DNA from: an uncultured Dehalococcoidia bacterium
GTDB taxonomy: Bacteria > Chloroflexota > Dehalococcoidia > UBA6926
Length of the DNA stretch: 64,000 nt
Reading direction: 5' to 3'
Assembly: GCA_964405845.1 (NCBI GenBank)
Contig: CAYOPL010000012.1
Location: 95,583-159,582 of the forward strand
The position numbers and the translations under genes are program-made. The notes below the pieces were generated by a model. The model was given only the letters and a program-made list of their open reading frames with translations, was not told where the DNA came from and made no database searches. This document shows positions 1-64,000 of the stretch, piece by piece. Each line of letters opens with the position of its first letter. Within the stretch, counting starts at the first letter, position 1.

Positions 1-3000
1 TGCCGATAGCCCCTGCGCCAGGCGACGTGATTCTCCGCGTCCGGACGCAGCAGCTCATCAACAAGGTCGGCGCCCCGCGCGCCGTCATCATCGAGGTCGA
101 TCATTCTCGCCTGTAGAGCGGGGATTTCGCGGATCAGGGACTTGCCGAATCCCCACAAAGCCGCCCCAGCTGGTTCGATGAGCGGCTCTCGCCCGATGGA
201 CTGCGCCCCGCGCGTAATGATCCATGTGCCACTCGAAGGCGTCATGTCCGCGTCCAGCAGTCCTTGGATCATCGCAAGGGCGGAGCCGCCTGCCTGCCGA
301 ACATCCGCAGACATTTCGTCCGTCGTCGCGTCTGAACCGTGACCGCTCGCCGCAATGAGATGAACGACGCCCTGCAGCGGAACGTCATCCGACAATCCTT
401 CGAACAGCGCCTGCCACGCGCCACGCTCCGTCATATCAATGTCTGCGAGCGTGACGGTCTGATATCGTTCTGCCAGTTCGGTCGCCAACTCCTCGGCGAT
501 GCCGCTGTCATCTGCGGCAATGATCCACGCGCCGGGGCGTTCGGGTATGGTCGCGGGCGCTCGGGCGAGGAAAACGGAACGGTCGGGGGTTTCGGAAGAA
601 TCACCTGAACCGAGTCCGAGAACCTGAGGGTCTTCAAACCCGGTGTCCGTTAGCGCCTGCGTCCACACCTCTGGTCCGACGATTCCATGATTGGTTCGAT
701 ACTGATCGTCAAAGCGCCACCACCCCTCCAGCGCGCCAAACGTCACGTCCTGCCAACCCATCCCCTCAAGGGCCTCTAGCGCAACCAGGTGGCCGGATGG
801 TGCCAGGAGACTCATGCAGTTGCGCAGAGTCTCATTAAGGGAAATGGTGTCATGCAGGACATTTGCGGCGATGACCAAATCATATCCATGTGAGCTATAA
901 CCCTGTTCGACCGGGTCTTTTTCAATATCGAGGGGCCGGTAGTCTATCGCGCCGTCAGCAGTTCCGAACCGCGCCTCCGCTTCTGAGAAGAATCCGGCGG
1001 AAATGTCCGTATATACGTACTCGAAACGTCCGGCGGGAAGGATGGGCAAGATGGATGCTGTGCCTGAGCCTGTCCCTGCTCCCACCTCCACAATCCGGAG
1101 CGTTCGCCCCTCAGGCAGCTCCCCGATGAGTGCGGCAACGGCATCCCCTAGCATGGTATTGACGGCATGGGTTGCGGGGGCGGTGTTGAACAGGTCGCCG
1201 GGCGTCGGATAGCCGCTTCCAAACAGCACCGTTAGAGGGTCTGTCTCTCTTCGCAGGATGCCGGGCAGTTCTGCCGCCGTCCGCTGGCATAGCGCGATTT
1301 CAATCGATCCATGAGGATAGCGCTCCAGCATGTCCGCGGCGAACGCGTTGGGATCAAAGGGCAAGTCTGCCGGCAGCGGGTCATCTGGTCCGACCAAAAC
1401 TCGAAAGCCGTCCGCTGTTTCCTGCATGACGCCCGCGCGCGCAAGAAGTTCAAAAACGCGCCTCAACAGCCTGGCGCGGTCGCCCGTGATATCCAGATCC
1501 GCGCTCAACGTCTCCGGGTCAATTACGCTTTCTGCGGCGTAGTGGCAGCCGAGATTACGGATCGCAGTCAGCGCGAACGAGTACGAAAGCCGTTCAAGAT
1601 CGGCCAAAAGACTTACGCGCTCGTCCCAATCCACACCTTCCCGCGAGAGATACTCTCTGAACGTCGGCGTAGCGGACTGAATCGTGGAAGGCTCCGCGAG
1701 GAAATCTGCGGGCTGCAATGGGAACAGGGGCCGGTCGCCCCAAACGATGTCGTAGAGCAGGTTTGACAAGCCCTCGTCCGCTGAGAATAGAGCCTCGCGA
1801 GTGGCTCGCTTGATCGTCAAGCCAATGATTCCGCCAAGCGGTTGACCATCGGGGCTGTAGATGGTCACGTCCATGGCGAATACCTCGGGCGCGCCGCGTC
1901 GGCTGTCCGTTGCGGCGTCCGAGGCTCTTTCGCGCATGGTGGCGTGGCAAAGGACGCGGGACGGCAACGGGCCGCTCATCCACAGTCGCTCCCACGCAAA
2001 GGGCAAGTACGTGGCCGTTCCGACGGAGTCGTCATCTATCCGTGCGGCGGATGCGACTTGCACACAGCCATCAAGGAGAATCGGATGGAAATCGAGCCCT
2101 TTCCGGACCAGTTCGTCAGGAAGAGCGACCTCTCCAAGAGACGCCCCGTTTCCTGCCCACAGTCCCGTTATGACTTGGAACAAAGGACCGAAATCGATTC
2201 GTATGTCTGCCTTGGAGCGATAGAATTCCGCAATGTCGATTTCACGCAGACCGTCGCGTACCTCGTCCGGTGATATGGCCGTCACCCCCTCCGGCAGACC
2301 ACGTTGCTCAAGCGCCGATCCCTTGGCGTGGAGCGTCCAGTCATTCTCGGCATCGGACGTGCTGTAGATTTCAAAACCGCGACCGTCCGGACCGTTCTCG
2401 GAATCCATGATCACCTGAACGGAGCGTTCAATGGACTCGGGCGCGTCGCCGTCTTGAGCATCGGCAAAGACCATCGCGGTCTGTATCTGCGTATCGTCGA
2501 GGGCCACAACCCCGTCGTGATCCGCGCGCGCGGCCGTCAAGGCTAATGCGGCGTACATCGCGCCCGGCGCGATGACCCGCCCAAAGACGCGATGGTCGCT
2601 CAGCCACGCAGGCTCGGAGGATGACGGACGGCTTTCAAAAGTCACCTCTCCACGTGGGGACTCATGGCGAATTCCCAGTAGCGGATGTCCCGCAATCGCT
2701 GTCGAGCGGGCGGACGTGTCAATCCAGTGGCGATACCGCTGGAAGGGATAGCCGGGAGCTATAACCCGTCGGCGCGACTCCCCCGCGAAGAGGCCGGTGA
2801 AATCGATAGGGATGCCGGTGTTATAGGCATTTGATACGGCGGTCACAAAGCCGCGGGTAAGGTCTATCGGCGGCTCTGTTTCATCGTGATGAGGTCTTTC
2901 CAGGCTCGAAAACATCGGCGGGTCCTTGACCGGCGCGCCTTGCGGCCAAAGCAGGGTAATCATGGGGCTCAGGGTTGTAGCCGGACCCAATTCAATGACA

Positions 3001-5519
3001 CAGTCCACGCCCAATTCGGCCAGGGACTCCATGGAGTTTCGGAAAAGAACCCTCTGCCGTGAATGGCGAATCCAGTAGTCGGAATCGATCTGAACATCCT
3101 CCTCAAGAGGCTTTCCGGTAAAGTCGCATATAAGCGTGACCTTGGGCCTTTGCGGTTCACGGATGATGTCGGAAGCTACGCTCTTCAGTTGGTCCAGTAC
3201 CGGCTCCAACATTGCGCTGTGAAATGCCGCGCTCGGTGGCAGAAGCCTGACGCGAATCTCCTGCTCCTCGAACTTCTGGGCAACAGCGTTTACGTCCCCG
3301 GCGGGGCCGCTGATCACTTGGTTGATGCCGTGGTCGAGGCCTATGCAGAGGCGATCGTCGCCTGAAACAGCATGCTGCTCTTCAATCGCTTCCTGTATGG
3401 CGTCTTGCGGCGCGAAGATAGCCGCCATCGCGGCGCCCTCTGCCATCGGGCTCATGATTGTTCCGCGCGCAGTGACTAGGCGCATACCCTCTTCAAGTGA
3501 GTAAACGCCGGCAGCTTGCGCGGCGGCAAACTCGCCGAGGCTGTGTCCCGCGACGACGGACGGTGTAACACCAGCGCTTTCCCATAGGGCAGTCAGCATG
3601 CACTCAACTGCGTACGTTGCAGGCTGCGCCCAGGCCGAGTCATCAAGGTCGCCTGAGCGCCCAAACATGACATCAAGCAACGATTCGCCTCGTGCGTTCT
3701 GTACAACCGCTTCACAACGATCGAGGACTTCTCGCGCTACTGGCTCGGTCTCATAGAGCGTCTGAGCCATGCCCGGCCACTGGCTGCCCTGTCCTGTATA
3801 GACAAAAGCAATCTTTGAGGGAGCCGTTGTCGGGTTCTGGGAACCGTTCTCCGCTATACGGGCAAGGCCCTCTCGCAGCGAATCGACATCCTTATACACA
3901 ACACCCGAGCGATAGCGGAAATGGCTCCGTCCGATGCTCGTCGTCCACGTCAGGTCTGACAGGGCGGGGTCGGACGCGAGAGTATCCGGAGATGGCCCGC
4001 CGGACGTCTCACTTAGTCGGTCAAGATAGTGCCCCGCAAGTTCCCGCAGAGCCTCCGGTGATCTGGCAGATAGCGGCAAAAGTCGCGTTTGGCGTGGCGT
4101 GACCCCATCAGAGTCACCAGAACTGAGGGATTCCACTTCCTTGGGCGCGCCCAGAGGCCACATGGTTGTCCCGGTTGACAGAGACGGCGTAGCAGGCGCG
4201 CCGTAGCCTTCGATGACGACGTGGGCATTCGTGCCGGACCATCCGAATCCGCTGACGGCGGCTCGCGGCGGTCTGCCATCCACGTGCGGCCACTCCATCG
4301 CCTCGGTCGGCACGCGCAGATTGGCCGTCTCCCAGTCGATTGACGTGCTGGGATTCTCGAAGTTGAGGTGCTTGGGGATGATGCCGCGCCGCATGCCCAG
4401 CACAACCTTCATGATTCCTGCAACGCCTGACGCAGGCTCGAGGTGCCCAAAGTTCGTCTTGACGGATCCGATAATCATCGGTTGATCTGCCGGTCGTCTG
4501 CTGCCGTACGCGGCCGCCGCGGCTTGCAGTTCAGGGGGGTCGCCAACCGGGGTCGCGGTTCCGTGCGCTTCCAGATAATCCACGTCCATGGCGGTAAGCC
4601 CGGCTGAGGCCAGCGCATCGCGAATAACGTTTTCCTGCGCGGAAGCGCTCGGCACAGTCAAACCTTGGCTTGCGCCGTCTTGGTTGATTGCAGAGCCGCG
4701 AATAACACCCCAGATGCGGTCGCCGTCCCGTTCGGCATCGCTCAGGCGCTTGAGCACGATGATTCCGCAACCCTCGCCGCGGAGATAGCCGTCCGCCGCC
4801 TCGTCGAACGTGCGGCATATACCGTTGGGTGAGAGCATTCCCGCCTGTCTTCGCAGGAACATAACCCTGCCGGAGAGCATCGCGTTGACGCCTCCGGCCA
4901 AGGCAAGATCCGACTCTCCGCGTTGAAGGCCGGCAATCGCCTGGTGCGTGGCGACGAGGGACGATGAGCATGCTGTGTCGATAGCAATGGCAGGCCCCTC
5001 AAGGCCAAGCGTGTAGGAAACACGCCCGATAGCGGTATTAAGGGTGCTCCCGCTGGCCGCATAGAGACTGGTGGCGGGATCATCCAGTTCAATTGACGCG
5101 ACGGCCGAGTACCTGTACTCGTTGTTGGCAATGCCGCCATAGACGCCTGTGCGGGTTCCCTTGAGGCTATCCGGGTCGATCCCCGCGTCTTCAAGGGCGC
5201 GCCAACTCGTTTCCAGCATGAGCCGCTGCTGCGGGTCCAGCAGCTGCGCTTCTATCGGCGCAATTCGGAAGAACTCAGCGTCGAACTTGTCGATATCGTC
5301 GATGAAGGCCCCATAGTGCGTGACGTCGCTCTGTGTGGAGGGCATCTCAAGGAACTCGCCCATCCGGCCCGGCCCTTCACCGATTATTCCCTCTGTTCGT
5401 ACCATGGTGCCGGAGGCCAGCAGCCGCCAATAGGCATCGTAGCCGTCAGCACCGGGAAATCGGCACGCCATACCGATGATGGCGATGGGTTCGTCCGTAT
5501 GGGAGTTATTTCCTGCCAT
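1..5519 (-). CDS. Modular type I polyketide synthase, N-terminal part. The order is KS - AT - DH - C-methyltransferase - start of KR, and the gene continues beyond the window start (C-terminus off the edge).
   Basis: Reverse-strand translation from the ATG at 5519 gives [23 protein letters not shown]... The KS active site [12 protein letters not shown] has its D codon at 4977-4979. The AT motif GHSLGE is at about 3531-3548. A DH HPLLG-type region lies at about 2650-2700. The SAM-binding motif [13 protein letters not shown] of a cMT is at about 1080-1100. All checkpoints share one frame (codon top coordinate = 2 mod 3). The ORF is absent from the track because it is edge-truncated. Confidence 0.9.
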
Positions 5520-5657
5520 GAGCCCCCGCATGTTTCGATAAGCACATTCTCGGGCCGCAAGCCTGTGTCCACTATAGATAGCCGTTTTGCAACTGCCAAT
5601 ACGTCACAGCCCGATTTATCTATCATAGAGGCGCAAGTGAGACCCTTTCTCAGGATC

Positions 5658-7310
5658 ATGTCAATCGTTCAAACGGCACTCGATAAACTTCCAGTTCGAC
5701 CCTCGTACAGCTGGGGCCAACTGCGCGGTGACGTTTTCGGCGGGCTAACCGCGGGCAGCATCGTCCTGCCCGCCTCCATCGGCTATGGTCTGATTTCCGG
5801 TCTGGGTGCCGTCGCCGGGCTCTATGGAGCTGTGGCGGTTAGCCTCTTTGGCGCGCTCTTTGGCGGCACCCGGGGGATGATCTCCGGCCCGAATATTCTC
5901 GTTACCCTGACGATGGCCGCCGTCGTCTCCCAATACGCCAACAGCCTTGCCGAGGCCGCAACGGCAGCCATTCTTGCCGGTCTGATTCAGATGGGCTTTG
6001 GCGCTCTACGGCTTGGGCGCTATGTCTCCTATATTCCGTATTCCCTGATTGCCGGGTTCTTCACGGCCTTTGGCATCCTTTTGATCATCAAACAAGGACT
6101 GCTTGCCTTCGGTGCATCCGCGGGCGGTACTGCGCTCGACAGCATCCGTGCATTTCCTGATGCGGCGCGAGACGCCAACCTGGAGGCCCTCGCGGTCGCG
6201 ATTTTCTGTGTTGCGTTGGGAGTGGCGTGGCGTGGAAGACTCTTGAAGATTGCCCCGTCTCAATTTGCCGTACTCGTCTGCGGGACAGTCGTGGGCGTTT
6301 TGTTCTTTGCAGGGGCGCCGACTATCGGGGCTATCCCACAAGGGCTGCCCGCGCTGGAACTGCCCCCCTTCTCACTTGATTTGGTAATCCGGCTTCTACA
6401 GCCCGCCTTTGCGATGGCTCTGTTGAGTTCTCTGGCGACACTCATCGTCGCTCTTCCCCTGGATACGATCACAGGTACCCAGCACAAGCCCAATCAGGAA
6501 TTGGGAGCGCAGGGCATCGGCAACGTGGCCGCCGGCCTCATCGGTGGCCTGCCCGGCGGCGTAACCCCCGGCACCTTCGTCAACGTGTTCAGCGGAGGAC
6601 GCACACAGGTGGCGGGATTGACCGTTTCCGCCCTTATCATCTCGGTCATCCTCTTCCTTGGCCCGATAGCAGAGCGCATTCCCTTGGCGGTCCTCGCAGG
6701 CATCCTGGCCATCAACGGCTGGAACGTCATAGATTGGCGGTTCGTCAAACGCCTGCATCGCGTGCCTGCCGACTACACAATCGTGATGCTCCTCACGTGT
6801 TCTCTCGTGCTGTTTGTGGACATCACTCTTGCGGTGGTAGCCGGTGTCGTCGTCTCCGCGATGACCGGCGCGAGACGGCGCGAGAAAATGGAAACCGAAA
6901 CGCTCATCTCCGCCCCTATTCTTGACAGCGTGTTCCTTGAGGACGATGAGGCAGACCCTTTCGAGGCGCGTGCGGGCATCGTTATTTTCCCTGATCGCGT
7001 CACGGTGGCCTCAACCCGTGAGGTGAGCCGCATCGTCCGTTCGGACATCCTCGGGCATCAGGTCGTCATCTTTGACATGTCCCGCACCTTCTTCATCGAC
7101 GATTCCGCTGCGGTGGCCATAGCGGACCTCATCAGGATCGCCGCTGTTCGCCGCCCGGGCCGCCTTGTCATCGCAGGACTGACAAGACCGGTCACGGAAA
7201 CTCTTGACGCCTTCGGTCTACGTGCCGCCTTGCCGGAAGGATTGATTGTTCCGGACATGGACACCGCAAGAGCCCGCGTACGCGACTTACTGGCCACCCG
7301 TTCACCCTGA
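5658..7310 (+). CDS. SulP family anion (sulfate/bicarbonate) transporter with a C-terminal STAS domain.
   Basis: MSIVQTALDKLPVRPSYSWGQLRGDVFGGLTAGSIVLPASIGYG... is a SulP signature, with multiple TM segments. The C-terminal STAS region reads VIFDMSRTFFIDDSAAVAIADL. The start was refined to the ATG at 5658, since the track ORF from 5316 overlaps the PKS start. The stop TGA lies inside the REP-like repeat. Confidence 0.85.
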   Translation: MSIVQTALDKLPVRPSYSWGQLRGDVFGGLTAGSIVLPASIGYGLISGLGAVAGLYGAVAVSLFGALFGGTRGMISGPNILVTLTMAAVVSQYANSLAEAATAAILAGLIQMGFGALRLGRYVSYIPYSLIAGFFTAFGILLIIKQGLLAFGASAGGTALDSIRAFPDAARDANLEALAVAIFCVALGVAWRGRLLKIAPSQFAVLVCGTVVGVLFFAGAPTIGAIPQGLPALELPPFSLDLVIRLLQPAFAMALLSSLATLIVALPLDTITGTQHKPNQELGAQGIGNVAAGLIGGLPGGVTPGTFVNVFSGGRTQVAGLTVSALIISVILFLGPIAERIPLAVLAGILAINGWNVIDWRFVKRLHRVPADYTIVMLLTCSLVLFVDITLAVVAGVVVSAMTGARRREKMETETLISAPILDSVFLEDDEADPFEARAGIVIFPDRVTVASTREVSRIVRSDILGHQVVIFDMSRTFFIDDSAAVAIADLIRIAAVRRPGRLVIAGLTRPVTETLDAFGLRAALPEGLIVPDMDTARARVRDLLATRSP

Positions 7311-7417
7311 GCTTGTCGAAGGGTGGGCCCCCTTCGTCATTCTCGCGAAAGCAGGAATCCAGCGCGGCGCGCGGCGCCGCCTCTACTGTCATTCTGAGCG
7401 CAGCGAAGAATCTGAAG
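7297..7417. repeat. REP-like composite repeat: modules A (tcaccctgagcttgtcgaagggtg), B (gtcattctcgcgaaagcaggaatccagcgcggcgcgcggcgccgcc) and C (gtcattctgagcgcagcgaagaatct).
   Basis: The hairpin modules can be read directly. The SulP stop codon is the TGA inside module A. Confidence 0.8.
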
Positions 7418-7451
7418 CGGTGATCAAAAGACCAGGGAGAGGCGCAGCAGG

Positions 7452-8618
7452 CTACCCCCAGACGTTCTGAGCGGTCTCCGCGACAACCCGCAGCTTCGCG
7501 TTCTGCTCGTCGATACTGAGGCGATTGCCAACGATGGACGTGCCGAACCCGCATTGCGGGCTAATGGCCAACTGCTCGCGCGGGAAGTGATGAGCCGCCT
7601 CGGCGATTCTGCCTGCAAGCTCTGAAGGCGTCTCGGCGCGCGGTGTCTTTGTCGTAACTAATCCCAGCGCCACCGTCTTGTCGTCTGGCACGCCGCGCAA
7701 AGGTTCGAATGAGCCTGAGCGCTCATCGTCGTACTCCAGCATGAGCCGATCCGCGTTGACGCGCTGAAGCACCGGCTCGACAATCCGGTCGTAACCGCCT
7801 TCGGCCAGCCAACGGCTGCCCTGATTGCCTCGTCAAAGATGGAACGCGAACGTCACATCCGTGAAGCCGTCCATCACCGCGTTGTCCAGCTCAATCCCTT
7901 GCGTGATCCAGTCCTCTCCGGTCCGACCCTGGGACTCGTAGAACGCTGCCCATGTCGGATCGAGGATAAGAGGGTAGTGCGGGGCGTCGAGCTGGATATA
8001 CGTTGCGCCGAGCCTAATTAGCTCTTCGATCTCCTCGCGGATGATCTGTGCGACGTCACTCAGAAACGCATCAAGCGTGGGGTAAGCCTCAATAGACTTA
8101 CTCGGCGACCAGAAATTAGCGAATAGGCTGGGACTCGGCAGGGTCACCTTCAGCATGCGCGTCGTGCGGCCCCGGAGATACGTAAACTCTTCTGCCGACA
8201 GGTGACGCTTGCGCCGCAGCTTGCCGACGACACCGAGCGTCGCTGGCCGCTCCTTGGGGGCGTTCCCCACCCGCTCATCGCCACGCCAATCACCCCAGAG
8301 AAACGCGTCAATATCGAACTCACCGAATCCTTCCACCGCCTCGGGCATCTGGCTTTGGAAAGACAACCGCCGCATCTCGCCGTCCGTGAGAACCTGTAAC
8401 CCGGCGTCCTCTTGCGCCGCAACCGCGCCATCAACCGCGGCGTCCTCGATGCGCTTGAACTCTGAAGGCGTGATTCGTCCGGCCGCAACGTCCTCGCGTG
8501 CAGCGAGCAACTCCGGCGGCCTGATCAGGCTCCCAACCACGTCGGCATGCGGCAAATTCGGCATGCTGCGGAGTGTTGCATATCGCCGGGGCTTGGGCAA
8601 GCGATTGATGGTAGTCAT
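7452..8618 (-). CDS. Protein of the MetE C-terminal-domain family (cobalamin-independent methionine synthase / homocysteine methyltransferase-like, Zn-dependent). A single in-frame TGA at 7833-7835 interrupts the frame; it is either a candidate selenocysteine codon or a nonsense mutation.
   Basis: Track ORFs 7833..8681(-) and 7452..7772(-) are in the same frame (8681-7772=909). The translation ...IQLDAPHYPL...DVTFAFHL-TGA-RGNQGSRWLAEGGYDRIVEPVLQRVNADRLMLEYDDE...LAISPQCGFGTS matches MetE C-domain motifs: IQIDE, the H-x-C Zn site, the Glu ligand, and NPDCGL. The LPHADVVGSLIRP segment near the N-terminus resembles the MetE LPTTTIGSFPR motif. The start is uncertain; ATGs at 8618 and 8564 are both possible. 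Confidence 0.7.
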
Positions 8619-8630
8619 TCCAGATAAAAG

Positions 8631-8674
8631 TTGCATGCACAATAAATGTGTCTGATAATAATTGTTATATGCAA
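8631..8674. promoter_or_regulatory. AT-rich imperfect palindrome TTGCATGCACAAT-N17-ATTGTTATATGCAA in the divergent intergenic region between the MetE-like gene and marR. It is a candidate MarR operator or shared promoter region.
   Basis: This is a low-GC island in a GC-rich genome. Inverted half-sites can be read directly. It lies about 85 bp upstream of the MarR start at 8760. Confidence 0.35.
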
Positions 8675-8759
8675 ATAACAAGGACCGTCTGAAATCTCGG
8701 CTGCTTGGGCGCAGCGTACATGCTCTATACTGACCTCAAATCACCATGGCGATATACGA

Positions 8760-9245
8760 GTGACAGACAACCACGATCAATCTCAGGGCGGCAATGACTC
8801 CTCGCAAGAGGCGCAGCCTATGGGCTTGGGTATCCAGGTGACCAGCCTGATGAACGCGGTTCTCAGGGGCGCTGCGACTGAATTGGAGCCCTACAACATT
8901 ACTCCTTTGGAGTTCACAGCCTTGCGCATTTGCATGGCCAGGGGTGAGACCACCATGACGGAGTTGGCAGTCGTATTGCCTGTCGATACCTCCCGCACAA
9001 GCCGCACCGTGACCGGGCTGGTTGACAAGGGCTTGCTCCGCAGGCGCCGACGCCGAGACGACCGGCGTGTTGTCATGCTGCGGCTTTCCGAACAGGGAGT
9101 TGAATTGACGTCCACGCTCCAGGCCCTGCTGCAGGCCTTCGATGCCAAACTGACGGAGAACGTCACTGAGGATGAACTAAGCGTATTCGAATCCGTGATT
9201 TCAAGAATCGCGTCCAACTACGCTGCCATGCAGGAGACTGAATAA
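8760..9245 (+). CDS. MarR family transcriptional regulator.
   Basis: A winged-helix MarR signature is present: ITPLEFTALRICMARGETTMTELAVVLPVDTSRTSRTVTGLVDKGLLRR...RVVMLRLSEQG. Confidence 0.85.
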   Translation: MTDNHDQSQGGNDSSQEAQPMGLGIQVTSLMNAVLRGAATELEPYNITPLEFTALRICMARGETTMTELAVVLPVDTSRTSRTVTGLVDKGLLRRRRRRDDRRVVMLRLSEQGVELTSTLQALLQAFDAKLTENVTEDELSVFESVISRIASNYAAMQETE

Positions 9246-9304
9246 CTGCGAGAGGCGCGCCCCGCGGACGCCGGCGTCTCCGGCTCTAGAGCTTGCAGCG
9301 CTGC

Positions 9305-10144
9305 TTACGAAAACGGCTTGTTGGCAATCGCCTCACCGTATCCGACGGCAAGCAGCGCGCCGGGATCCCTCCGCCACTTCTCATAAGCGACGGCTATGTC
9401 ATCGGCGAGTTTCCTGGTGGCCACTCCGTAGCCAATCGCCTGCTCTCTGAGGCTCGGCGACAGGAACCAGCCGTAGACCAGGCGATGGATAAACTCGATT
9501 TCCTCGACCGAGTCGAATATGTCGAACGTCGCATTCATTCTAATGTTGGCAAATCCTGCCTTGAGAAGCTGGCCCTTTAGTTCCTTGCCCATCTGCGGAT
9601 GAGCATCGTCAGTCGCCAAAATGTCTTCGAACATATCCCATGCTTTCCTGAGAATGCCGAAGTCGGGCTCGGTGAAGCTGGACTCGCAGATCATCTCGCG
9701 GCAACCGATGATGCCGCCGGGTTTCAGGACTCGCATCACCTCTGTCAGCACGGCTTCCGTGTCCGGAACGTGCATCAGCACATTGTGGCAGTGGGCGACG
9801 TCGAAGTAGTCGTCCTCAAACGGAAGGTCCGATACGTCGGCAACCTGGAATATCGTGTTTGTCTGACCGCCTGCCTCCGCCACGGATCGCGCCAGGTCGA
9901 TCTGGGATTCCTCCATGTCGACGCCGTGCAGCTCCCCCGGTGAGACAGCCTGTGCCAGGCCAACTGATATGGTGCCGGGTCCGCAGCCGAAATCCAGAAC
10001 GCGAAGCCCCGGCCTCAGATAGGGAAGCAGATAGGCGGCGTTCTTCTGTGCGGTGAACCGCCGCATAGTCTCAACAAACTCATGGCCGAAGCCCATCGTG
10101 TAGTCGGGGGTTGAAGATGTGCGCTCAGTCATAGTGTCATTCAT
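9305..10144 (-). CDS. Class I SAM-dependent methyltransferase (Methyltransf_11/25 type).
   Basis: The motif I sequence VLDFGCGPGTIS is present, followed by HGVDMEE, the acidic FDVAHCHNVLMHVPD, and the post-II LKPGG. Confidence 0.8.
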   Translation of the reverse strand: MNDTMTERTSSTPDYTMGFGHEFVETMRRFTAQKNAAYLLPYLRPGLRVLDFGCGPGTISVGLAQAVSPGELHGVDMEESQIDLARSVAEAGGQTNTIFQVADVSDLPFEDDYFDVAHCHNVLMHVPDTEAVLTEVMRVLKPGGIIGCREMICESSFTEPDFGILRKAWDMFEDILATDDAHPQMGKELKGQLLKAGFANIRMNATFDIFDSVEEIEFIHRLVYGWFLSPSLREQAIGYGVATRKLADDIAVAYEKWRRDPGALLAVGYGEAIANKPFS

Positions 10145-10294
10145 GGACGTTCTGATCGTTCAGTCCGGACAACATGATTCCGCAAACACAACCCTGTAGG
10201 GCTGAAGATATGACACAATCCTGGCGCGCACCCTTTCCCCAGGTTTTCGCCTCTCGGGTTACGTTGATGATTGGGCGGGGGGTCTAAAGTAGCC

Positions 10295-10376
10295 TATCAC
10301 TCGGATATAACCGTCCCGTAACTGTTTCACCGATTTCCTATGACTTTGTGTAACGATTCAGAGAACTCCGCCAGAA
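10295..10376 (+). promoter_or_regulatory. Regulatory cassette copy A: three direct GTAAC(T)ATTC-like sites (ggatataaccgt / ccgtaactgtttc / gtgtaacgattc), followed 17 nt later by a -10-like cagaat.
   Basis: Its architecture matches copies B-E, with site spacing of about 12-13 and about 35 bp. Confidence 0.4.
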
Positions 10377-10694
10377 TCGCCACCCCCGCTCACCCTGAGC
10401 CTGTCGAAGGGCGGGAATAATCCCCCATTTTTCGCGCCACGGTCATCGAGGTGCGATCGCGGGTGGACACGCTACTGGCGCCCCCGTGTCGGGATCCGGG
10501 GGCTGCTCAGGCCCAGAAGGCGGGTCTGGGAACAGGTAGAGACTTTTGGGGTGCGACAGCGTAACGACCAAAGGGAATTTCGAGGTGTGGTCGCCACCGG
10601 ACTTATGCTGTTGCCGGCACAGGCTTTCGCCGTACAAGGGCCCCGTGGGGCGCCTCCCGACATTGCACTGCGAATCTCGCCGAGTGCCACTATA

Positions 10695-10775
10695 CCACTC
10701 GGATATAACCGTACCGTAACTATTCGTCCGATTCGGCATCACTTCCTGTAACTATTCCAGGAACTCCGCCAGAAT
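10695..10775 (+). promoter_or_regulatory. Regulatory cassette copy B (ggatataaccgta / ccgtaactattcg / ctgtaactattcc + cagaat).
   Basis: Direct repeats can be read in the sequence. It lies immediately 3' of gene 10809..11654(-). Confidence 0.45.
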
Positions 10776-10808
10776 CACTACGCCCGCTCACCATGAACTT
10801 GCCGTGGG

Positions 10809-11654
10809 TTAGCGCCAAGCCGCGCCCCTCGGGTGCATCCTTACACAGTAGGTGCTTCCTATCGAAGTCCACCGGGCAGGGGTTCCCGCCGTGTAGTACC
10901 CGTCACGGGGACAGACGTATTCTTTTGGAGTTGTAGCCGCATACCGGGTCTGGTCCAGCGTCATTCTTGAGTAATCGGGCACTACAGACCATTCGTTGCC
11001 GTCGTTCGGACAAGCATAGTTGGAGTCTTTGCTGGCCTTTACGAACCCTCCGTTGGAATCAGTGCGGACGCAAGATTCAGTGTCCTGTCGGCTGAACGCA
11101 AAACGCTCTTGAACGGACGCGCAGTATTTGGACAACCCTGAACTGGCCAGATCACCCACTCCGTAAGGCGAAAAGTATGAATAGACAGCACTGAGCAGGA
11201 TGCCAATGTTAGGCGCGTTTATCGTCGCCACCCCCGGGATATCCAGGAATGGGAATCCCTCTCTGTTATCAGAGTAGAAGCTCGAATAGATTACGCACGC
11301 AGCCTTCGCAGGTGTCTGTGTGGCCCGTCGCGGAGTTGAAGGAGACGTGCCTTGTGTCGGTGGTGTCGTTGCGCGTGGAGTTGGAGTGGCGGTGGCCTCG
11401 GGCTGCCCCGGGCCGTCATCCTCGTCCTCATCGCCATCCTCGTCGCCGTCCTCGTCTTCATCCTCCTCGTCCTCCTCTTCCGGAACCGGAGTCGGAGTGG
11501 CGGTCGCCAGGACAGGCGGCGGCAGCAAAGGACCCGGATTGCCCGGATCGGGAAGATCAGGCAGAGCCATCACAGAGGCGGCTGTCAGCATCAGCGATGC
11601 CATCAAGGCAATCGTTACAACAACACCAAGGGAAAATCGTCCACGCTTGCTCAT
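10809..11654 (-). CDS. Secreted protein of unknown function. It has a signal peptide, a Pro/Thr-rich linker, a poly-acidic (E/D) low-complexity linker, and a C-terminal Cys-rich domain of about 160 aa.
   Basis: It begins MSKRGRFSLGVVVTIALMASLMLTAASVMA (signal peptide), followed by the EEEDEEDEDEDGDEDGDEDEDD tract. The C-terminal domain has 6 Cys (CVIYSSFY...YCASV...CVRTD...YACPNDG...YVCPRDG...YCVRMH). I recognise no known domain. Confidence 0.6.
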   Translation of the reverse strand: MSKRGRFSLGVVVTIALMASLMLTAASVMALPDLPDPGNPGPLLPPPVLATATPTPVPEEEDEEDEDEDGDEDGDEDEDDGPGQPEATATPTPRATTPPTQGTSPSTPRRATQTPAKAACVIYSSFYSDNREGFPFLDIPGVATINAPNIGILLSAVYSYFSPYGVGDLASSGLSKYCASVQERFAFSRQDTESCVRTDSNGGFVKASKDSNYACPNDGNEWSVVPDYSRMTLDQTRYAATTPKEYVCPRDGYYTAGTPARWTSIGSTYCVRMHPRGAAWR

Positions 11655-12451
11655 CAGCTGCCCCTCCTTTCCTGGGAAGCAGTCGAGTACGCGTTATAGG
11701 CGGCCACCGCCGCCTCGTGAGCCTCCGTGTAGCGGGCGTAGAGCGCCTCAAGACGGTCCAGGCCGTCCTGATCAGTCGGGCAGGTTGAGACCGCCTCAAC
11801 GCTGCCGCACAGGGAAATCGCCAGCTCTTTGTACTCACGCTCAGCGCTCGAACGCTCCTCAAGTCGTGAATAGCTCTCATGGGCAAGACTATAGAAGGCG
11901 ACGTCCTCGGTGAGCGTTGCGGCCGTCTCTGACAGTTCCCGATGTTCGACAAAGAGGGTGTCGTAGCGACCCTGGATGTCCGCCTTCTCTCGCGACAATG
12001 AAGCAACGGTGGCTTGCAGCCGTTCACGCTCCTGGTCGCTCCGGGAGACGACCAGCGAATAGCGCGTGTTCTCGGCCTTCAGATCATTGCGGACATCTTC
12101 CAGGCCCTCGCGTTCCGCGCGTTCTCTCTCTAGTGCGGCCTCGGAGTCCACGAGCTGCCGCCCGGTCTCCTGCACGACCGAAGAAAGAGAATCGCGCTCA
12201 TTTCCCAGTGAGATTTTCGTTGCCCGCTCCACCTCAAGCGCAGCTTCGTTCTCGCTGAGATCCAGCGTGGTCGCGTTGAGTTGGCCCCGCGTCCCGCTCA
12301 GTTCATTCAGGGAGATGGCCAGCCCAATGCTGGCGGCGCCCAGAAGCGCGATCGCGAGAATCAGTCCAACGATCCGCTTGTTGTTCGGCGCGCTGTCGAA
12401 AGCGACAACGGCCATAGCTATTCCAAGGCTCAATCTGCTCATAACTCGCAT
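11654..12451 (-). CDS. Membrane-anchored coiled-coil protein of unknown function.
   Basis: An N-terminal TM segment (LSLGIAMAVVAF ... IVGLILAIALLGAASIGLAI) is followed by a long charged heptad-like region (ALEVERATKISLGNERD...LERERAEREGLEDVRNDLKAENTRY...). The start ATG at 12451 has an AAGGAAAGGA SD upstream; the track start at 12511 is TTG. The stop overlaps the start of the downstream gene by 1 nt, indicating an operon. Confidence 0.55.
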   Translation of the reverse strand: MRVMSRLSLGIAMAVVAFDSAPNNKRIVGLILAIALLGAASIGLAISLNELSGTRGQLNATTLDLSENEAALEVERATKISLGNERDSLSSVVQETGRQLVDSEAALERERAEREGLEDVRNDLKAENTRYSLVVSRSDQERERLQATVASLSREKADIQGRYDTLFVEHRELSETAATLTEDVAFYSLAHESYSRLEERSSAEREYKELAISLCGSVEAVSTCPTDQDGLDRLEALYARYTEAHEAAVAAYNAYSTASQERRGS

Positions 12452-12784
12452 GGCACAGGTCGACCATCCTTTCCTTCTTAGTGGGTGCAGCCGGCGCTTG
12501 TCCAAGCGCAAAAAATGTAGGTGAATGCCGAGAGAGAGGTTAGGGACTAATGCTCCATTCTCACGCTGTCAGCCCTCGTGTTGGGAGCGAAGGCTGCGCA
12601 GACCCATAGCGGGCCTGGATACAGGTGGAACCTATGGAGTGCAACAACACAGCGATCGCGAAAAGGCTCCCCGCGCGGTAGCCACCGGACGTGACGCTGC
12701 GTTGGCACAGTATTTCGTTGTACAAGGGCCAAGTGGGATGCCTCCCAACATGCACTACGAATCTGACCGAGGGCTACTATACCA

Positions 12785-12862
12785 CGCGAATATAACTATT
12801 CCGTAACTATTTGGCTCCCTCTCTATCACTTTTCGTAACTATTCGCCGAAAAGCAACAAAAT
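12785..12862 (+). promoter_or_regulatory. Regulatory cassette copy C (gaatataactatt / ccgtaactatttgg / tcgtaactattcg + caaaat).
   Basis: Three direct repeats sit between gene 12944..13996(-) and gene 11654..12451(-). Confidence 0.45.
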
Positions 12863-12881
12863 CAATGCCGTAGCGCACTTA

Positions 12882-12932
12882 CCCGCTCACCCTGAGCCTT
12901 CGCCCCGCTCACCCTGAGCCTGTCGAAGGGTG
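12882..12932. repeat. REP-like repeat; two tandem module A copies.
   Basis: cccgctcaccctgagccttcgcc + ccgctcaccctgagcctgtcgaagggtgagcc. Confidence 0.75.
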
Positions 12933-12943
12933 AGCCCCAGTCG

Positions 12944-13996
12944 CTACGCCCCCAGGGCCATAAGCACTCCCTCAAGCCCCGCCAGTTCCTCCTCATTCAG
13001 GCACGCGAACAGGTCGAATCCGGCGATGGCCGCCTCGTTGAAATCGACGGACGAGGACTGCGAAGGGTCGCCGCCAATGGGGGAGGCGATGGTAGCGATA
13101 TAAGTCGGGTGGCTGCGGATGAAGTCGCCCGCGCACGCCGCGGACGCATCGCTGAGATCTCCAATCTGGGCCTCAGTGGCAGCGAGCAGGAACGCGACGA
13201 CGCTATCCAACTCAAGGCATTCGGCCGCGCTGACGCCAAGCCCCGCTGCCCTGAGCGGCGTTGTGCCCACCATCGCTACGTACTCCGCCTCGGAGAGCGT
13301 GTCACGCACGCAGGACGCTTCAGACTCTGAGAGCAGGGCCACAAGGTCTTCCCCCGTGAGGGGTGAGAGATTGTCGATAGAGGTGTAGAGCTCGATCAGA
13401 GCGACTGCTTTCTCGTTCTCCGTCATGCAGTCGTAGAAGCCGACAAGGATGTCGCGTGTCTCCTCGCCGTCGAACGTGGTTGTCTCCGGCAATTCAAAGC
13501 CAAGGCGAGCGTAGATGAACTCAGGGTGTTCGAGGGCAAAGTCGGCGATGCACGCGCGGCTTTCGTCGCTGCGTCCACCGGCTGCGGCGTCAAGGAACGC
13601 GACGCCAACAAGCACAGCGTTCTCAGGGGTCAGGCATCCGAATATCGACGCGGCAGCCGCAGGATCTCCGCCGCCTGACGCGAGCAACGGAAAGCTCAGC
13701 ATGGCCTCGTACACGGCATCGCCCAAAACGCCCCTGATACAGGCTGCCTCCTGTTCAGCGAGACGGTCGAACAGGTCTTTGCCCGTGGTTGTCGGGCCGA
13801 GGACGAAGTCCCGCATCGAAAGGACTTCCGGAACGGGTGTCGGCGTGGCCGTCGGAAGCGGAGTTGCCGTAGCAGTCGCCGTGGGTTCCGGGGTAGGCGT
13901 CGGCGGCTCCGAGCATCCAATGAGCGTTAGTGCCAGGAGGAAGATTACTCCCGCGGCAAGTAGTTTGAATCGCAGCATTCCCGTCTCTCGGTGCAT
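12944..13996 (-). CDS. Lipoprotein of unknown function with 3-4 internal repeats of a Cys-containing alpha-helical module of about 90 aa.
   Basis: The signal peptide plus lipobox is LALTLIGCSEP, followed by a Pro/Thr linker. The repeated modules are ACIRGVLGDAVYEAML / ACIADFALEHPEFIYARL / SCVRDTLSEAEYVAMV / ACAGDFIRSHPTYIATI. The start is either the ATG at 13996 or 13978 (MLRFKLLAAG). Confidence 0.6.
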   Translation of the reverse strand: MHRETGMLRFKLLAAGVIFLLALTLIGCSEPPTPTPEPTATATATPLPTATPTPVPEVLSMRDFVLGPTTTGKDLFDRLAEQEAACIRGVLGDAVYEAMLSFPLLASGGGDPAAAASIFGCLTPENAVLVGVAFLDAAAGGRSDESRACIADFALEHPEFIYARLGFELPETTTFDGEETRDILVGFYDCMTENEKAVALIELYTSIDNLSPLTGEDLVALLSESEASCVRDTLSEAEYVAMVGTTPLRAAGLGVSAAECLELDSVVAFLLAATEAQIGDLSDASAACAGDFIRSHPTYIATIASPIGGDPSQSSSVDFNEAAIAGFDLFACLNEEELAGLEGVLMALGA

Positions 13997-14047
13997 ATTC
14001 AGTGTTTCAACTCCGGGTCGTACCCGCCTCTTCGCCTCGCGGCGTAA

Positions 14048-14143
14048 TTCCGTATAACCCTATCGCATCCATACAACCAATCCGTAACTATTCGGCTGCC
14101 TATCTATCACTTCTTGTAACCATCCGCCGAAATATCGAAAAAT
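14048..14143 (+). promoter_or_regulatory. Regulatory cassette copy D (ccgtataaccc / tccgtaactattcgg / cttgtaaccatcc + aaaaat).
   Basis: Three direct repeats sit between the adhesin gene stop (14193) and the lipoprotein gene start. Confidence 0.45.
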
Positions 14144-14192
14144 CCCTGCCCTCCCGTTCACCCTGAGCCTTCGGATCAGGCGTGCGCCGCCA

Positions 14193-16934
14193 TTAATCGT
14201 TCGGACGGGCGGTGCGGGTGAAGGACCATTCACCCCAGCCGTTGGCGTTCTTGGCCCGGACTTCGACCTCGTAGCGCGTGCCGCCGGTGAGGCTAGAGAT
14301 TCTCTGCTGCCTTGGATTGCTGCACCCGACGGATGGATCACAGATGCGCTGGGCCGGGCGCGGGAAGAGCACGGTGCCCTCAGTCCAGGTGGTGGCCCCC
14401 GCTGCGCGGTGGCGCACCTGGTAGGCGTAGGGCAGCGAACCGGTGGTGACCAGGTCCCACTCGACGAACAGGTTCTGGCTGCTGCCGGGGATGACCCTGA
14501 CTCGCGGCGGTATCACGGTCGTGGTGTTGCCGGCGGCCAAGGTGACGGTGAGGATCTCCGACTGGAAGCCCAATTTCGGCGAGTCCGTGGTCATCGGATC
14601 GTTGTCATTGCCGTCGGTGCGGGCGCGGACGTGGACCTGCCAGGTCCCGTTGGCCAGGCCGGTAAACGTGTGGCTGCGGTCGCTCACGCCCTTGACGGTG
14701 TTGGTCCAACTCCCGCTGGTGCCGGAGCGGTGGCGGACGATGTATTGGTCGATGCTGCCGACAGCGCCGATGGTGCTGGCTTCGCCCCACTCGACAACCA
14801 GCTTGCTGTTGCCGCCGGACGCGAACACCGCAGGGGCGCCCGGTCCGCCTTCCTCGCCGGAACTCTGGGTAGAATTGGTAGTCGCGCCCTCAATCGCGTG
14901 CCGGGCGAAAACCGAGATTGACCCGGTGGCTTCAGGCCGGACCAGGGTCCCTTTGGGGCAGTTTACTGTATCAGTTCCACCGCCGTCTGTGACGTCGCAG
15001 GTGGTCGTACCCCATTCCTTATTGCTTTTGGTTGTAATGAAGACTTGGCCGCCGATATGCTGAGGCCCGGTAGTGAACCAGACCTGGGTCGGCTCGGACC
15101 AGACCCGGGTGGCCGGTAGCCAGACCGACCAGGCGTTGGTGGCGGTCGAGGCGGGTTGGCCGCTGGCGTGGGTGCGGGCGGCGACGCGGACGGTGTAGTA
15201 CGCGCCGTCGGTCAACCCGGTGATGCGGTGAGCTGTGGCGGTAGCAAGTGCAGTGGCGCTGCTCGCGGTTCCGCTGCAGCCCGTCGTGCTGTTGGGATCG
15301 GGACAGGCCTTCCATTCCACAACAAATCCGACCATCGTGCGTCCCGTCGGCGTAGTGAACGAGTCCCAGTCAACTTCGATGCCATTGTTGTTGTTGGCCA
15401 CCGCAGTCACGCCGGACGGGCTGTTTGTGGCGGCGGTCGCCGATGGGTCCTGGCCGGTGATCGTGACCCTCTGGCCGGTGGTCGAGTACTTATCGTCGGA
15501 GGCGTCGTAGGCGGAGATGCGGAAGTCGTAGGCGACGTGGGGCTCGATGCCGTAGAAGATGAAGTGCGGCTGGCTGGCGTCGGTCTGCGTGTCGACGTAC
15601 CTCCACGGCAACGCGCTGTAACCGCGCCAGTAGTCGTCGCTGGAACGCTTGAGTTCGAGGTCGAACGTCTCGCGGGCCTCGCAGCCGGTGCCGTTGACGC
15701 TGGTGATCCGGCCGCTGACGGCGTTGCGGGCGTAGGGCTTGATCGCGAGCGTGATGCAGGCGTCCGGCACACTGTTGGCTTCCATCACGATGTAGTCGTC
15801 GGAGTCGCCCTCGTCGTACTGGATGCGCACGGAGAAGACGTAGTCGCCCGGGGTCAGGCCGCGGAAGGTGTGCGTCCGCGTCTCAGGGGAAACTGAGGCG
15901 GTCCAACTGACGGGACTCGACTCGCTGATGGCGGAGAGGACGAAGCCGGTCACTTCGCAGGACTCGTCCATGTTGTCGGGCAGCGTCCAGGAGACGACCG
16001 CGCCCTTGCCGATGGTCAGGGCGGAAACCGAGGAGGGCGCGGTTCGCTGGCAGTACACCTCGGTATCGTCGGAGGGCTCGAGTTGCCAGTTGACTTTGTG
16101 ACCTGAGTCGTGGGCCAGGCCGGAGTGGGCAAGGTTGGCGGCAGTCCCCGTGGCGGAGGACGCGATTGTGCCGCCGTTGAGCCTGAGGGAGTTGGGGAGG
16201 ACGGCTATGCCCTGGGTGGAGTAGTTGGGTTCTACGACGGTGTGGGCGAAGGTGAGCACATTTGCAGCGACGCCTGGCACGTAGGAGGCCCACTTGGTCC
16301 CCCAGTGGGCAGGGTCCATGTCAATGGCGATCTGCGGTGTTCCAGTGACCGTCACGTCTTCGCTAAAGGCGACCGACACCTCGATCACCTCGCCGTTGGC
16401 GTAGGTGTCGTCCTCGCCGGGGTTGGAGGTGATCGCGACGGCGGGCACGGTGGGCCCGGTGGGCCCGGTCACTTTCCAGTTCACCTTGTGGTTCGCGTCG
16501 TGGTCCAGTCCGGAATGGGACAGCGTAGCCGCTGTCCCCGATGAGACGGACGTGATCGAACCGCCGTAGAGTCTGAGGCTGTCCGCCAGCACGGCGATGC
16601 CCTGCGTGGAGTAGTTGGGTTCGACCACGGTATGAGCGAAGACGATGCTGCTGCCGCCGCTGCCGCTGTTGTAGAAGGCCCATTTCGTGCCCCAGTCGGC
16701 CGGGTCCATGTCGATCTTGATATACGGCGTGCCGGTGACGTTCACCGTTTCGCTGAAGGTCAGCGTCACGCGGATGTTCTGACCTAAGGCGTAGGTCTTG
16801 TCGGGGCCGGCGCCGGAGGTGATGGCCACGCCGGTCACTGAAGGGCCGTCCGCGGCGTTCACCGAACTGCCTCCCCACAAGGACACGGCGAGAGCCGCGA
16901 GGAAGAGGACAAGCACGGCTGCGGTGCGGCGCAA
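14193..16934 (-). CDS. Large secreted cell-surface protein (adhesin-like). It has two tandem N-terminal repeat domains of about 150 aa, followed by several fibronectin type III / Ig-like beta domains.
   Basis: The signal peptide is MRRTAAVLVLFLAALAVSLWGGSSVNA. Repeat 1 (VTGVAITSGAGPDKTYALGQNIRVTLTFSE...MDPADWGTKWAFY...HTVVEPNYSTQGIAVL...HKVNWKV) is duplicated as ...VAITSNPGEDDTYANGEVIEVSVAFSE...MDPAHWGTKWASY...HTVVEPNYSTQGIAVL...HKVNWQL. The downstream regions are FN3-like, rich in T/S/G with W..Y..V..R patterns. Confidence 0.65.
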   Translation of the reverse strand: MRRTAAVLVLFLAALAVSLWGGSSVNAADGPSVTGVAITSGAGPDKTYALGQNIRVTLTFSETVNVTGTPYIKIDMDPADWGTKWAFYNSGSGGSSIVFAHTVVEPNYSTQGIAVLADSLRLYGGSITSVSSGTAATLSHSGLDHDANHKVNWKVTGPTGPTVPAVAITSNPGEDDTYANGEVIEVSVAFSEDVTVTGTPQIAIDMDPAHWGTKWASYVPGVAANVLTFAHTVVEPNYSTQGIAVLPNSLRLNGGTIASSATGTAANLAHSGLAHDSGHKVNWQLEPSDDTEVYCQRTAPSSVSALTIGKGAVVSWTLPDNMDESCEVTGFVLSAISESSPVSWTASVSPETRTHTFRGLTPGDYVFSVRIQYDEGDSDDYIVMEANSVPDACITLAIKPYARNAVSGRITSVNGTGCEARETFDLELKRSSDDYWRGYSALPWRYVDTQTDASQPHFIFYGIEPHVAYDFRISAYDASDDKYSTTGQRVTITGQDPSATAATNSPSGVTAVANNNNGIEVDWDSFTTPTGRTMVGFVVEWKACPDPNSTTGCSGTASSATALATATAHRITGLTDGAYYTVRVAARTHASGQPASTATNAWSVWLPATRVWSEPTQVWFTTGPQHIGGQVFITTKSNKEWGTTTCDVTDGGGTDTVNCPKGTLVRPEATGSISVFARHAIEGATTNSTQSSGEEGGPGAPAVFASGGNSKLVVEWGEASTIGAVGSIDQYIVRHRSGTSGSWTNTVKGVSDRSHTFTGLANGTWQVHVRARTDGNDNDPMTTDSPKLGFQSEILTVTLAAGNTTTVIPPRVRVIPGSSQNLFVEWDLVTTGSLPYAYQVRHRAAGATTWTEGTVLFPRPAQRICDPSVGCSNPRQQRISSLTGGTRYEVEVRAKNANGWGEWSFTRTARPND
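15990..16850. repeat. Intragenic tandem duplication of about 430 bp x2 encoding the two N-terminal repeat domains of the adhesin-like protein.
   Basis: Near-identical peptide blocks (HTVVEPNYSTQGIAVL, MDPAxWGTKWA) occur twice. Mirrored + strand track ORFs overlap the same region. Confidence 0.6.
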
Positions 16935-17014
16935 GGACAGGGCAGGGGCTGTGTTGGAGAGCCTCGTGACGTCACCTCATCTCTATCTTTTTGCCAGTTC
17001 GTCCGAGTCTACCA

Positions 17015-17092
17015 AGTAGCTGTAACTATCCCGTAACTATTCGACCGACTCCCCATCACTTCTTGTAACCATCCACCAAAATACGCATAATT
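17015..17092 (+). promoter_or_regulatory. Regulatory cassette copy E, which includes a good sigma70-like promoter (TTGTAA-N17-CATAAT) for the hybrid kinase/regulator gene. The sites are gctgtaactatcc / ccgtaactattcg / cttgtaaccatcc.
   Basis: The -35 TTGTAA lies at 17063-17068 and the -10 CATAAT at 17086-17091, with a 17-nt spacer. The same triple-repeat layout is seen in copies A-D. Confidence 0.5.
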
Positions 17093-17171
17093 GCCCGTAG
17101 AAACGCAGACTCCAACGCCCACTAGGGACGAAACCCACGGGGTATCCCGAGGCCCATTAAGAGGTGACAAG

Positions 17172-19535
17172 TTGAGTCAACAAGACCAGCTGATGCGAGA
17201 GGTGGCGGAGCTTCGAGAGCGTCTCTCCAGGCTGAGCGAGGCTGGCTTCCGCATCAACGAGAGCTTGGACTTCGACACGGTGTTGCAGGAGGTGGTGGAC
17301 AGCGCCCGGACGCTGACCGACTCACGCTACGGGGCGATCACCATCCCGGGCGAGGTCTTCCGACGCCCCACGTTCATCACCTCTGGTCTGACCGAGGAGG
17401 AGCACCAGGGGCTGTGGGACATGCAGGAGGGACTGGGGTTCTTCGAGTATCTCAGCGGCCTGGAGGAGCCCCTGCGGGTCTCTGATATCGACAGCCATCT
17501 GAAGGCATTGAACATGCCTGCATTCCTGCCCTCGGTGGTGGTGAGTTCCGTGCTGGTAGCCCCGATACGCCATCAGGGAGTTGGTGTGGGCACCATCTAT
17601 CTCGCTCATGGCCCTGACGGTGGGGAGTTCACCCAGGAAGACGAGGACACGCTGGTCCTGTTCGCTTCCCAGGCGGCGATGGCCATCGCCAACGCTCGCA
17701 GGCACCGGGAAGAGCGGCGGGCTCGAGCAGACCTGGAGACCCTCTTGGAGGCGTCCCCCGTTGGCGTCGTAATCCTCGATGCCGTCATGGGAGTGCCGAA
17801 ATCCTTCAACAAGGAAGCTAGGAGAATCGTGGGCAGCCTGCTCAATCCTGACCAGTCCCCGGAGGACCTCATCGACCTGGTGACCTACAGGCGGGCCGAT
17901 GGTCGAGAGGTCACCCTGCGAGAGTTCCCGATGACCGAGATCCTCACCACCCGGGAGACCGTACGGGCCGAAGAGATCGTCATGAGTGTCCCGGACGGCC
18001 GCAGCGTCACTACCCTTGTTAACGCCACACCCATCTTCTCGGATGAAGGTGAAGTCGAGTCGGTAGTCGTCACTTTTCAGGACATGGCCAACGTGGAGGA
18101 GATGGCGCGGCTGCGAGCCGAATTCCTGGCGATGGTTAGTCACGAGTTGAGAACTCCTCTGACCTCCATTAAAGGTTCTGTCTCCACAATCATGGATGCG
18201 GGGGCGGACCTTGACCCCGCCGTGGCTCGCCAGTTCGTTCGGATTATCAATGACCAGGCCGACCACATGAACGCCCTGGTTGCAGACTTGCTCGACGTGG
18301 CCCGCATTGAGACGGGCACGCTGCCGGTTGATCCTGAGCCTGCCGAGGTGGCCGTATTGATGGACAGGGCGCGGAGCGCCTTCGTCAGTTCTTCGGGAGA
18401 CAGGAACAACTTCACAATAGACATCGAGCCGGATCTGCCTCTGGTGATGGCGGATAGGCGGCGCATCGTCCAGGTGCTGGGCAACCTGCTTTCTAACGCG
18501 GCGCGAAATTCCCCGGAGTCGGCGGTCATCAGGGTAACCGCTGTGCGGGATGGTGTTCATGTTGCGTTCTCTGTGGTCGACGAGGGACGCGGCATCCCGG
18601 CGGAGAGCCTGCCGCACCTGTTCCGCAAGTTCTATGGAGCGCAGTCCGAGGAGCAGGGAGGAGACACGGGGCTGGGTCTGGCCATCTGCAAGGGCATTGT
18701 GGAAGCGCATGGCGGCCGCATCTGGGCTGAGAGCGACGGGCCCGGAATGGGAGCGCGTTTCACCTTCACCCTTCCTGCGCTCGAAGACTCCGGAAACGAC
18801 ACAGCCGGTAGATTCCCGCCGGTCTCAACGCGACGTGAAGAAAGGGAAGAGGAGCGGCTGCGCGTTCTGGCCGTGGACGACGACCCCAACGATCTCCGCT
18901 ACGTTCGTGACACTCTTGCTAGGTCGGGCTATGCCCCCATCTTGACCGGAGACCCGGAGGAGGCGCTCCGTCTCGTGGAGGAGGAGAAGCCGGAACTCGT
19001 GTTGCTTGATCTGATGCTCCCGGAAACGGACGGCATCGAGCTGATGAAGGACATCCTCGATGTGACCGATGTGCCGGTTATCTTCCTGTCCGCCTACGGA
19101 CGAGAAGAGCTCATCGCCAGGGCCTTCGACATGGGGGCCACCGATTACGTCGTGAAGCCCTTCTCCCCCACGGAACTCTCAGCCAGGATCAGGGCGGCCC
19201 TGCGAAGACGCGCGGCCGCAGAGCCGACAAAACCTTACGTGCTCGGCGATCTGACCGTCGACTACGCCGGGCGCAGGGTGACCCTCGCCGGGAATCCTGT
19301 CCATCTCACACCGACTGAATATCGGGTGCTGGCCGAACTCTCGGCCAGCGCAGGACAGGTGATGACATATGAGCGCCTTCTCGTTCAGGTTTGGGGCGAG
19401 AAAAGCGACGGTGACGTGCGCCCAATGCGCACTATCGTGAACAAGCTCCGCCGCAAGCTGGGAGAGGACGCGGAAACCCCCACCCGCATCTTCACCGAAC
19501 CCCGCGTCGGCTACCGTATGCCGAAAGGCGAGTAG
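17172..19535 (+). CDS. Single-protein two-component system. The domain order is coiled-coil/GAF - PAS - HisKA - HATPase_c (sensor histidine kinase) - REC receiver - OmpR/PhoB-type winged-helix DNA-binding domain.
   Basis: The H-box reads EFLAMVSHELRTPLTSI, and the ATPase region contains GLGLAICKGIVEAHGGRIWAESDGPGMGARFTFTLP. The REC domain reads LAVDDDPNDLRYVRDTLARSGYAPILTGDPEEALRLVEEEKPELVLLDLMLPETDGIEL. The trans_reg_C region reads LTPTEYRVLAELSASAGQVMTYERLL...VRPMRTIVNKLRRKL...RVGYRMP. The probable start is TTG 17172 (SD AAGAGGTGA upstream) or ATG 17193; the track ORF begins at an in-frame TTG at 17091. Confidence 0.85.
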   Translation: MSQQDQLMREVAELRERLSRLSEAGFRINESLDFDTVLQEVVDSARTLTDSRYGAITIPGEVFRRPTFITSGLTEEEHQGLWDMQEGLGFFEYLSGLEEPLRVSDIDSHLKALNMPAFLPSVVVSSVLVAPIRHQGVGVGTIYLAHGPDGGEFTQEDEDTLVLFASQAAMAIANARRHREERRARADLETLLEASPVGVVILDAVMGVPKSFNKEARRIVGSLLNPDQSPEDLIDLVTYRRADGREVTLREFPMTEILTTRETVRAEEIVMSVPDGRSVTTLVNATPIFSDEGEVESVVVTFQDMANVEEMARLRAEFLAMVSHELRTPLTSIKGSVSTIMDAGADLDPAVARQFVRIINDQADHMNALVADLLDVARIETGTLPVDPEPAEVAVLMDRARSAFVSSSGDRNNFTIDIEPDLPLVMADRRRIVQVLGNLLSNAARNSPESAVIRVTAVRDGVHVAFSVVDEGRGIPAESLPHLFRKFYGAQSEEQGGDTGLGLAICKGIVEAHGGRIWAESDGPGMGARFTFTLPALEDSGNDTAGRFPPVSTRREEREEERLRVLAVDDDPNDLRYVRDTLARSGYAPILTGDPEEALRLVEEEKPELVLLDLMLPETDGIELMKDILDVTDVPVIFLSAYGREELIARAFDMGATDYVVKPFSPTELSARIRAALRRRAAAEPTKPYVLGDLTVDYAGRRVTLAGNPVHLTPTEYRVLAELSASAGQVMTYERLLVQVWGEKSDGDVRPMRTIVNKLRRKLGEDAETPTRIFTEPRVGYRMPKGE

Positions 19536-19712
19536 CCGGCGAACAATAAAACCTCGTTGTTCCTGCACCTTTCCCGGCTGGATGACTCAGACCAAAACTA
19601 CGACTAACTTCCGGCCGATAGTGATGTAGTAGCCGCTATTGACGCAGTAAAGGTAAAGGCGACCTGACCCGAAAGGCTGGCGTAACCAACCCAGCCCAAT
19701 TACAGCAAAAAA

Positions 19713-19784
19713 TACCCCTGCCGGGACTCGAACCCGGGCCACCAGCTCCGGAGGCTGGTGCTCTATCCGCTGAGCTACAGGGGC
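19713..19784 (-). tRNA. tRNA-Arg (anticodon CCG).
   Basis: The reverse complement GCCCCTGTAGCTCAGCGGATAGAGCACCAGCCTCCGGAGCTGGTGGCCCGGGTTCGAGTCCCGGCAGGGGTA folds as a cloverleaf. The anticodon loop CUCCGGA carries the anticodon CCG, and the T-loop reads GGTTCGAGTCC. CCA is not encoded. Confidence 0.9.
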
Positions 19785-19830
19785 ATGATTACGCCTTGCG
19801 GCGCCCCACCATCATACCCCGCTCAGTTGG

Positions 19831-21153
19831 CTAAACCTGGCTCTCCGACACTTGATCCCTGCGCAAGCCCGGGGCATTCCTGCGGAACGCAGGCACCAGC
19901 ACAGCGGGCGCAATAAGTGTGGTCGCAATCGTCATTAGGATTGCCACGCCGAACAGGTCTTGCCCAATCAATCCTTCAGATACACCGATGCCGGCCACAA
20001 TCAGTCCCACCTCGCCGCGCGGCGCCATTCCCACGCCCACGCGCCATGCTCCGATGCGACTGAATCCTGCCGCCAGCGCCGGAATGCCGGATCCCGCCAC
20101 CTTGCCGATAATGGCCAGCACAACGACGATCAACCCGAATCCCAGCGCATCTAACATCGCCTCGATATTCACCATCGTGCCCATCACGACGAAGAAAATC
20201 GGAACCATTGCGTGGTATAGGCCGTTCAAAGGTTGATGCAGTTGTTGGCGGAGCTCTGTTTGGGACAACGCCAGGCCCACGGAGTACGCGCCGATGATCA
20301 TTGCTAGCCCGAACATCTCCGCCAGCGCCGCCGCAAATAGTCCGATGCCGAACACAATCGCAATCGCCGCGCCCTCCACGCGGACGCTGTTGATCGCTCG
20401 GACAATGTACTTCGCGCCGAGAATCCCGCCGCCGGTCAGCACAAGCCAGAAGCCGATCGCCTTCGCGCCGACGATGGCCACCTCGGTCCACTCGAACGAA
20501 GCTGCCTCTGTAGCTGCCCCAACGGACTCGCCTGCCGTCACGCCCACCACAACCGTCAAAATCAGGATTCCCAGCACGTCGTCCACAACGGCCGCGCCCA
20601 GGATCGTCACACCCTCCGGTGAATCCAAACGTCGTAAATCGTCCAGCACCCGCGCCGTGATGCCCACGGACGTCGCCGTCATGATGGTTCCGACAAACAG
20701 GGCAGGGGCCGATGTGATTGAGTCGGCGAATCCGAACAGAACAGTTGAGTATGCTCCCAGGGCAAAGGGGGCAACAACGCCGCCGATGGCCACCACGCTC
20801 GCCTGCGGCACGAACCGCAGGAACGCCTTGAGATCGGTATTCAGTCCGGTTTCGAGCAGCAGGATGATGGCCGCCACCTGGCCCACAACGAACAACGTCT
20901 TGGGGACGGGGATGACAGCGTCCTCTGCTGGCTTCTCAAAAAGCGGACCGATCTGCCCGATTGGGCCGATGCCGGCCAACTCGAGGCCACCCAATGCGAA
21001 CGGGCCGATGATGATGCCCGCTACCAGCTCCCCAATGACGGCCGGCTGTCGCAGAATGCGCTCAGTGAACTCGCCTGCAAGCTTGGCGACGACCAGGATT
21101 ATGCCCAGCTGCATGGCGAGAATCACGGCCGAGTGGGTAAAATCTTCGCCCAA
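19831..21153 (-). CDS. Monovalent cation:proton antiporter of the CPA2 family (Kef/NapA-like Na+(K+)/H+ exchanger).
   Basis: MGEDFTHSAVILAMQLGIILVVAKLAGEFTERILRQPAVIGELVAGIIIGPF... shows 12-13 TM segments typical of Na_H_Exchanger family proteins. Confidence 0.8.
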   Translation of the reverse strand: MGEDFTHSAVILAMQLGIILVVAKLAGEFTERILRQPAVIGELVAGIIIGPFALGGLELAGIGPIGQIGPLFEKPAEDAVIPVPKTLFVVGQVAAIILLLETGLNTDLKAFLRFVPQASVVAIGGVVAPFALGAYSTVLFGFADSITSAPALFVGTIMTATSVGITARVLDDLRRLDSPEGVTILGAAVVDDVLGILILTVVVGVTAGESVGAATEAASFEWTEVAIVGAKAIGFWLVLTGGGILGAKYIVRAINSVRVEGAAIAIVFGIGLFAAALAEMFGLAMIIGAYSVGLALSQTELRQQLHQPLNGLYHAMVPIFFVVMGTMVNIEAMLDALGFGLIVVVLAIIGKVAGSGIPALAAGFSRIGAWRVGVGMAPRGEVGLIVAGIGVSEGLIGQDLFGVAILMTIATTLIAPAVLVPAFRRNAPGLRRDQVSESQV

Positions 21154-21220
21154 TATTTCCTCCTGGTCGAATATGGCGCAATAGCCACTTTAGTATAAGG
21201 GATACGTATAGGACTGAACC

Positions 21221-21625
21221 GTGCAGAAAAAGGATCGACAGACAGGCCCAACTACCCGTTCTAGGCGCGGGTTGCACGCCCAAAATCTCGCCCGCCGACG
21301 CCTTGAATCCGAGGGTTTCCGCACTCTGGCGGAGAACGTCCGCTACCGCGCCGGAGAGCTCGATATCGTTGGCCTCATCGATGAGACGCTTGTGGCCGTT
21401 GAAGTGCGCAGCCGCTCTACGCCCAACGTTGGCACACCGGAGGAGTCCGTCACTCCCGCCAAGGCTGCCCGCCTCGCACGCCTCATCGAGACATACCGGC
21501 AGCATCACGAAACCGAACGTCTACCGGAACACACCCGCATCGATATCGTCGCCGTCGTCTTTGACCGGCGGGGTAGGCTCATGCGGCTCACCTGGCATAA
21601 AAACGCCATTCAGGACGTACGCTAG
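21221..21625 (+). CDS. YraN family (UPF0102) restriction-endonuclease-fold protein.
   Basis: HAQNLARRRLESEGFRTLAENVRYRAGELDIVGLIDETLVAVEVRSRS... matches the YraN pattern (GEIDLI...VFVEVK). Confidence 0.7.
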   Translation: MQKKDRQTGPTTRSRRGLHAQNLARRRLESEGFRTLAENVRYRAGELDIVGLIDETLVAVEVRSRSTPNVGTPEESVTPAKAARLARLIETYRQHHETERLPEHTRIDIVAVVFDRRGRLMRLTWHKNAIQDVR

Positions 21626-21627
21626 CC

Positions 21628-21660
21628 TCCCGCTCACTCTGAGCGTGTCGAAGGGTGAGC
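21628..21660. repeat. REP-like repeat module A.
   Basis: cccgctcactctgagcgtgtcgaagggtgagcc. Confidence 0.7.
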
Positions 21661-21709
21661 CTGTCAAGAATAGGAGCAGCCGCAGCCCCTCTGGTAGACT
21701 GACCAAGCT

Positions 21710-21973
21710 ATGCCAATCTACGAATTCAAGTGCGATGACTGCAGTCGAGACACCAGCGTCTTCACCCGCTCCGTCTCCGCCCCCATCGGCGACCCCACGT
21801 GCCGCCACTGCGGCGGCAAGTCCCTGCGACGCAAGGTCTCGCGTGTTGCCGTCGTTCGCTCGCGACAGGATCTCTACCGCGACTATGACCGCCTCTCCGC
21901 CTTTGATGACGCGCCGAGTGATGATGATTACGATGGGACGGATGACGGCTACTTCGATGACGGGTACGATTAA
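21710..21973 (+). CDS. FmdB-family zinc-ribbon protein (putative regulatory protein) with an acidic D/Y-rich C-terminal tail.
   Basis: MPIYEFKCDDCSRDTSVFTRSV...CRHCGG shows the CxxC...CxxC motif. The tail reads DDAPSDDDYDGTDDGYFDDGYD. Confidence 0.75.
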   Translation: MPIYEFKCDDCSRDTSVFTRSVSAPIGDPTCRHCGGKSLRRKVSRVAVVRSRQDLYRDYDRLSAFDDAPSDDDYDGTDDGYFDDGYD

Positions 21974-22011
21974 GGACGTTAAGAGAGTTCGTCAGAGAGG
22001 GCGGTGACACA

Positions 22012-22368
22012 ATGCCCATTTATGAATTCACCTGTAACGAGTGCGGCAAGCGCTCCTCCACCTTCTATAAGGTCATGCCGGAGGAGCTGCCTACCAATCA
22101 GGAATGTGCCCATTGCGGCTCCACCAAGACCGAGAAGGTCATGTCCCGTGCCGCATATGTCCGCTCCACCGCCTCCCGTCATGAGGCCTCCGGTGATCCC
22201 GATGCCCCCGGCTATGACTACTGGCGTGACCCGTCAAACATCGGCCGATGGGCTGAGAAGCGCATGGACGAGGCTGGGATTGAGATGCCTGATCGCGTCA
22301 AAGAAATGATTGGCCAGGCCCGCGAAGGCGAAGTCGACAAAATCCTCGACAAGCGCGGCTTGGACTAA
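22012..22368 (+). CDS. FmdB-family zinc-ribbon protein; a paralogue of the upstream gene.
   Basis: MPIYEFTCNECGKRSSTFYKV...CAHCGSTKTEKVMSRAAYV is present. Confidence 0.75.
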   Translation: MPIYEFTCNECGKRSSTFYKVMPEELPTNQECAHCGSTKTEKVMSRAAYVRSTASRHEASGDPDAPGYDYWRDPSNIGRWAEKRMDEAGIEMPDRVKEMIGQAREGEVDKILDKRGLD

Positions 22369-22393
22369 CCCTCCCCCGCCCACCACTTCACGC

Positions 22394-22452
22394 CCCGTTC
22401 GTCCTGAGCGCCAGTCCATCCGCTTACCCTGAGCTTGTCGAAGGGTGAGCCC
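22394..22452. repeat. REP-like repeat; two module A variants.
   Basis: ccgttcgtcctgagcgcc...cttaccctgagcttgtcgaagggtgagcc. Confidence 0.7.
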
Positions 22453-22532
22453 CCATCGACGCACGCTCTTGCTACCACTTGCGATAATTGATGGTAGAAA
22501 TACCCGCCTCGGTTTGTTGAGGAGAAACCAAA

Positions 22533-23363
22533 ATGTCCTTGATCCCACCCGCATTCATGGACAAAGTCGTTGCTCTGGGCACGCCGGACAACGAAGGGAA
22601 CATACGGTACGCCGCCTCAGGTTTCTTGTACGGACAACCGTCAGGGCATCAGGGCAGATACTACGTTTATCTTGTAACGAATCGTCACGTCGTAACGGGG
22701 ATACGCAGCCCTCAGATACGCTTCAATGCACTTGCCGGGGCTGCTCCCAGGATCCTGCCATTGCCTCCGAATGACGGTGGCCCAAATGATCACTGGATCT
22801 TCCACCCCGACCCGGAGATTGACGTTGCCGTTCTGCTCATAGACTCCCTTGGGCAGACTCTGAAGGATGTCAAGGTTGCATTCTTCACGAGCAACGGACA
22901 GACAGAATTCCTGGACTCTATGAGGGATGGTTCTGTCTCCGAAGGAGACGAGGTTTTCGTGCTCGGCTTTCCTCTCGGACTGGCTGGTGCTGAACGGAAC
23001 TACGCGATCGTGCGCCAGGGAGTTATCGCCCGAATTCAGGACTGCTATGAGCGGCGCTCCAAGGAGTTCTTGATAGATTCCTTTGTCTTTCCGGGCAATA
23101 GCGGAGGCCCGGTCATCCTCAAACCGACCATGTTCTCGTATGGCCAGACGCGCCCGGACCCCAAATTGATTGGCGTTGTAGCTGCCTATCAGCCGTACGT
23201 TGACGTCGCGCTGAGCGAGCAAACAGGAAAGCCCCGGCTTATCGTGCAGGAGAACTCGGGACTCGCCACCGTAATGCCCGTCGATGTGATTCAGGAGACC
23301 GTCAAGTTGGCTGCGGAACGGTATGGAATCAGCCAACCCTCCCCATCCGGCATTCCCGCGTAG
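22533..23363 (+). CDS. Cytoplasmic trypsin-like (S1/chymotrypsin-fold) serine peptidase.
   Basis: No signal peptide is present. The His region reads YVYLVTNRHVVTG, the Asp region IDVAVLLID, and the Ser motif FPGNSGGPVIL. Confidence 0.7.
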   Translation: MSLIPPAFMDKVVALGTPDNEGNIRYAASGFLYGQPSGHQGRYYVYLVTNRHVVTGIRSPQIRFNALAGAAPRILPLPPNDGGPNDHWIFHPDPEIDVAVLLIDSLGQTLKDVKVAFFTSNGQTEFLDSMRDGSVSEGDEVFVLGFPLGLAGAERNYAIVRQGVIARIQDCYERRSKEFLIDSFVFPGNSGGPVILKPTMFSYGQTRPDPKLIGVVAAYQPYVDVALSEQTGKPRLIVQENSGLATVMPVDVIQETVKLAAERYGISQPSPSGIPA

Positions 23364-23493
23364 GCGGGAATCTGACACGCCCCACAACCCGCCACGCCGC
23401 CTTTTCCTCTTGTATCCTTATAGCTGAGCGTCGTTGGCACACTCAACGTCGCCCGCTGCGCAATATCCCGGATTCTGATGGAGGCCTCGCCAC

Positions 23494-24816
23494 GTGACCA
23501 TTGAGCCGACGCTGACCGATATGAACACGATCGTTTCGCTCGCCAAGCGACGCGGATTCGTGTTCCCCGCCAGCGAGATCTACGGCGGCATCGGCTCGTC
23601 GTGGGACTATGGCCCCCTCGGCGTGGAGCTCAAGCGCAACGTGCGTGATGCATGGTGGCGCGCGATGGTCCAGGAGCGGGATGACGTCGTTGGCCTTGAT
23701 AGTGCTATCATCCAGAGTCCCCTCGTGTGGGAGGCGAGCGGCCACGTCGCTGGTTTCACGGACCCGCTGATTGAATGCCGTAGCTGCCACCGCCGCCAAC
23801 GCGCCGACCACATCGAGAATGACACGTGCCCGGACTGTGGAGAGGTGGGACAGTTCACGGAGCCGCGACAGTTCAACCTCATGTTCAAGACTTTTCTTGG
23901 GCCGGTGGAAGAGGACGCGGCAGTCGCGTTCCTCCGGCCGGAGACCGCGCAGGGCATCTTCACGAACTTCGAGAACGTGAGAACGGCCACGCGCAAGAAA
24001 ATCCCTTTTGGAATTGCGCAAACGGGTAAATCCTTCCGAAATGAAATTACAACGGGAAACTTTATATTTCGCACCCGCGAGTTCGAACAAATGGAGATGG
24101 AATACTTCGTCCGACCTGAGGACGGATTTTCCTCTCTGGAATACTGGCGTATTGAGCGGATGCGATGGTACACGGATCTCGGCATCAACCCGGAGCGCCT
24201 GCGCTTTCGCCAGCATGATCAGGACGAGCTCGCCCACTACGCCGCCGCCGTCTATGACATTGAGTACCTGTTCCCAATCGGCTGGTCGGAATTGGAGGGC
24301 ATCGCCTACCGCGGTGACTTTGACCTCCGCCAGCACCAGGACAGTTCTGGCCGGAAGCTTGAATACTTCGATGACGAACGACAGGAGCGGTTCATACCTC
24401 ACGTCGTGGAACCCGCCAGCGGCGTCGATCGCTGCCTGCTCGCCTTCCTCGTTGACGGCTACACGGAAGAAGAAGTGAACGGAGAGAGCCGGACCGTGCT
24501 CAAGCTGCACCGCGATCTCGCTCCCTACAAGGTCGCCGTGCTACCCCTCTCCCGCAATCAGAAACTCCTGCCAAAGTCGCGGGAAGTCTATGACATCGTC
24601 CGCCGCCGCTGGATGACCGACTATGATGATTCCCAGTCCATCGGTCGCCGCTATCGCCGGCAGGACGAAATCGGCACGCCGTATTGCGTCACCATCGACT
24701 TCCAGACAGTTGAGGAAGACGACGCTGTCACCGTCCGCGACCGTGACACGATGGAGCAGGTGCGCGTCCCAATCGCTGAGCTTGGCGCGCTGCTAGAGGA
24801 CCGTCTGACGGGGTAG
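23494..24816 (+). CDS. glyQS: Glycine--tRNA ligase (class II, alpha2 dimeric GlyQS type).
   Basis: The N-terminus VSLAKRRGFVFPASEIYGGIGSSWDYGPLGVELKRNVRDAWWRAMV is characteristic. The start is GTG and the protein is 440 aa. Confidence 0.85.
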   Translation: MTIEPTLTDMNTIVSLAKRRGFVFPASEIYGGIGSSWDYGPLGVELKRNVRDAWWRAMVQERDDVVGLDSAIIQSPLVWEASGHVAGFTDPLIECRSCHRRQRADHIENDTCPDCGEVGQFTEPRQFNLMFKTFLGPVEEDAAVAFLRPETAQGIFTNFENVRTATRKKIPFGIAQTGKSFRNEITTGNFIFRTREFEQMEMEYFVRPEDGFSSLEYWRIERMRWYTDLGINPERLRFRQHDQDELAHYAAAVYDIEYLFPIGWSELEGIAYRGDFDLRQHQDSSGRKLEYFDDERQERFIPHVVEPASGVDRCLLAFLVDGYTEEEVNGESRTVLKLHRDLAPYKVAVLPLSRNQKLLPKSREVYDIVRRRWMTDYDDSQSIGRRYRRQDEIGTPYCVTIDFQTVEEDDAVTVRDRDTMEQVRVPIAELGALLEDRLTG

Positions 24817-24853
24817 GGGATACTGCGCCACCACGGGCGTTCTCACACTGCCC

Positions 24854-26632
24854 ATGCGAATCATCCACTTTGCCGACGCGCACATCGGCGTTGAGACCCA
24901 CAGCCGTCCCGTCACCTCGGACGAACTCAACGCCCTGCCGGACTCTTTCGCCCCGGGCGTAAACCGCGCCGCTACCTACACGGGTATGCCGTCCCGCCTC
25001 GTTGATGCCCTCCGCGCCTTTGATGAACTTGTTGATTTCGCCCTGACGGAACCCCGCGCCGATCTCGTCGTCTTTTCCGGCGACGCCTATCGCTCACGAG
25101 ACCCGTCCCAAACCCATCAGCGGGAATTCGCCCGCCGCATCAGCCGTCTTGCCCTTGCCGGTATCCCCGTCTTTCTTCTGACCGGCAACCATGACGTGCC
25201 CAACACGGAGGGCAGGGCAACAGCGCTGGATATCTTTGATGCCCTCGCCGTCGACAACGTCACGGTTGCCTCCCGCCCCGCCGTTCACCGTATTGAAACT
25301 GCGGCCGGCCCTGTCCAGATTGTTGCCGTCCCGTGGTTGCGTCGCAGTGCCGCCGCCGCGCGCGCAGAATTGCACGGCAAGAGCTCTGCGGAAGTCAATG
25401 ATTGGATGCAGAGTTTCCTAAGCAATGAAATCAACCGCATGGCCGGAGAACTTGATCCAGCCGTGCCGTCTATCCTGTCTGCCCACGCCACCGCCACCAC
25501 GGCTACCATCGGCCATGAACGCAGCATGATGATGGGCAACGACTACCTGCTGCTGCCCAGCGCCTTCCAAACACATCCCATTGACTACGCTGCTCTGGGC
25601 CACATCCATCGCCACCAGCAAATCGCTGACTCCCCACCTGTCGTCTACTCCGGCAGCCTCCACCGTGTCGATTTCTCTGAAGAAGATGACAACAAGGGTT
25701 TCTGTGTCGTGGACATTGATTCCGCTCTCCCGCCCGGCCGCCGTGCTGCCTCGTGGTCGTTCCATCCAGTCTGGACGCGCCCGTTCAAGACAATCAAAAT
25801 TGCCGTCCGTGCCGGTGAGCAGGATGTAATGGGGACGATTGCCGTCCGCCTTGCCGCTGCAGACGTGCAAGATGCCGTAGCCCGCGTGGAAATCGAAGCC
25901 CCCTCCGAACTCGCGGGCGACATAGACCGCGTCCGCATTCGCAATTTAGTGCGGCAGGCCGGGGCGCACGCGGTTTCGGGAGTCACGGTGCAGGTCGACG
26001 CGCCGGATAGAACACGAACCCGTCTTGATCGCGGCATGGCAATTGAATCACTTGAACCTGAACAAGCCCTCAGCCTCTATATGGACAAATCATCAATTGC
26101 CACTGAGCGCCGTACAGTGCTCATGCAAGCGGCCCGTGAGATTATCAACACGAATCAGATGGGGCAGGGAGCTGACGTGGAAGATCAGGCGGACGTGGTG
26201 GTCCGAATCGCCGAGTCGGACGACATGGAGGCGATCTTCGCCCTCCGTCGCGTCGTCTTTATCGATGAGCAGAACGTAGACGCCGACGAAGAGTGGGATG
26301 GACGCGATGAGGACGCCGTCCACGCAGTGGCTCTAACAGAGGGTGAGGTCGTTGGTACGGGCCGCCTGCTAACGGACGAGGGAGAGGAAACGTGCCGTAT
26401 TGGCCGCATGGCCGTTCGACAAGACCTCAGGCGACACGGAATCGGCGACAGGATCCTGGCAGTGCTGGAAGACGCCGCTCAGGAACGCGGCTTTGCTCAG
26501 GTTCACCTAAACGCCCAGACTTACGTTAAAGACTTCTACGCCCAGGCCGGCTACGCAGAACACGGCGAAACATTCATGGAAGCCGGCATTGAGCACGTAG
26601 CCATGACGAAGGATCTACCCCGCTCCTCGTAG
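24854..26632 (+). CDS. SbcD/Mre11-type calcineurin-like metallophosphoesterase nuclease fused to a C-terminal GNAT N-acetyltransferase domain.
   Basis: The nuclease motifs are MRIIHFADAHIG (motif I), VVFSGDAYRS, LLTGNHD and ALGHIHRHQ. The C-terminal 150 aa read EAIFALRRVVFIDEQNV...CRIGRMAVRQDLRRHGIGDRILAVLEDAAQERGFAQVHLNAQ, a GNAT acetyl-CoA motif A. No sbcC lies adjacent. Confidence 0.7.
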   Translation: MRIIHFADAHIGVETHSRPVTSDELNALPDSFAPGVNRAATYTGMPSRLVDALRAFDELVDFALTEPRADLVVFSGDAYRSRDPSQTHQREFARRISRLALAGIPVFLLTGNHDVPNTEGRATALDIFDALAVDNVTVASRPAVHRIETAAGPVQIVAVPWLRRSAAAARAELHGKSSAEVNDWMQSFLSNEINRMAGELDPAVPSILSAHATATTATIGHERSMMMGNDYLLLPSAFQTHPIDYAALGHIHRHQQIADSPPVVYSGSLHRVDFSEEDDNKGFCVVDIDSALPPGRRAASWSFHPVWTRPFKTIKIAVRAGEQDVMGTIAVRLAAADVQDAVARVEIEAPSELAGDIDRVRIRNLVRQAGAHAVSGVTVQVDAPDRTRTRLDRGMAIESLEPEQALSLYMDKSSIATERRTVLMQAAREIINTNQMGQGADVEDQADVVVRIAESDDMEAIFALRRVVFIDEQNVDADEEWDGRDEDAVHAVALTEGEVVGTGRLLTDEGEETCRIGRMAVRQDLRRHGIGDRILAVLEDAAQERGFAQVHLNAQTYVKDFYAQAGYAEHGETFMEAGIEHVAMTKDLPRSS

Positions 26633-27292
26633 CCACTCGGAGCCGCCGTCCCACACCTCGCGCTTCCACACAGGCGCCAGCGCCTTCACCTTTTCCACAG
26701 CCTCCCGGCACGCGTCAAAGGCCGCGCGGCGATGCGGCGATGCCACCGCCACCACCAGCGATGTCTCCCCAATCTCGAGCCGTCCCGTCCGATGCCACAG
26801 CGCGATGCTGCCAATGTCAAAGTCCTCGAGCGTCTCGCGCCCAATCCTCCGCAGCACGCTCTCGGCCATCTCCGGGTATGCCTCATATTCAAGGAAGAGC
26901 ACGTGACGCCCAAGATTGTTGTTCCGCACGATGCCTTCAAACGTCAGTACAGCGCCGTCGGATGAAGCCTTGAGCGACTCCGCAATCTTCAAGGCGTCCA
27001 GCGCATCAGCCGTCACCCCTACCTGAACTGCCTCCGCCTCGGAGACGGCCCCTCCGCTCACGGGAGGAATCAGCGCGACCTCATCGCCCGCCGAGAGAGT
27101 GGTTGATTGATCGACATATTCTTGGTTGACGGCAACAACAACGCCGTCGCAACGGTTCGCCAATGCTGGATGCTGCCGCTGCGCCTCGCCTAGCAGGCGC
27201 GAGACCGGCTCGCCCTCCGGAATCTCAACGCTGATTTCAGAAGCGCCCACTGCTTCTCGCAGTGCCGCAAACAGCCTTACGCGAACGTCCAT
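26615..27292 (-). CDS. moaDE: Fused MoaD-MoaE molybdopterin synthase (sulfur-carrier subunit plus catalytic subunit).
   Basis: MDVRVRLFAALREAVGASEISVEIPEGEPVSRLLG...ALIPPVSGG is MoaD with the GG terminus. The following MoaE domain reads VLTFEGIVRNNNLGRHVLFLEYEAYPEMAE...ETSLVVAVASPHRRAAFDACREAVEKVKALAPVWKRE. The start was refined to the ATG at 27292. Confidence 0.8.
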   Translation of the reverse strand: MDVRVRLFAALREAVGASEISVEIPEGEPVSRLLGEAQRQHPALANRCDGVVVAVNQEYVDQSTTLSAGDEVALIPPVSGGAVSEAEAVQVGVTADALDALKIAESLKASSDGAVLTFEGIVRNNNLGRHVLFLEYEAYPEMAESVLRRIGRETLEDFDIGSIALWHRTGRLEIGETSLVVAVASPHRRAAFDACREAVEKVKALAPVWKREVWDGGSEWLRGAG

Positions 27293-27425
27293 GCGGCCAT
27301 TATAGGCGTCGGTTCTCGCCGATTGTGATGCTTGACACAAATTCGCGCTGACAGATAGACTCGCAATGTCGTGGCGACGACGCAACATCAGTTGTTGAGG
27401 TATTGCTCTGAACAGGCTCAACCGA

Positions 27426-28553
27426 ATGGGGAAAGGGACTCAACTAATCGGAGTGCTGACGGTTTTTATGGCCGTCGTTCTCCTCTCAGGCTGCCAGTTG
27501 GCGTTGCCGCAGAGCACGCTCCATCCGGCAGGAGACGTAGCCCAGACTCAACAGAACCTCTTTGTCTTTATCTTCTGGATTGCCGTCGCCATCTTTATCG
27601 GCGTTCAGGGCTTCCTTACCATCGCCGTGCTCAAGTACCGTGCCAGGCGTGGTCGCGAAAGTGACATCCCGCCCCAGACTCACGGCAACACTCCTCTGGA
27701 AATCGGCTGGACAATTGCTCCTTCCTTAATCGTTATCGCCATCACTATCCCAACGGTCGCGGGCATCGGCGCAACGTATGATCCCCCGTCCCAATATGCT
27801 GATGACCCTTCCCTCACCATTGAGGTCGTTGGCCACCAATGGTGGTGGGAGTACCGCTATCTGGATGAGAACGGCGACCTTGATTTCACCACTGCCAATG
27901 AATTGCACATCCCCGTCGATACCGTCATCAAGCTCAAGCTCTCCTCGAACGACGTCATTCACAGTTTCTCCGTTCCACGCCTCGCGGGCAGCCGTGACGT
28001 CGTGCCCGGTCGCGTCAACCGCATGTGGTTGAACGCGACGGAAACCGGCGTCTACGCGGGGCAGTGTAAGGAGTTCTGTGGAGATTCACACGCTTTGATG
28101 CGTACGGTCGCCTTTGCCCGTGAACTTGACGACTACGAAGCATGGGCCGCCAATGAGCGCCGCCCGGCAGTCAACATGACTGCCGCCATGGAACCCGGCT
28201 GGGCGGTCTTTGTGGACAAGGGTTGCCGGAGCTGCCACAGCATCAGTGGTGAGACCGAAGACGAGTACGAACTAGCTATCGGCCTGAAGGCTCCGAACCT
28301 GAGCCACTTCGGGTCCCGCGTGACCATCGCCGCCAATACCCTCCATAAGGGTCCGGCGGATATCAATATGGGCGCATTCTTTGCGGATGTCCCGACTGAT
28401 CCGGACTTCATGCAGCGCGACCCGGCGGCAGAGAACCTGCGACAGTGGCTCGATAATGCGCCGGACGTGAAGCCCGGCACTGAGATGCCTGACCATGAAT
28501 TCACCGACCAAGAGCTTGATGATCTCGTATTCTTCCTGGAGAGCCTGAAGTAA
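27426..28553 (+). CDS. ctaC: Cytochrome c oxidase subunit II (caa3-type) with a C-terminal cytochrome c domain.
   Basis: A signal/lipoprotein-like N-terminus and 2 TM are present. The CuA site is H..GQCKEFCGDSHALM, and the heme c site is CRSCHSI. Confidence 0.88.
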   Translation: MGKGTQLIGVLTVFMAVVLLSGCQLALPQSTLHPAGDVAQTQQNLFVFIFWIAVAIFIGVQGFLTIAVLKYRARRGRESDIPPQTHGNTPLEIGWTIAPSLIVIAITIPTVAGIGATYDPPSQYADDPSLTIEVVGHQWWWEYRYLDENGDLDFTTANELHIPVDTVIKLKLSSNDVIHSFSVPRLAGSRDVVPGRVNRMWLNATETGVYAGQCKEFCGDSHALMRTVAFARELDDYEAWAANERRPAVNMTAAMEPGWAVFVDKGCRSCHSISGETEDEYELAIGLKAPNLSHFGSRVTIAANTLHKGPADINMGAFFADVPTDPDFMQRDPAAENLRQWLDNAPDVKPGTEMPDHEFTDQELDDLVFFLESLK

Positions 28554-28576
28554 CGGGCGGCAGGCTGAAGGAGTAG

Positions 28577-30439
28577 ATGACGATGGCTATGCTAGGGGGC
28601 TTACTCGAGAGACCCACCGGGACTACCGGTATCTGGAGCTGGCTCACGACGATCGATCACAAGAGGATCGGCACGCTCTACCTTGTCACGGCCTTCTTCT
28701 TCTTCCTTGTGGGCGGCATTGAGGCAAGCCTCATGCGGCTGCAATTGGCGGTGCCGGATTCGTCCATCATTAGCGCAAACGTATTCAGCCAGCTGTTTAC
28801 GATGCACGCGCTGACAATGATCTTCCTGGCCATCATGCCGCTCAGCGTCGCCTTCTTTAACTGGATCGTTCCGCTTCAGATCGGCGCGCGGGACGTCGCA
28901 TTTCCCCGCTTGAACGCCCTCAGCTATTGGGTGTTCCTCTTCGGCGCGATCATCCTGAACCTTGGCTGGTTCACCATGACCGCTCCGGCCGCAGGCTGGT
29001 TTGCCTACGCCAACCTGACCAACACCACGTTCTCACCCACCAATGGCATGGACTTCTACGTCCTCGGCCTGCTCGTGCTGGGAACATCCTCACTGCTCGG
29101 CGCGTTCAACTTCATCGTGACCATCATCAATCTGCGCGCCCCTGGCATGTCCCTGATGCGGATGCCCATCTTCACGTGGATGGCATTCATCACGTCCTTC
29201 CTGCTGGCTCTGGCCATGCCCGTCATCACCATCGGCTTGGTCGAGTTGGGCTTCGACCGTTTCTTTGGCACCAATTTCTTCGTGTTCGAGCGCGGCGGTG
29301 ATGTCCTCCTCTGGCAGCACCTCTTCTGGGTGTTTGGCCATCCCGAGGTGTACATCCTGATCCTGCCGGCCATGGGAATCATCTCCGAGATCCTGCCAAC
29401 CTTCTCCCGCAAGCCGCTCTTCGGCTTCCCGGTCGTCGTCTTCTCCGGCCTGACCATCGCATTCCTCGGATGGTCCGTCTGGGCGCACCACATGTTCGCC
29501 GCCGGTCTCGGACCTGTGCCGGACGCAGTTTTCGCGACGACAACAATGGCAATCGCTATCCCCACTGGTGTGAAAGTCTTCAACTGGCTGGCCACGATTT
29601 GGGGAGGAAACATACAGCTCAAGACGCCGATGTACTTTGCGCTCGGCTTTATTGCGCTCTTCACCATCGGCGGGCTTAGCGGTATGACACACGCGGCCGC
29701 TCCGTCAGACCTCCAGCAGACGGACACCTATTACATCGTTGCCCACCTTCATTACGTGCTCTTCGGCGGCTCGATCATGGCCATCCTTGGTGGAATCTTC
29801 TACTGGTTCCCGAAGATGACAGGCCGCATGATGAGCGACTACTTGGGCAAGTGGAGCTTCTGGCTCGTTATGATCGGCATGAACATGACGTTTGGTCCGA
29901 TGCACTACCTGGGTCTCGTCGGAATGCCACGACGGAACTTCACGTACCCCGAAGGGATGGGATGGGATATCTGGAACCTGGTCGCGTCCCTCAGCGTGTT
30001 GTTCATGATCTTTGGCATCGGCTTGTTCGTGTGGAATGCTCTCCGCAGCGCCCGTAGTGGTGAAGTGGCCGGCGATGACCCGTGGGATGCCCGTACGCTT
30101 GAGTGGGCAATGTCCTCTCCGCCGCCCCACTACAACTTCGCGGAGATTCCCGTCGTCCATGGCCGTGACGCCCTCTGGGAGCAAAAGCACCCGGATGAAG
30201 AGCACGCCGCCCCGCGCCCCGTTCCCGCCGGTGGCGCAGAGGAGGCGGACGAGCACCATGACATCCATATGCCGAGCCCGTCCTATTTCCCGTTTATCGT
30301 CGCGCTCGGCATCTTCCTGCTCGGAATCACAATGTTGCTCTACCAAGTCGCTGCGCCCGCCGGCTACGCCGCTGGGGCAATCGGAATGATCCTCCTGCTC
30401 TGGGGTTCTTACGGCTGGATCTTTGAGCCAACGGACTGA
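28577..30439 (+). CDS. ctaD: Cytochrome c oxidase subunit I.
   Basis: 12 or more TM are present with heme-copper oxidase His ligands (WFFGHPEVYILILP, HHMF, YVVAHFHYVL equivalents). Confidence 0.9.
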   Translation: MTMAMLGGLLERPTGTTGIWSWLTTIDHKRIGTLYLVTAFFFFLVGGIEASLMRLQLAVPDSSIISANVFSQLFTMHALTMIFLAIMPLSVAFFNWIVPLQIGARDVAFPRLNALSYWVFLFGAIILNLGWFTMTAPAAGWFAYANLTNTTFSPTNGMDFYVLGLLVLGTSSLLGAFNFIVTIINLRAPGMSLMRMPIFTWMAFITSFLLALAMPVITIGLVELGFDRFFGTNFFVFERGGDVLLWQHLFWVFGHPEVYILILPAMGIISEILPTFSRKPLFGFPVVVFSGLTIAFLGWSVWAHHMFAAGLGPVPDAVFATTTMAIAIPTGVKVFNWLATIWGGNIQLKTPMYFALGFIALFTIGGLSGMTHAAAPSDLQQTDTYYIVAHLHYVLFGGSIMAILGGIFYWFPKMTGRMMSDYLGKWSFWLVMIGMNMTFGPMHYLGLVGMPRRNFTYPEGMGWDIWNLVASLSVLFMIFGIGLFVWNALRSARSGEVAGDDPWDARTLEWAMSSPPPHYNFAEIPVVHGRDALWEQKHPDEEHAAPRPVPAGGAEEADEHHDIHMPSPSYFPFIVALGIFLLGITMLLYQVAAPAGYAAGAIGMILLLWGSYGWIFEPTD

Positions 30440-30477
30440 CAAGAAGACTGACAGGGAAACACTAAAGGAAATCGCAC

Positions 30478-31077
30478 GTGGCACACGACGCGACAATGGG
30501 ACAGGCTGAGGCTCACTACACAACAATGGGCCTCGACCATCGGAAGATCCTCATGTGGGTCTTCCTGGCCTCCGACTGCCTGTTCTTCGGCGCCCTGATC
30601 TCCACCTATATGGTGTACAGGAGCAACGTGCCGTCCGGACCCGGACCGGAAATTTTTGACATCCCGTACACCTCTGTCAGCGCGTTCGTCCTACTGATGA
30701 GTTCGTTGACAATGGTGCTGGCTCTCGCAGCGCTTCAGCGCGGCAACTCTCGGGCGGCACGGCTTTGGCTGCTTGCGACGGCCCTGCAGGGCGCCGTCTT
30801 CCTCGGCGGTCAGTTCTACGAATTCAATGTATTCGTTGATCAGGGGCTGACCATCACCAATAGCGTCTTTGGCACAAGCTTCTTCGTCCTCACCGGATTC
30901 CACGGGACGCACGTCGCCATCGGAGTGTTCATGCTCCTCACGCTTGTCGGCGCGTCTTATATGGGACGACTCAAGCCCAAGCATCACCTGACGGTTGAGC
31001 TTGTAGGCCTCTATTGGCACTTCGTTGATATCGTCTGGATCGTCATCTTTACGGTGGTGTATCTCATCCCGTCGTAG
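30478..31077 (+). CDS. ctaE: Cytochrome c oxidase subunit III.
   Basis: [20 protein letters not shown]-type C-terminus (GLYWHFVDIVWIVIF). Confidence 0.85.
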   Translation: MAHDATMGQAEAHYTTMGLDHRKILMWVFLASDCLFFGALISTYMVYRSNVPSGPGPEIFDIPYTSVSAFVLLMSSLTMVLALAALQRGNSRAARLWLLATALQGAVFLGGQFYEFNVFVDQGLTITNSVFGTSFFVLTGFHGTHVAIGVFMLLTLVGASYMGRLKPKHHLTVELVGLYWHFVDIVWIVIFTVVYLIPS

Positions 31078-31115
31078 GACGGGCTGAAACGGCACGCAAA
31101 GCGAGGAACGACAAA

Positions 31116-31433
31116 ATGGCGACAGCAGAGCAACAGGCACACACGGAAGATCACCCGACTCCGCGTACCTACGTCAACGTCGCGATCATCCTCTCGGTCA
31201 TCACGATCATTGAGGTCGCCATCGTCATCGTTGAAGTGCCCTCCGTCATCCTGATTTCATCTCTGCTTGCCCTATCGGCGGTCAAGTTCGCTTTTGTCGT
31301 CGGCTGGTTCATGCATCTCAAGTTCGACGCCCGCCTCTACCAGGCGCTCTTCCTCGGCGGCCTATTCCTTGCCATAGCAGTCCTCTTGGCGCTGGTGGCC
31401 CTCTTTGAGAACTTCACCCTGCCCGGCACGTAG
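31116..31433 (+). CDS. ctaF: Cytochrome c oxidase subunit IV (prokaryotic caa3-type small subunit).
   Basis: This is a 105-aa, 3-TM protein immediately after ctaE (YVNVAIILSVITIIEVAIV...). Confidence 0.6.
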   Translation: MATAEQQAHTEDHPTPRTYVNVAIILSVITIIEVAIVIVEVPSVILISSLLALSAVKFAFVVGWFMHLKFDARLYQALFLGGLFLAIAVLLALVALFENFTLPGT

Positions 31434-31477
31434 TGGCTGAATACGAATTGTGAATACACGAGGATAGCGGAGCAACC

Positions 31478-31753
31478 ATGGCGCACCAAGACGAACAGGG
31501 CAAGACGAACAACGTTCAGGATCGACTCGTTGTTCCGATTCTGCTGCCGGTCGTTTGCCTCATCATCACCATCGCGCTGATTGTTGGCATTGGCCAACTC
31601 CTGTACTCCGTCGTCCCTCACGACTACGTAACGCTGGCCGGTGAAAAAGTCTACTACTCCGTTCCTGCCGCGCTTGGCTTGGCGCTTTTCTTCCTGCTGG
31701 GATTCGCTTTCTTGGCGTCTCGCGCGCCTGACGACGACGGCGGCGACTCCTAA
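31478..31753 (+). CDS. Small 2-TM membrane protein of unknown function inside the oxidase operon.
   Basis: It is 91 aa with two hydrophobic helices (LVVPILLPVVCLIITIALIVGIG / YYSVPAALGLALFFLLGFAFLA). Its operon position is between ctaF and ctaG. Confidence 0.45.
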   Translation: MAHQDEQGKTNNVQDRLVVPILLPVVCLIITIALIVGIGQLLYSVVPHDYVTLAGEKVYYSVPAALGLALFFLLGFAFLASRAPDDDGGDS

Positions 31754-31853
31754 TAGTGCGACGCCGCTGATAGAGGCGGCAGCCCATTTGACTTTGGCCA
31801 TTCCAGTGCGCTCCTGTCTCCGCAACGCGCCGGAAAAGGCGTAGGATTGCCGC

Positions 31854-32744
31854 ATGAATGACCTGGGTGATTACCTGCTCGCGTGGTCGTGGGAGCCGCT
31901 AACTCTGTTCTTCGTCGGCCTCCTCGGATTCGCCTACGTCAGGGGACTGCGAGGCCTTAATCCGATTAAGGTTCGCGTGGTCACAAATTGGCGTGCCATG
32001 TCCTTTGCGACAGGCCTGACCGTGCTCCTACTCGCCCTCATTTCACCCATCGATACCCTCGGCGGTCGACTGTTCGCCTTCCACATGACCCAGCACATGC
32101 TCCTGATGCACGTCGCCGTGCCGCTGATTCTACTGGGCGCGCCGGTTCTCCCAGTTGCCCGCGGCATGGGGTACGGAATTCGCAGACTAACCCTCATCAA
32201 GCTCGCCAGAGCTCCCCAGGTGCGCTTCATCTTTCATATCCTCATCCACCCTCTCGTTGGCTTGGCAGTCTTCGTGGGCGTTATCTGGTCATGGCACGTC
32301 CCGGGAGCCTACGCCGCCGCCGTCACCAACGACTTCGCTCACATCGGCCAGCACGCCAGCTTCATTACTGCCGCAACACTCTTCTGGTGGGCCATCATCG
32401 ACCCGACACCCATCCGGGGCAAAATTCCCTACTTGGCCCGACTCGTCGTCGTCGTGATGGCGCTGTCGCTGACGTTCCCTCTGGCCGCGATGCTGACATT
32501 TGCGGCAAATCCTTGGTATGCCCCCTACATCGGTCAGGAACCACTCTGGGGAATCGACTCCATGACTGACCAGCAGATCGGTGGACTCATCATGTGGGTC
32601 GGCGGGATCGCGCCCTACTTCCTTGCCATTGCCGGCCTGTTCATCGTTGCAGTCCGGCGTGATGAAGAGGACACGCGCCGCTCGCGTGCCGCCCTCTACA
32701 ACAACTCGCCCAATCATGTGCCGCATAGGCCGGCGACCACGTGA
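31854..32744 (+). CDS. Caa3-type cytochrome oxidase assembly factor CtaG-like membrane protein.
   Basis: It is a 7-TM protein with conserved His clusters (FHMTQHMLLMH, FAHIGQHASF). Operon context supports the call. Confidence 0.55.
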   Translation: MNDLGDYLLAWSWEPLTLFFVGLLGFAYVRGLRGLNPIKVRVVTNWRAMSFATGLTVLLLALISPIDTLGGRLFAFHMTQHMLLMHVAVPLILLGAPVLPVARGMGYGIRRLTLIKLARAPQVRFIFHILIHPLVGLAVFVGVIWSWHVPGAYAAAVTNDFAHIGQHASFITAATLFWWAIIDPTPIRGKIPYLARLVVVVMALSLTFPLAAMLTFAANPWYAPYIGQEPLWGIDSMTDQQIGGLIMWVGGIAPYFLAIAGLFIVAVRRDEEDTRRSRAALYNNSPNHVPHRPATT

Positions 32745-34645
32745 TGTCCGGTACGCTTCAAAGCGCCGAATTGCGCTACCGCAAGACACTGCTGGGGCTC
32801 GCGTTAGCAGCGGCAATCACAACTGTCTTCCTGATCAGCCTTGGCAGTTTCGTGCGCGTCACGGGCTCCGGCCTCGCCTGCCCGGACTGGCCGCTGTGCC
32901 ACGGCAGCATCATCCCGCCGTTCGAATACCACGTCCTCATCGAATACTCCCACCGTCTCACGGCAGCCATAGTCGGCCTGCTCGTGGCCGCGATGTTCGT
33001 CGTGGCCTTCCTCGCGTCACGCGCCAACGAGCAGCCAACCCGGCGAGCGCTTATCCCTGCCGCAATCACACTCGTTGTCATGCTCACGCAGGCAGGTTTG
33101 GGCGGCGTGGCCGTCATAACGGAACTCCCGCCGCCAATCGTCACCCTTCACCTATTCCTCGCCGAAGCCATTCTTGCCCTGCTAATTGTGACCATGATGG
33201 CTGCCGCGCCCGGACGGACAACGCCCGCAGATGGGCAGGGCATCTCCCTCCGGGATGCCCGCAAGCTGTACATCTGGGCCGCCGTCGCCGCCTTCATGAC
33301 TCTCGTGATGATTCTCTCCGGCTCCTACGTCGTGGCTGAAGAGGCAACACTTGCCTGTGGCAGCGGCTTCTCCGCGTGGCCTCTCTGCGACGGCGCAATC
33401 ATGCCCAGCGGATTCGACCCCAACATCCACATGGGACACCGGTACATGGTTGTCATTGGAACCCTGACCACCGGCTACGTCGCGTTTCTCTCATGGCGTC
33501 AGAAAGAAAGAGATCGCATGATCAGCCGGGTAGGGCAGGCCACACTTCACCTGCTTGCCGTGCAGATTGTCATCGGCGCGCTCGTGCCGTGGACCGAGTT
33601 CCACCATGCCGCCCGTGTCGCCCACATCACTCTTGCCTCGCTGACGTGGGCTGCAGCCGTCCTTCTCGTTATACTCGCCGCCCGTGCAAGAGCATCCGGT
33701 ACCGAAAACGACGAAACGCCTGCATCCGCTCAGATGCCCCCCGCCCCCGCGGGGGGATCGGGATTCGCGCCGACTTTCTCTCTGAGAGGTGTCGCGTCCG
33801 ACTACTTCTGGCTGACCAAGCCGCGCGTTATGGTGCTCCTGCTGCTGACCGCGCTTGGAGGAATGGTGCTGGCGGCACAAGGCCTGCCGACACTAACCGT
33901 CGCCGTCGCCGTTCTGCTTGGCGGCGCGCTGGCATCCGGCGGCGCAGGAGCCATCAATCACGGCCTTGAAGGACACATCGACTCCGCAATGATGAGAACG
34001 CGTCATCGCCCCGTCGCGAGTGGTCGAGTCAGCCCCCGCATGGCAATCGGCTACGGTATTGCCCTCAACGTGTTTGCCTTTGTCGTGCTGGCAGGCGGAG
34101 CGAATGTCCTCGCCGCGTCTATCACCCTGAGCGGATCGCTCTTCTACGTCTTCGTCTACACGCTCTGGCTCAAGCAAACGACGGTGCAGAACATCGTCAT
34201 CGGCGGAGCAGCAGGAGCAGTCCCACCCCTCGTTGGCTGGGCGGGTGTGACTAACGATCTGAGCATGCCCGCCATCTACCTATTCCTGATCATCTTCTTT
34301 TGGACACCGCCTCATTTCTGGGCGCTCTCTCTGATGATCAAGGACGACTATGAGCGAGCCAGCGTGCCGATGATGCCGGTCGTCCTCGGCGAGGAGAGCA
34401 CGCGAACCAGCATCTTCCTCTACACGATCTTGGTGAATATACTCGCGCTGCTGCTCTACCTCTCAACAATGAGCCTCAGCGAAGTCTACCTCGCAGGTGC
34501 AATCGCGCTGGGAGGAATGTTTACCTACTACGCTTACCGACTTCTCAAGGAAAAGGATCGGCCCGCCGCCCTGCGCCTCTACAAGTACTCCCTGCTGTAC
34601 CTGGCCCTGCTCTTCCTCGCAATAATGATCGACCAGGTCGTGTAG
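32741..34645 (+). CDS. ctaAB: Fusion of heme A synthase (CtaA/COX15) with protoheme IX farnesyltransferase (CtaB/CyoE, heme O synthase).
   Basis: The N-terminal half contains GSGLACPDWPLCHG and a second C..C pair (CGSGFSAWPLCDG), as in CtaA. The C-terminal half is a UbiA-family prenyltransferase (YFWLTKPRVMVLLLLTALGG...DxxxD-like). Confidence 0.8.
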   Translation: MMSGTLQSAELRYRKTLLGLALAAAITTVFLISLGSFVRVTGSGLACPDWPLCHGSIIPPFEYHVLIEYSHRLTAAIVGLLVAAMFVVAFLASRANEQPTRRALIPAAITLVVMLTQAGLGGVAVITELPPPIVTLHLFLAEAILALLIVTMMAAAPGRTTPADGQGISLRDARKLYIWAAVAAFMTLVMILSGSYVVAEEATLACGSGFSAWPLCDGAIMPSGFDPNIHMGHRYMVVIGTLTTGYVAFLSWRQKERDRMISRVGQATLHLLAVQIVIGALVPWTEFHHAARVAHITLASLTWAAAVLLVILAARARASGTENDETPASAQMPPAPAGGSGFAPTFSLRGVASDYFWLTKPRVMVLLLLTALGGMVLAAQGLPTLTVAVAVLLGGALASGGAGAINHGLEGHIDSAMMRTRHRPVASGRVSPRMAIGYGIALNVFAFVVLAGGANVLAASITLSGSLFYVFVYTLWLKQTTVQNIVIGGAAGAVPPLVGWAGVTNDLSMPAIYLFLIIFFWTPPHFWALSLMIKDDYERASVPMMPVVLGEESTRTSIFLYTILVNILALLLYLSTMSLSEVYLAGAIALGGMFTYYAYRLLKEKDRPAALRLYKYSLLYLALLFLAIMIDQVV

Positions 34646-34650
34646 ACAAA

Positions 34651-34862
34651 CCGCTCATCCTGAGCCTGTCGAAGGACAGAGTGCCCCCTCCGTCATTCCG
34701 GCGAAAGCCGGAATCCAGTGCGGCGCACAGCGCCGCCTCCCCTGTCATTCTGAGCGTAGCGAAGAATCTAAAGTCTCCATTGCGCCGTTCATCCTGAGCC
34801 TGTCGAAGGACATGAGCGGGAGTATCCTCCCCTCATTCCGGCGAAAGCCGGAATCCATCGGG
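34651..34862. repeat. Largest REP-like cluster (A-B-C-D-A-B), filling the convergent intergenic region between ctaAB and the ccm operon.
   Basis: ccgctcatcctgagcctgtcgaagg ... gtcattccggcgaaagccggaatccagtgcggcgcacagcgccgcc ... gtcattctgagcgtagcgaagaatct ... ccgttcatcctgagcctgtcgaagg ... cattccggcgaaagccggaatcc. Confidence 0.85.
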
Positions 34863-34878
34863 ATTACGTACTGCTCGA

Positions 34879-35082
34879 TTAGCCCGCCGTGAGTTCCCAG
34901 AGTTCCTGGAAGAATAAGACCAATGCGGCGATAGCGACTAGCCAGGCTGCTATGAGTACGATGTTGAGTTGACGTACCAAGCGTCGCTCCATGCGGGCAA
35001 TATCGCTGCGCAGAGCTTTCGCGCCTGTGTACATCTCGTCGTGCGAGCGCGTGAGGTCGGAGGTATCTTCAATGTCGGTCAT
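34879..35082 (-). CDS. Small single-TM protein of unknown function downstream of ccmD.
   Basis: It is 67 aa with the TM segment LNIVLIAAWLVAIAALVLFF. Confidence 0.35.
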   Translation of the reverse strand: MTDIEDTSDLTRSHDEMYTGAKALRSDIARMERRLVRQLNIVLIAAWLVAIAALVLFFQELWELTAG

Positions 35083-35131
35083 TGCTCTTGCCTAAGATGC
35101 TGCCGAATCCGGGTTTCCCCCTTCGGGATTG

Positions 35132-35314
35132 TTATCCGTCGGATCCGGTTGAACCCTCGTCCTCTCCCGTTGATTCCTTGAGCGCGTCGATCTGCGAACG
35201 GATATCGGACTGCCTCCGCGCCACGTAATACAGATAGGCGAAAAACACGATCCATACCGCGGCGTAGGACACGAAGACAAAGATTGGACTGAAGTCGCCG
35301 AATTCGTTTTCCAC
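35132..35314 (-). CDS. ccmD: Heme exporter protein D (CcmD).
   Basis: It is a 60-aa single-TM protein (FVFVSYAAVWIVFFAYLYYVARRQ) immediately downstream of ccmC. Confidence 0.65.
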   Translation of the reverse strand: MENEFGDFSPIFVFVSYAAVWIVFFAYLYYVARRQSDIRSQIDALKESTGEDEGSTGSDG

Positions 35315-35330
35315 GTCTGACTGCCCCTCC

Positions 35331-36032
35331 CTAAGAGACCTCGCGCGCTGCCCGCAGCTCGTTCAGTTCACGCTGTGATTCCTCGACACGTATGCGGAAT
35401 GACATCAGGTATACGTACAGCAACGTGAATGCCAGCATCCCGAACAGGAATGGCACCAATATCGAACCCTCCGGCCTGTCCGTGGACGACTGCAGCGTCG
35501 GCACAGGATGAAGGATGTTCGTCCATAGCCAGATGGAGAAGTACGAGAGCGGCACACTGACAAAGCCCAGAATCCCGATAACCGCCGCTGAGCGATATGT
35601 CCCGGGGCCGCGCTCCCCGAGTGAGCGGAACATCAGGTATGCCACGTACACCAGCCACATCACCAGTGAAGTGACCAGCCGTGCGTCCGACCAGTCCCAC
35701 CACGCGCCCCACACCGGCCGCCCCCAAATCGACCCCGTCGCCAGCATGAGCGTCGTGAAGAGAACCCCCAGCTCCGCCGATGCAAGAGCAACCCGGTCCC
35801 AGCGGTCTGTCCGCTTCCAGACATACATGATGCTGGCGAACGCGACTACGCCGAAAGCGATGTAGCCAACCAGGGCGGTCGGAACATGGATGTAGAAGAT
35901 CTTCTGGTGGATGCCCTGCACGCGCTCAATCGGCGACTCAACAAAGGCCAGATAAAGGGCAATGAGCATGGCCAGAAAAGCGGCTATGCCAATGGCGTCG
36001 GTAATCGTGAATCGTCGACCGGTGAAGCTCAC
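35331..36032 (-). CDS. ccmC: Heme exporter protein C (CcmC).
   Basis: The WWD domain WGRPVWGAWWDWSDARL is present, together with the conserved His residues. Confidence 0.88.
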   Translation of the reverse strand: MSFTGRRFTITDAIGIAAFLAMLIALYLAFVESPIERVQGIHQKIFYIHVPTALVGYIAFGVVAFASIMYVWKRTDRWDRVALASAELGVLFTTLMLATGSIWGRPVWGAWWDWSDARLVTSLVMWLVYVAYLMFRSLGERGPGTYRSAAVIGILGFVSVPLSYFSIWLWTNILHPVPTLQSSTDRPEGSILVPFLFGMLAFTLLYVYLMSFRIRVEESQRELNELRAAREVS

Positions 36033-36742
36033 TTTTCAACCGTAACATAGAAGAGGAGCGAGGACACGAAGAGGAAAACAAGGTCATATGCCCCTAGGAT
36101 GGCCAGCCAGGGTTGAATGTCGTCCCACGGCCCGCTGTCTATAGCGACCGCCGTAGCGCGTACCGCCCCGATGATGACCGGCACAAGCAGAGGCAGCAGC
36201 ATGATCGGCAGCAGCGCCTCGCGTGCCCGAGCCCGTGCGCTGATCGCGGCAAGGATCGTCCCCACACTCGCGATTCCGATGTTGCCCAGCAGCAGCGTCA
36301 ACAGCAAAGTCGGCTGGAAAATCTGCAGGTTGAACAGGATCGCCGCAAGAGGAATGATGACGGCCTCCAGCACCACTAGCAGGATGACATTGGCGACCAC
36401 CTTGGCCAGGTAGAGTGCTCCCGGATCGATAGGACTCGCAAGCAGACCGTCCAGAGAGCCGCGTTCCACCTCCCGTGAAAAGGAACGCCCCAGCGCCAAC
36501 AAGCTCGCAAAGATGATTGCCACCCACAGAACTCCCGGCGCAACGAGATTCAGCGTGCCGCCGCGTAGGTCAAACGAGAACTGAAACGCGATAAGCGCCG
36601 CGGCGGCAAACACCGCCATCGGGATGGCGGTCTCGCGTGATCTGAACTCAACGGTGAGTTCCTTGGTCAGTAGAATCCGAATCTGCCCCAGATACCCGGG
36701 AGGTGAGGCTTGTCGTCGTTCGTTCATAGGAACAGATTTCAA
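36029..36742 (-). CDS. ccmB: Heme exporter protein B (CcmB).
   Basis: It is a 6-TM ABC permease and overlaps ccmA and ccmC by 4 nt each. Confidence 0.8.
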   Translation of the reverse strand: MKSVPMNERRQASPPGYLGQIRILLTKELTVEFRSRETAIPMAVFAAAALIAFQFSFDLRGGTLNLVAPGVLWVAIIFASLLALGRSFSREVERGSLDGLLASPIDPGALYLAKVVANVILLVVLEAVIIPLAAILFNLQIFQPTLLLTLLLGNIGIASVGTILAAISARARAREALLPIMLLPLLVPVIIGAVRATAVAIDSGPWDDIQPWLAILGAYDLVFLFVSSLLFYVTVEK

Positions 36743-37491
36743 CTTGCTCGTGAACCAAGTAGACGGGCTACTTCATCCCGTCGCCTGTCGGCATCCGCTG
36801 CTTGACTGCCAAGCGATGCGGAGTCATGGATAATCTCCCCGCCGCGCAGCACAATGTCGCGTGTCGTCAGTGAGACCCCCATCTCGACGTTGTGTGTCGC
36901 CAGCACAACCGTCATGCCGGAGGCCTCTTCCGTGATGTGCTGGGCAAGCATTTCTCGCGAAGTGGCGTCCAGGCCCGTCTCCGGCTCGTCCAGCAGCAGC
37001 AGCGCCGGATGATGAATCAGCGCCCGCATCAGGGCCACACGTTGCGTCATGCCTCGTGACAGCGTCCGTACCGGGTCGACCCGCCGCCCCGTCAGGCCAA
37101 ACTCAGAGATGAGCGCATCTGCCCTCGCCTGAGGATCCGCCACGCCGTAGAGCTTGCCGTACAAAGCAAGGTTCTCTCGTGCGGACAGCTCCTCATACAG
37201 ATGGCTCTGGTGGCTGAGTGTGCCGATCTGTCCTCGCGTGCGAGCCCCCTCGTTGCCCCACGGCTGCCCCCCGAAGACACGAATCCCCCCGCCACTTGGA
37301 CGCAAAAGACCTGAAATCAGTTGTAGCAGTGTGGATTTCCCCGCTCCGTTGTCTCCAAACAGAGCGATGCGCTCGCCAACGTTGATTGTCAGATTCAGAT
37401 TCCGAATCGCCGGGCGCTGTCCATAGGACTTCTCAAGACCCGCGCACCGCACGACGGCCTGAGACGAAGAGCCCGAGCGCTCGCCGCTCAC
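36739..37491 (-). CDS. ccmA: Cytochrome c biogenesis ABC transporter ATPase (CcmA).
   Basis: Walker A GDNGAGKST, the ABC signature LSRGMTQR, and Walker B LLLLDEP are all present. Confidence 0.85.
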   Translation of the reverse strand: MSGERSGSSSQAVVRCAGLEKSYGQRPAIRNLNLTINVGERIALFGDNGAGKSTLLQLISGLLRPSGGGIRVFGGQPWGNEGARTRGQIGTLSHQSHLYEELSARENLALYGKLYGVADPQARADALISEFGLTGRRVDPVRTLSRGMTQRVALMRALIHHPALLLLDEPETGLDATSREMLAQHITEEASGMTVVLATHNVEMGVSLTTRDIVLRGGEIIHDSASLGSQAADADRRRDEVARLLGSRAS

Positions 37492-38693
37492 TGCCTACGC
37501 TCCCCCTCGAGTAGTTGGCGCAGGAGTTCCCGATGGGGCGCAGACATGTCGTCATACTCCTCCTCGGAGATATCCCCCGCCTCCCGCGCATCCTCTAGCC
37601 GCGCCAACTCTGCAACCGCAGCATCCCTCTGCATCTGCAATTCCTCTCGATTAACGGCGGAGCCTCTGGGCCTGCGTCCCCGGCTCCGGAATCGTGCCCA
37701 CCACAGCGCAAATCCCGCCGCCATGATCAGCGCCACCGCGACAACACCGAACGCCACGTCGCGCAGTGTTCGTTCAAGGCTGCGGCTGCGTGAGCCGGCG
37801 CTTTGGGGCAGATCGGCAACCGTGGCGCTGAGGGTCTCGCCTGCGATAATCGACCTCATTTCATAGCGAGCATACGTCACCCCGGACACCTCTGAATCCT
37901 CCATCTGCACCCAGTCGGAACCGGGGCGGAACGAGACCTCCTCGGGGACCAGCAAGCGGGCGATTTCGGTAGGGTAGGGATACGTCTTGCTCCATGCAAA
38001 CACATCGGTCGTATAGAGGATGCCGTAAGTGACAATGTACTCCTCGATGCCCGGCATCAAGGGGATGATGGAATACACGTCCCGGCTGTCCGGCGCGAGC
38101 ACGAGGCTGCCCGGGCTATGCACGGACTCAAGATCGAACGCCATCACGGGCAGTGGCAGCCGAACGGTGAGCCGCGTATTGAGGGGATCATTGCCCACGT
38201 ACGCGCGGTCGCTCGTATTCTCGAAAGTGGTCACCTGCAGAATGCGTAGCACCCCGGAATCGTCGTCGGGCGGCGTGATCGCGGAACTGTCCCCGGTGAT
38301 GCGAATCACGGACGGATTGGACGTAGGCTCGAATATCGTGAGGTGAATCGGCCCGTCGCGATCAATTGTGGAGATATATGCGTCGCTGAAGAACCGGATG
38401 TCGTTGTAGGCCGCCGACAGCGTGTAAGTGACCTCCTCAGCGACTACTCCCCCGAACGCCACGCCTCCACTAGCATCGGTCTCTCCCTCAAGCCGCTGTA
38501 ATTCATTGTTCCCAAGGTCGAACACCTGCAGCGTGATGATTAGACCCTCCGGCACTGATCCCCCCGCTGTGCCGTTCCTGACCTCGGCTTCAAGAATGAT
38601 AGGCGGCGATGATTCCTGCGCGGCAACTGGCGCAACCGCGAGCAACAGCAAGGCCATAACCCCCACTGTCATTCCCGCCACTATTCCCCTCAT
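37488..38693 (-). CDS. Hypothetical membrane protein inside the ccm operon. It has a signal peptide, a periplasmic domain of about 300 aa, a TM segment, and a cytoplasmic coiled-coil tail.
   Basis: MRGIVAGMTVGVMALLLLAVAPVAAQ is followed by a periplasmic region lacking Cys, then the TM FGVVAVALIMAAGFALWWA, then a charged tail (EELQMQRDAAVAELARLEDAREAGDISEEEYDD). The start was refined away from the repeat-derived N-terminal extension. Confidence 0.5.
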   Translation of the reverse strand: MRGIVAGMTVGVMALLLLAVAPVAAQESSPPIILEAEVRNGTAGGSVPEGLIITLQVFDLGNNELQRLEGETDASGGVAFGGVVAEEVTYTLSAAYNDIRFFSDAYISTIDRDGPIHLTIFEPTSNPSVIRITGDSSAITPPDDDSGVLRILQVTTFENTSDRAYVGNDPLNTRLTVRLPLPVMAFDLESVHSPGSLVLAPDSRDVYSIIPLMPGIEEYIVTYGILYTTDVFAWSKTYPYPTEIARLLVPEEVSFRPGSDWVQMEDSEVSGVTYARYEMRSIIAGETLSATVADLPQSAGSRSRSLERTLRDVAFGVVAVALIMAAGFALWWARFRSRGRRPRGSAVNREELQMQRDAAVAELARLEDAREAGDISEEEYDDMSAPHRELLRQLLEGERRQ

Positions 38694-38795
38694 TCCTGCG
38701 AAAGCAGGAACCCATCGGGCCACTTCCACCCCGCTCGCCCAGAGCGCCAATACTCCGGTCACCCTGAGCTTGTCGAAGCGCCTCATTCCCCCCGC
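38668..38795. repeat. REP-like repeat (B-type cattcctgcgaaagcaggaac plus A-type tcaccctgagcttgtcgaag).
   Basis: Readable in sequence. Overlaps the artefactual N-terminal extension of ORF 37488..38786. Confidence 0.7.
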
Positions 38796-39133
38796 CGCTC
38801 CCGACTCAATTGCACGACCCGCTCGATTTCCTCATCAAGAATCTGCTCGCGGCCCTCTATCTCACGGATTAGCGCGGCGGCGCGGCGAACCAACAAGACT
38901 CTCGCAGTGCGGTGTTCTCCCTCGGAAACGTTGCCGCGTTCCAGCTCGTCATCCAGGTCCATGATGGCCGTCAGCGCCTCGTTGCGCGCCTCCCTCATGC
39001 GGCCTAGATCGGAGAGTTCGTCCCCTGCGGAAGTCCCGTCGTCCGCGCCCCGCGCTCGAATAAGAGGAAATACGATTGCCACGACTGTCACAACAACAGC
39101 CAGCAGGGTCAGTCCAACGGGTACTAGCTCCAC
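38783..39133 (-). CDS. Small membrane-anchored protein with a charged helical domain (possibly a CcmI/CcmH-accessory-like module).
   Basis: The TM is LTLLAVVVTVVAIVFPLI, followed by an acidic coiled-coil region similar in composition to the tail of the upstream 400-aa protein. Confidence 0.35.
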   Translation of the reverse strand: MELVPVGLTLLAVVVTVVAIVFPLIRARGADDGTSAGDELSDLGRMREARNEALTAIMDLDDELERGNVSEGEHRTARVLLVRRAAALIREIEGREQILDEEIERVVQLSRERRGE

Positions 39134-39140
39134 CCGCGCC

Positions 39141-39701
39141 TCAATTCGTGTCTTTCGTCATGCGGCCTAGTTCTCGCGTGACGATTTCATCGTCATCCGC
39201 CATAGAGGGTGGCGCAGGCCGTGGCGTCTGCGGATTCAATCGCGCTCGCCTGCCGCTCTTCAGGCCCAAATACACGATGATCAACCCGATCAGCGCCATG
39301 ATGGGCGGTGCCAGCCAGACGCCCCACCCGATGCCCTCGGGACGTGGCTCCCGCAGAACCTCCGGCCCGTATCGCTCAACGAAGAAGTTGAGGATCTCGT
39401 CCTCGCTCACGCCGTCGTCCACAAGCTGCTGTACTCGCACACGCATTTGGCGGGCGATGGTGGCGTTCGACTCCGTGATGGGCTGTCCGTCACAGACTGG
39501 GCATTGCACTTTCTGCGCAATGGCCCGCGCTTCTGGCGAGAGCGCCAACAGCTCAAGTTCCTGTCGTGAGAACTCGTCGGAGTTCGTTTCTTGGGCCTCA
39601 GCCGCTGCGGGCAAGCTCAGCAGGAGCAAGACTCCAAACGCCGTGGCCAGCAGAACGATTCCACTAAGTGCGAAACTCCGGCGTAATCGTGACTGGGACA
39701 T
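39141..39701 (-). CDS. ccmH: Cytochrome c-type biogenesis protein CcmH (CycL).
   Basis: A signal peptide is followed by the LRCxxC-type motif QKVQCPVCDGQPITESNATIARQMR. Confidence 0.8.
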   Translation of the reverse strand: MSQSRLRRSFALSGIVLLATAFGVLLLLSLPAAAEAQETNSDEFSRQELELLALSPEARAIAQKVQCPVCDGQPITESNATIARQMRVRVQQLVDDGVSEDEILNFFVERYGPEVLREPRPEGIGWGVWLAPPIMALIGLIIVYLGLKSGRRARLNPQTPRPAPPSMADDDEIVTRELGRMTKDTN

Positions 39702-39722
39702 GATGGTCCTTGATGCCTTTAC

Positions 39723-41723
39723 TCAGGATCGCCGTGGAGCGGTAGTTCCCGCAGAACCCAGTGGCTCCCACACAGGCCGCAGGGCAGGGGCACGACCCGG
39801 CCACGCCGTGATGAGCAATGCCAAAAAGATCATCGAACTCCCCAACCACACAAGGGTCATCAGTGGATTGAGAAAGATCGCGAATGTCGCCGACTCATCA
39901 TCGAATCCCGCCTGAAAAACGTACAGGTCATGCTCCCATGTGGAATACACCGCGACGCGGTTTGTCGGCTGCGTCTCGAAATTGGGATAAACCTGTGTCT
40001 TGGGGAAGAGCTGCCCAACAGTCGTTCCGTCTTCCTCAATGATCAACTGTGAACTGAACACCTGCCGGTTCGGCTCCTGGATCGACGCCGTCCCTGCATA
40101 CGTGATGGTGTAATCGTCGATGGTCACCGACTCTCCCCGTAACAGGTTCACCTCCGTCGCGGACTGAAACGCCGTTGAGGCGATGAGCCCGATGCCAAGC
40201 ACCACGATGGCAACGTGGACGAGATACCCGCCGTAGCGCCGCCGATCTCGCGAAACGAGACCCGAAAACGCCGCTGGATAAGATTCCCGTGTTGTGTTCC
40301 GCCGAATGCGTATGCCCCGCACGTATTCCTGGGCAATGGTAGCCAATACGAAAGCGCACGCCCCGAAAGCGATTGGTGTAATGACGTCGCGTAGCAACGG
40401 CGCAAGCAGCAATGCCGTCACCGCCCCGACTGCAACTGATATGCGGAGATGTCGCCAAAGACCCTGACCGGTCGACTTCCGCCACGCTAGCAGAGGACCC
40501 ACGCCCATCAGCAGCACGAGCGCAAGAAATAGCGGCCCGTTCACCTTGAGATAGAACGGCGCGCCTACCGTTAGCCGCTGATTGCCCAGAGCCTCGGACA
40601 CCATCGGGTATACGGTGCCCCAGAACGTCGCGAAGGCGATGCTGAACAGCAGCACGTTATTGAACAGAAAACCGGACTCCCGCGACAGGACCGCCTCAAA
40701 ACCCTCCTCGTCGCGGATGCGTGGCAGCCGCCAGAAAAGAAGAATCAGCGGCAGCGCCAGTGCTCCAACAAAGTACCCGAGGAACAGGCCGCCCACGTCC
40801 GACTCCGCAAAGTTGTGGACGGAACTGAGTATCCCGCTACGCACGATGAACGTCCCGAAAATGGCTAGCAGGTAGGTGGAGAAAACAAGACTCAGAGTCC
40901 ACACCTTGAGCTTGCCCCTGCGCTCCACAACCATGACGGAGTGCAGGAATGCTGTGCCTGTAAGCCATGGCAGGAACGCGACATTCTCCACCGGATCCCA
41001 ACCCCAGTAGCCGCCCCAGCCCAGCACGTGGTACGCCCACCACCCGCCGAGAATGAGTCCCGCGGTCTGAATGCTCCAGGCAATCAGAGTGGGAGTACGC
41101 AGCGCCCGCGTCCACTCCACTCCCACCCGGCCCGTCGCCAGCGCGGCGATTCCGATCGCAAAGGGAAGCGTCCAGCTCATGTACCCGGCCAGCAGCATCG
41201 GAGGGTGAACCAGCATTCCCGGGTCCTGCAACAGGGGATTCAACCCCACGCCGTCCGGCATCGTGGCGGGAAGACGCGCCATGGGATTCGCAAAGAAGAC
41301 CAGCACCATCAGGAAGAAGGACAGATTCGCGAGGATTACGGCATTCGCGTAGCCCATCAGCGCCGGGTATCGTCTGCGCATGACGTAGATCATCACGCTT
41401 CCGAACACCGCCAACAGAGTCGACCAATAGAGCAGGGAGCCTTCCTGTCCTGCGTAGAAGGCGGACAGTATGTAGTACCACGGCATGGTCGTGCTGGAGT
41501 GGAGCGTCACGTAGCGCATGCCAAAGTCCTGTGTGACAAACGAGTACACGAGGATGGAGGCTGTCATCACAAGTAGGAGCGCCACGGCGTAGATAGCGTT
41601 CCGTCCGCTCGCCGTCAACGGAGTGATGGACAGACGCGCCCCCAGCGCGGACGCCGCACAGCCGTACAGGGCAGCGCCAAGCGCGAGAATCAGCGCGATG
41701 TAACCGGCGTCTGAAAGCTGCAT
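39723..41723 (-). CDS. ccmF: Cytochrome c-type biogenesis protein CcmF (heme lyase).
   Basis: The protein is 666 aa and multi-TM, with the WWD domain GWGGYWGWDPVENVAFLPWL. Confidence 0.88.
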   Translation of the reverse strand: MQLSDAGYIALILALGAALYGCAASALGARLSITPLTASGRNAIYAVALLLVMTASILVYSFVTQDFGMRYVTLHSSTTMPWYYILSAFYAGQEGSLLYWSTLLAVFGSVMIYVMRRRYPALMGYANAVILANLSFFLMVLVFFANPMARLPATMPDGVGLNPLLQDPGMLVHPPMLLAGYMSWTLPFAIGIAALATGRVGVEWTRALRTPTLIAWSIQTAGLILGGWWAYHVLGWGGYWGWDPVENVAFLPWLTGTAFLHSVMVVERRGKLKVWTLSLVFSTYLLAIFGTFIVRSGILSSVHNFAESDVGGLFLGYFVGALALPLILLFWRLPRIRDEEGFEAVLSRESGFLFNNVLLFSIAFATFWGTVYPMVSEALGNQRLTVGAPFYLKVNGPLFLALVLLMGVGPLLAWRKSTGQGLWRHLRISVAVGAVTALLLAPLLRDVITPIAFGACAFVLATIAQEYVRGIRIRRNTTRESYPAAFSGLVSRDRRRYGGYLVHVAIVVLGIGLIASTAFQSATEVNLLRGESVTIDDYTITYAGTASIQEPNRQVFSSQLIIEEDGTTVGQLFPKTQVYPNFETQPTNRVAVYSTWEHDLYVFQAGFDDESATFAIFLNPLMTLVWLGSSMIFLALLITAWPGRAPALRPVWEPLGSAGTTAPRRS

Positions 41724-41738
41724 ATTGGCGTATATCGC

Positions 41739-42260
41739 CTAGCCGTAAGTTGGTTCGTAATTGGGAGCCGTCGCGCCGCTGGGTAGGGGCTCCATCGTAT
41801 CCGGGTGGCGCGTCAGCAAGACGTCTGCATTGAATGTCCCGCCGGGAGTGTAGTAGCCCTCAACGAAAACAACAGCGTTGTCCCCGAAGATGTCCGGCGG
41901 CGCTCCCTGGTAGACCACGGGAATCGTCGCCTCTTCCCCATGCACCTCAAATTCGTAGATGAGGTCCTCCCCGCGGACGATGGAACCGGCGGTCACCGTT
42001 CCGCCTATCCTGAGTCGGCGCTCATCCGTAATGTCCGGCGCGGCGGCTAGCTCGTCCACGTTCATGTAGGCAGCGGTGGCTGCATCCAGTGAAAGGAAGA
42101 TGAGATAGGCAACCACGAGGGCGACCACGCCGGCGCCAATGAGCAAACGGACGTTGAATCGTCCGCGCCGTGAGTGATCCTGTTCTTCGAAGATGGAATC
42201 GTTCGCAGTCAACGGTACCTCTATGCCGGTCGATACGCGCCTGCTGCGTTCGTCGAGCAA
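41739..42260 (-). CDS. ccmE: Cytochrome c-type biogenesis heme chaperone CcmE.
   Basis: An N-terminal TM is followed by an OB-fold region, RRLRIGGTVTAGSIVRGEDLIYEFEVHGEEATIPVVYQGAPPDIF...VFVEGYY, which aligns with E. coli CcmE. Confidence 0.75.
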   Translation of the reverse strand: MLDERSRRVSTGIEVPLTANDSIFEEQDHSRRGRFNVRLLIGAGVVALVVAYLIFLSLDAATAAYMNVDELAAAPDITDERRLRIGGTVTAGSIVRGEDLIYEFEVHGEEATIPVVYQGAPPDIFGDNAVVFVEGYYTPGGTFNADVLLTRHPDTMEPLPSGATAPNYEPTYG

Positions 42261-42386
42261 GAGCGTGGTAGAACAATCGTATTAAGAGGTGAAAGTTCCG
42301 TCAACGATGATGGAGATTGTTGCCGTGTAACATGGATGCTGTGACCGCGCGTCCGGCGCTCCGGAAAGTCCAAGCTAGGGCCTTTC

Positions 42387-42417
42387 TGGGCAAACGTTTG
42401 CCCTATGGGGCTATACT
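42387..42417 (+). promoter_or_regulatory. Perfect 16-bp palindrome GGGCAAACGTTTGCCC followed by a TATACT -10-like hexamer upstream of rpsP. It is a candidate operator/promoter.
   Basis: The palindrome sits at 42387-42402 and TATACT at 42412-42417. Confidence 0.3.
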
Positions 42418-42490
42418 GTGGTGTAGTATTGTCGCGACAGTAACTTCCAACCCTCCATGCACCGGACTACTGCAAAGGTAAAAGGAACAC

Positions 42491-42739
42491 ATGCTGCGAA
42501 TTCGCCTTACTCGAAAGGGCTTCCGTAAGCAACCGCACTATCGTGTCGTGGTGGCCGACCAACGCGCCCCGCGAGACGGAGCGTTTGTCGAGATCATTGG
42601 GCATTACGACCCGCGCACCGGCCCTGATTCTCTTCACGTTGACCACGATAAAGCGCGGGAATGGTTGAGTAGGGGCGCTCAGCCAAGTGAAGCTGTCACT
42701 AAGCTCTTTCGGCGCCAGGGGATTATCGCCTCGGCATGA
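42491..42739 (+). CDS. rpsP: 30S ribosomal protein S16.
   Basis: MLRIRLTRKGFRKQPHYRVVVADQRAPRDGAFVEIIGHYDPRT. Confidence 0.92.
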   Translation: MLRIRLTRKGFRKQPHYRVVVADQRAPRDGAFVEIIGHYDPRTGPDSLHVDHDKAREWLSRGAQPSEAVTKLFRRQGIIASA

Positions 42740-42773
42740 GAAGTGCGCCAGCAATGGCAGTTGGGACGTGATC

Positions 42774-43004
42774 GTGAAGGAGCTTGTTGAATTTATCGCT
42801 ATGAGCATTGTCGAAGACAAGGATGCAGTCCGTGTGACCGAGAGCGTCGCTGAGGATGGCCGAATCCTGATTAGTCTTGTTGTTGCTGAGGGCGATAAAG
42901 GTAAAGTCATTGGCCGTGGGGGCCGCGTTGCTGAAGCTATCCGCACGGTGCTGAGAATTGCCGCGATCAGGCGTGGCGTGAGAGCCAGTTTGGAGATCGT
43001 CTAG
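42774..43004 (+). CDS. KH-domain RNA-binding protein (YlqC family).
   Basis: From the GTG start the protein reads VKELVEFIAMSIVEDKDAVRVTE...GKVIGRGGRVAEAIRTVLRIAA, which contains the GxxG KH motif. Confidence 0.8.
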   Translation: MKELVEFIAMSIVEDKDAVRVTESVAEDGRILISLVVAEGDKGKVIGRGGRVAEAIRTVLRIAAIRRGVRASLEIV

Positions 43005-43017
43005 AGTCGTCAAGCCT

Positions 43018-43608
43018 GTGGATCGACGCTTTACCCCATCACCCTACATAGCAGTAGGTCGCATCAGTGGCCCTTTCGGCGTAAAGGGCGAACTTAAAGT
43101 AGAAGTCCTCACAGACTTCCCTCAACGGTTTCAACCAGGTAGCAGGCTCTTCCTTTCGGAGGAGCCTGTGACCGTTGCAAGCGCCCGTGCAAGCGGGATG
43201 GATCGACTCATCGTGCAGCTCGAAGAATTCCGCTCCCGCACAAAAGCCGAAACCATCCCCCGCGGCGCAACACTCGATATTCGGGAAGAAGATGTCATCC
43301 CGTTGCCGGACGGCGCCTATTACCGGTTCCAGTTGATCGGCCTGCCCGTCGTTACGGAAACTGACGGCGAATCAATAGGAACCGTCGAAGACATCATCGA
43401 GACCGGCGTGAATGACGTGCTTGTTGTCCGGGCGGAGGGCCGACCCGAAACGCTGATTCCGAACACCGACGAGGTCGCCACCATTGACCTTGAGAACGCC
43501 GTCATCCGGGTGAAACCCATAGAGGGGTTGCTGCCTTCCGCAGAGCCGGAGAAACCACAGGAGCAGCAGCCCCAGCAGAGACGCCGCCGGCGTAGGCGAC
43601 GACGCTAG
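43018..43608 (+). CDS. rimM: Ribosome maturation factor RimM.
   Basis: The N-terminus reads AVGRISGPFGVKGELKVEVLTDFPQRF, the PRC barrel VIGLPVVTETDGESIGTVEDI, and the C-terminal basic tail RRRRRRRR. Confidence 0.85.
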   Translation: MDRRFTPSPYIAVGRISGPFGVKGELKVEVLTDFPQRFQPGSRLFLSEEPVTVASARASGMDRLIVQLEEFRSRTKAETIPRGATLDIREEDVIPLPDGAYYRFQLIGLPVVTETDGESIGTVEDIIETGVNDVLVVRAEGRPETLIPNTDEVATIDLENAVIRVKPIEGLLPSAEPEKPQEQQPQQRRRRRRRRR

Positions 43609-43690
43609 CCTTACGTACGGCATCTCCGGTCACGCCCTGCACTGTAGCGCTCTTGACACCGGTCAATTGCCGATGACGTAAAATGTAGCC

Positions 43691-44446
43691 ATGTCTGGAC
43701 ATTCTCATTGGTCGACCATTCAGCGGCAGAAGGGCGCCAACGACGCCAAGCGCGCCAAGCTGTTCACCAAGCTGTCTCGTGAGATCTCTACCGCCGCCCG
43801 GGATGGGGGCGTCAACCCTGAGTTCAACCCACGCCTGCGTCTTGCCGTTCAGCGCGCCAAAGACTCGGGCATGCCCAATGACAACATCGACCGCACCCTC
43901 AAGAAGATCGCCGGTGGCGACAATGGCGATTCGCTGGAGGAAATCTGGTATGAGGGCTACGGTGCAGGTGGCGCGGCCGTCCTCGTGCAGACCCTGACCG
44001 ACAATCGCAACCGCACCTCAAATGAAGTGCGGTCCACCTTCAGCAGGCAGGGCGGCAACATCGGCGAGGTCGGAAGCGTCAACTGGATCTTTGACAACAC
44101 CGGCACGATTGTTGTTGAAGGTTCTGAGGATGAACTTGAAGAGGTAGCGCTGTCTGCCATCGACGCGGGCGCGGAGGACGTCGGTGACCCGTACAGCGGC
44201 CAATTGGAGGTCTACACCTCCCCCGCACAGCTTGAAGCGGTTCGTGCCGCAATGGCAGAGCAGGGCGCGAAGGTCGTCCAGGCGGAAATCACCATGCGAC
44301 CCAAGACGCAGGTAGACCTTGAAGTGTCGACAGCCAAGCAGAATCTCCGCCTGTTGGAGCGGCTCGATGAGCTCGATGACGTTCAACAGGTGTATACCAA
44401 CGCCAATTTCCCCGCGGAAGTCCTGGAAGACGCCGCGGCCGTCTAG
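43691..44446 (+). CDS. YebC/PmpR family DNA-binding transcriptional regulator.
   Basis: MSGHSHWSTIQRQKGANDAKRAKLFTKLSREI. Confidence 0.9.
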   Translation: MSGHSHWSTIQRQKGANDAKRAKLFTKLSREISTAARDGGVNPEFNPRLRLAVQRAKDSGMPNDNIDRTLKKIAGGDNGDSLEEIWYEGYGAGGAAVLVQTLTDNRNRTSNEVRSTFSRQGGNIGEVGSVNWIFDNTGTIVVEGSEDELEEVALSAIDAGAEDVGDPYSGQLEVYTSPAQLEAVRAAMAEQGAKVVQAEITMRPKTQVDLEVSTAKQNLRLLERLDELDDVQQVYTNANFPAEVLEDAAAV

Positions 44447-44470
44447 GTCCGCGTGATACGGCGGCCACTT

Positions 44471-44983
44471 ATGGCGCGCGTCCTCGGCATCGACCCCGGA
44501 ACACACGTGGCCGGCTACGGCGTACTTGATACAAGAGACGATGGCAGCGCCCATTCATTCGTGGAGTGCGGCGTCATTCGCCTCAAGCGGGACGACCCGC
44601 TGGAGATGCGTCTGCTGCGGCTGCGTGAAGGTCTGCTTGAGATCGTCAGCCGCCTGAACCCTGATGCCATCGCCATTGAGAGCCCGTTTGTCGGGCGAAA
44701 CGTCAAGGCGGCATTCTCGGTGGGAGAGGCGCGAGGCGTCGCGCTTGTCATCGCCGCCGAACGCGGCATCCCCGTCCGCCAATACGCCCCCGCCCAGGTC
44801 AAGAGCACCGTCGCCGGTCATGGGCGCGCCACGAAACAGGACGTTGATCGGCTGCTCAGGCTGCAAGTGACAATGCCGGAGGGCAAGGTCCCGGCGGACG
44901 CCACGGACGCCCTCGCAGTCGCCATGTGTGACGCTGTGCAATCGTCCTCGGTGCAAACGCAGGCAGCCAATTTGTTACGCTAA
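44471..44983 (+). CDS. ruvC: Crossover junction endodeoxyribonuclease RuvC.
   Basis: The N-terminus reads MARVLGIDPGTHVAGYGVLD, with the catalytic D...E...D pattern IAIESPFVGRN and DALAVAMC. Confidence 0.88.
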   Translation: MARVLGIDPGTHVAGYGVLDTRDDGSAHSFVECGVIRLKRDDPLEMRLLRLREGLLEIVSRLNPDAIAIESPFVGRNVKAAFSVGEARGVALVIAAERGIPVRQYAPAQVKSTVAGHGRATKQDVDRLLRLQVTMPEGKVPADATDALAVAMCDAVQSSSVQTQAANLLR

Positions 44984-45013
44984 CGAGAGATGTTTCGGGT
45001 GAGGGGGTAAATC

Positions 45014-46222
45014 ATGGACTTCAGATTGTCGCCTGAGGGTGAGGCATTCCGCGAAGAGGTTCGCGATTTTCTCAAGGAGAACTGGGATACCAAAGAGTTC
45101 GACGCCCACTCCATCAACGTCCGCTCGATTGACTTCGCAAGCGCCGAATCTCGCGAAAATGACCACGAATTCATCCTGAAGCTCGTCGACAAGGGCTGGT
45201 ACACCATGCACTGGCCGGAGGAGTACGGCGGCCAGGACGCCCCCTTTGACAAGCAGTTCGTGTACATGGAGGAGCTGGGATACGCGGGCGCGCCGGAAGG
45301 CTCTCCCGCATCCAACATCACCGGCGTCCTCATGATTCACGGCACTGACTTTCTCAAAGAAAAGTTCCTTGGCCCCATGGCTCGCGCTGAAATCGATTGG
45401 GCGCAGGGGTACAGCGAGCCTAACGCCGGTACCGATCTCGCCAGCCTGCAGACACGGGGCGTCGAGGACGGCGATGACATCGTTGTCACGGGCCAAAAGA
45501 TCTGGTCGTCCGGCTCCCACTTCTCCAACTGGTACCACATCCTTGTTCGCACGGATCCCAGCGCCCCAAAGCACCGCGGCATTACGTATCTCGCCATGCA
45601 GCTCAAGGACGATGACGGCTACATGATGCCCGGCATCACCCTGCGTCCCTTGTACGACTTCTTTGGCACGCGCCGATGGAACGAGGTCTTCATGGACGAG
45701 GTGCGCGTTCCCAAGCGTTACATGATTGGCGAGATGAACCGCGGATGGTATGCGGCCATGACGACGCTCAATTTCGAGCGCACGGGCATCGACAACGCCG
45801 CGCGTCAGATCGGCGTATTTGACCGCTTTATCGCAATGGCGCGCGACCTGAAATTCAACGGTGAGTCCATCCTCAACAACGGAGTCACACGACACCAGTT
45901 GGCGGATCTCCGCGTCACGTTGGAGATCGACCGCATGCTGGCGTACCGCGTCGCGGCAATGCAGGCGGCGGGTGAGGTGCCGCAAGCCGAGGGAGCGATG
46001 TCTGGATGGCGTGTCCTGCACACCTCCAAATACTGGCTCTGGCCCACGTTCGCGAGAGCTTTGGGACCGTACATTGGGCTGCATAAGCCTGAACCACGCG
46101 CGCCCGGCAACGGCATCTACGGCACGCACTACATGCTCTCTCAGAACGAGTCCGGCGGCGGCGGTGGCATCGCGCTCGGCGCAAACATCATTGCCTGGCG
46201 CGGCCTCGGCCTCCCGAGGTAG
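45014..46222 (+). CDS. Acyl-CoA dehydrogenase family protein.
   Basis: The three-domain ACAD pattern is present (MDFRLSPEGEAFREEVRDFL..., YSEPNAGTDLASL, QIWSSGS, central beta-barrel). Confidence 0.8.
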   Translation: MDFRLSPEGEAFREEVRDFLKENWDTKEFDAHSINVRSIDFASAESRENDHEFILKLVDKGWYTMHWPEEYGGQDAPFDKQFVYMEELGYAGAPEGSPASNITGVLMIHGTDFLKEKFLGPMARAEIDWAQGYSEPNAGTDLASLQTRGVEDGDDIVVTGQKIWSSGSHFSNWYHILVRTDPSAPKHRGITYLAMQLKDDDGYMMPGITLRPLYDFFGTRRWNEVFMDEVRVPKRYMIGEMNRGWYAAMTTLNFERTGIDNAARQIGVFDRFIAMARDLKFNGESILNNGVTRHQLADLRVTLEIDRMLAYRVAAMQAAGEVPQAEGAMSGWRVLHTSKYWLWPTFARALGPYIGLHKPEPRAPGNGIYGTHYMLSQNESGGGGGIALGANIIAWRGLGLPR

Positions 46223-46271
46223 CGTTACCTGCGCGACTACTATCGCCTCTTGCTCTGGTACGCTGTGAACG

Positions 46272-46883
46272 ATGATTTCCAGTATTCAGGGCATCCTTGA
46301 GGCGCGTGGCGAGGACTGGGTCGACGTTGCTATCGGCGGCGTCAGCGTCCGCGCCCAGGTTCCATCATCTGCTCTGTCCGGCCTTGGCCCTGTTGGCGCC
46401 CACGTCCGTCTCTTCACCCATCTCATCGTCCGCGACGAGAGCATCACCCTCTACGGCTTTCGTAGCACCGAGGAAAAAGCAGCATTCACGGCACTCCTCG
46501 GCGTCTCCGGCATCGGGCCCCGTCTCGGCTTGGTTATTCTGTCAGTGCTGTCGCCCGCCGAGCTTGTGGAAGCGATAGAGCAGGGTGATGCAGGAGTGTT
46601 GGCGCGCGCGCCCGGCGTCGGCAAGCGCAGTGCCTCGCGCGTCATCGTGGAACTCAAGGGCAAGCTGGATGAGCTGGACATCGCCGGCCTGACCGCCGGC
46701 CCAACCCGTGCCCCAACCATCCTCGACGCCGAGCTGACCGCCGTCCTGCAATCGCTGGGCTATACCGCGCAGGAGATACGTCTGGCAGTCTCGGCGGTCG
46801 TAAATCCGGAGTTGGAGGAAACGCCGCCATTGGACGAACGCGTGAGGTTGGCCCTCACAACACTCAGCGGAGGCGGAACCTAG
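46272..46883 (+). CDS. ruvA: Holliday junction branch migration protein RuvA.
   Basis: The N-terminus reads MISSIQGILEARGEDWVDVAIGGVSVRAQVP, followed by two HhH motifs (LLGVSGIGPRLGLVIL). Confidence 0.88.
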   Translation: MISSIQGILEARGEDWVDVAIGGVSVRAQVPSSALSGLGPVGAHVRLFTHLIVRDESITLYGFRSTEEKAAFTALLGVSGIGPRLGLVILSVLSPAELVEAIEQGDAGVLARAPGVGKRSASRVIVELKGKLDELDIAGLTAGPTRAPTILDAELTAVLQSLGYTAQEIRLAVSAVVNPELEETPPLDERVRLALTTLSGGGT

Positions 46884-46887
46884 AACC

Positions 46888-47346
46888 ATGCTTGAGAGTT
46901 TTTTCGTCGTTCTGGCGCTGATCAGTGTGCTTTGCGCTTGGGTCCTCTACACCGGCGGGCGTTACGGCACGGCGACTTCTAACCCCTGGTGGGCCGTCAT
47001 CGGCCTCATGGCAGTTCTGCTCAACCTGCACGTCATTGGGCTGCTGCTGCCGTCGTTCACGATCATCGCATGGGCATTGATTGCGATCGCCATCGGCACC
47101 AGCCTACCGGCCGCATTGCGGGAGATTTCGTTCTGGAACGCTGGCCTCCTAAAGCGCCCCGGCAACCGCGAACTCCTGATGGAAGTCATCCTCATCGTCG
47201 TCAGCATCTACGCTGCTACGACGGTCGACCCCCAGCTGCCGGACGTCGGACGCGGCCCAATCATCGCCGCCATCATCACCCCGCTGCTCATGGTCAGGTG
47301 GGCCATCACCCGCATCATGGTTCAGCGGCCCGATCGGTACAGCTAA
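46888..47346 (+). CDS. Hypothetical 4-TM membrane protein.
   Basis: It is 152 aa and hydrophobic, with no recognisable motif. Confidence 0.4.
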   Translation: MLESFFVVLALISVLCAWVLYTGGRYGTATSNPWWAVIGLMAVLLNLHVIGLLLPSFTIIAWALIAIAIGTSLPAALREISFWNAGLLKRPGNRELLMEVILIVVSIYAATTVDPQLPDVGRGPIIAAIITPLLMVRWAITRIMVQRPDRYS

Positions 47347-47396
47347 TCCCCTGACGTTCCTGAGGGAGCGATTGATCCCACCTGTACGGAGTCCGC

Positions 47397-47825
47397 ATGA
47401 GGGCAATCATCGACACCAACCTCCTTGTGGGAGCCCTTGCGCAACGTGGCGGTTCCGCAAGCCAAATACTCGACCTCTGGCGCGACGGCCGCTTTGAGCA
47501 CGTCGCTTCGGAAGCCACCCTCCGCGAAGCCGAACTTGTTGTTGGTGCGCGTTGGATCGAAAGGCTCAGCAGCGCGGAAGAGCGTGACGACCTGTTGGCG
47601 GAACTACGAGAGCGCTCAATACTGGTCGAAGCGCCGATCTTGGAGGAGTTGACTCTCAAGGACGCGGGAGACCGCCGCCTTGTTGAGGCCGCGTACGCGG
47701 GAAACGCGCGTTATCTTGTGACGGCGGATAGGGAAGTGCTCCGGATGTGGGGATATGGTGGCGTGGAATTCGTAACGTCCGCGGAGTTCTTGCGGGCGCT
47801 GAACGAACAGGCCAACCAAACGTGA
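47397..47825 (+). CDS. PIN-domain nuclease (putative toxin-type PIN, TIGR00305-like), with no adjacent antitoxin.
   Basis: The first acidic residue lies in MRAIIDTNLLVGAL. An ...EAPILEEL...DAGDRRLVEAAYAGNARYLVTADRE tail follows. Confidence 0.6.
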   Translation: MRAIIDTNLLVGALAQRGGSASQILDLWRDGRFEHVASEATLREAELVVGARWIERLSSAEERDDLLAELRERSILVEAPILEELTLKDAGDRRLVEAAYAGNARYLVTADREVLRMWGYGGVEFVTSAEFLRALNEQANQT

Positions 47826-47878
47826 AATTACGCGACCCGCAAGGCAAACCCTAGTTATACTAGGGTGTTGGGCAAACT

Positions 47879-49909
47879 TTGGGAGCCCGAAGTCAGGATC
47901 AGTTGATGGCTATTGCAGAGTATCCCACGACAGACCGGCAGTTTGAGCTTGTGTCCCCGTTCGGCATGATGGGTGACCAGCCTGACGCTGTCGGCACAAT
48001 TGTGGATGGCCTAGGGGATGGCCGCCGCTATCAGACACTCAAGGGCGTAACCGGCAGTGGCAAGACGTTCACCATGGCCAACATCATCGCCCAGTCCCAA
48101 CGCCCCGCTCTCGTTATCGCCCACAACAAGACCCTCGCCGCGCAGCTCGCCATGGAGTTTCGCGACTTCTTCCCCAATAACGCCGTTGAGTACTTCGTCT
48201 CCTACTACGACTACTATCAGCCAGAGGCATACGTCCCGCGTTCAGACACGTACATCGAGAAAGACGCCCAGATCAACGATGAGATCGATCGCCTCCGCCA
48301 CGCTGCCACGAAAGCGTTGTGGGAACGCCGGGATACCCTTATTGTCGCTTCCGTCTCCTGCATCTACGGCCTCGGCGCGCCGGATGAGTACGCCGCGTTC
48401 ATCCTCGTCCTCGAACGAGGAACACGGCACCGGCGTGACGATGTCATCCGCCGTCTCATTGATATGCAGTATGCGCGAAATGACTTTGACTTCACACGAG
48501 GCCGATTCCGTGTCAATGGCGACACCATTGAGTTGCAGCCAGCATATGAGGAGACCGCCGTCCGGATAGAGTTCTTCGGCGATGAGATTGAGCGCATCGT
48601 CACCGTCGATACCACCACAGGCCAACTCTTGGGCGAACGCTCGAAAGTGGCCATCTATCCCGCCAAACACTGGGTGACCGGCGAAGAGAAACTGCGCTCC
48701 GCCATCATAGATATCGAAGAGGAACTGCATGATCGTGTGTCATGGTTCCGGGAGCAGGGCAAGCTCGTTGAGGCGCAGCGCCTTGAACAGCGCACCCGTT
48801 ATGACCTTGAAATGCTTCGGGAAGCGGGCTACTGCGCCGGCGTTGAGAACTACTCGCGCCACCTCCAGCGACGTGAAGCCCACAGTCGTCCTTGGACCCT
48901 CCTCGACTACTTCCCCAAGGACTACCTCATCTTTATCGATGAGTCGCACATGACCATCCCTCAGCTCCGCGGCATGTTCCACGGCGACGTTGCCCGCAAG
49001 CAGGTCCTCGTCGATTACGGCTTCCGCCTCCCCTCCGCGTTGGATAACCGCCCGCTCAACTACACCGAATTCGAGCAGCTCTTCGGCCAGATTGTCTTCG
49101 TATCTGCCACCCCCGGCCCCTATGAACATGAGGTCAGCAACAGCATTGTTGAACAGGTCATCCGCCCGACGGGTCTCCTTGATCCGACGGTGGAAGTCAA
49201 ACCCACGCGAGGCCAGGTAGATGACCTGCTCGCCCAGATCAAGGAACGTGTGGACCGTGGCGAGCGTGCCCTCGTCACCACACTCACCAAGCGCATGGCC
49301 GAGCAACTTGCAGACTATCTACAGGAAATGGGCGTCAAAACCCATTACATCCACGCCGACGTGAAAACGCTGGATCGCAGCGAGATACTCCGTGATCTCC
49401 GCCTCGGCGTCTATGACGTCATCGTCGGCATCAACCTCCTGCGTGAAGGTCTGGACCTCCCGGAAGTCAGCCTTGTCGCCATCCTGGATGCCGACAAAGA
49501 GGGCTACCTGCGTTCGGGCACATCCCTGATCCAGACCGTCGGACGTGCCGCCCGTCACGTCAACGGCCACGTCATCATGTACGCCGACCGGGTAACGGAC
49601 TCCATGCGCAACGCCATCGAGGAAACCTATCGACGGCGCGACCTGCAAGAGGACTACAACACGGATCACGATATCGTCCCGCAGGGAATCCAAAAGGCTG
49701 TTCACGACATTACGGAAAGAGTGAGGCAGGTCGCGGAATCTCGCGCTGTCTACGAGACAGCGCCGGCCGAAATCGAAATTGAGAACGTCGCGTCTGCTGT
49801 CCGTGAGCTTGAAAAGCAGATGAAGCAAGCCGCCCGCAACTTGGAGTTCGAGAAAGCCGCTGCCCTGCGAGACCAGATGGTTGAGCTTCGCCGGCTGATG
49901 ATTGAGTGA
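47879..49909 (+). CDS. uvrB: Excinuclease ABC subunit B (UvrB).
   Basis: [17 protein letters not shown], the GVTGSGKTF Walker A, helicase motifs, and the C-terminal UVR domain [22 protein letters not shown] are all present. Alternative start at 47906. Confidence 0.92.
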
Positions 49910-49912
49910 GCC

Positions 49913-50932
49913 ATGCCTGCGCTGCGCACCATCCGCGGACTCACGTGGCTGCTCCCGGCGACGCTCCTAACCCTCACTGCCATCGCTCTCACCGGCTGCG
50001 TTGAGCACCTGTCCAATGATGGCGTGCCCGGCGTTCCTGAGGGCTTCGGCGAACGAGTGCCCGACGTGCCCCTCGGCGGCTACCTCTTCGTAAAGCCGCC
50101 CGGCGATGATTCCACGATCAACATCAGCACAAATCTCAGACAACGGGACGGCTCAACTATCTCTTGGCAGGCGGAAGCCCGCTCGATTTCCCTCTGGCTA
50201 AGCCCGGCTGACACGGATGAGAGACTAATAACCACAACAATCCGCTTCTCGTTCGGCAGCGAGTTCGATGCAATTTCCGCGCACAGCGTGCTCTCTCGCG
50301 TCGATGCGGGCGTGTCATCGTGGGCCAACAGGAGCGGGCATGACGCAGAGCTCGTTATCGGCGACCAGAGACAGGTCTGGTCCATGCGTAACACGCTGAA
50401 TGAAAACATCTTCGTCTCAGATGAGCAGCTGGCCGAAACGGGAGCATGGCGCAACGCCCTCAAACTGCCGCAAGCCCCGCCAAAGCCCGTGCTCGCCGCG
50501 GGATTCACACAGGTTCCTCCCGAGCGCATGAATGAGATTCTCGATTGGCTGGCAAGGCAGGGCATCGTCGATCTCACGCAGTTCGGTGAGATGCTTGATA
50601 GACTCCAATTGGACAACGCCATCTTTGCGGTTTATGGCGACTCCCTCCCCGAGCTAAGCGTGAACACCGCCCCCGGCGAACTGGCGGCACACGGCCTCAC
50701 CGGGCTCGCCATCGCCCGCACCGGAATCCCCGCCCCCCTTGTTTCGTGGGGATTCAATGTTGGAGCATTGCGAGCCGGTCTCGACAGGGTCGAATCCCCA
50801 ACTGGCCGCTACTATCGCTACGAAGGTGATGGCGCGGTCGTGCTCGCGCAGGTCAGGCAGGGCGATATTCAGGTGGCGGCATCGTCAAGTCCGGAAGACG
50901 CCGCACAGATACTCGAACTGATACCCAACTGA
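49913..50932 (+). CDS. Hypothetical lipoprotein.
   Basis: The signal/lipobox is LLTLTAIALTGC. No known domain is recognisable. Confidence 0.5.
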   Translation: MPALRTIRGLTWLLPATLLTLTAIALTGCVEHLSNDGVPGVPEGFGERVPDVPLGGYLFVKPPGDDSTINISTNLRQRDGSTISWQAEARSISLWLSPADTDERLITTTIRFSFGSEFDAISAHSVLSRVDAGVSSWANRSGHDAELVIGDQRQVWSMRNTLNENIFVSDEQLAETGAWRNALKLPQAPPKPVLAAGFTQVPPERMNEILDWLARQGIVDLTQFGEMLDRLQLDNAIFAVYGDSLPELSVNTAPGELAAHGLTGLAIARTGIPAPLVSWGFNVGALRAGLDRVESPTGRYYRYEGDGAVVLAQVRQGDIQVAASSSPEDAAQILELIPN

Positions 50933-51047
50933 GACGCGCCCGGCGCCCACAGTACCTAAACCGCCGGAGTTAACCCGCTAGAATGAACAGGGTGGCGGCG
51001 CAGCGGTCAAAACCGCGTCGCCGTACAGAACGGAGAAGGGAAGACAA

Positions 51048-51881
51048 GTGACTCAGCCCGGAATGAATGATCAGGCCCGCGCGCGGCTTGGCTCCATGAT
51101 GAAGACGTGGGAGCGCCGCAAGAAGATCGCCGAACACCTAAACCAGATCCAATATCGCGTCGCTGTCTACAGCGGCAAGGGGGGCGTCGGCAAGACGACG
51201 GTCGCCGTCAACCTCGCGGTCGCGCTCTCACAGATGGGACATTCCGTTGGCCTCCTTGACGCTGACATCGACTGCCCAAACGCTGACAAACTACTCGGCG
51301 TCACCGAGCGCCCCCGCTATGTCGACGGCACACTCCATCCACCGCAGCGCGCCGGCGTCAAGACCATCTCCATGGCGTCGTTTCAGGAAAATGAGGATGA
51401 GGCCATCATTTGGCGCGGGCCAATGGTCACCAACGCCATCAACCAGTTCCTTGAACTAACCGAGTGGGGCGATCTCGAATATCTCGTCGTCGACCTGCCC
51501 CCCGGCACCTCTGACGCCCCGCTGACCATCATGCAGACACTTCAACTGCACGGATTCGTCGTTGTAACTACTCCACAGGACCTCGCCGTCTTGGACGCCA
51601 AGCGCTCCATCAACATGATCAAGAAGATGAACATAGACATCCTCGGCGTCGTCGAGAATATGTCCGGCGACATCTTTGGCAAGGGCGGCGGCGAAACTCT
51701 TGCCAAGGACTTGGCCGTCCCCTTCCTCGGGCGACTGGAACTCTCCCGCGACTTCAGCGATATCGGCCCCGACCTTGCGGTCATCAAGCACAAGAAAGCC
51801 CAGAAACGCTATAGGGAAATTGCCGAGGGCATGATTGACCGCGTCAAGGAAGTAACCCCCGCCGCCCAGATCGCCTCCTAG
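51048..51881 (+). CDS. Mrp/NBP35 (ApbC) family Fe-S cluster carrier ATPase.
   Basis: The deviant Walker A VAVYSGKGGVGKTTVAVNLAVAL is present, plus the CxxC-region LDADIDCPN. Confidence 0.85.
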   Translation: MTQPGMNDQARARLGSMMKTWERRKKIAEHLNQIQYRVAVYSGKGGVGKTTVAVNLAVALSQMGHSVGLLDADIDCPNADKLLGVTERPRYVDGTLHPPQRAGVKTISMASFQENEDEAIIWRGPMVTNAINQFLELTEWGDLEYLVVDLPPGTSDAPLTIMQTLQLHGFVVVTTPQDLAVLDAKRSINMIKKMNIDILGVVENMSGDIFGKGGGETLAKDLAVPFLGRLELSRDFSDIGPDLAVIKHKKAQKRYREIAEGMIDRVKEVTPAAQIAS

Positions 51882-52086
51882 GCTCCCGTCGGCGAGTTTA
51901 GCGCTCAGTCCTCTATAGAAGTCTTAGTATCACTGCCGCAATGAGAGGAAGCAGGACAAGGACGATGAGTGCCTGCACTATGGCCTGCCAGTCCTTGCGC
52001 ATCGTTTTCAAAACCCAATGTGTCATTTGTGATAGGACCCCCACCGAGTAGTGTGTTCCACCCTGCAAAGCAGGGCAGGGCAGCGT

Positions 52087-55000
52087 TTACTCTTCGCCGT
52101 CGTCCTCTTCCACAGCAGCGGCAGCCTCGCGAGTCCGCCTGATTCCGCGCCCCGCCGTCTCCGCCGGCGCATTCGGAATCTCGGCCCCGGCCAGACCCTC
52201 TTCAACGAGCCTGTCGCGCAGCCGCGCCGCGCGTGGATAGCCGATGCCCAGTCGGCGTTGCAGCAGCGAAGTTGAAACCTTGCCCTTATAGATGTCGGAC
52301 AGCTCGCGCGCCTGCTCCATGATGTCATCCTCGCCGGAGCCGTTGCGCTTTGACCCGTTCCCGTTCATATCGTCCGTGCTGCCGTTCCGGCCCCGTGATT
52401 GCAGGCCGATGTCCTCAGGTTGAACAAGGTCGGGCAGCTCAGGCGGTACGTAGCCCTTGGATTGGGCCCGCCACGCGTCAACAACCGCGTCCGATTCATG
52501 CGATGAGATAAACGCGCTCTGGATGCGGAGAGGGCGTGATGCGTCCTGCGGCAGGTAGAGCATATCGCCGCGTCCAAGCAGCTTCTCCGCGCCCGCCCCG
52601 TCCAGGATCGTCCGTGAATCCACCAACGACGTCACCATGAAGCTGATTCGCGTTGGGAAGTTAGCCTTGATGAGACCCGTGATGACGTTCACGGACGGGC
52701 GCTGCGTCGCGACCACAAGGTGAATGCCCGTTGCGCGTCCCATCTGCGCCAGCCGGACGAGGCCGGTTTCCACAGCCTTGCCTGACGTCATCATCAGGTC
52801 CGCCAACTCATCAACGATGAGGACGAGATAGGGCATCCGCTTGCCCTCTCCAACCTTGTCGTTGTAGGAGGCAATGTCGCGCGCGCCTTGTTGCGCCAGC
52901 TGTTCAAGCCGCTCCTCCATCTGCTGCATCATCCACTGCAGTGCGTTGACCACTTTCTGCGTGTCGACGATGACGGGCGTAATGAGGTGGGGAATGCCGT
53001 TATAGATGGTCAGCTCAACTCGTTTCGGATCGATCATCACGAAACGGAGATCGTCCGGCGTGGCCCGTGAGATGAGGCTTGTGATCAGGCTGTTGATAAA
53101 GACGCTCTTACCGCTGCCTGTTGAGCCTGCAACAAGCAGGTGCGGCATCCGGGCGAGGTCTGCAACCACCGGCTCGCCGCCGCTGCCCTTGCCAAGCGGG
53201 AACGCCAGCATGCTCTTGCCCCGCGCTGTGCGGTAGGCGTCACTCTCCATCTGTGGGCGCATGTAGACTGTCTCCGCCGTCGCGTTCGGCACCTCGACTC
53301 CCACCAGGTTCGTGCCCTGGATGGGTTCGATACGGACGCTCGCAGCCTTCAGTTGGAGCGCGAGGTCGTCATCGAGCTTGGAGATCGCGTCTACCTTGAC
53401 GCGCGTGCGCCCAACTTCCTGTCGCTTTGCGACAATCTGACCGTCCTCGTTCCGCTCACGCACAGTTCGGTAGCGCCTGTCCCATCCGGGCCGCACTCCA
53501 TAGAGCGTGACGGTCGGGCCGGGGCGAACTTCCGTCACCTCAACCTCGATGCCGTACTCCTGCAGGGTTTCCTGGATGGCCTCCGCCGTTTCGAGGTGTG
53601 ATTCGGTATCGACTTCCGCCGCCGGCTGTTCGTCAAATAGCTTGAACGAGGGGTATTTCCATGCCACCTTGGGCAGTCCGGCGAACGGATCAAGAGAGTC
53701 CAGCAACTGCTGGTCGCTGCGACTGACAACGGCAACCGCCTCCTCTTCGTCCGCCTCTGGTTCCTCCTCTATCTCCTCTAGTTCGGCGTCCGCCTCAATG
53801 CCTTCTTCCGTCAGGTCGATATCGTCGTCTACGGCCTCGAATTCGCCCACCTCTAGGACGGGACTGTCTGAACCGGAGTCAAATTCGTCGACATCTTCCA
53901 TAGTCTCGATGGACTCATCAGTTGTGCCGTCGATGAGCGTCTCGATGTGCTTATCGAGATCCCAGGCATCGTCCTCGTCATCCGCGTCATGGTCGGTGAA
54001 GGCCAGCGGATCCCTCTGACCCATCTCGTCAACCTCGTCTGGATTCATTCCGAATCCTTCACCCTCTACGTCAGGATGGAACGAGTGGTGCGTCCTCTGA
54101 TCATCGACGCTGCTGAGACCGGGAGGCGGGATGAACAGAGGCTTCTCCTCCACTGCCGTCGCGTTCTCTTGGTTGACGGGTCCTTCGATAGTCGCTGTTT
54201 CCTCAGAGTCGAAGTGCCGTTCACCAAATGGCTTTGTGGCGTCATCCACGTCCTTGTTGCTGGGAACGCCGGGCATAACGATGCGGGGACGCTGCTCTTG
54301 CGGTGTCTCCCCGCCCCGTGCCGACTCTATTTCCTGTTGCACTCGCTTCTGTTGGTCACGGACAACCCCAACCGGCTCCGGATACCGTGGCTTCATTACG
54401 GCGCGCGCAGGCTCGGGCACGACAATCCGCGTGCGAGGAATCGGAGCCTCATCGAATTCGGAGGTGTCTCCCTCGTCACTCGCGTACGTGCGCGCCGCGC
54501 GAACCTCTTGTACCCTGCGCTTGGCCGCTGCGCCACTGGCAACCGCGGCGCTCGCGCTTGCCACGCCCGCCGCGTGTCCTGCGCGCCCTGATGCTCGCGC
54601 AGCCCTGAACGCCCCAATTGGTGAGAGAAGAATGAGCGTGACCAGCGTTAGCCCGGCAAAGATGCCGATCACCTGGAGATCTGTGAAGTCAGCAAGAAAG
54701 CCGGTGAGACTGCTCTCGATGGAGATGCCCTGTATCTCCGTCACCTCGAAATAGTGCAGGGCAGCCATGGCAGCCCCCGCGCCGAACAGCAGCGCGCCTG
54801 CCCAGCGCCAAACCCGCGCGTTCTTCAGACCAAAGACACGAAGAGCGATATACGTTGCAACCAGAAGCGCGGGCGCAATGATCAGCCATGGCCCCGAGTA
54901 CGTCCATGCCGGAGCCAGCCGACCCGTCAGTTCTGCAGGCTGCAATAACGCGGCCGCGATTGAACCGACGACGATGCCCAGCAATAGGAGAATGACAACG

Positions 55001-55095
55001 ATGCGCAGCTTCGAGGAGCCGCCGCTAGCGGAAATCTCAACATCGGCTGTACGCGCTCGTCCGGAAGCGCGCCGAGTGGCAGTTGAACCAGCCAT
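52087..55095 (-). CDS. ftsK: DNA translocase FtsK/SpoIIIE.
   Basis: N-terminal TM segments and a long acidic linker precede the motor domain with Walker A GSTGSGKSVFINSLITSL. The gamma domain reads VSTSLLQRRLGIGYPRAARLRDRLVEEGL. Confidence 0.9.
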   Translation of the reverse strand: MAGSTATRRASGRARTADVEISASGGSSKLRIVVILLLLGIVVGSIAAALLQPAELTGRLAPAWTYSGPWLIIAPALLVATYIALRVFGLKNARVWRWAGALLFGAGAAMAALHYFEVTEIQGISIESSLTGFLADFTDLQVIGIFAGLTLVTLILLSPIGAFRAARASGRAGHAAGVASASAAVASGAAAKRRVQEVRAARTYASDEGDTSEFDEAPIPRTRIVVPEPARAVMKPRYPEPVGVVRDQQKRVQQEIESARGGETPQEQRPRIVMPGVPSNKDVDDATKPFGERHFDSEETATIEGPVNQENATAVEEKPLFIPPPGLSSVDDQRTHHSFHPDVEGEGFGMNPDEVDEMGQRDPLAFTDHDADDEDDAWDLDKHIETLIDGTTDESIETMEDVDEFDSGSDSPVLEVGEFEAVDDDIDLTEEGIEADAELEEIEEEPEADEEEAVAVVSRSDQQLLDSLDPFAGLPKVAWKYPSFKLFDEQPAAEVDTESHLETAEAIQETLQEYGIEVEVTEVRPGPTVTLYGVRPGWDRRYRTVRERNEDGQIVAKRQEVGRTRVKVDAISKLDDDLALQLKAASVRIEPIQGTNLVGVEVPNATAETVYMRPQMESDAYRTARGKSMLAFPLGKGSGGEPVVADLARMPHLLVAGSTGSGKSVFINSLITSLISRATPDDLRFVMIDPKRVELTIYNGIPHLITPVIVDTQKVVNALQWMMQQMEERLEQLAQQGARDIASYNDKVGEGKRMPYLVLIVDELADLMMTSGKAVETGLVRLAQMGRATGIHLVVATQRPSVNVITGLIKANFPTRISFMVTSLVDSRTILDGAGAEKLLGRGDMLYLPQDASRPLRIQSAFISSHESDAVVDAWRAQSKGYVPPELPDLVQPEDIGLQSRGRNGSTDDMNGNGSKRNGSGEDDIMEQARELSDIYKGKVSTSLLQRRLGIGYPRAARLRDRLVEEGLAGAEIPNAPAETAGRGIRRTREAAAAVEEDDGEE

Positions 55096-55157
55096 AGCCC
55101 GACTATTTTAGACCAATTTCAAAACCACGTCCAATAACTGCTGTTTCTCATCCGTGT

Positions 55158-55315
55158 CTGTCATTCTGAGCGCAGCGAAGAATCTAAAAACTCAATTGCC
55201 CCGCCAGTGTCGGAACGTGGAATACCACCTAACAGGCCAATCCTCGCCGGATCGCGAACCGAGAGCCGTAACGCAGTTACCCGTTCACCGTGAGCTTGTC
55301 GAAGGGTGAACCCTC
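55158..55315. repeat. REP-like repeat (C plus D module at 55158-55215, A module at 55281-55315).
   Basis: gtcattctgagcgcagcgaagaatctaaaaactcaattgccccgcc ... ccgttcaccgtgagcttgtcgaagggtgaacc. Confidence 0.75.
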
Positions 55316-55319
55316 TCCC

Positions 55320-56225
55320 TTAAGAGGAAGACCGGCCCGAACCCCCAAGCGCCTCCTCAAGGATCGTCCGCGCCTGCTCCGAAACGTCAGACCTCTTTAA
55401 CGCGAATGAAGCCGCCGCCCGCAGATGACCCAAGGGATTCCCCGCGTCATACCGCACACCGTCAAAGGTGAATGCGAACGTCGGCGTCCCCTCTCGGCGC
55501 AGAATCTCCATCGCGTCCGTAATCTGGATCTCATCCTTCGCGCCGGGCGGCGTCCGTCGTATCGCGTCAAATATCGCGCCGGGAAAGATATACCGCCCAA
55601 CAATCCCGAGATCGGAGGGCGCGTCGACAGGTTCCGGCTTCTCAACCAGACCCGTCACCCGATGAACGCGCTGGTCATCCCCGCCCGCCGGTTCAACCGC
55701 CACGACACCGTACGCCGAGATAGCGTCCCCCGGCACACGTTCAACTCCCACGTGAATACCGGGATGTTGGCGATATGCGGCCAGCATCTGCGCCAACACC
55801 GGCGTCTCCGCGTCCACAATATCGTCAGGCAAAATCACGGCGAACGGCTCATCGGCCACCGTATCCGCTGCCTGCAGGATCGCGTGACCCAGGCCGAGCG
55901 GCTCGTTCTGATGAACGATCGTCACCGATAACGAATCCATCAACCGCTGAACGTCCGCCGCGCTCGCGTGCTCCCCCAACGCCCGTGCCAGCGCCGGACC
56001 CCGCAGCGTCACATAGTTCTCCATCACCGCCTTGCCGGGTGCGCTGATCAGCACAATCTCCGTAAGCCCGGAGTTCGCCGCCTCCTCTAGCGCATAGAAC
56101 AGCATCGGACGGTCGAAGATCGGCAAAATCTCCTTCGGGATGGCAAGGGTCGCCGGCAGAAAGCGGGTTCCGCGCCCCCCCGCCACAATCACCGCCTTGC
56201 TGATTCCGTCTTGTCGTTCGCTCAC
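55320..56225 (-). CDS. galU: UTP--glucose-1-phosphate uridylyltransferase (GalU).
   Basis: AVIVAGGRGTRFLPATLAIPKEILPIFDRPMLFYALEEA. Confidence 0.85.
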   Translation of the reverse strand: MSERQDGISKAVIVAGGRGTRFLPATLAIPKEILPIFDRPMLFYALEEAANSGLTEIVLISAPGKAVMENYVTLRGPALARALGEHASAADVQRLMDSLSVTIVHQNEPLGLGHAILQAADTVADEPFAVILPDDIVDAETPVLAQMLAAYRQHPGIHVGVERVPGDAISAYGVVAVEPAGGDDQRVHRVTGLVEKPEPVDAPSDLGIVGRYIFPGAIFDAIRRTPPGAKDEIQITDAMEILRREGTPTFAFTFDGVRYDAGNPLGHLRAAASFALKRSDVSEQARTILEEALGGSGRSSS

Positions 56226-56237
56226 TCAATCTGCCTC

Positions 56238-56320
56238 CGTCATTCCCGCGAAAGCGGGAATCCAGTGCGGCGCGCAGCGCCGCCTCCCCCGTTCACCCTG
56301 AGCCTGTCGAAGGGTCACCC
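56238..56320. repeat. REP-like repeat (B plus A modules).
   Basis: cgtcattcccgcgaaagcgggaatccagtgcggcgcgcagcgccgcctcccccgttcaccctgagcctgtcgaagggtcaccc. Confidence 0.8.
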
Positions 56321-56500
56321 CCGTTCGCACATAAAAACAAGGGGGCTCAGCCGAAGCCGAGCCCCCTTCTCCCAGTCGCCAAGGTCAACGCTATGGCGCC
56401 TGGCGCTGGGTTAGCCTTTGCTCACCTCGTCCGTTGAAATAAGCTCTGGCTGTCTAGGTAAAGACATGCGCCAAACCACCTCCTTCCTTCTCAAGATGAC

Positions 56501-57856
56501 CTAAGTATATATCACGTCTTTCTTGCCGGTCAGACGCAAGATACCGTACCCGAATACGGCCGCCGCGATGGACGCCACGAATATTCCCATCTTTGCCTGA
56601 TCAACAAGGGCCGGATCGTCAAACGCGATGCCTGAAATGAAGATCGCCACCGTGAATCCGATGCCCGCCAAAAACCCCACTCCCAGAACATGCATCTTCG
56701 TCACCCCCGCAGGCAGCTGACCGACGCCAAAGCGAATGGCAAGCCACGTAATTCCGAAGATGCCTAGTGCCTTCCCCGCAAGCAGCCCCGCCGCGATGCC
56801 GATTGTAATGCTGCTCCCGGCAGCATCGGACAACGTGTCGCCCGTAATCGTGATCCCCGCATTCGCCAGCGCGAACAGCGGCAGAATAGCGAGGCTCACC
56901 CATGGATGAATCATGTGCTCCAGGCTCTCCAGCGGCGACTCTGTACTCCGGCTGAGCTTCTCGATTTCTTCAAGGATGATTTCCGCGTGCTCCTCGTCCC
57001 CATTTGATATCGCAAGGCGATAGTCGTGCAGAAGATCGTCTAGCGCAGCGGCGTAGCCATCGCGGCCCCGCGCCGATGACGCAGGAACAACCGCTGCAAG
57101 AAGCACACCTGCGAGAGTCGCATGCACTCCGGATTCGAGGAAGAAGTACCACATAAGGAGGCCCGCGACGATGTAGAAGACCATGGAACGGATCCCGAGG
57201 CGGACGCTCACTGCCACCGCCGCGAGAATAGCCAGCGAAATCCCGAGACTCGACCACGCGATTGTGTCCGTATAGAAGAGGGCAATGACAGTGATTGCGC
57301 CTAGATCGTCCACCACCGCCAACCCCAGCAAAAATACCCGCAGCTCCACCGGGATTCGTCGCCCCAATAGCGCCAGCACACCGATCGCGAACGCAATGTC
57401 CGTCGCCATGGGTATGCCCCAGCCAACCGCAGCCTCGCCGGAACTGTTGAACACCAGATAGGTGAGCGCCGGCACGACCATCCCGCCAACCGCCGCCAGA
57501 ACCGGCAGCGACGCCTTCCTGACGCTGGACAACTCCCCGTGCAGCAGCTCCCGCTTGATCTCCAGTCCCACCACGAAGAAAAAGACGGCCATCAGCCCAT
57601 CGTTGACCAGGTGCCCCAGATCTTCGTGGATCGAGATGATAGGCGTCTCGAACGTGATATAGGTATGCCAGAAGTCGAAATACGATTCCGACCACGGTGA
57701 GTTGGCCCATATAACGGCCGCGGCCGCCGCCGCCAACAGAATGAGCGCCCCGACCTCTTCCGTGTGGATAAAGCTCTGCACGTGCTCGCGCAGCCCGCTG
57801 ACGCGATACGGCAGATTGGTCGCCGATTCGGGAGCCTCGCCTTGCTTGTCGTTCAC
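56501..57856 (-). CDS. nhaA: Na+/H+ antiporter NhaA.
   Basis: The NhaA N-terminal pattern FIHTEEVGALILLAAAAAAVIWANSPW is present, with 11-12 TM. The start is a GTG estimate; the track ORF extends to 57958. Confidence 0.8.
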   Translation of the reverse strand: MNDKQGEAPESATNLPYRVSGLREHVQSFIHTEEVGALILLAAAAAAVIWANSPWSESYFDFWHTYITFETPIISIHEDLGHLVNDGLMAVFFFVVGLEIKRELLHGELSSVRKASLPVLAAVGGMVVPALTYLVFNSSGEAAVGWGIPMATDIAFAIGVLALLGRRIPVELRVFLLGLAVVDDLGAITVIALFYTDTIAWSSLGISLAILAAVAVSVRLGIRSMVFYIVAGLLMWYFFLESGVHATLAGVLLAAVVPASSARGRDGYAAALDDLLHDYRLAISNGDEEHAEIILEEIEKLSRSTESPLESLEHMIHPWVSLAILPLFALANAGITITGDTLSDAAGSSITIGIAAGLLAGKALGIFGITWLAIRFGVGQLPAGVTKMHVLGVGFLAGIGFTVAIFISGIAFDDPALVDQAKMGIFVASIAAAVFGYGILRLTGKKDVIYT

Positions 57857-57913
57857 CTGTCCCCGCCGCTTGGGTCTGGATTTCTGATGCCCTACTATAG
57901 TGCCACTTGAAGA

Positions 57914-58369
57914 GTGAACGCTGAGAACAGGCTCAACACAATAGTGAACTCCAATCAAATCGACGATTCCCCCCGCGCCCGCTGCATTGCGTCAGTCCTG
58001 ATCAGGGACGACAAGGTCCTCCTCGTCAAGAGGCTCCCGCATCGCCGCGTCTACCCCGACCTCTGGGACCTGCCCGGAGGCCACATCGAAGACGACGAGA
58101 CACCGGAAGAAGCCCTGCGTCGTGAAGCCCGCGAGGAACTCGGCATCGACCCCGCTGAATACCGAAACCTGGGAACTGCTCTCGATCCCGTCGAGCCGGC
58201 CGACATTATCGTATTTGCTGTCACCGCGTGGCACGGAGAACCCACCAACGCTGCCCCCGAAGAACACAGCGAAATCGGCTGGTTTAAGGAGCGCGACCTG
58301 CCTGTATCCGCCGCCCTAGACTGCTACCGCAAAGAAGTCATCGAAGAAATGACCGCCGCCCGCAAATAG
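57914..58369 (+). CDS. NUDIX hydrolase.
   Basis: The Nudix box GGHIEDDETPEEALRREAREELGI is present. Confidence 0.85.
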   Translation: MNAENRLNTIVNSNQIDDSPRARCIASVLIRDDKVLLVKRLPHRRVYPDLWDLPGGHIEDDETPEEALRREAREELGIDPAEYRNLGTALDPVEPADIIVFAVTAWHGEPTNAAPEEHSEIGWFKERDLPVSAALDCYRKEVIEEMTAARK

Positions 58370-58373
58370 CCAT

Positions 58374-58455
58374 TCGTCATTCCCGCGAAAGCGGAAATCC
58401 AGTGCGGCGCGCAGCGCCGCCCTCGTTCACCCTGAGCTTGTCGAAGGGTGACCCC
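58374..58455. repeat. REP-like repeat (B plus A modules). It supplies the C-terminal codons and stop of the oxidoreductase gene on the minus strand.
   Basis: cgtcattcccgcgaaagcggaaatccagtgcggcgcgcagcgccgccctcgttcaccctgagcttgtcgaagggtgacccc. Confidence 0.8.
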
Positions 58456-59806
58456 CCAACATCTCCGCCACCTCCGTCCCCGCCCTGTGCCCACTCGAAA
58501 GCGCCCCGTTCACCGACGGCACGCTCATGTAGTCCCCTGCCAAAAACAGGTTATCGACGCGCCCCGCCAACTGCCCCGGGATCTCCGCCACCGCCGCCAG
58601 CATCCCCGGCGTCCCCATGCACAGCGCCTCCTCCCAGCGGTACACGCGGAAGAACAGACCCTCGTCGTCGCCGGGCAGGGCGGAGCCCTGCGGCGCTTTC
58701 GACCGAGCCGCGCCCAGCATCTGCCGCTTGATCTCATCGTCGTCGAGTGGAATCAACTCCTTCGCCTTATCCCGCCCGATGAGCAAGTCCAAAATACTCT
58801 TACCGACAGGCGCGCAGGCGGGTAGGAATGCGGTCCGATTCATCAGAAGCGGCGTGTCGTCATCCTCAGGGAACAGCGCTCCATGCCACCCGGCAGGCAG
58901 CGGCGACTCATCGAGCCCGATAACCACCCGGCACCCCGTCGAATAGCTGACGTTGCTGAGTGCCCGGTGCGTCTCCGTCGGCAGGTCGGGAATCAGACCC
59001 GAGACTTTCGTCCCCGGCACCGCGCAGATGACCGCGTCTGCCTCGATTGTCTCCCCGTCCACCACAACGCCCGTCGCCCTCCCGTCCGCCACAACGACCC
59101 TCTCCACGCGAGTCGATACCTGAATTGCATCAGTACAGAATTCGCCAAGCGCCGCGCTCAGCGACCCTATCCCCCGCTCCGGCATATACACTCTGCCAGC
59201 GCTTAACATCGTCTCCCCGATGTACGCCCGCATCAGAGCCTGCCCCGCGGGCAGCGGATCGCCTAGCACCATCTCCAACGGCCCGCGCAGTGATATCGCC
59301 AGCTTGTCCGGCACCCGCAGCCGCTCAAGATACTCGCCGAAACTCTCGTCGTCGTCGATCTCGGCGATAGGACTGTCGCTGGCGAAACTCATGTAATCCG
59401 CCTGCTGCCGGATCTCCCGCATCACCTTGTAACCGGCACGCATGCCTGAAGGTGAAAGAAAACCCATCGCCACTGCCGTCCGCAGATGCCTCAGAAAGTT
59501 CCAGAGCGACTGGTCCGGCGTCGTCGTAACCCACCGCCCGCCGCGATAGTGCCCGAACTTCATCTGCGAAGGCACGAGCGGCAGACCCAACTCTTCGCAG
59601 ATACGGAACGCCGTGTCATATGTGGACGTGAACACAAACGCCCCCATATCCACGGAGAACCTGTCCACCCGCTCCCCGCTGCCGCGTCCCCCCACGTGGT
59701 CCTCGGCCTCAAGCAGCAGGGGAGTGATTCCCCGCTTCATCAGCGTGTACCCCGCGCTCAGCCCCGCAAACCCTCCGCCAACAATCACAACCCGCTTACT
59801 GCTCAT
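58427..59806 (-). CDS. FAD-dependent oxidoreductase of the protoporphyrinogen oxidase / phytoene desaturase (amine-oxidase fold) family.
   Basis: MSSKRVVIVGGGFAGLSAGYTLMKRGITPLLLEAEDHVGGR is the dinucleotide-binding motif. The start was refined to the ATG at 59806; the track ORF extends to 60241. The last 8 codons and the stop lie in the REP-like repeat. Confidence 0.75.
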   Translation of the reverse strand: MSSKRVVIVGGGFAGLSAGYTLMKRGITPLLLEAEDHVGGRGSGERVDRFSVDMGAFVFTSTYDTAFRICEELGLPLVPSQMKFGHYRGGRWVTTTPDQSLWNFLRHLRTAVAMGFLSPSGMRAGYKVMREIRQQADYMSFASDSPIAEIDDDESFGEYLERLRVPDKLAISLRGPLEMVLGDPLPAGQALMRAYIGETMLSAGRVYMPERGIGSLSAALGEFCTDAIQVSTRVERVVVADGRATGVVVDGETIEADAVICAVPGTKVSGLIPDLPTETHRALSNVSYSTGCRVVIGLDESPLPAGWHGALFPEDDDTPLLMNRTAFLPACAPVGKSILDLLIGRDKAKELIPLDDDEIKRQMLGAARSKAPQGSALPGDDEGLFFRVYRWEEALCMGTPGMLAAVAEIPGQLAGRVDNLFLAGDYMSVPSVNGALSSGHRAGTEVAEMLGGHPSTSSG

Positions 59807-59894
59807 TCGCGCCGTTCCTTTCCAACCGATAGTAGTATGTAGGGCGGTTGCCGTCGAAATCCCTAAACAGTGCAACCCGAGAAGGAAGGTAGCC

Positions 59895-61607
59895 ATGGTG
59901 AGTGTGCTGGTGGCGATAGCCGCCCTCGCCACTGTCGGCATCCTGTTCGCGCTTGACCCGGGCGGGGCAATCGCTGAAAGCGGCTTCCCCGATTTCCGGG
60001 AGATGGACTGGACGCAGCTCGCGTTCTGGGGCTTCCGCACCATAGGCGTAGCTGTAGCCCAGCTGATCGTCATCGTGCTGTGGCTGTGGCCCGGGTACCG
60101 GCCTCCGGCGGCGGGCGCATCGTACCTGGGAACTCCGCGGCCCGACTCAATGCCCGCGGCGGCGGTATCTGCGATGGAAGGCCACATGATATGGAGTCCA
60201 ACGATTCTGGCCTCCATCATTGAGATGGCCCAGCGTGGCACATTGCGAATAGAGCCTGTCGCAACAAGGGTCGGCTTCCTCTACCGCCTGTCTCGGCAAG
60301 GCCTGGTGGAATATGACTGGGAGCGAGCGATATCCGACAGCCTGCCGTCGCGCCCCACAACGATTGATGCGCTTAGTGAAGCAATAGACGAGCATAAGGA
60401 TGCTATCGGCGACCGGATAGGGGCCTACCTACAGCAGCGCGGCCTTTTCGATGACAATCCGGTGCGAGTCAGGAGAGAGAACTCCGACGACGGAAGCACG
60501 TGGTGGATGCTGGCCTCGCTCCTGACGGGTGTTGGCAGCGGGTTCTGGGCTGCCCTATGGCTGGACCGGTGGTGGGTGAATGTCCTTATCGGCGTGTTCG
60601 CGGGTCTCGTGTACTCGTTTTTCACAATACCGTCGAAGATAAGGACAGGCATGCTGAAGCCAACACCGGCCGGGGCAATCGAGATCGGTCGGTGGCTTGC
60701 CTGGAAAGAGACCGTGACCGCAACGGGATCGGCGATCTCCCGAGACCAGTCGGATCCCATGCTGCCCCACGCCGTCGCATTCAACACGGCCCAGTCGTGG
60801 CTCAACGTCTTGGCTCCGGCTCCCCCGTGGTTCGGGTCAGCCGCCGCATCCACTATGGCGCCCGCCGATTTGGATGCCGCTTACCGCGCCTTCATCCACG
60901 CGCCGGAGTGGTATCTGACCGGGCGAGACGACGATGCGGGGAAAGCGGCTGCCCAATACGGCTATGAGCTGGAACTCGAGGCCCTCGGGCCCCTGCCGCT
61001 GGATTTCGAGGAGGCTGCTGAAAGCGGAACCCAGGCCGAATTTGAAAACATTGCCCGTGAGATGGAGCCGCAGGACACCCCTCCGGCAGCTACGCTGGAA
61101 ACGCCATCAACCGAATATCGGGTATACAGCTCGGAGGGGGCTGCTGAAGAGAAGAAGCGCAGCGGCTGCCTCCGCGGGTGCCTCATGTGGATAATGGGCC
61201 TGCTGATTCTTGGGGTGCTGGCCCTGGGGGTTCTGTTCAGCCTCGATGTGGTCTCGCCCCGTGAAAAACCGTGTCCTCTGGACTCTCCCCCCATCCTCAC
61301 GCCTGCGCAGATCGTAACGCTCAGTGACTTGGTCAGGGATGAATGTGTGCGGGTCGGAGGCACGATTGTGCTCAAGGGTGTCGGGGAGTTGGTGATTGAA
61401 ATGGATCGGGGCGAGTTCGTCCAGCATGTTACCGTCCTCGATCCGTCGGACGATCTCGTAGCAATCCCTCAAGGCCGCGCGATAACCCTGGCCGGATGGC
61501 TCAGAGTGGAGGAGGACGGAACGTACGTAGTCCACTTCGTACCGGACCGGGGAGCGGACCGGGAGTGGTGGCGGAACCTCCGGGACAACCTCGAAGCGTT
61601 GTTCTAG
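59895..61607 (+). CDS. Hypothetical membrane protein (N-terminal TM plus 2-3 internal TM segments, Trp-rich).
   Basis: The start was refined to the ATG at 59895, which has a GAAGGAAGG SD. The sequence MVSVLVAIAALATVGILFAL... matches no known catalytic motif. Confidence 0.5.
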   Translation: MVSVLVAIAALATVGILFALDPGGAIAESGFPDFREMDWTQLAFWGFRTIGVAVAQLIVIVLWLWPGYRPPAAGASYLGTPRPDSMPAAAVSAMEGHMIWSPTILASIIEMAQRGTLRIEPVATRVGFLYRLSRQGLVEYDWERAISDSLPSRPTTIDALSEAIDEHKDAIGDRIGAYLQQRGLFDDNPVRVRRENSDDGSTWWMLASLLTGVGSGFWAALWLDRWWVNVLIGVFAGLVYSFFTIPSKIRTGMLKPTPAGAIEIGRWLAWKETVTATGSAISRDQSDPMLPHAVAFNTAQSWLNVLAPAPPWFGSAAASTMAPADLDAAYRAFIHAPEWYLTGRDDDAGKAAAQYGYELELEALGPLPLDFEEAAESGTQAEFENIAREMEPQDTPPAATLETPSTEYRVYSSEGAAEEKKRSGCLRGCLMWIMGLLILGVLALGVLFSLDVVSPREKPCPLDSPPILTPAQIVTLSDLVRDECVRVGGTIVLKGVGELVIEMDRGEFVQHVTVLDPSDDLVAIPQGRAITLAGWLRVEEDGTYVVHFVPDRGADREWWRNLRDNLEALF

Positions 61608-61611
61608 GCCC

Positions 61612-62199
61612 CTAATACTCCAGCTGCGCCTCCCAGTCGTCCACGCCGTCTGCCAACAGGTCGAACAGGTGCCACACGCCGCAGTACAGGTCCCCCGGAC
61701 CAAAGAAATCCTTCGCGATCCGGTCGATCGTCCCGTCGGCGTTCTTGCGAAAAGTAGACACCCCCGGCATCGCGTTGGAATTGTATGAGACCCCGTCCGA
61801 CTCGAACCCCATGTCCTTGATGAACGACGTGCCCTCCGCCGAGTACATCTCGAACGCCCACCCCCGCGTCTTACGCACCGCCTGCTGGACGTCCACGCTG
61901 TTCGGCGACACCACCACGAATGCCGTCCGGTCCTGTAGATGCCGTAGGACGCCGTTGAACTCGTCGGCCCACATCGTGCAGTACGGGCACTCCGATCCCA
62001 TGTTGTGGATCAGGATAAGGTCCTGCTTGTCGCCGAACATCTCGGACAGACTCATGACGCCCTCGCGACCCTGCAGCTCGTAGTCCTCGACCCGCTCCGG
62101 CCCGATCCGCCGGCTCACCTCGACCAACTTCCGCTTGGCCTCTTCCAGGTTCGCCCACGCCTCCGCGTACTCTGCTTGCAAGTCCTGTGAAGTGGTCAT
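61612..62199 (-). CDS. DUF899-like thioredoxin-fold protein.
   Basis: LILIHNMGSECPYCTMWADEFNG shows the CxxC motif in a Trx-like context. The start was refined to the second ATG, which follows a GGAGGGGG SD. Confidence 0.55.
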   Translation of the reverse strand: MTTSQDLQAEYAEAWANLEEAKRKLVEVSRRIGPERVEDYELQGREGVMSLSEMFGDKQDLILIHNMGSECPYCTMWADEFNGVLRHLQDRTAFVVVSPNSVDVQQAVRKTRGWAFEMYSAEGTSFIKDMGFESDGVSYNSNAMPGVSTFRKNADGTIDRIAKDFFGPGDLYCGVWHLFDLLADGVDDWEAQLEY

Positions 62200-62217
62200 T
62201 GAATGTCCCCCTCCGTA

Positions 62218-62310
62218 TGTCATTCTGAGCGCAGCGAAGAATCTACAGACTCAATTATGCCGCCCAACCCCCACCGTCATTCCCGCCAAAGCCGGAACGC
62301 GGCGCGCCAA
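62218..62310. repeat. REP-like repeat (C plus D plus B-variant).
   Basis: gtcattctgagcgcagcgaagaatctacagactcaattatgccgccc...ccgtcattcccgccaaagccggaacgcggcgcgcc. Confidence 0.75.
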
Positions 62311-62459
62311 CCACAAGTACCAGCCAACCCTGACCGCGAAGTATGGCCGTAGGCACTGCCTACCCGCTTGCAATTCCACAACTTTGGAGTAGGATGCAGG
62401 TGCGAGGCGTTGAACCCGGATGGCTCCTTTCCATCACAACACATAAAGGAGGCTTGAGG

Positions 62460-63140
62460 ATGGGTACAATTTCCGTGAACCGCTTGGCCGGTCTCTCCCT
62501 CATATTCGGCCCGATAATCGCCTTCATCTTCTTTCTCATAGAGCCGGGTGGGCTATTAATAGACAGCGCCGAAGTATCAGACCCTGTTGGCTCCATAACT
62601 GCCAAGGGAGACAACGAGGCCCTGACAAATGTAACCAACATCGGGATAATCCTTGGCTTGCTGCTGATCCTCTCGGGCCTCTATGCGCTAATGAGAAACG
62701 TAACCCTGCAGGGCAACGGCAAGGCCCTTGTTCAGATGGGCTTCTTCATGATCTTCGTCGGACTGACCGGATGGATTCTATCTGGCGGCTTGGACTTCAT
62801 ACTGGCCGATGCCCAAACCGCTGACCAGATCAGCGAAAGTATTCCCGTCTACTACGTCGGCTCCGCTCTCGTCTACGCCGGTGGGATTGTGCTTGGCTTT
62901 GGCGGCTTCATTTTCGCGTTGGGCCTCTCTACGAGAGACGACTTCAACCGGATAATCTCCCTGTTGGCCACCCTTGTCAGCCTGGCCGTAATGGTCTTCT
63001 TCGTGGTAGCCGTAATTGACAACGATAGCCGCGACACCTTTATCGCCCTGGCTCGGAGCTCCTACGTCCTACTCGTTATCTGGTACGCATATCTCGGCTT
63101 CGGACTCATGAACCGACCCGATCCTGACCTCTGGCAATAA
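62460..63140 (+). CDS. Hypothetical multi-TM membrane protein.
   Basis: The ATG at 62460 is preceded by an AAGGAGG SD. The protein has about 6 TM helices. Confidence 0.5.
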   Translation: MGTISVNRLAGLSLIFGPIIAFIFFLIEPGGLLIDSAEVSDPVGSITAKGDNEALTNVTNIGIILGLLLILSGLYALMRNVTLQGNGKALVQMGFFMIFVGLTGWILSGGLDFILADAQTADQISESIPVYYVGSALVYAGGIVLGFGGFIFALGLSTRDDFNRIISLLATLVSLAVMVFFVVAVIDNDSRDTFIALARSSYVLLVIWYAYLGFGLMNRPDPDLWQ

Positions 63141-63161
63141 CAAACTCTAGGACGTACCACC

Positions 63162-63250
63162 CGTCATTCCCGCGAAAGCATGCCCCGTACTCCGATACGG
63201 GGCGGGAATCCAGTGCCGCCCACAGGGCGGCCTCCCCTGTCCCGCCTCCC
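63162..63250. repeat. REP-like module B carrying a nested extra hairpin (gccccgtactccgatacggggc) inserted into its loop.
   Basis: ccgtcattcccgcgaaagca[tgccccgtactccgatacggggc]gggaatccagtgccgcccacagggcggcctcccc. Confidence 0.7.
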
Positions 63251-63251
63251 C

Positions 63252-64000
63252 TTAGAAGCGCGTATTGAACAGAAACGGCATCTCCCCCTCAAATCCAGAG
63301 AACGTTCCACTCTGAATTGCATTGCTGAGATACGCCGCAAGGTCCTCGACAACCAACGATTTCCCCTTGCCGCGGCGATAGTTACTGCCGTCTTTGTGCA
63401 AATCCATCCCAATCCGGCTGGCGTCGCCCGATTGTCCGGAGCTCGGCCGGATGCTGCCACAGCGGAACACGCTCCACCGTCCGTACCCCGAGGTCAGAAG
63501 GAGCATCGCCTCGTCGTGATTGTCGCGCAGCGCCGCGCTCATCCTGTTGGCCAGCTTCGCCATTGCCTTCTGGACAAAGCTGATGTTGCCGTCATAGCCC
63601 GTAAAATACTCCGGCCCACAAAAGGCAACAATGTGTGGTTTCCTTCCGTCCTGGGAAGCAATCTCCACAATCCCTCTCGTCAACGATGAAACGACATTGC
63701 CCCATTCGCGATTGATTCGGGACCAGGGCACAAAGGAGACAGGCTTGGAGGCGACGTTGAAGATGTAGTCGCAAGCCATCATCTCTTGCGCCACAGATGG
63801 GTCGGCGACGGCCTTTTCAGCAAACAGGTCCAGTTCGACGACGGACAATCCTGAGGGATTGTCCATTCCCTGCGCGCTGAGCATTCGTCGGAACTTGTCG
63901 GTGTCGCGCACCACGGCGAGCGCCCTGCAACCGGCTTGTAACACGTGAAGGGTCACCTCGAAGCCGATAGAGCCGGTCGCCCCCAGAATGCAGACCTTTG
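63252..64000 (-). CDS. NmrA-like / atypical SDR NAD(P)-binding protein. It is partial; the N-terminus extends just beyond the window end.
   Basis: Reverse translation at the window edge gives KVCILGATGSIGFEVTLHVLQAG, the GATGxIG Rossmann motif. Confidence 0.7.
   Translation of the reverse strand, partial: KVCILGATGSIGFEVTLHVLQAGCRALAVVRDTDKFRRMLSAQGMDNPSGLSVVELDLFAEKAVADPSVAQEMMACDYIFNVASKPVSFVPWSRINREWGNVVSSLTRGIVEIASQDGRKPHIVAFCGPEYFTGYDGNISFVQKAMAKLANRMSAALRDNHDEAMLLLTSGYGRWSVFRCGSIRPSSGQSGDASRIGMDLHKDGSNYRRGKGKSLVVEDLAAYLSNAIQSGTFSGFEGEMPFLFNTRF

Follow-up and report, generated by a model that had tools for sequence, protein, structure and literature searches.

A probable Sup-type, single-module methyl-branching polyketide synthase gene in an uncultured Dehalococcoidia genome

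Introduction

A type I polyketide synthase (PKS) gene that is cut by the left edge of the DNA under study, opens directly with a ketosynthase (KS) and contains an in-line C-methyltransferase (cMT) raises two questions: is it one module of a longer assembly line or an enzyme that stands alone, and what does it make? The DNA examined here (the window) is a stretch of 64,000 nucleotides from an uncultured Dehalococcoidia bacterium, for which a sequence-only reading had been made previously.

Sup-type synthases (sponge symbiont ubiquitous PKS) are the most abundant PKS genes in sponge microbiomes. The cluster supA–supE reportedly goes back to work by Fieseler et al. in 2007 and Hochmuth et al. in 2010, a paper by Siegl in 2011 is also said to be a founding one, and pAPKS18 and pSW1H8 are reportedly the reference SupA clones. 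To our knowledge no Sup PKS has yet had its product demonstrated by experiment, and what connects these enzymes with branched fatty acids is correlation. [quoted passage not shown] SUP-like clusters are known from Chloroflexota, Spirochaetota, Proteobacteria and Acidobacteriota MAGs, sponge-derived Chloroflexota MAGs among them (PMC9426513).

Results

The features of the locus are as follows (coordinates in the window, strand, description, basis).
1..5519, minus, 5' 58% of a supA-like type I PKS gene (open frame)
3..560, minus, structural (pseudo-)ketoreductase (KR) subdomain, residues 1654-1839, truncated at the window edge (model and Foldseek)
561..1712, minus, SAM-dependent C-methyltransferase, lid and core, residues 1270-1653 (CurJ structure match)
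1770..2687, minus, dehydratase (DH), residues 945-1250 (Pfam PF21089, PF14765)
2688..2954, minus, post-AT linker, residues 856-944 (sequence)
2955..3806, minus, acyltransferase (AT), residues 572-855 (Pfam PF00698 and motif table)
3807..4199, minus, KS-AT linker domain, residues 441-571 (Pfam PF16197, PF22621, PF22336)
4200..5492, minus, ketosynthase KS1, residues 10-440 (Pfam PF00109/PF02801)
5520..5657, no strand, divergent PKS/SulP intergenic region, 138 bp (sequence)
5658-7310, plus, SulP-family permease, 550 aa, Sulfate_transp and STAS (Pfam)

Translation of the minus strand from 5519 to 3 gives 1839 codons with zero stops, so that the single continuous ORF proposed for positions 1-5519 holds. 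All 1839 residues match positions 5-1843 of P0364, a public protein 3193 aa long, at 100% identity, and a second protein (P0001) is 92% identical to the window protein. Judging from the identical P0364, the remaining ~4.05 kb of the PKS gene should lie beyond the left window edge; what is said below of the C-terminal 42% of the gene and of the genes downstream of it is drawn from this protein and from orthologous loci. The full protein would measure 3189 aa from the ATG at 5519 and 3193 aa from an alternative in-frame ATG at 5531, four codons upstream (MRGLMAGNN...), which is the start chosen in public gene calls. The ATG at 5519 is the likelier start codon because a GGGGG run lies 5-9 nt 5' of it and most homologues begin at MAG. 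Whichever ATG is used, at most 13 residues stand ahead of the KS and a loading or docking region is absent, in line with the earlier description of a PKS that opens directly with KS; across family members the KS is preceded by 13 to about 50 residues.

Pfam placed the KS at residues 10-388, the KS-AT linker at 390-558, the AT at 572-851, the DH at 945-1244 and a methyltransferase core at 1459-1629. The catalytic set of KS1 is complete (Cys184 in DTACSSS, His319 in EAHGT and His359 in GHLE) and invariant in 25 family members, and the AT to which this Cys-His-His KS is joined has the active site GHSxG, as expected of a cis-AT type I PKS. With regard to primer motifs, KS1 carries DPQQ in the form DPQQR, which is invariant in the family, and has HGTAT at the HGTGT position, whereas most of the family has HGTGT. 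On the matter raised earlier of malonyl versus methylmalonyl specificity, the AT motifs GHSLGE (residues 658-663) and AAFHS, read by the HAFH/YASH rule as cited in PMC3908369 (Reeves et al. 2001), point to the malonyl type; the branch methyl would therefore come from SAM and not from methylmalonyl-CoA. The post-AT linker is 58% identical to the last 45 residues of the orthologue, a segment that follows the second KS of that protein. The DH motifs H976xxxGxxxxP and D1150xxxQ are conserved.

Residues 1270-1653 align end to end with the CurJ C-methyltransferase structure 5THY (E = 6e-62), and motif I, VEVGAGTG, is found at residues 1477-1484. His1556 and Glu1582, invariant in 25 sequences, form a putative catalytic pair, the dyad having reportedly been assigned this role in CurJ and PksCT studies. 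Together with the Pfam hits, the 5THY match agrees with the order KS-AT-DH-cMT-(KR) that the sequence-only reading had given, and both motifs quoted there, GHSLGE and VEVGAGTG, are present. The last 195 residues of the window protein gave only sub-threshold scores against KR/SDR profiles. Their AlphaFold2 model is a Rossmann-like domain (pLDDT 83.7), for which the top PDB matches in Foldseek are PKS ketoreductases (TM 0.67-0.70), and a GxGxxG nucleotide motif is absent from this segment. Because the fold is KR-like and the motif is missing, the domain at the window end is the structural half of a KR only. The gene thus runs into a KR, as had been suggested, as far as its structural half is concerned, but the catalytic half lies after an intervening ER in P0364.

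Beyond the part shared with the window, P0364 continues with an ER from residue 1890, the catalytic KR from residue 2192, an ACP and a second KS (KS2). As read from its sequence, the whole enzyme would consist of a single, fully reducing module of the order KS-AT-DH-cMT-(structural KR)-ER-KR-ACP, with a fused terminal KS2. No AT follows KS2; a KS-AT linker leads straight to a post-AT motif, and the AT appears to have been lost while the linker domains were kept. The catalytic residues of KS1, AT, DH, cMT, ER, ACP and KS2 are conserved among the 24-25 family members compared, and the ER is absent in a subclade (6 of 24). Neither the terminal AT-less KS nor the Sup family had been recognised in the sequence-only reading.

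The SulP permease gene lies divergently next to the PKS gene, as had been noted. Its best NCBIfam model is BicA, at 333 bits and thus below the cut-off of 880. The permease occupies the same position beside the PKS in 10 Dehalococcoidia species and appears to be a conserved part of the locus, more than a boundary. In the intergenic region between the two genes, a sigma-70-like site, TTGGCA-17-TATAGT (minus strand, 5599..5571), is a putative promoter; it matches the consensus at 10 of 12 positions, and the scan found 1 site where 0.3 were expected. An alignment across this region (window 5400-5760, 361 bases) shows 94% identity to the orthologous locus L001.

The PKS gene (3187-3193 aa) of ten related Dehalococcoidia genomes is followed by genes for a small ACP, a PPTase of the Sfp/HetI type and an alpha/beta-hydrolase, and then by unrelated genes. 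The expected leftward extension of a gene cluster is therefore supported by these orthologous loci, but only for the ACP, PPTase and hydrolase, which reach about 6 kb leftwards; no further PKS gene was found within 10 kb in the 10 syntenic loci. In L001, the one of these loci with annotated flanks, the genes that come next are of the 3-dmu-9_3-mt family, cation efflux and AddAB-type helicases. The set of PKS, ACP, PPTase, hydrolase and permease genes also occurs in Ca. Poriferisocius (L081) and a Gammaproteobacteria MAG (L083), with an ER-less variant in L082; overall, the four genes with a nearby permease were seen in Acidimicrobiia, Gammaproteobacteria MAGs and one MAG of unknown taxon. The permease family differs by lineage, being SulP in Dehalococcoidia and Xan_ur_permease-type in Acidimicrobiia and Gammaproteobacteria.

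Discussion

Taken jointly, these results are probably best explained by a Sup-type PKS, that is, a single-module methyl-branching synthase. Like the Sup enzymes, the protein is a type I PKS that is small, comprises a single module and carries a methyltransferase in line (3193 aa in P0364, one reducing module and a terminal KS); its reductive loop is complete (the DH falls inside the window, the ER and KR are those of P0364, with His in place of the KR Tyr), and its near homologues are hugely diverse in metagenomes. A permease gene adjoins the PKS gene in all lineages examined, and SupE is described as a permease (PMC3908369); the permeases at the present loci belong to different families by lineage and are candidate counterparts of SupE. 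The closest relatives come from uncultured Dehalococcoidia/Chloroflexota MAGs, and some names among the relatives hint at a sponge origin (APA_bin_32, SB0661_bin_39, ROBB21, genus Ca. Poriferisocius); on the strength of these names, the host, a Dehalococcoidia (Chloroflexota) bacterium, is probably a sponge symbiont. The assignment fits on architecture, on the sponge-associated names and on published descriptions, and nothing tested here contradicts membership. Database searches for proteins named "Sup" returned no such names. Among the analogies drawn earlier, that to methyl-branched lipid synthases matches the proposal made for the Sup family in the literature (PMC4245539). The window would then hold one more example of a known family and not a new principle. 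It sets a Sup-like gene, complete with promoter region and neighbouring permease gene, amid the housekeeping genes of a Dehalococcoidia chromosome, in agreement with later MAG surveys (PMC9426513), and offers a clean template in full context for expression, the full-length sequence being public (P0364).

Several known systems resemble the enzyme in part. MAS and the MAS-like mycobacterial PKSs are likewise single-module, fully reducing enzymes that lack a loading module and turn a fatty-acyl primer into a methyl-branched lipid, and MAS matches the KS-AT-DH region in sequence (9D2Y, residues 10-1264) and the KR region in structure (5BP4). In MAS the branches derive from methylmalonyl-CoA and an active C-methyltransferase is lacking, whereas the window PKS has a malonyl-type AT and a CurJ-like cMT; MAS also lacks a terminal second KS and a dedicated free-standing ACP. 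Membership of the MAS-like PKSs was rejected on the malonyl-type AT motifs and the active-looking cMT. The order KS-AT-DH-cMT-(structural KR)-ER-KR-ACP is that of fungal HR-PKSs such as LovB and of the animal FAS architecture, and matches to the LovB structure 7CPX span the condensing region, DH and cMT. Unlike LovB and animal FAS, the present enzyme is bacterial, has an extra C-terminal AT-less KS and is followed by genes for an ACP, a PPTase and a hydrolase; iteration would be putative here. The best matches among solved structures come from the cyanobacterial curacin cis-AT PKS, namely the CurL KS-AT (4MZ0, E = 1e-189) and CurJ 5THY, whose cMT reportedly acts on the beta-keto intermediate. 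The Cur modules, however, work in a long colinear line with docking elements, whereas the window PKS stands alone. A further family of single-module PKSs, and the other one that is typical for symbionts of sponges, is Swf (sponge symbiont widespread FAS-like PKS); SwfA has the order KS-AT-DH-ER-KR-ACP without a cMT, DPQ(I/V)R instead of DPQQ, and HATGT (PMC3908369). The window protein differs in its cMT and its DPQQR motif, and its partners are an ACP, a PPTase and a hydrolase, not SwfB or SwfC; on these three differences Swf membership was rejected.

What was observed is the domain content, with catalytic motifs that are intact, and a gene set that is conserved across several taxa; from this we infer a starter, a number of cycles, a role for KS2 and the free ACP, a product and a role for the permease. 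Since a loading module is absent, KS1 would be primed by an acyl thioester out of primary fatty-acid metabolism. The malonyl-type AT would load ACP1, KS1 would catalyse the condensation, the cMT would methylate the beta-keto intermediate at C2 with SAM as the donor, and reduction by KR, DH and ER would give a 2-methylacyl-ACP. This alpha-branched chain may then pass to KS2 for one extension on the free-standing ACP, the loading of which would need the same AT or FabD. The final step might be either elongation by type II FAS, which would leave a mid-chain methyl branch, or release by the hydrolase.

An iterative highly reducing PKS of the LovB or MAS kind would instead run several cycles from an acetyl or short acyl primer and build the whole (multi)methyl-branched chain, methylating in some or all rounds, as opposed to inserting one branch into a fatty acid. 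LovB shares the domain order and its structure matches residues 6-1179 and the cMT, the MAS structure (9D2Y) matches residues 10-1264, and the absence of a loading module is typical of iterative synthases. We nevertheless consider this rather unlikely: the conserved, intact KS2 and the dedicated free ACP suggest a defined hand-off after module 1, and the fatty acids linked to Sup are termed mid-chain-branched (PMC4245539). That the gene is one extension module of a larger multimodular line, as the wording of the sequence-only reading would literally imply, might be thought from a window edge that cuts the gene and hides its left side, and from Bryobacterales loci (L012, L013) in which several related modules stand in tandem. 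It is contradicted by the identical-sequence protein P0364, which stops after KS2 at 3193 aa, and by the 10 syntenic Dehalococcoidia loci, where only ACP, PPTase and hydrolase follow, and is almost certainly wrong. A component of a PUFA synthase (PfaA-like) or heterocyst-glycolipid synthase is just as hard to credit. The PPTase is HetI-like and the KS partly matches the PfaA model, but that match (TIGR02813) reaches 256 bits where the cut-off is 1010 and covers the KS region only, tandem ACP domains were not found in the full-length proteins (one PP-binding hit), and in the examined loci the PKS gene has no further PKS/KS gene next to it, for instance one for a PfaC-type KS/CLF; the earlier PUFA and glycolipid analogies fail on these grounds. 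A cMT and an ER in mFAS/HR-PKS order are, moreover, not features of PUFA or heterocyst-glycolipid synthases.

The catalytic KR bears on the product of the Sup-type enzyme. At a position outside the window, the catalytic Tyr of the AmphB KR aligns with a His in the KR of the orthologue, and 23 of 24 family members, as well as every sup-like locus, have the same His, whereas 47 KRs of the other PKS loci compared retain Tyr. If this made the KR dead or altered, module 1 would hand on a 2-methyl-3-oxoacyl or otherwise less reduced chain; with a non-reducing KR there would be no reduced 2-methylacyl intermediate, and the final product, once KS2 and the hydrolase had acted, would be an oxo-/hydroxy-lipid or a ketone, not a saturated branched fatty acid. 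Yet the family keeps the NADPH motif TGGLGGIG as well as the Lys, Ser and LxD motifs, and conservation of the His across phyla suggests a working site. The conserved DH and ER motifs would also be useless without a beta-hydroxy intermediate, and the subclade that has lost the ER but still has the KR shows that changes in the reductive loop need not cost the KR. We hold a dead KR to be very unlikely. It is quite unlikely, too, that a His-KR with other or no chemistry, or beta-keto release through KS2, the free ACP and the hydrolase, yields a different Sup lipid. Were this so, the abundant Sup clusters of sponges would not be the makers of saturated mid-chain-branched fatty acids assumed since 2007, and the adjacent anion permease might export the different lipid. 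Among the features of this enzyme, the His-for-Tyr KR and the AT-less terminal KS most deserve testing.

Reading frame and domains of the PKS gene

The type I PKS gene at the left edge of the window is read through 1839 codons without interruption in one frame (minus strand, 5519 to 3 in the window translation). No frameshift or stop codon is present in it, and the single continuous ORF proposed for 1-5519 by the sequence-only reading stands. The motifs quoted in that reading were recovered at their places in the motif table, and Pfam assigned the following domains.

Domains of the window PKS (residues of the window protein; Pfam)
residues 10-388, minus strand, ketosynthase (KS1)
residues 390-558, minus strand, KS-AT linker
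residues 572-851, minus strand, acyltransferase (AT)
residues 945-1244, minus strand, PKS dehydratase (DH), in two parts
residues 1459-1629, minus strand, methyltransferase core

An alternative in-frame ATG at 5531, four codons upstream of the ATG at 5519, is used by public gene calls. We favour the start at 5519, based on a GGGGG run shortly upstream of it and on the N-termini of homologues. The KS begins no more than about 50 residues from the N-terminus in all 25 aligned family members, so a loading module is absent, as is any sizeable docking domain; these N-termini bear out the earlier claim that the gene opens directly with the KS.

The crystal structure of the CurJ C-methyltransferase (5THY) was matched over its full length to residues 1270-1653 (E = 6e-62). 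The C-methyltransferase (cMT) of the window protein carries the SAM motif VEVGAGTG, and its His1556 (in NVLH) and Glu1582, 26 residues apart, are invariant in 25 sequences; we take them to be the counterparts of the His/Glu catalytic pair in the methyltransferases of CurJ and PksCT.

The last 195 window residues gave only sub-threshold matches to ketoreductase (KR) and SDR profiles. An AlphaFold2 model of this segment, computed from an alignment of 20 sequences, is Rossmann-like (pLDDT 83.7, pTM 0.82), and its top PDB matches are PKS ketoreductases, namely Lsd14, a MAS-like PKS, the PKS 4IMP and EryKR1 (TM 0.67-0.70). The glycine-rich nucleotide motif is absent from these residues. The KR-like predicted fold, the missing motif and the enoylreductase (ER) that comes next in the full-length protein indicate that the segment is the structural, not the catalytic, half of the KR. 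At the level of domains, the earlier reading of the gene was right.

The full-length protein and its second ketosynthase

The closest database protein, P0001 (3187 aa), is 92% identical to the window PKS. A second entry from the same 90% cluster, P0364 (NCBI, 3193 aa, encoded on a 164,905-bp contig), is 100% identical across all 1839 window residues, and on this identity we consider it to be the window's gene itself or an identical allele. It supplies the domains beyond the window edge.

C-terminal domains of the full-length protein (residues of P0364)
residues 1890-2177, ER
residues 2192-2369, catalytic KR
residues 2474-2539, acyl carrier protein (ACP)
residues ~2590-2961, second ketosynthase (KS2)
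residues ~2964-3126, KS-AT linker after KS2

In the window part of the protein, every catalytic motif of KS1, AT, DH and cMT is intact and conserved in the family, and so are those of ER, ACP and KS2 in P0364, the identical full-length entry.

At the C-terminal end (~2590-3193) no AT lies between the KS-AT linker of KS2 and the post-AT motif LPGYPFQRRRFW, which follows the linker directly together with the stop codon. KS2 and its linker share 49.6% identity with KS1 and its linker, and the C-terminal 45 residues of this protein type share 58% with the post-AT linker of module 1. From this likeness, KS2 looks like a condensing region stripped of its AT. Its Cys-His-His residues are kept in most family members. 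A separate 81-aa ACP is encoded right after the end of the gene with the AT-less KS2.

Variation was observed in two other domains. The ER region is absent (alignment gaps, no ER Pfam domains) from six of 24 sampled full-length homologues that keep all other domains; in family alignment A2 these form an ER-less subclade (P0012, P0016, P0032, P0040, P0072 and P0119). The AT motif reads xAFHS in the clade of the window protein; in other parts of the family it is xAYHS or xGYHS.

A histidine at the catalytic tyrosine position of the KR

In P0364, P0001 and 23 of 24 family members a histidine (GQANHAAAN) aligns with the catalytic tyrosine of the AmphB KR.

Position of the substitution
residue ~2339 of P0364 and P0001 (~17015-17017 in L001, the orthologous Dehalococcoidia locus), His replacing the KR catalytic Tyr

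The histidine is present in every sup-like locus, and tyrosine in 47 KRs of the other fetched PKS loci, with few exceptions: an Okeania locus (L019, His), L040 (His), a weak match in L035 and some Bryobacterales modules. The KR still has its NADPH motif and its Lys, Ser and LxD motifs, and for this reason we think that the KR of the family is functional. The substitution has a bearing on the product of the PKS.

Gene neighbourhood

In L001 (92% identity) the PKS is followed by genes for an 81-aa ACP, a 244-aa HetI-like PPTase and a 303-aa alpha/beta-hydrolase and then by unrelated genes, and a 550-aa SulP gene lies upstream in divergent orientation. The right flank of the window PKS is syntenic with this locus (SulP, Meth_synt_2, MarR, a methyltransferase, a GAF-type hybrid histidine kinase and a Na/H exchanger). 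Searching 80 fetched loci with the L001 proteins (tblastn) revealed the whole arrangement in ten species-level MAGs of Dehalococcoidia; a Chloroflexota MAG whose PKS is 51% identical retains ACP, PPTase and hydrolase.

Three more distant loci, from Ca. Poriferisocius of the Acidimicrobiia (L081), an ER-less variant (L082) and a Gammaproteobacteria MAG (L083), include the PKS, an ACP of ~80 aa, the PPTase, a strongly conserved hydrolase and a nearby permease in shuffled gene order. Here the permeases belong to the Xan_ur_permease type (575-590 aa). Orthology with the window SulP (STAS) was rejected, as those of L081 and L083 have no BLAST-detectable similarity to it. Since a permease lies near each PKS yet the two types share no such similarity, the transporter appears to be a recurrent but non-orthologous companion, and the two types look like a non-orthologous replacement beside the same PKS set.

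Among Dehalococcoidia, five loci (L005-L008 and L014) are 63-67% identical to L001 in the N-terminal part of the PKS, and 79-89% in SulP, 79-81% in the PPTase and 85-90% in the hydrolase. This lower identity suggests that the PKS is faster-evolving than its partner genes, or has been exchanged.

Probable membership in the Sup family

The sup (sponge symbiont ubiquitous PKS) genes encode unusual, small, monomodular PKSs of extreme sequence diversity that are widespread in and exclusive to high-microbial-abundance sponges, with mid-chain-branched fatty acids as the proposed product; their source organism was still unresolved in 2014 (PMC4245539). SupE is a permease (PMC3908369), and SUP-like cluster families, GCF 6130 among them, were later reported for MAGs assigned to Chloroflexota, Spirochaetota, Proteobacteria and Acidobacteriota (PMC9426513). 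The reference Sup clones are pAPKS18 and pSW1H8, with SupE under ABE03914.

The window protein resembles Sup in its architecture, in the mass of its metagenomic homologues (thousands in metagenome assemblies, 47-55% identical), in the taxa to which its relatives belong and the names of their bins, and in the adjoining permease. Judged by these features, it very probably belongs to the Sup clade. The supplements of PMC3908369, PMC4245539 and PMC9426513 hold images or tables and no SupA sequences or KS alignments. Protein-database matches to the SulP protein or to the DPQQ-HGTGT KS fragment, the latter mostly short fragments, included no entry named SupE or SupA and no sponge KS amplicon. The literature search on SupA found surveys and no functional characterisation or published domain order. 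The family has been known since 2007 and was already reported from Chloroflexota, and the window gene is very probably one more member of it.

A Swf-type PKS (SwfA) was rejected by the cMT and the DPQQR motif of the window protein, and a methylmalonyl-dependent MAS-type enzyme by the cMT and the malonyl-type AT motifs. A PUFA or glycolipid synthase was rejected too: the TIGR02813 match is confined to the KS and falls short of the cut-off (256 bits against 1010), the full-length protein has a single ACP domain, and the related loci examined have no second PKS or KS gene adjoining the PKS. The suggestion that the module is one piece of a longer, multimodular assembly line was rejected: P0364 consists of one reducing module and a terminal KS, ending after KS2, and the orthologous loci continue with ACP, PPTase and hydrolase; ten syntenic loci have no other PKS gene within 10 kb.

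Two Bryobacterales MAG loci (L012 and L013) carry sup-like modules in tandem, with three KR matches ~7.6 kb apart that have His or Tyr; the single-module family thus has multimodular relatives in Acidobacteriota.

Proposed mechanism and product

The AT motifs GHSLGE and AAFHS are a malonyl-type signature, and the methyl branch should therefore be supplied by SAM via the cMT. An acyl primer out of fatty-acid metabolism would receive one extension, be methylated at C2 while the intermediate is a beta-keto compound, and then be fully reduced. KS2 would extend the alpha-branched chain using the free-standing ACP, after which either type II FAS would continue, so that the branch ends up mid-chain, or the hydrolase would release the product. 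Module 1 may instead be used iteratively. The single-extension scheme is presumably the published Sup hypothesis in essence; we know of no experiment that proves that hypothesis.

Intergenic region and remainder of the window

A 361-base alignment spanning the 138-bp divergent PKS/SulP intergenic region shows 94% identity with the orthologous locus. No direct or inverted repeats were reported at 5500-5680, and Rfam gave no match within window positions 1-9000.

Promoter candidate and ORFs right of the PKS
5571-5599, minus strand, sigma-70-like promoter match to the consensus (TTGGCA-17-TATAGT, 10/12), ~50 nt upstream of the PKS start
10809-13996, minus strand, two or three unannotated ORFs
14193-16934, minus strand, 913-aa protein with fibronectin type III (fn3) repeats

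GC content is uniform across the 64-kb window, which shows no sign of a mobile island or additional lipid genes; the remaining genes are housekeeping genes (caa3 oxidase, CcmF, UvrB, FtsK, tRNA synthetase). Genes for a cytochrome c oxidase of the caa3 type (COX2 carrying a cytochrome c domain, COX1, CtaG and a fused CtaA-CtaB) and for CcmF lie at 27426-34645 (plus strand) and 39723-41723 (minus strand), which indicates that this member of the Dehalococcoidia lives aerobically.

Sponge symbionts typically encode eukaryote-like repeat proteins. The fn3 gene and the unannotated ORFs sit between the methyltransferase and GAF histidine kinase genes, and the syntenic stretch of L001, without the fn3 gene, is ~4.4 kb shorter.

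Follow-up and report, generated by a model that had tools for sequence, protein, structure and literature searches.

What are the short palindromic repeats that recur between the genes of this Dehalococcoidia chromosome, and how did they come to be there? The window analysed here, a stretch of 64,000 nucleotides, carries about 33 hairpin modules in 14 intergenic loci between positions 7298 and 63232. We consider it fairly probable that the modules belong to the CGTC-tagged superfamily of REPs, miniature palindromic repeats, and that they spread by a strand-specific, replication-coupled process and then became nearly neutral. This kind of element has already been described and is nearly pan-bacterial; the one unusual feature of the present copies is their uniform orientation over 56 kb.

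An earlier note on this DNA had proposed a family of REP-like palindromic repeats built from four modules, and the 14 loci and the module counts support such a family. Module A (TCACCCTGAGCYTGTCGAAGGGTGA) has 8 matches in the window at up to 3 mismatches, against 0 expected, and modules B and C have 4 matches each, again against 0 expected, confirming that all three occur far above chance. A census with looser matching gives 11 full copies of A and 3 A 5'-halves, 9 copies of B1 and 1 fragment, 5 of B2 and 4 of C. The fourth motif, D, is not independent: it has 1 exact match and 1 chance-level match (0.29 expected), and represents a 3' extension common to two copies of C (55186-55205 and 62245-62264). 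The repeats are not an assembly artefact, because three independent Logan contigs (SRR16090826) match the window at 100% identity in alignments of 3953, 1904 and 6048 bp.

Each unit consists of a C-rich leader, an unpaired tag, an 8-nt arm, a loop of 4-5 nt, a return arm and a short tail. The tag is CGTC, TGTC or CCTC (CG(Y)TC in A), and B1 reads CGTC-ATTCCCGC-GAAA-GCGGGAAT-CCA. Modules A and C have a common apex, TGAG-C-N3-N-CGAA, and their arms close via U-A, tandem sheared G·A/A·G and G-C; the motif strand therefore folds better than its complement, with the top strand more stable in 10/10 copies of A and 4/4 copies of C under RNA parameters. With DNA parameters, the asymmetry between the strands is negligible. 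The stem covaries among 128 distinct copies from many phyla, in which 72.3% of cells are paired versus 64.9% after shuffling (0/500), and the covariation score is 0.281 versus 0.158 for shuffled and 0.10-0.16 for slid controls. Pairs of the G·T type outnumber A·C pairs by 127 to 55 over stem positions 1-6 and by 34 to 3 at position 4. Neighbouring units abut head to tail in heterotypic mosaics such as A-B1-B2-C-A-B1.

That very order is found in the largest array (34651-34858), where A (34651-34679), B1 (34690-34718), B2 (34718-34737), C (34742-34769), A (34785-34813) and B1 (34830-34858) lie between the convergent ctaA/B(+) and ccmC(-) genes. Between the convergent SulP(+) and MetE-like(-) genes are A (7298-7326), B1 (7335-7362), B2 (7362-7381) and C (7386-7413), and SulP ends ...ATRSP-TGA within the TTCACCCTGA of that A. 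The convergent NUDIX(+) and amine oxidase(-) genes are separated by B1 (58375-58402), B2 (58402-58421) and A (58423-58451), the last of which supplies, as its reverse complement, the final 8 codons and stop of the amine oxidase (58427-60241, ...GGHPSTSSG-TGA). Both gene ends had been read correctly before. A third, absent from the earlier note, is the peptidase gene 22533-23363 (...SGIPA-TAG), whose TAG stop comes from the loop of a B1-like hairpin (GGCATTCCCGCGTAGGCGGGAATCTGA) at 23343-23375, so that three genes terminate inside modules, where several had been claimed.

The remaining loci are smaller. A single A (21630-21658) begins 5 nt past the UPF0102(+) stop, and an A-like 5'-half with a full A (22395-22411 and 22420-22448) lies 3' of a Zn-ribbon gene. 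Another 5'-half and full A (12882-12899 and 12905-12933) are 11 nt from the stop of a (-) gene (12944-13996), a lone A 5'-half (CCCGTTCACCCTGAGCCTTCGGA, 14153-14175) lies 18 nt away from the fn3 stop codon (-), and a single A (10386-10414) stands directly 3' of a copy of an unrelated ~115-nt repeat, in a 665-nt spacer with (-) genes on both sides. A copy of a larger repeat precedes each of these last three loci, whose insertion may not have been independent. At 38669-38783, a 5' fragment of B1 (38669-38680), a B1 (38687-38715) and an A whose 3' arm is degenerate (38755-38783) are read as a spurious N-terminal addition to ORF 37488-38786(-), which starts MRRFDKLRVTG...WVPAFAGM...AGMT; the N-terminal annotation traps suspected earlier are real, and a spurious ORF at 58402 (VRRAAPPSFTLSLSKG) is also translated from repeat sequence. 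An interrupted B1 and a variant B2 occupy 63160-63232. The nested hairpin reported in this B1 exists (24 nt, 63180-63203, occurring once in the window), but it splits the 3' arm, two bases past the loop, rather than sitting in the loop. The variant B2 (63213-63232) has a fully compensated stem, GCCGCCC/GGGCGGC.

Three more loci complete the set. A C (55158-55185) with the D extension, followed by A (55281-55309), has the start of FtsK(-) on one side and the stop of an NTP-transferase(-) on the other. An array of B1 (56237-56265), B2 (56265-56284) and A (56289-56317) has the NTP-transferase start 14 nt downstream. Finally, C (62217-62244) with its extension and a degenerate B1 (62274-62302) lies between divergent genes, where the annotated ATG of DUF899(-) corresponds to the reverse complement of a GTCAT tag. 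The placement immediately 3' of genes claimed earlier thus holds for 11 of the 14 loci, which lie in intergenic spacers with a stop codon no more than 30 nt away, and fails for three: 10386 (a stop 395 nt away), 56237-56317 (14 nt 5' of a start) and 62217-62302 (a divergent promoter region). The stop codons, C-terminal residues and false N-terminal extensions contributed by units are side effects of their presence.

Could the units then be primarily RNA elements, 3'-UTR hairpins selected to terminate transcription or to shield mRNAs from 3' exonucleases? This was the proposal of the earlier note and is a role favoured by Di Nocera, De Gregorio & Rocco (2013, BMC Genomics 14:522). Besides the proximity to stop codons, the frequent G·U-type pairs and the RNA fold z-score of the large array (-4.3) would fit it, as would an enrichment between convergent and tandem genes, seen both in the window and among 147 copies elsewhere (17 convergent versus 9 divergent, and nearer stops), and the 15 viral or GTA-like contigs in which B1 copies lie 23-31 nt from major capsid genes. 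However, the gene-relative orientation is random even though the fold is strand-asymmetric: tandem contexts are 29 sense versus 31 antisense, viral loci give 13:20 and 22:14, and the window gives 3:6. No T-tract follows any unit, and a separate canonical hairpin with T-tract (56339-56368, -) is found between one array and NhaA, upstream of the array; the units are not intrinsic terminators. Considering also that some units are at 5' ends or in divergent spacers, that syntenic relatives lack them and that sites do not keep their module type, we regard a primary RNA role as unlikely.

The orientation with respect to the chromosome is a different matter. All 29 full and 4 partial units, at all 14 loci over 56 kb, are on the + strand, whether the flanking genes are co-directional (3 loci), anti-directional (6), convergent (4) or divergent (1), and a search of the window for inverted unit pairs gave none. 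This uniformity is new, as is the exclusively head-to-tail arrangement of the arrays; known CGTC REPs are mostly head-to-head dimers. The + strand is C-rich irrespective of transcription (GC skew -0.057 in + genes and -0.060 in - genes), and the C-rich strand is the better-folding one. By the usual skew convention, it is the leading-strand template; IS200/IS605 elements use the lagging-strand template. Co-oriented units on the C-rich strand also occur in L073, L113, L020 and metagenome contig L213, and in relatives at the genus level (L463-L466, L468). A replication-linked reading is weakened, on the other hand, by other Dehalococcoidia contigs (L009, L094, L115), where units run both ways, and by the absence of correlation between motif strand and GC skew across all 114 single-orientation loci from many phyla. 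Elsewhere, distant neighbouring copies are same:opposite 16:15. The orientation result covers one 64-kb window and short pieces of relatives, too little to show a change of strand at an origin or terminus. The earlier note remarked on neither the same-strand orientation nor the prior description of the family.

From an orientation that is independent of transcription, uniform over 56 kb and repeated in relatives, we infer a strand-specific addition coupled to replication. New units would be added by a single-stranded-DNA step tied to the passage of the replication fork; an enzyme encoded elsewhere would catalyse this in trans, favouring sites already occupied by a unit. Once inserted, they would persist as nearly neutral hairpins, some of which may also protect mRNA 3' ends. 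Replication-linked orientation bias is documented for single-stranded-DNA and rolling-circle transposons (Ton-Hoang 2010, Gomez 2014 for IS200/IS605).

Perhaps the enzyme is a RAYT or an IS200-like transposase, as suggested in the earlier note, the units being RAYT-mobilised REPs/REPINs or IS200/IS605-derived miniature elements with a transposase gene outside the window. The unpaired 5' tetranucleotide tag recalls GTAG REPs, and strand asymmetry with replication-like polarity is a hallmark of Y1 HUH transposition. Nonetheless, the tag is CGTC/TGTC rather than GTAG, REPIN/BIME-type inverted pairs are lacking, and the polarity appears to be the reverse of what top-strand insertion into the lagging-strand template would give. 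A Pfam search of the ~60 window ORFs revealed no transposase, Y1 or other, and no transposase gene is recurrent in the 1.5 kb around copies at 335 loci elsewhere. The published survey likewise describes CGTC REPs as having no dedicated transposase and never flanking RAYT and IS200 genes (Di Nocera 2013). We judge this explanation very unlikely.

A further alternative is that function or selection, rather than the mode of addition, aligned the units, either as polar signals (KOPS- or Chi-like, or priming/fork hairpins) or through the purging of inverted copies as rearrangement-prone in a small genome. All 14 loci do point one way along a strand whose skew does not depend on transcription, G-rich runs lie between units on the complementary strand, and the window encodes an FtsK with a gamma domain. 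This explanation is less likely still: units are absent from relatives at 83-88% GlyRS identity across 21 kb of synteny, and the same sequences occur in mixed orientation in other genomes. Unit density is also very uneven, with 0 units between 38.8 and 55.1 kb, and unit types are interchangeable at a site. In relatives at ~84% DNA identity, the same spacers hold different modules in the same orientation; the family is thus evolutionarily dynamic, where the earlier note had hinted at ongoing mobility. The A at 21630-21658 has an ortholog with a different stem in L465 and is absent in L463 and L121, the spacer of 22395-22448 holds other modules in L465 and L468, and the site of the largest array has one B1-like copy in L468.

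How does replication-coupled addition of nearly neutral units compare with known systems? B1, the first hairpin of module B, is a standard CGTC-1 REP, equivalent to Neisseria dRS3 and Rickettsia conorii RPE-6, following the CGTC definition and the equivalence given in Di Nocera 2013. It has the CGTC tag, an 8-bp stem starting A-T/T-A (ATTCCCGC), the 4-nt GAAA loop and the CCA tail; the CGTC-1 peptides reported there (VIPAKAGI, LDSRLRGND, SFPRKRES) are B1 translations, with VIPAKAGIQ and LDSRFRGND matching in the window, and a 20-mer identical to B1 sequence is printed in a Neisseria gonorrhoeae paper. Like the published elements, B1 sits in intergenic DNA downstream of ORFs, donates stop codons, causes misannotated N-termini, contains G·T pairs and lacks a flanking transposase. 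The 2013 survey lists five host phyla, Chloroflexota not among them; the best named GlyRS relatives of the present host are Dehalococcoidia/Chloroflexota. Unlike the published CGTC-1 REPs, window B1 never forms head-to-head dimers, being strictly head-to-tail and co-oriented. About half of the copies run directly into a second hairpin (B2), and B1 is interspersed with units of other types. The family cannot serve as a taxonomic marker, as had been suggested: besides the identity of B1 with dRS3, the 17-nt A core occurs in genomes of ~20 phyla, a majority of the bacterial ones, including candidate-phyla-radiation (CPR) bacteria, with the same flanking tag and covarying stem, and in viral contigs, and Calothrix plasmids carry module C with 29/29 identity.

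Modules A and C resemble, in format and peptide, the CGTC-2 REPs (8-bp stem, 5-nt loop) that the survey assigns to Sulfurovum, Sphingobium, Novosphingobium and Kosmotoga (Di Nocera 2013). They have an 8+5+8 layout, a (C/T)GTC-type tag, the 5' arm AYYCTGAG and the loop CYTGT, and the Sulfurovum peptide RHSELVSGS is close to RHSERSEES (C, frame 2). A and C differ from CGTC-2 in the 3' arm CGAAGRRT, which gives tandem G·A rather than Watson-Crick pairs, and in lacking the CCA tail, and A has an extra tag base; apart from partners of dimers, the survey dropped any repeat whose stem had more than one mismatch. The IS200/IS605 single-strand transposons offer only a works-like analogy, through their folded top strand and fork-tied orientation (Ton-Hoang 2010, Gomez 2014); the window units have no transposase gene and no distinct subterminal hairpin pair, and their polarity is seemingly opposite. 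The GTAG REPs, BIMEs and REPINs mobilised with RAYT in E. coli, Pseudomonas and Stenotrophomonas are likewise short tagged hairpins of high copy number in intergenic mosaic clusters, with proposed mobilisation via strand-specific recognition of a folded single strand. The units here differ in tag, in the lack of inverted pairing and of an associated RAYT, and in sequences that cross phyla rather than being species-specific. The Neisseria intergenic mosaic elements (NIMEs) are also mosaics of short units built on the dRS3 hairpin (ATTCCC-N8-GGGAAT). These consist of 50-150-bp RS units bracketed by dRS3, whereas the hairpin units of the window abut one another through C-rich joints of 4-12 nt.

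The hairpin units of the window lie in 14 intergenic loci between 7298 and 63232, in agreement with the number first proposed. A window scan allowing up to three mismatches found 8 matches to A, 4 to B and 4 to C, where shuffled sequences are expected to give none of each. The full census, based on looser matching and repeat finding, comprises 11 full A units and three isolated A 5'-halves, nine B1 hairpins and one B1 fragment, five B2 units and four C units. Modules A, B and C of the earlier note are thus far beyond chance, but module D does not stand as a separate unit; with one exact match and one at chance level, it is a 3' extension common to two C copies. That the arrays are not assembly artefacts is clear from run SRR16090826, three independent Logan contigs of which match the window at 100% identity over stretches of 3953, 1904 and 6048 bp. 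In that run the same strain is present only in 2-6-kb contigs, and so the units probably break short-read assemblies.

All units follow a common plan of C-rich leader, unpaired tag, arm, loop and return arm. B1 reads CGTC-ATTCCCGC-GAAA-GCGGGAAT-CCA(G), A reads CCG(Y)TC-AYCCTGAG-CYTGT-CGAAGGRT-GA, C reads TGTC-ATTCTGAG-CGCAG-CGAAGAAT-CT, and B2, which comes after B1 in five of nine cases, reads GTGCGGCGCGCAGCGCCGCC; every copy of each lies on the + strand. The tag is CGTC in six B1 copies and CCTC in two, TGTC in all four C copies, and CG(C/T)TC, with one additional base, in A; A variants with a TGTC/CGTC + AY tag are found in other phyla. Most B1 copies end in a CCA tail, while A (GA or GCC) and C (CT followed by A or G) have none. 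The second stem pair of A is either C-G or T-A, and the B2 copy at 63213 has a fully compensated stem. Abutting units are separated by C-rich joints of 4-12 nt and form mosaics such as A-B1-B2-C-A-B1 (34651-34858). The B1 copy at 63160-63213 is broken by a 24-nt hairpin that occurs once in the window; this nested hairpin had been noticed before, but its position is the 3' arm, two bases past the loop, rather than the loop itself.

The apex TGAGC-N4-CGAA is common to A and C, and its arms can close via U-A, tandem G·A/A·G and G-C pairs; folding therefore favours the written strand over its complement. Under RNA parameters the more stable fold is that of the top strand for 10/10 A and 4/4 C copies, and B1 and B2 are symmetric, while DNA parameters give almost no strand difference in folding. 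An alternative 5' hairpin, GYTCR-YCC-TGAGC, is wobble-compatible on the motif strand alone, but it is not general, being missing in the CGGTC and GTCAY subfamilies. A reading of the UGA...GAA apex as a ribozyme or K-turn was considered, but no test supports it. A copies also occur nested in the loop of another copy (CCTGAGCCTGC..CCGT, then a full copy, then GTCGAAGG), both at 12882-12933 in the window and in five loci from other genomes (L060, L070, L072, L078 and L119). Isolated 5' halves, like the nested copies, are present both in the window and in other phyla, and the two together suggest self-targeting or slippage during amplification.

The units are closely tied to gene ends. A stop codon lies within 30 nt of a unit in 11 of the 14 loci, which is the location described for the CGTC REP class of hairpin repeats, and to that extent the earlier claim that the repeats occur almost exclusively just 3' of genes is correct. 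Eight or nine loci are in tandem contexts (three between + genes and six between - genes), four or five are convergent and one is divergent. Several genes do terminate inside repeats, as claimed: the SulP C-terminus ATRSP-TGA falls within TTCACCCTGA, and the amine oxidase at 58427-60241(-), previously listed as an oxidoreductase, has the C-terminus GGHPSTSSG-TGA encoded by the reverse complement of A. The third such gene, which had escaped notice, is the peptidase at 22533-23363, whose C-terminus SGIPA-TAG lies in the loop of a B1-like copy. The warning about N-terminal annotation traps was also well founded, in that the ORF at 37488-38786(-) opens with the repeat-encoded MRRFDKLRVTG..WVPAFAGM..AGMT; in addition, a spurious ORF at 58402 reads VRRAAPPSFTLSLSKG. 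The units thus corrupt gene models through false N-terminal extensions and REP-derived C-termini, and the peptides of spurious ORFs that they generate include ...LSLSKG, ...FDKLR.., VIPAKAGIQ and LDSRFRGND. The unit sequences are present across most bacterial phyla and in viral contigs, and databases thereby acquire spurious 'conserved hypothetical' proteins.

The proposed terminator role does not survive. No unit is followed by a T-tract, C-rich joints coming next instead, and the units therefore fail the hairpin plus U-tract definition of an intrinsic terminator. A terminator scan of 44-64 kb flagged no REP unit, and its 17 terminator-like sites show no excess over the 15.0 expected in shuffled sequence. 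The single strong terminator in that region is a separate, canonical 13-bp hairpin plus T-run at 56339-56368(-), with a GTTTTTATGT tail, located downstream of NhaA in the gap that separates the NhaA stop from the array at 56237-56317; the organism evidently uses ordinary terminators besides its REP arrays. In five Sphingomonadales loci (L007, L027, L063, L090 and L102), the A core lies between direct CCGTTC repeats, and the A 3' half (GAAGGRC) pairs with a downstream GTYCTTC that is followed by T-runs. Unlike in the window, the A element there appears to be built into terminator-like hairpins.

The repeats themselves led to a first guess of alphaproteobacterial origin, which the GlyRS homologues rule out. 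The single-chain GlyRS of the window shares 83-88% identity with proteins from metagenome-assembled genomes (MAGs) and 94-99.8% with members of a cluster named Dehalococcoidia/Chloroflexota, and housekeeping genes make up the gene content (cox/cta, ccm, ruvABC, uvrB and ftsK). The units, on the other hand, are of no use as the taxonomic marker that had been suggested. A scan for the 17-nt A core across one genome per species gave at least 120 matches, and among the matches listed the core occurs in about 20 phyla, with hosts in Chloroflexota, Sphingomonadales and other Pseudomonadota, Bacteroidota, Actinomycetota, Cyanobacteriota, Acidobacteriota, Nitrospirota, Planctomycetota, Myxococcota, several candidate-phyla-radiation (CPR) lineages and others. 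These are not chance matches, because the 5' flank is a conserved tag (CCGYTCRY, (T/C)GTCAY or CGGTC) and the flanks pair. Across 128 distinct copies, 72.3% of cells are paired in the stem versus 64.9% in shuffles (0/500), and the covariation score is 0.281 versus 0.158 in shuffles and 0.10-0.16 with slid partners. C is matched at 29/29 positions on Calothrix plasmids, and a Dehalococcoidia chromosome (L113) carries A together with a B1-B2 copy matching that of the window at 49/51. A metagenome scan with the B1-B2 junction 17-mer was of little value, about 110 of 120 matches being chance occurrences inside GC-rich genes and about seven being real units. Among IMG/VR viral contigs, the A core is present in at least 120 stretches and the exact B1 25-mer in 95.

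Among close relatives the units are dynamic. Four syntenic relatives with 83-88% GlyRS identity have zero units in 21 kb, and their GC skew is +0.01 to +0.03. The syntenic relatives that do bear units (L463-L466 and L468) are about 75-85% identical to the window in DNA. Within the genus, one spacer can hold differing units. Downstream of the second Zn-ribbon gene, an A 5'-half plus A in the window corresponds to an A variant, a B1 fragment and a B1-like unit in L465 and to a single B1 in L468; in the spacer after ctaA/B, six units in the window correspond to one in L468. The spacer after UPF0102 holds an A with differing stems in the window and L465, and is unit-free by common descent in L463 and in a module-free relative (L121). 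Target-site duplications were not found in the closer relatives, where replacement or turnover is seen instead of clean insertion, and empty-site reconstruction against the 88% relative failed because the spacers are too diverged. The abundance of the units is therefore specific to the lineage, and their turnover takes place at fixed spacers; the process is turnover at hot spots with polarity preserved, not plain insertion at an empty site.

Could the units be maintained for an RNA-level function? Since they fold as hairpins in both orientations, they may act as 3' stabilisers, a role also suggested by 15 viral or GTA-like (gene-transfer-agent) contigs of IMG/VR that carry exact B1 23-31 nt from major capsid genes (for example L397, L415, L421 and L458). 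Other viral B1 copies adjoin genes for portal, protease, tail and terminase proteins, some of them in GTA-like clusters with DUF2460/NCTSP. However, unit orientation is random relative to genes, some units are at 5' ends, and sister species do without units, all of which argues that stabilisation is not why the units exist. Among 147 copies from many phyla, those in tandem contexts are 29 sense versus 31 antisense; the viral loci have orientation counts of 13:20 for B1 and 22:14 for A, and distant neighbouring copies elsewhere are 16:15 same versus opposite.

Within the window, orientation is anything but random. The + strand carries every unit at all 14 loci, and modules within 200 nt of each other never form inverted pairs. 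Because the loci lie among +, -, convergent and divergent genes, flanking genes do not explain this polarity. Under random orientation, 14/14 has a two-sided probability of 1.2e-4, or about 5e-4 when loci 10386, 12882 and 14153, which all come directly after copies of a larger repeat, are treated as one. The + strand is also C-rich, with a GC skew of -0.054 overall, -0.057 in + genes and -0.060 in - genes. Equal skew in the two gene sets means that the asymmetry is not transcriptional and is most simply replicational; the units thus all face the same way on a strand that is biased in composition regardless of transcription. Co-oriented units on a C-rich strand recur in L073 (six units at four sites; skew -0.127), in the Dehalococcoidia chromosome (-0.107), in a Dehalococcoidia MAG (L020; -0.074), in a metagenome contig (L213; -0.071), and in the syntenic L463-L466 (94-97% GlyRS identity; -0.05 to -0.095) and L468 (97.5%; -0.033). 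Against a general rule, motif strand bears no relation to GC skew among 114 single-orientation loci from many phyla, some other Dehalococcoidia contigs have mixed orientations, and the better-folding strand is by the usual convention the leading-strand template.

Module-bearing contigs have skews of -0.03 to -0.13, versus +0.01 to +0.03 in module-free relatives, and it is a possibility that strong replication skew and polarised REPs share one cause. For the genes at 19.8-34.7 kb alone, the window has a skew of -0.088 and module-bearing relatives have -0.03 to -0.095, while the same genes in module-free relatives (L121 and L459-L462; 83-88% GlyRS identity) have +0.01 to +0.03. Either replication passes through this region in opposite directions in the two groups, or the module-bearing clade has a much stronger strand asymmetry.

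One part of the window departs from the general skew, which is positive at 12-20 kb. The 11-kb segment at 8600-19712, with MarR, methyltransferase and hypothetical genes, a 913-aa fn3 protein and a hybrid histidine kinase, is missing in L465, because MetE-like genes there lie directly beside the tRNA/Na-H exchanger region. The segment stops at the 3' end of tRNA-Arg(CCG) (19712-19785(-)) and is probably a genomic island; its three REP loci keep the window-wide orientation. In L466, a large serine recombinase plus DnaE2/ImuB-like cassette at 4579-6219 lies to the left of the Na/H exchanger and tRNA, which again points to the tRNA-Arg site as an integration hot spot. The fn3-domain gene contains a tandem duplication at 16083-16848 with a period of about 390 nt (repeat families D7 and D10; 71-75% identity), consistent with repeated fn3 domains. 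A second, unrelated and AT-richer repeat family of about 80-115 nt, with the internal direct repeat CCGTAACTATT, occupies spacers in a block of hypothetical genes (10266-10384, 10664-10782, 12751-12869, 14071-14150 and 17020-17099, all + strand). An A unit or A 5'-half comes directly after three of these copies, and the family may be a regulatory or island-specific repeat; no paralogy was found among the hypothetical genes beside loci 2-4. Nearby, the cobalamin-independent methionine synthase-like gene at 7452-8681(-) comprises two ORFs of 106 and 282 aa, a conserved split rather than a local frameshift, because L465 has it as well (118 and 243 aa). At 1-5300, seven scanned ORFs of 100-150 aa had no Pfam match, and there are no REP units.

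How do the units spread? Among the approximately 60 ORFs of the 64-kb window there is no transposase, integrase or HUH protein, and hence no sign of the RAYT/IS200-like enzyme that the earlier note had envisaged. RAYT/IS200 mobilisation is difficult to reconcile with the units themselves, which have the tags CGTC, TGTC and CG(Y)TC rather than the GTAG of RAYT-associated REPs and REPINs, form no inverted REP pair, and have no RAYT (Y1 HUH) gene in the window. A wider hunt clustered 3664 ORFs within 1.5 kb of units at 335 loci; the genomic set gave no recurring family near units, and the recurring families of the viral set were phage capsid, portal, protease, tail and terminase only. The reading we favour is that new units are added via a strand-specific single-strand step tied to fork passage, by an enzyme that would act in trans from a gene lying elsewhere. 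IS200/IS605, IS91 and IS110 elements are documented to have an orientation bias linked to replication, a precedent that makes a fork-coupled mechanism plausible but not demonstrated. Alternatively, the units may be polar chromosomal signals, or inverted copies may be selected against. Perhaps orphan CGTC REPs of this lineage are even inserted at fixed fork polarity, with the strand flipping at origin and terminus genome-wide, a proposal we consider tentative and somewhat unlikely. If insertion at fixed fork polarity is correct, the lineage would expose the route by which the transposase-less CGTC superfamily spreads. With abundant, recently turned over and strictly co-oriented units and repeat-free relatives, it is well suited to an enzyme hunt or a test of replication-coupled insertion; profiling of module-free sister species (83-88% GlyRS identity) against module-rich species in the genus could identify the enzyme missing since 2013.

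The units are CGTC-type REP hairpins in a mosaic, head-to-tail arrangement. As set out in the survey of Di Nocera, De Gregorio and Rocco (2013; PMC3733652), the unpaired terminal tetranucleotide, GTAG or CGTC, divides REPs into two superfamilies. CGTC REPs, as described there, have an 8-9-bp stem that opens with A-T/T-A and often includes G·T pairs; the loop measures 4 nt in family 1 and 5 nt in families 2-4, the tail is CCA, and TGTC and CCTC occur as variants of the tag. They lie downstream of ORFs, between unidirectional and convergent genes, and overlap ORF ends, with N-terminal misannotation already known. According to the same text, they lack a dedicated transposase, unlike GTAG REPs, and our empty enzyme hunt agrees with that account; they are a widespread repeat class without a known mobilising enzyme.

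B1, with its ATTCCCGC/GAAA/GCGGGAAT stem and loop, has the format described. Its translation (GTC ATT CCC GCG AAA GCG GGA ATC CAG) is VIPAKAGIQ, and since the CGTC-1 peptides given in the survey (VIPAKAGI, LDSRLRGND and SFPRKRES) are translations of B1, B1 is a plain CGTC-1 member. The survey equates CGTC-1 with Neisseria dRS3 and Rickettsia RPE-6, and B1 (ATTCCCGCGAAAGCGGGAAT) conforms to the dRS3/NIME pattern ATTCCC-N8-GGGAAT. A literature search with the DNA strings and encoded peptides had as its sole match a primer in a Neisseria gonorrhoeae paper, a 20-mer identical to B1; Rfam returned only tRNA at gathering score, and nothing relevant at E<=10 on the largest array. By the survey's text description, A and C resemble CGTC-2 in tag and in 8+5+8 format, the latter only if tandem G·A pairs are counted as stem, and the Sulfurovum peptide RHSELVSGS, a CGTC-2 feature, resembles C frame 2 (RHSERSEES); they differ in those G·A pairs and in having no CCA tail. 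The survey dropped repeats with more than one stem mismatch unless they were partners of a dimer, and under that rule as stated A and C would have been lost. The element class, the gene-end effects and the annotation traps are thus already described. What is new is the very broad spread of G·A-apex units, the contrast between repeat-rich and repeat-free sister species, a Chloroflexota host beyond the CGTC host phyla that the survey names (Proteobacteria, Chlorobi, Bacteroidetes, Spirochaetes and Thermotogae), and strict head-to-tail co-orientation in a class reported there to form mainly head-to-head dimers, with head-to-tail ones negligible.

Follow-up and report, generated by a model that had tools for sequence, protein, structure and literature searches.

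An in-frame UGA almost certainly read as selenocysteine at the zinc-binding position of a MetE-like gene in an uncultured Dehalococcoidia bacterium

MetE-type enzymes serve as the standard example of thiol alkylation activated by zinc, and MetE is sensitive to oxidation. The zinc ligands of Escherichia coli MetE are His641, Cys643, Glu665 and Cys726, with the codon described here at the equivalent of Cys643. Canonical two-domain MetE and core-MetE/MesB have a catalytic domain homologous to the protein described here, in which a zinc site activates the thiol of homocysteine (PMC7005905). A common Meth_synt_2 domain of about 370 aa is also found in Cys-containing proteins of the methionine synthase II family (the PRK06520/PRK06233 neighbourhood, 1YPX from Listeria and the protein P0001), which have the H-x-C...E...C tetrad and the motif FHL[C/U][RK]GNQGSRWL in common with it. 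The biochemical function of the 1YPX/methionine synthase II subfamily is, to our knowledge, not established. No report of a selenocysteine (Sec)-containing MetE or core-MetE was found in those parts of the literature that were surveyed.

The window, a stretch of 64,000 nucleotides (64 kb) from an uncultured Dehalococcoidia bacterium, carries a gene of this type on its minus strand, interrupted by a single in-frame TGA (Table 1). The sequence-only reading from which this work started had joined the ORFs 7833..8681(-) and 7452..7772(-) into one gene, and this was borne out by their common frame, with the TGA as the sole stop between them (TTC GCG TTC CAT CTT TGA CGA GGC AAT CAG GGC AGC CGT TGG CTG GCC, translated as FAFHL-stop-RGNQGSRWLA). 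The start that this joining implied, TTG 8681, was not retained, as comparison with homologues of about 370 aa, to which the window protein is 66–94% identical, points to ATG 8564 (370 aa) or ATG 8618 (388 aa).

The protein was assigned using profile and structure comparisons. The Pfam profile PF01717 (Meth_synt_2) matched residues 27–361 of 388 with 72.8 bits (cutoff 21), and the closest structure found with HMMER was PDB 1YPX (E=8e-49, residues 24–388, full length). Scores stayed below the NCBIfam equivalog cutoffs for PRK06233 (214 vs 576), PRK04326 (107 vs 406), PRK09121 (57 vs 392) and TIGR01371 (50.8 vs 930 bits), and a further score in the PRK06520/PRK06233 neighbourhood was also under its curated cutoff (236 vs 313). 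Judged by these scores, the window protein is a family relative and no equivalog of any named enzyme, and it is therefore named here only as a MetE-type zinc methyltransferase, not as a methionine synthase. It differs from canonical MetE in being without the N-terminal Meth_synt_1 domain. The by-eye alignment, which had put the TGA at the Cys of the His-x-Cys motif, agreed with the HMMER alignments, in which the TGA falls on that Cys both in 1YPX ('mHiCRGN') and in Candida albicans MetE ('HFCYS'). The Glu and Cys ligands proposed downstream lie in frame and align with those of MetE, so that a full tetrad (His242, U244 for Cys, Glu277 and Cys338) lines up with the ligand motifs in both MetE and 1YPX. 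As Cys338 lies downstream of the UGA, it is produced only if the UGA is decoded.

Table 1. Features of the MetE-like gene, in window positions
Feature	Position	Strand	Remarks
MetE-type single-domain CDS ('cobalamin-independent methionine synthase II' family)	7452..8564	-	370 aa incl. one predicted Sec (Sec244)
Terminal stop TAG of the MetE-like gene	7452-7454	-	
In-frame UGA, candidate Sec244 (370-aa numbering), at the position of the first Cys zinc ligand (His-x-Cys)	7833..7835	-	
His242 codon CAT, His of the His-x-Sec motif	7839..7841	-	invariant in the 21-sequence alignment
Glu277 codon GAG in MLEYDDE, predicted third zinc ligand	7734..7736	-	MetE alignment; invariant in A1
Cys338 codon TGC in SPQCGF, predicted fourth zinc ligand	7551..7553	-	aligns with MetE 'PDCGL'; invariant in A1
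Spacer CGAGGCAAUCA between UGA and hairpin	7822..7832	-	11 nt; encodes R-G-N-(Q)
Bacterial SECIS-like hairpin GGGCAGCC-GUU-GGCUGGCC	7803..7821	-	11-nt spacer after UGA; MFE -11.1 kcal/mol
Triloop GUU of the hairpin	7811-7813	-	

The UGA inside this gene is almost certainly read as Sec at the zinc-binding position, as far as comparative sequence data can tell. More specifically, we consider the gene to encode an intact selenoprotein of a short single-domain MetE-type family (Meth_synt_2), with the UGA recoded via a SECIS route and Sec serving as a zinc ligand, and we give this reading a probability of roughly 0.88. The UGA would be recoded by the standard bacterial route, in which the hairpin downstream, with its apical loop G-U-U, serves as the SECIS and brings in SelB with Sec-tRNA(Sec), as is presumed for this organism, and the ribosome would then read on for 126 more codons. 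Sec would take the place of the first Cys in the His-x-Cys...Glu...Cys zinc site, and by homology the catalytic Zn2+ would be held by His242, Sec244 and Cys338, with Glu277 as an exchangeable fourth ligand. The role of the zinc would be that in MetE, to activate for methyl transfer either a thiol (homocysteine being the likeliest) or a selenol; substrate and methyl donor are assigned here provisionally.

The codon was compared across the closest orthologues at 80 GTDB species-representative loci. It was TGA in 38, TGC in 31 and TGT in 11, and nothing else was found, so the conservation of a TGA/Cys column, named in the sequence-only reading as a check, was confirmed. TGA forms came from Dehalococcoidia, other Chloroflexota, Poribacteria and Acidobacteriota, and include complete genomes (OZ242203.1, OZ242019.1 and OZ244736.1 among them). 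At least 120 further TGA-form contigs were found in JGI metagenomes with a search pattern that matched 40 of 40 known Sec forms, and whose TGY version matched 43 of 43 Cys forms. The TGA-form orthologues have 238 codons upstream and 126 downstream of the site, ending in ..VWG, with one in-frame stop each; among the metagenome matches listed, 97 of the 106 TGA forms with a complete 3' part have 126–129 codons past the TGA. In the tree, Sec and Cys forms are interleaved, with about 14 switches, and the clade of the window is mostly TGA, with 10 TGA forms and one small Cys subclade.

A plain nonsense mutation, a pseudogene or a sequencing or assembly error in one genome is what a protein-level search alone would suggest. 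The best 120 protein-database matches are full-length (~370 aa) and all 20 that were aligned have Cys at the column, while the closest relative found by that search, P0001 (92% identical), has TGC, a single C-to-A change away. This all-Cys picture is artefactual and comes from gene callers, which stop at the TGA and split the TGA forms; in one relative (L002) the gene as called consists of a 267-aa and a 96-aa piece. DNA-level inspection of the orthologues ruled out a private nonsense mutation, since the TGA recurs in nearly half of them and in the metagenome contigs without any other lesion. The TGA is present in nine of the twelve relatives closest to the window, at dS values of 0.7–1.0, and between the window and its Sec relatives dN/dS downstream of the TGA is 0.04–0.09. 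The base is also identical in a second assembly, the independent Logan assembly of SRR16090826 (L002), which matches with 100% identity over 1401 bp including the TGA, and which was possibly built from the same reads as the window. No lineage-private lesion, no further stops or frameshifts and no relaxed selection, as expected of a pseudogene, were found, and we regard a nonsense, pseudogene or error origin as highly unlikely and effectively refuted.

Purifying selection continues past the TGA. Over 555 Sec-Sec pairs (dS ~0.9), dN/dS downstream was 0.16 as a ratio of means and 0.15 as a median, and upstream it was 0.116 and 0.113, respectively. With a recurrent TGA, intact frames and this level of constraint after the codon (dN/dS ~0.15), the claim that the locus has the signature of Sec rather than of decay was upheld. 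TGA is at the same time an ordinary stop in the window, where nine other ORFs of at least 250 aa are terminated by it, and so are 9 of 39 Sec-form genes and, among the metagenome matches listed, 39 of 106. The recoding is thus local and the genetic code unchanged.

A split gene was also considered, in which the UGA would end a 243-residue N-terminal protein, and the C-terminal 106–126 residues would be made from an internal start and then assemble with it. A GTG-initiated ORF (7452..7772) does lie downstream, and gene callers annotate two pieces. The 20 codons from the TGA to that GTG are, however, in frame and conserved like the remainder (R-G-N-Q-G-S-R-W-L-A-E-G-G-Y), a break exactly at the ligand codon would remove a zinc ligand, and the TGA is always at the Cys codon and never elsewhere. 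Such an arrangement is barely credible, and the downstream part is better read as the continuation of one selenoprotein.

The hairpin after the UGA was compared with the bSECIS model, which describes an apical loop of 3–9 nt with G in the first two loop positions, a stem of 4–16 bp, a distance of 16–37 nt from UGA to loop and an MFE of at most -7.5 kcal/mol (Zhang and Gladyshev, per PMC13188914). The stem has 8 positions, 5+2 bp around one G.G mismatch, and the hairpin satisfies the model with a 3-nt loop of G then U, 19 nt (spacer plus stem) from the UGA to the apical loop, and an MFE below the threshold, which substantiates the stem-loop first proposed at this position. In the window alone the fold is unexceptional (z = -0.78 vs shuffles, 71 nt), no SECIS or other Rfam family matched at the site, and the hairpin is short, and the conserved peptide Q-G-S-R-W-L-A dictates most of its bases. 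Only the comparative data show the hairpin to be more than chance.

These data separate Sec from Cys forms. A core stem with an intact G[G/U]U loop was present in 37 of 39 Sec forms vs 12 of 43 Cys forms (Fisher p=1.6e-10, kinship ignored), so the proposed comparison of the fold across relatives came out in favour of a SECIS-like element. The loop alone was G[G/U]U in 159/159 Sec forms vs 18/43 Cys forms, including GGU or GUU in all 120 metagenome Sec forms listed. At the synonymous sites +17 and +20, C is found in 39/39 Sec forms, a fixation confined to Sec forms, and at site +23 the Sec forms have only U or G. An MFE of -7.5 kcal/mol or lower was reached by 87% of GTDB Sec forms and, among the matches listed, by 90% of metagenome Sec forms. 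Where Sec and Cys lineages are sisters, the hairpin of the Cys lineage was never the better one. In the proposed structure 87.5% of cells were paired, vs 20–70% with a slid partner. Covariation was modest, with a score of 0.142 vs 0.119 in shuffles (0/500) and 16 vs 6.2 cells changed on both sides, and the RNAalifold consensus was weak (3 pairs, -1.15 kcal/mol), where in both cases coding constraints limit variation. C-G to A-U exchanges, seen at one pair, and G-U exchanges retain pairing, and in soil variants the G.G mismatch is replaced by a full G-U or A-U pair.

Recoding as such is well supported, and it is also compatible with decoding of the UGA as another residue, either Trp or Cys by a near-cognate tRNA or Cys via tRNA(Sec) when selenium is scarce, with the hairpin acting as a read-through stimulator only. 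Misinsertion of Cys at Sec-UGA codons occurs in some systems. A tRNA-Sec was seen neither in the 64-kb window, where only a tRNA-Arg was found, nor in the flanks of the 38 Sec-form loci. Against such decoding, the codon alternates with Cys codons only and does so where Cys is a metal ligand, the classic setting of a Cys/Sec pair; Trp is unable to act as a zinc ligand; and the downstream element fits a SelB-type bSECIS in spacing and in its G[G/U] loop. The carriers also belong to groups reported as Sec users, with 46–49 selenoprotein genes in Dehalococcoidia MAGs (PMC13326102) and SelA/SelB enriched in sponge-symbiont bins (PMC5649159). When 1.2 Mb of sequence was searched by tblastn with E. 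coli SelA, SelB and SelD as queries, the sole match was the selD of one carrier, a poribacterial TGA form (L068), which lies 2 kb downstream of the MetE-like gene, is of the Sec type and has a TGA at the position equivalent to Cys17. We consider decoding as a residue other than Sec unlikely.

The surroundings of the gene were also screened. No convincing second selenoprotein gene came out of the 64 kb when TGA-joined ORFs, codon-position GC and CxxU-type motifs were examined, and the candidates resemble antisense frames or neighbouring genes. The region 1–5316 of the window, considered as pseudogenised since no long ORF was listed there, was found to hold intact PKS genes, with an ORF running off the window start. 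Synteny with the window was seen in one Cys-form relative (L001) for MarR, SAM methyltransferase and SulP genes. In three loci the MetE-like gene is flanked by egtD and senA, which belong to a selenoneine-type cluster, and in one of these it stands beside a Sec-containing selD.

The sequence-only reading had supposed that no standard annotated family of MetE selenoproteins exists, and in line with this no MetE-type selenoprotein family is named in the lists surveyed, which were those of a 2026 review, the main text of BSepDB, deep-Sep, GOS and NCBIfam. The recurrent recoded codon almost certainly defines a selenoprotein family absent from these published lists. We further propose, tentatively and in the awareness that it may well prove otherwise, that this is the first natural family in which a selenolate would hold the catalytic zinc (His/Sec/Cys + Glu) of a MetE-type methyltransferase, widespread in sponge symbionts and soils, with many Cys/Sec switches and a role perhaps tied to selenium or thiol-histidine metabolism. 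The egtD–senA setting makes a substrate other than homocysteine conceivable; the enzyme might act on another selenol or thiol, such as a selenoneine- or ergothioneine-type compound to which it adds, or from which it removes, a methyl group, or it might use a betaine-type methyl donor.

Replacement of Cys by Sec at a zinc ligand, which the tree shows about 14 times, would amount to a natural experiment on selenium at a non-redox metal site, in which Lewis acidity, ligand exchange and oxidation resistance could be compared. Since gene callers split the TGA forms, the enzyme is missing or mis-annotated in many MAGs of Dehalococcoidia, Poribacteria and soil bacteria, and this carries over into metabolic reconstructions of how these organisms cycle methionine and methyl groups. 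A MetE-type Sec family would also strengthen the case for a heavy investment in selenium by sponge symbionts and some soil bacteria.

Among known systems, [NiFeSe] hydrogenase and formate dehydrogenase FdhA use Sec as a metal ligand and have a Cys/Sec pair at a catalytic or metal-binding position. The SECIS of the E. coli fdhF type likewise consists of a stem-loop that directly follows the UGA within the coding sequence and has a small apical loop containing G and then U or G; the window hairpin differs from it in its unrelated sequence and in carrying a triloop on an 8-position stem with the G.G mismatch. The spacing of the minimal fdhF element is 11 nt, as in the window. Selenoproteins of alkyl transfer that have been tabulated include arsenite methyltransferase and methylated-DNA-protein-cysteine methyltransferase (PMC13188914), and in these Cys and Sec forms coexist across lineages, as they do here. 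Neither an H-x-U motif nor a MetE-type fold occurs among the selenoprotein families tabulated in the same review (PMC13188914). Compared with the Cys-containing methionine synthase II family, the window protein is predicted to have Sec (UGA) in place of Cys, and its gene has a maintained hairpin after the codon. What would set it apart from the Sec metal-ligand and alkyl-transfer families listed above is its predicted metal, a non-redox Zn2+ within a thiol methyltransferase of (beta/alpha)8 fold.

The sequence-only reading had joined two neighbouring open reading frames into one MetE-like gene split by a TGA that was proposed to encode selenocysteine (Sec), and both were indeed found to lie in a single frame with that TGA (UGA-244) as its only interruption. 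Joined, the two parts encode a single-domain Meth_synt_2 protein (PF01717, 72.8 bits; cutoff 21), and its best solved relative in HMMER searches was 1YPX, a Listeria 'vitamin-B12 independent methionine synthase family protein' matched over its full length (E=8e-49). In NCBIfam the product lies near PRK06520 and PRK06233, below both curated cutoffs, and it scores far below the model of canonical MetE; for this reason it is referred to as a putative MetE-type zinc methyltransferase and not as a methionine synthase. As had been proposed, HMMER alignments (1YPX 'HICRGN', C. albicans MetE 'HFCYS') put the TGA at the Cys of His-x-Cys, and the Glu (MLEYDDE) and Cys (SPQCGF) downstream of it are in frame and align with the remaining zinc ligands.

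Coordinates of the MetE-type gene, its hairpin and associated features in the window and in related loci
Feature	Location	Strand	Description
MetE-type gene	window ATG 8564 (or ATG 8618) to TAG 7452-7454	minus	single frame
In-frame TGA	window 7833-7835	minus	sole interruption of the MetE-type frame
Hairpin GGGCAGCC-GUU-GGCUGGCC	window 7803-7821	minus	11-nt spacer after UGA, MFE -11.1 kcal/mol
SAM methyltransferase	window 9305-10144	minus	best NF008823 (arsenite methyltransferase) 76.6 bits, below cutoff
Polyketide synthase (PKS) genes	window 1-5519	minus	~79-81% protein identity to two L001 PKS genes, syntenic
tRNA-Arg(CCG)	window 19712-19785	minus	near MetE-type gene
tRNA-Arg(CCG)	L004:219-293; L011:2812-2885		two related Sec-form loci
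Cluster	L099 945-6748		gene-oriented coordinates; egtD, MetE-type(U), senA, betaine-type ABC transporter
Cluster	L143 2447-8216		gene-oriented coordinates; egtD, MetE-type(U), senA, betaine-type ABC transporter
Cluster	L068 196-7095		gene-oriented coordinates; betaine-type ABC transporter, MetE-type(U), senA, selD
selD homologue	L068:6151-7095	+	TIGR00476 375 bits vs cutoff 125

For the 80 best orthologue loci among GTDB representatives, with one genome per species, codon 244 was read directly at the DNA level. It was TGA in 38 (Sec forms), TGC in 31 and TGT in 11 (Cys forms), with no other codon, so that the column holds either Cys or TGA; this recurrence contradicts a nonsense mutation private to the window. 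The TGA carriers are mostly sponge or marine 'Dehalococcoidia' or 'Chloroflexota' MAGs, with others in Caldilineaceae, Anaerolineae, Poribacteria, Acidobacteria and Vicinamibacteria. Each has exactly one in-frame stop in 365 codons; 238 codons, counted from the HADVVGS anchor, precede the TGA and 126 follow it to the end at ..VWG. A nucleotide motif pattern, which recovers 40/40 known Sec forms (43/43 Cys forms in its TGY version), yielded at least 120 additional TGA forms in JGI metagenome contigs, and 126–129 codons follow the TGA in 97 of the 106 contigs with a complete 3' part.

The best 120 matches listed from the protein database were all full-length (~370 aa), with Cys at the TGA column in 20/20 of the nearest matches aligned. 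This protein-level picture is biased toward Cys forms, since gene calling splits each TGA form into two ORFs; a Logan contig 100% identical to the window has its MetE-type gene called as 267 aa and 96 aa. At the DNA level the best match (L001, 92% amino acid identity) carries TGC in place of the window's TGA, a difference that by itself would suggest a private nonsense mutation. Sec and Cys forms are intermixed in a neighbour-joining tree, on which parsimony requires at least 14 switches. Ten TGA forms make up the clade to which the window belongs, and nested among them is a small Cys subclade of L001, L006 and L008; because of this nesting the TGC of L001 is better explained by reversion than as the ancestral state.

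Across 555 Sec-Sec pairs, dN/dS was 0.116 upstream of the TGA (ratio of means; median 0.113) and 0.16 downstream (ratio of means; median 0.15, dS ~0.9), and between the window and its nine Sec relatives the downstream value was 0.04–0.09 at a dS of 0.7–1.0. It follows that the sequence beyond the TGA is translated and under constraint.

The stem-loop predicted about 11 nt after the UGA was found there. The consensus bacterial SECIS has a loop of 3–9 nt starting with G and then G or U, a stem of 4–16 bp, an MFE of -7.5 kcal/mol or lower and a UGA-to-loop distance of 16–37 nt (PMC13188914, a 2026 review); the window hairpin, at a distance of 19 nt, agrees with this model in every respect. Taken alone it is statistically unremarkable (fold z = -0.78), and the conserved peptide QGSRWLA dictates much of its sequence. 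The telling evidence is the contrast between Sec and Cys forms at synonymous sites. Positions +17 and +20 after the UGA are C in 39/39 Sec forms, and +23, the third base of an Arg codon and second base of the loop, is exclusively U or G in Sec forms, versus C in 22/43 and A in 3/43 Cys forms. The core stem with its G[G/U]U loop, and with it the SECIS-like fold, is kept in 37/39 Sec forms vs 12/43 Cys forms (Fisher p=1.6e-10, phylogeny ignored), the latter 12 being mostly the closest neighbours of Sec forms. The loop is GGU or GUU in 120/120 metagenome Sec forms listed, the search pattern having left the second loop base free.

Among 138 distinct Sec sequences, the specified 8-pair stem had 87.5% of cells paired vs 20–70% when the partner was slid. 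Within this stem C-G is exchanged for A-U and G-U, and the covariation score exceeds those of all 500 shuffles; since RNAalifold unaided recovered three pairs only, the covariation is regarded as supportive, short of decisive. In soil variants the G.G mismatch of the stem is replaced by a G-U or A-U pair. Gly-for-Ser variants ('GGRW') of the type GGGCGGCC-GGU-GGCUCGCC in metagenome loci often have Leu CUC followed by GCC, so that the stem can instead adopt a 7-bp register with a bulged U, resembling the bulged U in the E. coli fdhF SECIS.

Decoding at codon 244 does not reflect a changed genetic code, because TGA ends nine other window ORFs of at least 250 aa, and Sec-form genes themselves terminate in TGA in 9/39 GTDB and 39/106 metagenome cases. 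Terminal TGA is rarer in Sec forms than in Cys forms (9/39 vs 27/43 among L003–L082 and the window; Fisher p=4e-4, phylogeny ignored).

The Sec machinery is the weak point of the case, its support being indirect. No tRNA-Sec was found in the 64-kb window, where tRNA-Arg is the sole tRNA, or in the flanks of 38 Sec-form loci, and no second selenoprotein gene was found within the 64 kb. A selD homologue lies 2 kb downstream of the MetE-type gene in L068, a TGA form on Poribacteria chromosome OZ244587.1. It has its own in-frame TGA (KTCG*AAKVSP) at the E. coli Cys17 position, the known Sec/Cys site of SelD, marking a Sec-containing SelD. For most relatives of this SelD in the database, the gene calls lack ~10–20% at the N-terminus, which is what truncation by the TGA would produce. 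SelA and SelB are reported to co-occur in most sponge-symbiont bins of various phyla (Slaby et al. 2017, PMC5649159), and Dehalococcoidia MAGs with 46–49 selenoprotein genes are listed in BSepDB (PMC13326102).

Flanking genes of the MetE-type gene, in the window as in L001, encode a MarR regulator, a UbiE/ArsM-like SAM methyltransferase and a SulP permease, and a PEMT/ICMT-like small methyltransferase lies downstream on the same strand in 31 metagenome loci. Homocysteine remethylation fits this arrangement, since a SAM-consuming methyltransferase adjoins the gene. Three Sec-form loci (L099, L143 and L068) have it inside a selenoneine/ergothioneine-type cluster (egtD TIGR03438 381 bits and senA NF041186 522 bits in L099/L143; senA 526 bits in L068), with no senB seen in the stretches analysed, and in this setting the enzyme may act on seleno- or thio-histidine compounds.

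Neighbour counts for L083–L202 cover metagenome Sec forms only: a TauE/SafE-family membrane protein is convergent downstream in 47 loci, an isochorismatase-family protein lies upstream in 17 and a UbiD-like protein is nearby in 16. The window SAM methyltransferase also scores, below cutoff, against several NCBIfam methyltransferase selenoprotein models, and no in-frame TGA was found in it. The placement of tRNA-Arg(CCG) near the gene in the window and in L004 and L011 suggests that synteny is conserved to some extent within this Dehalococcoidia clade. Both window PKS genes are in frame -3, with no stop within either aligned stretch and a junction of ~87 nt between the two; as no ORF is listed in 1-5519, the open frame presumably continues beyond the start of the window. 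Because the SulP start as listed (5316) overlaps that of the PKS, the true start of SulP is probably a later one, at about 5652.

Under the proposed mechanism, the hairpin would recruit SelB carrying Sec-tRNA(Sec), UGA-244 would be decoded as Sec and a full 370-aa barrel would result. By homology to MetE, its zinc site would comprise His242, Sec244, Cys338 and an exchangeable Glu277, and the zinc would activate a substrate, either a thiol or a selenol, for methyl transfer. The original observation is confirmed in every detail and its interpretation as selenocysteine, not decay, is supported by the recurring TGA, intact frames, purifying selection and TGA-linked hairpin; we put the probability of a genuine selenoprotein gene at about 0.88. 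The residual doubt concerns which residue is inserted and the Sec machinery, not whether the UGA is decoded.

That no MetE-family selenoprotein is a standard annotated family also held in the sources consulted. The 2026 review, which tabulates prokaryotic selenoprotein families with Pfam and NCBIfam models (PMC13188914) and includes those of the two Haft papers, has no MetE-, methionine-synthase-, homocysteine- or PF01717-type entry. A selenoprotein of any of these types is likewise not mentioned in the main text of BSepDB (PMC13326102), and none was found in deep-Sep, the GOS selenoproteome, the Olavius symbiont paper or full-text literature searches; no selenoprotein-specific model of NCBIfam 20.0 matches the window product. 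The MetE-type selenoprotein would be a new family and not a new kind of recoding, because the recoding mechanism is canonical; what is unusual is the placement of Sec at a zinc-ligand position in an alkyl-transfer enzyme.
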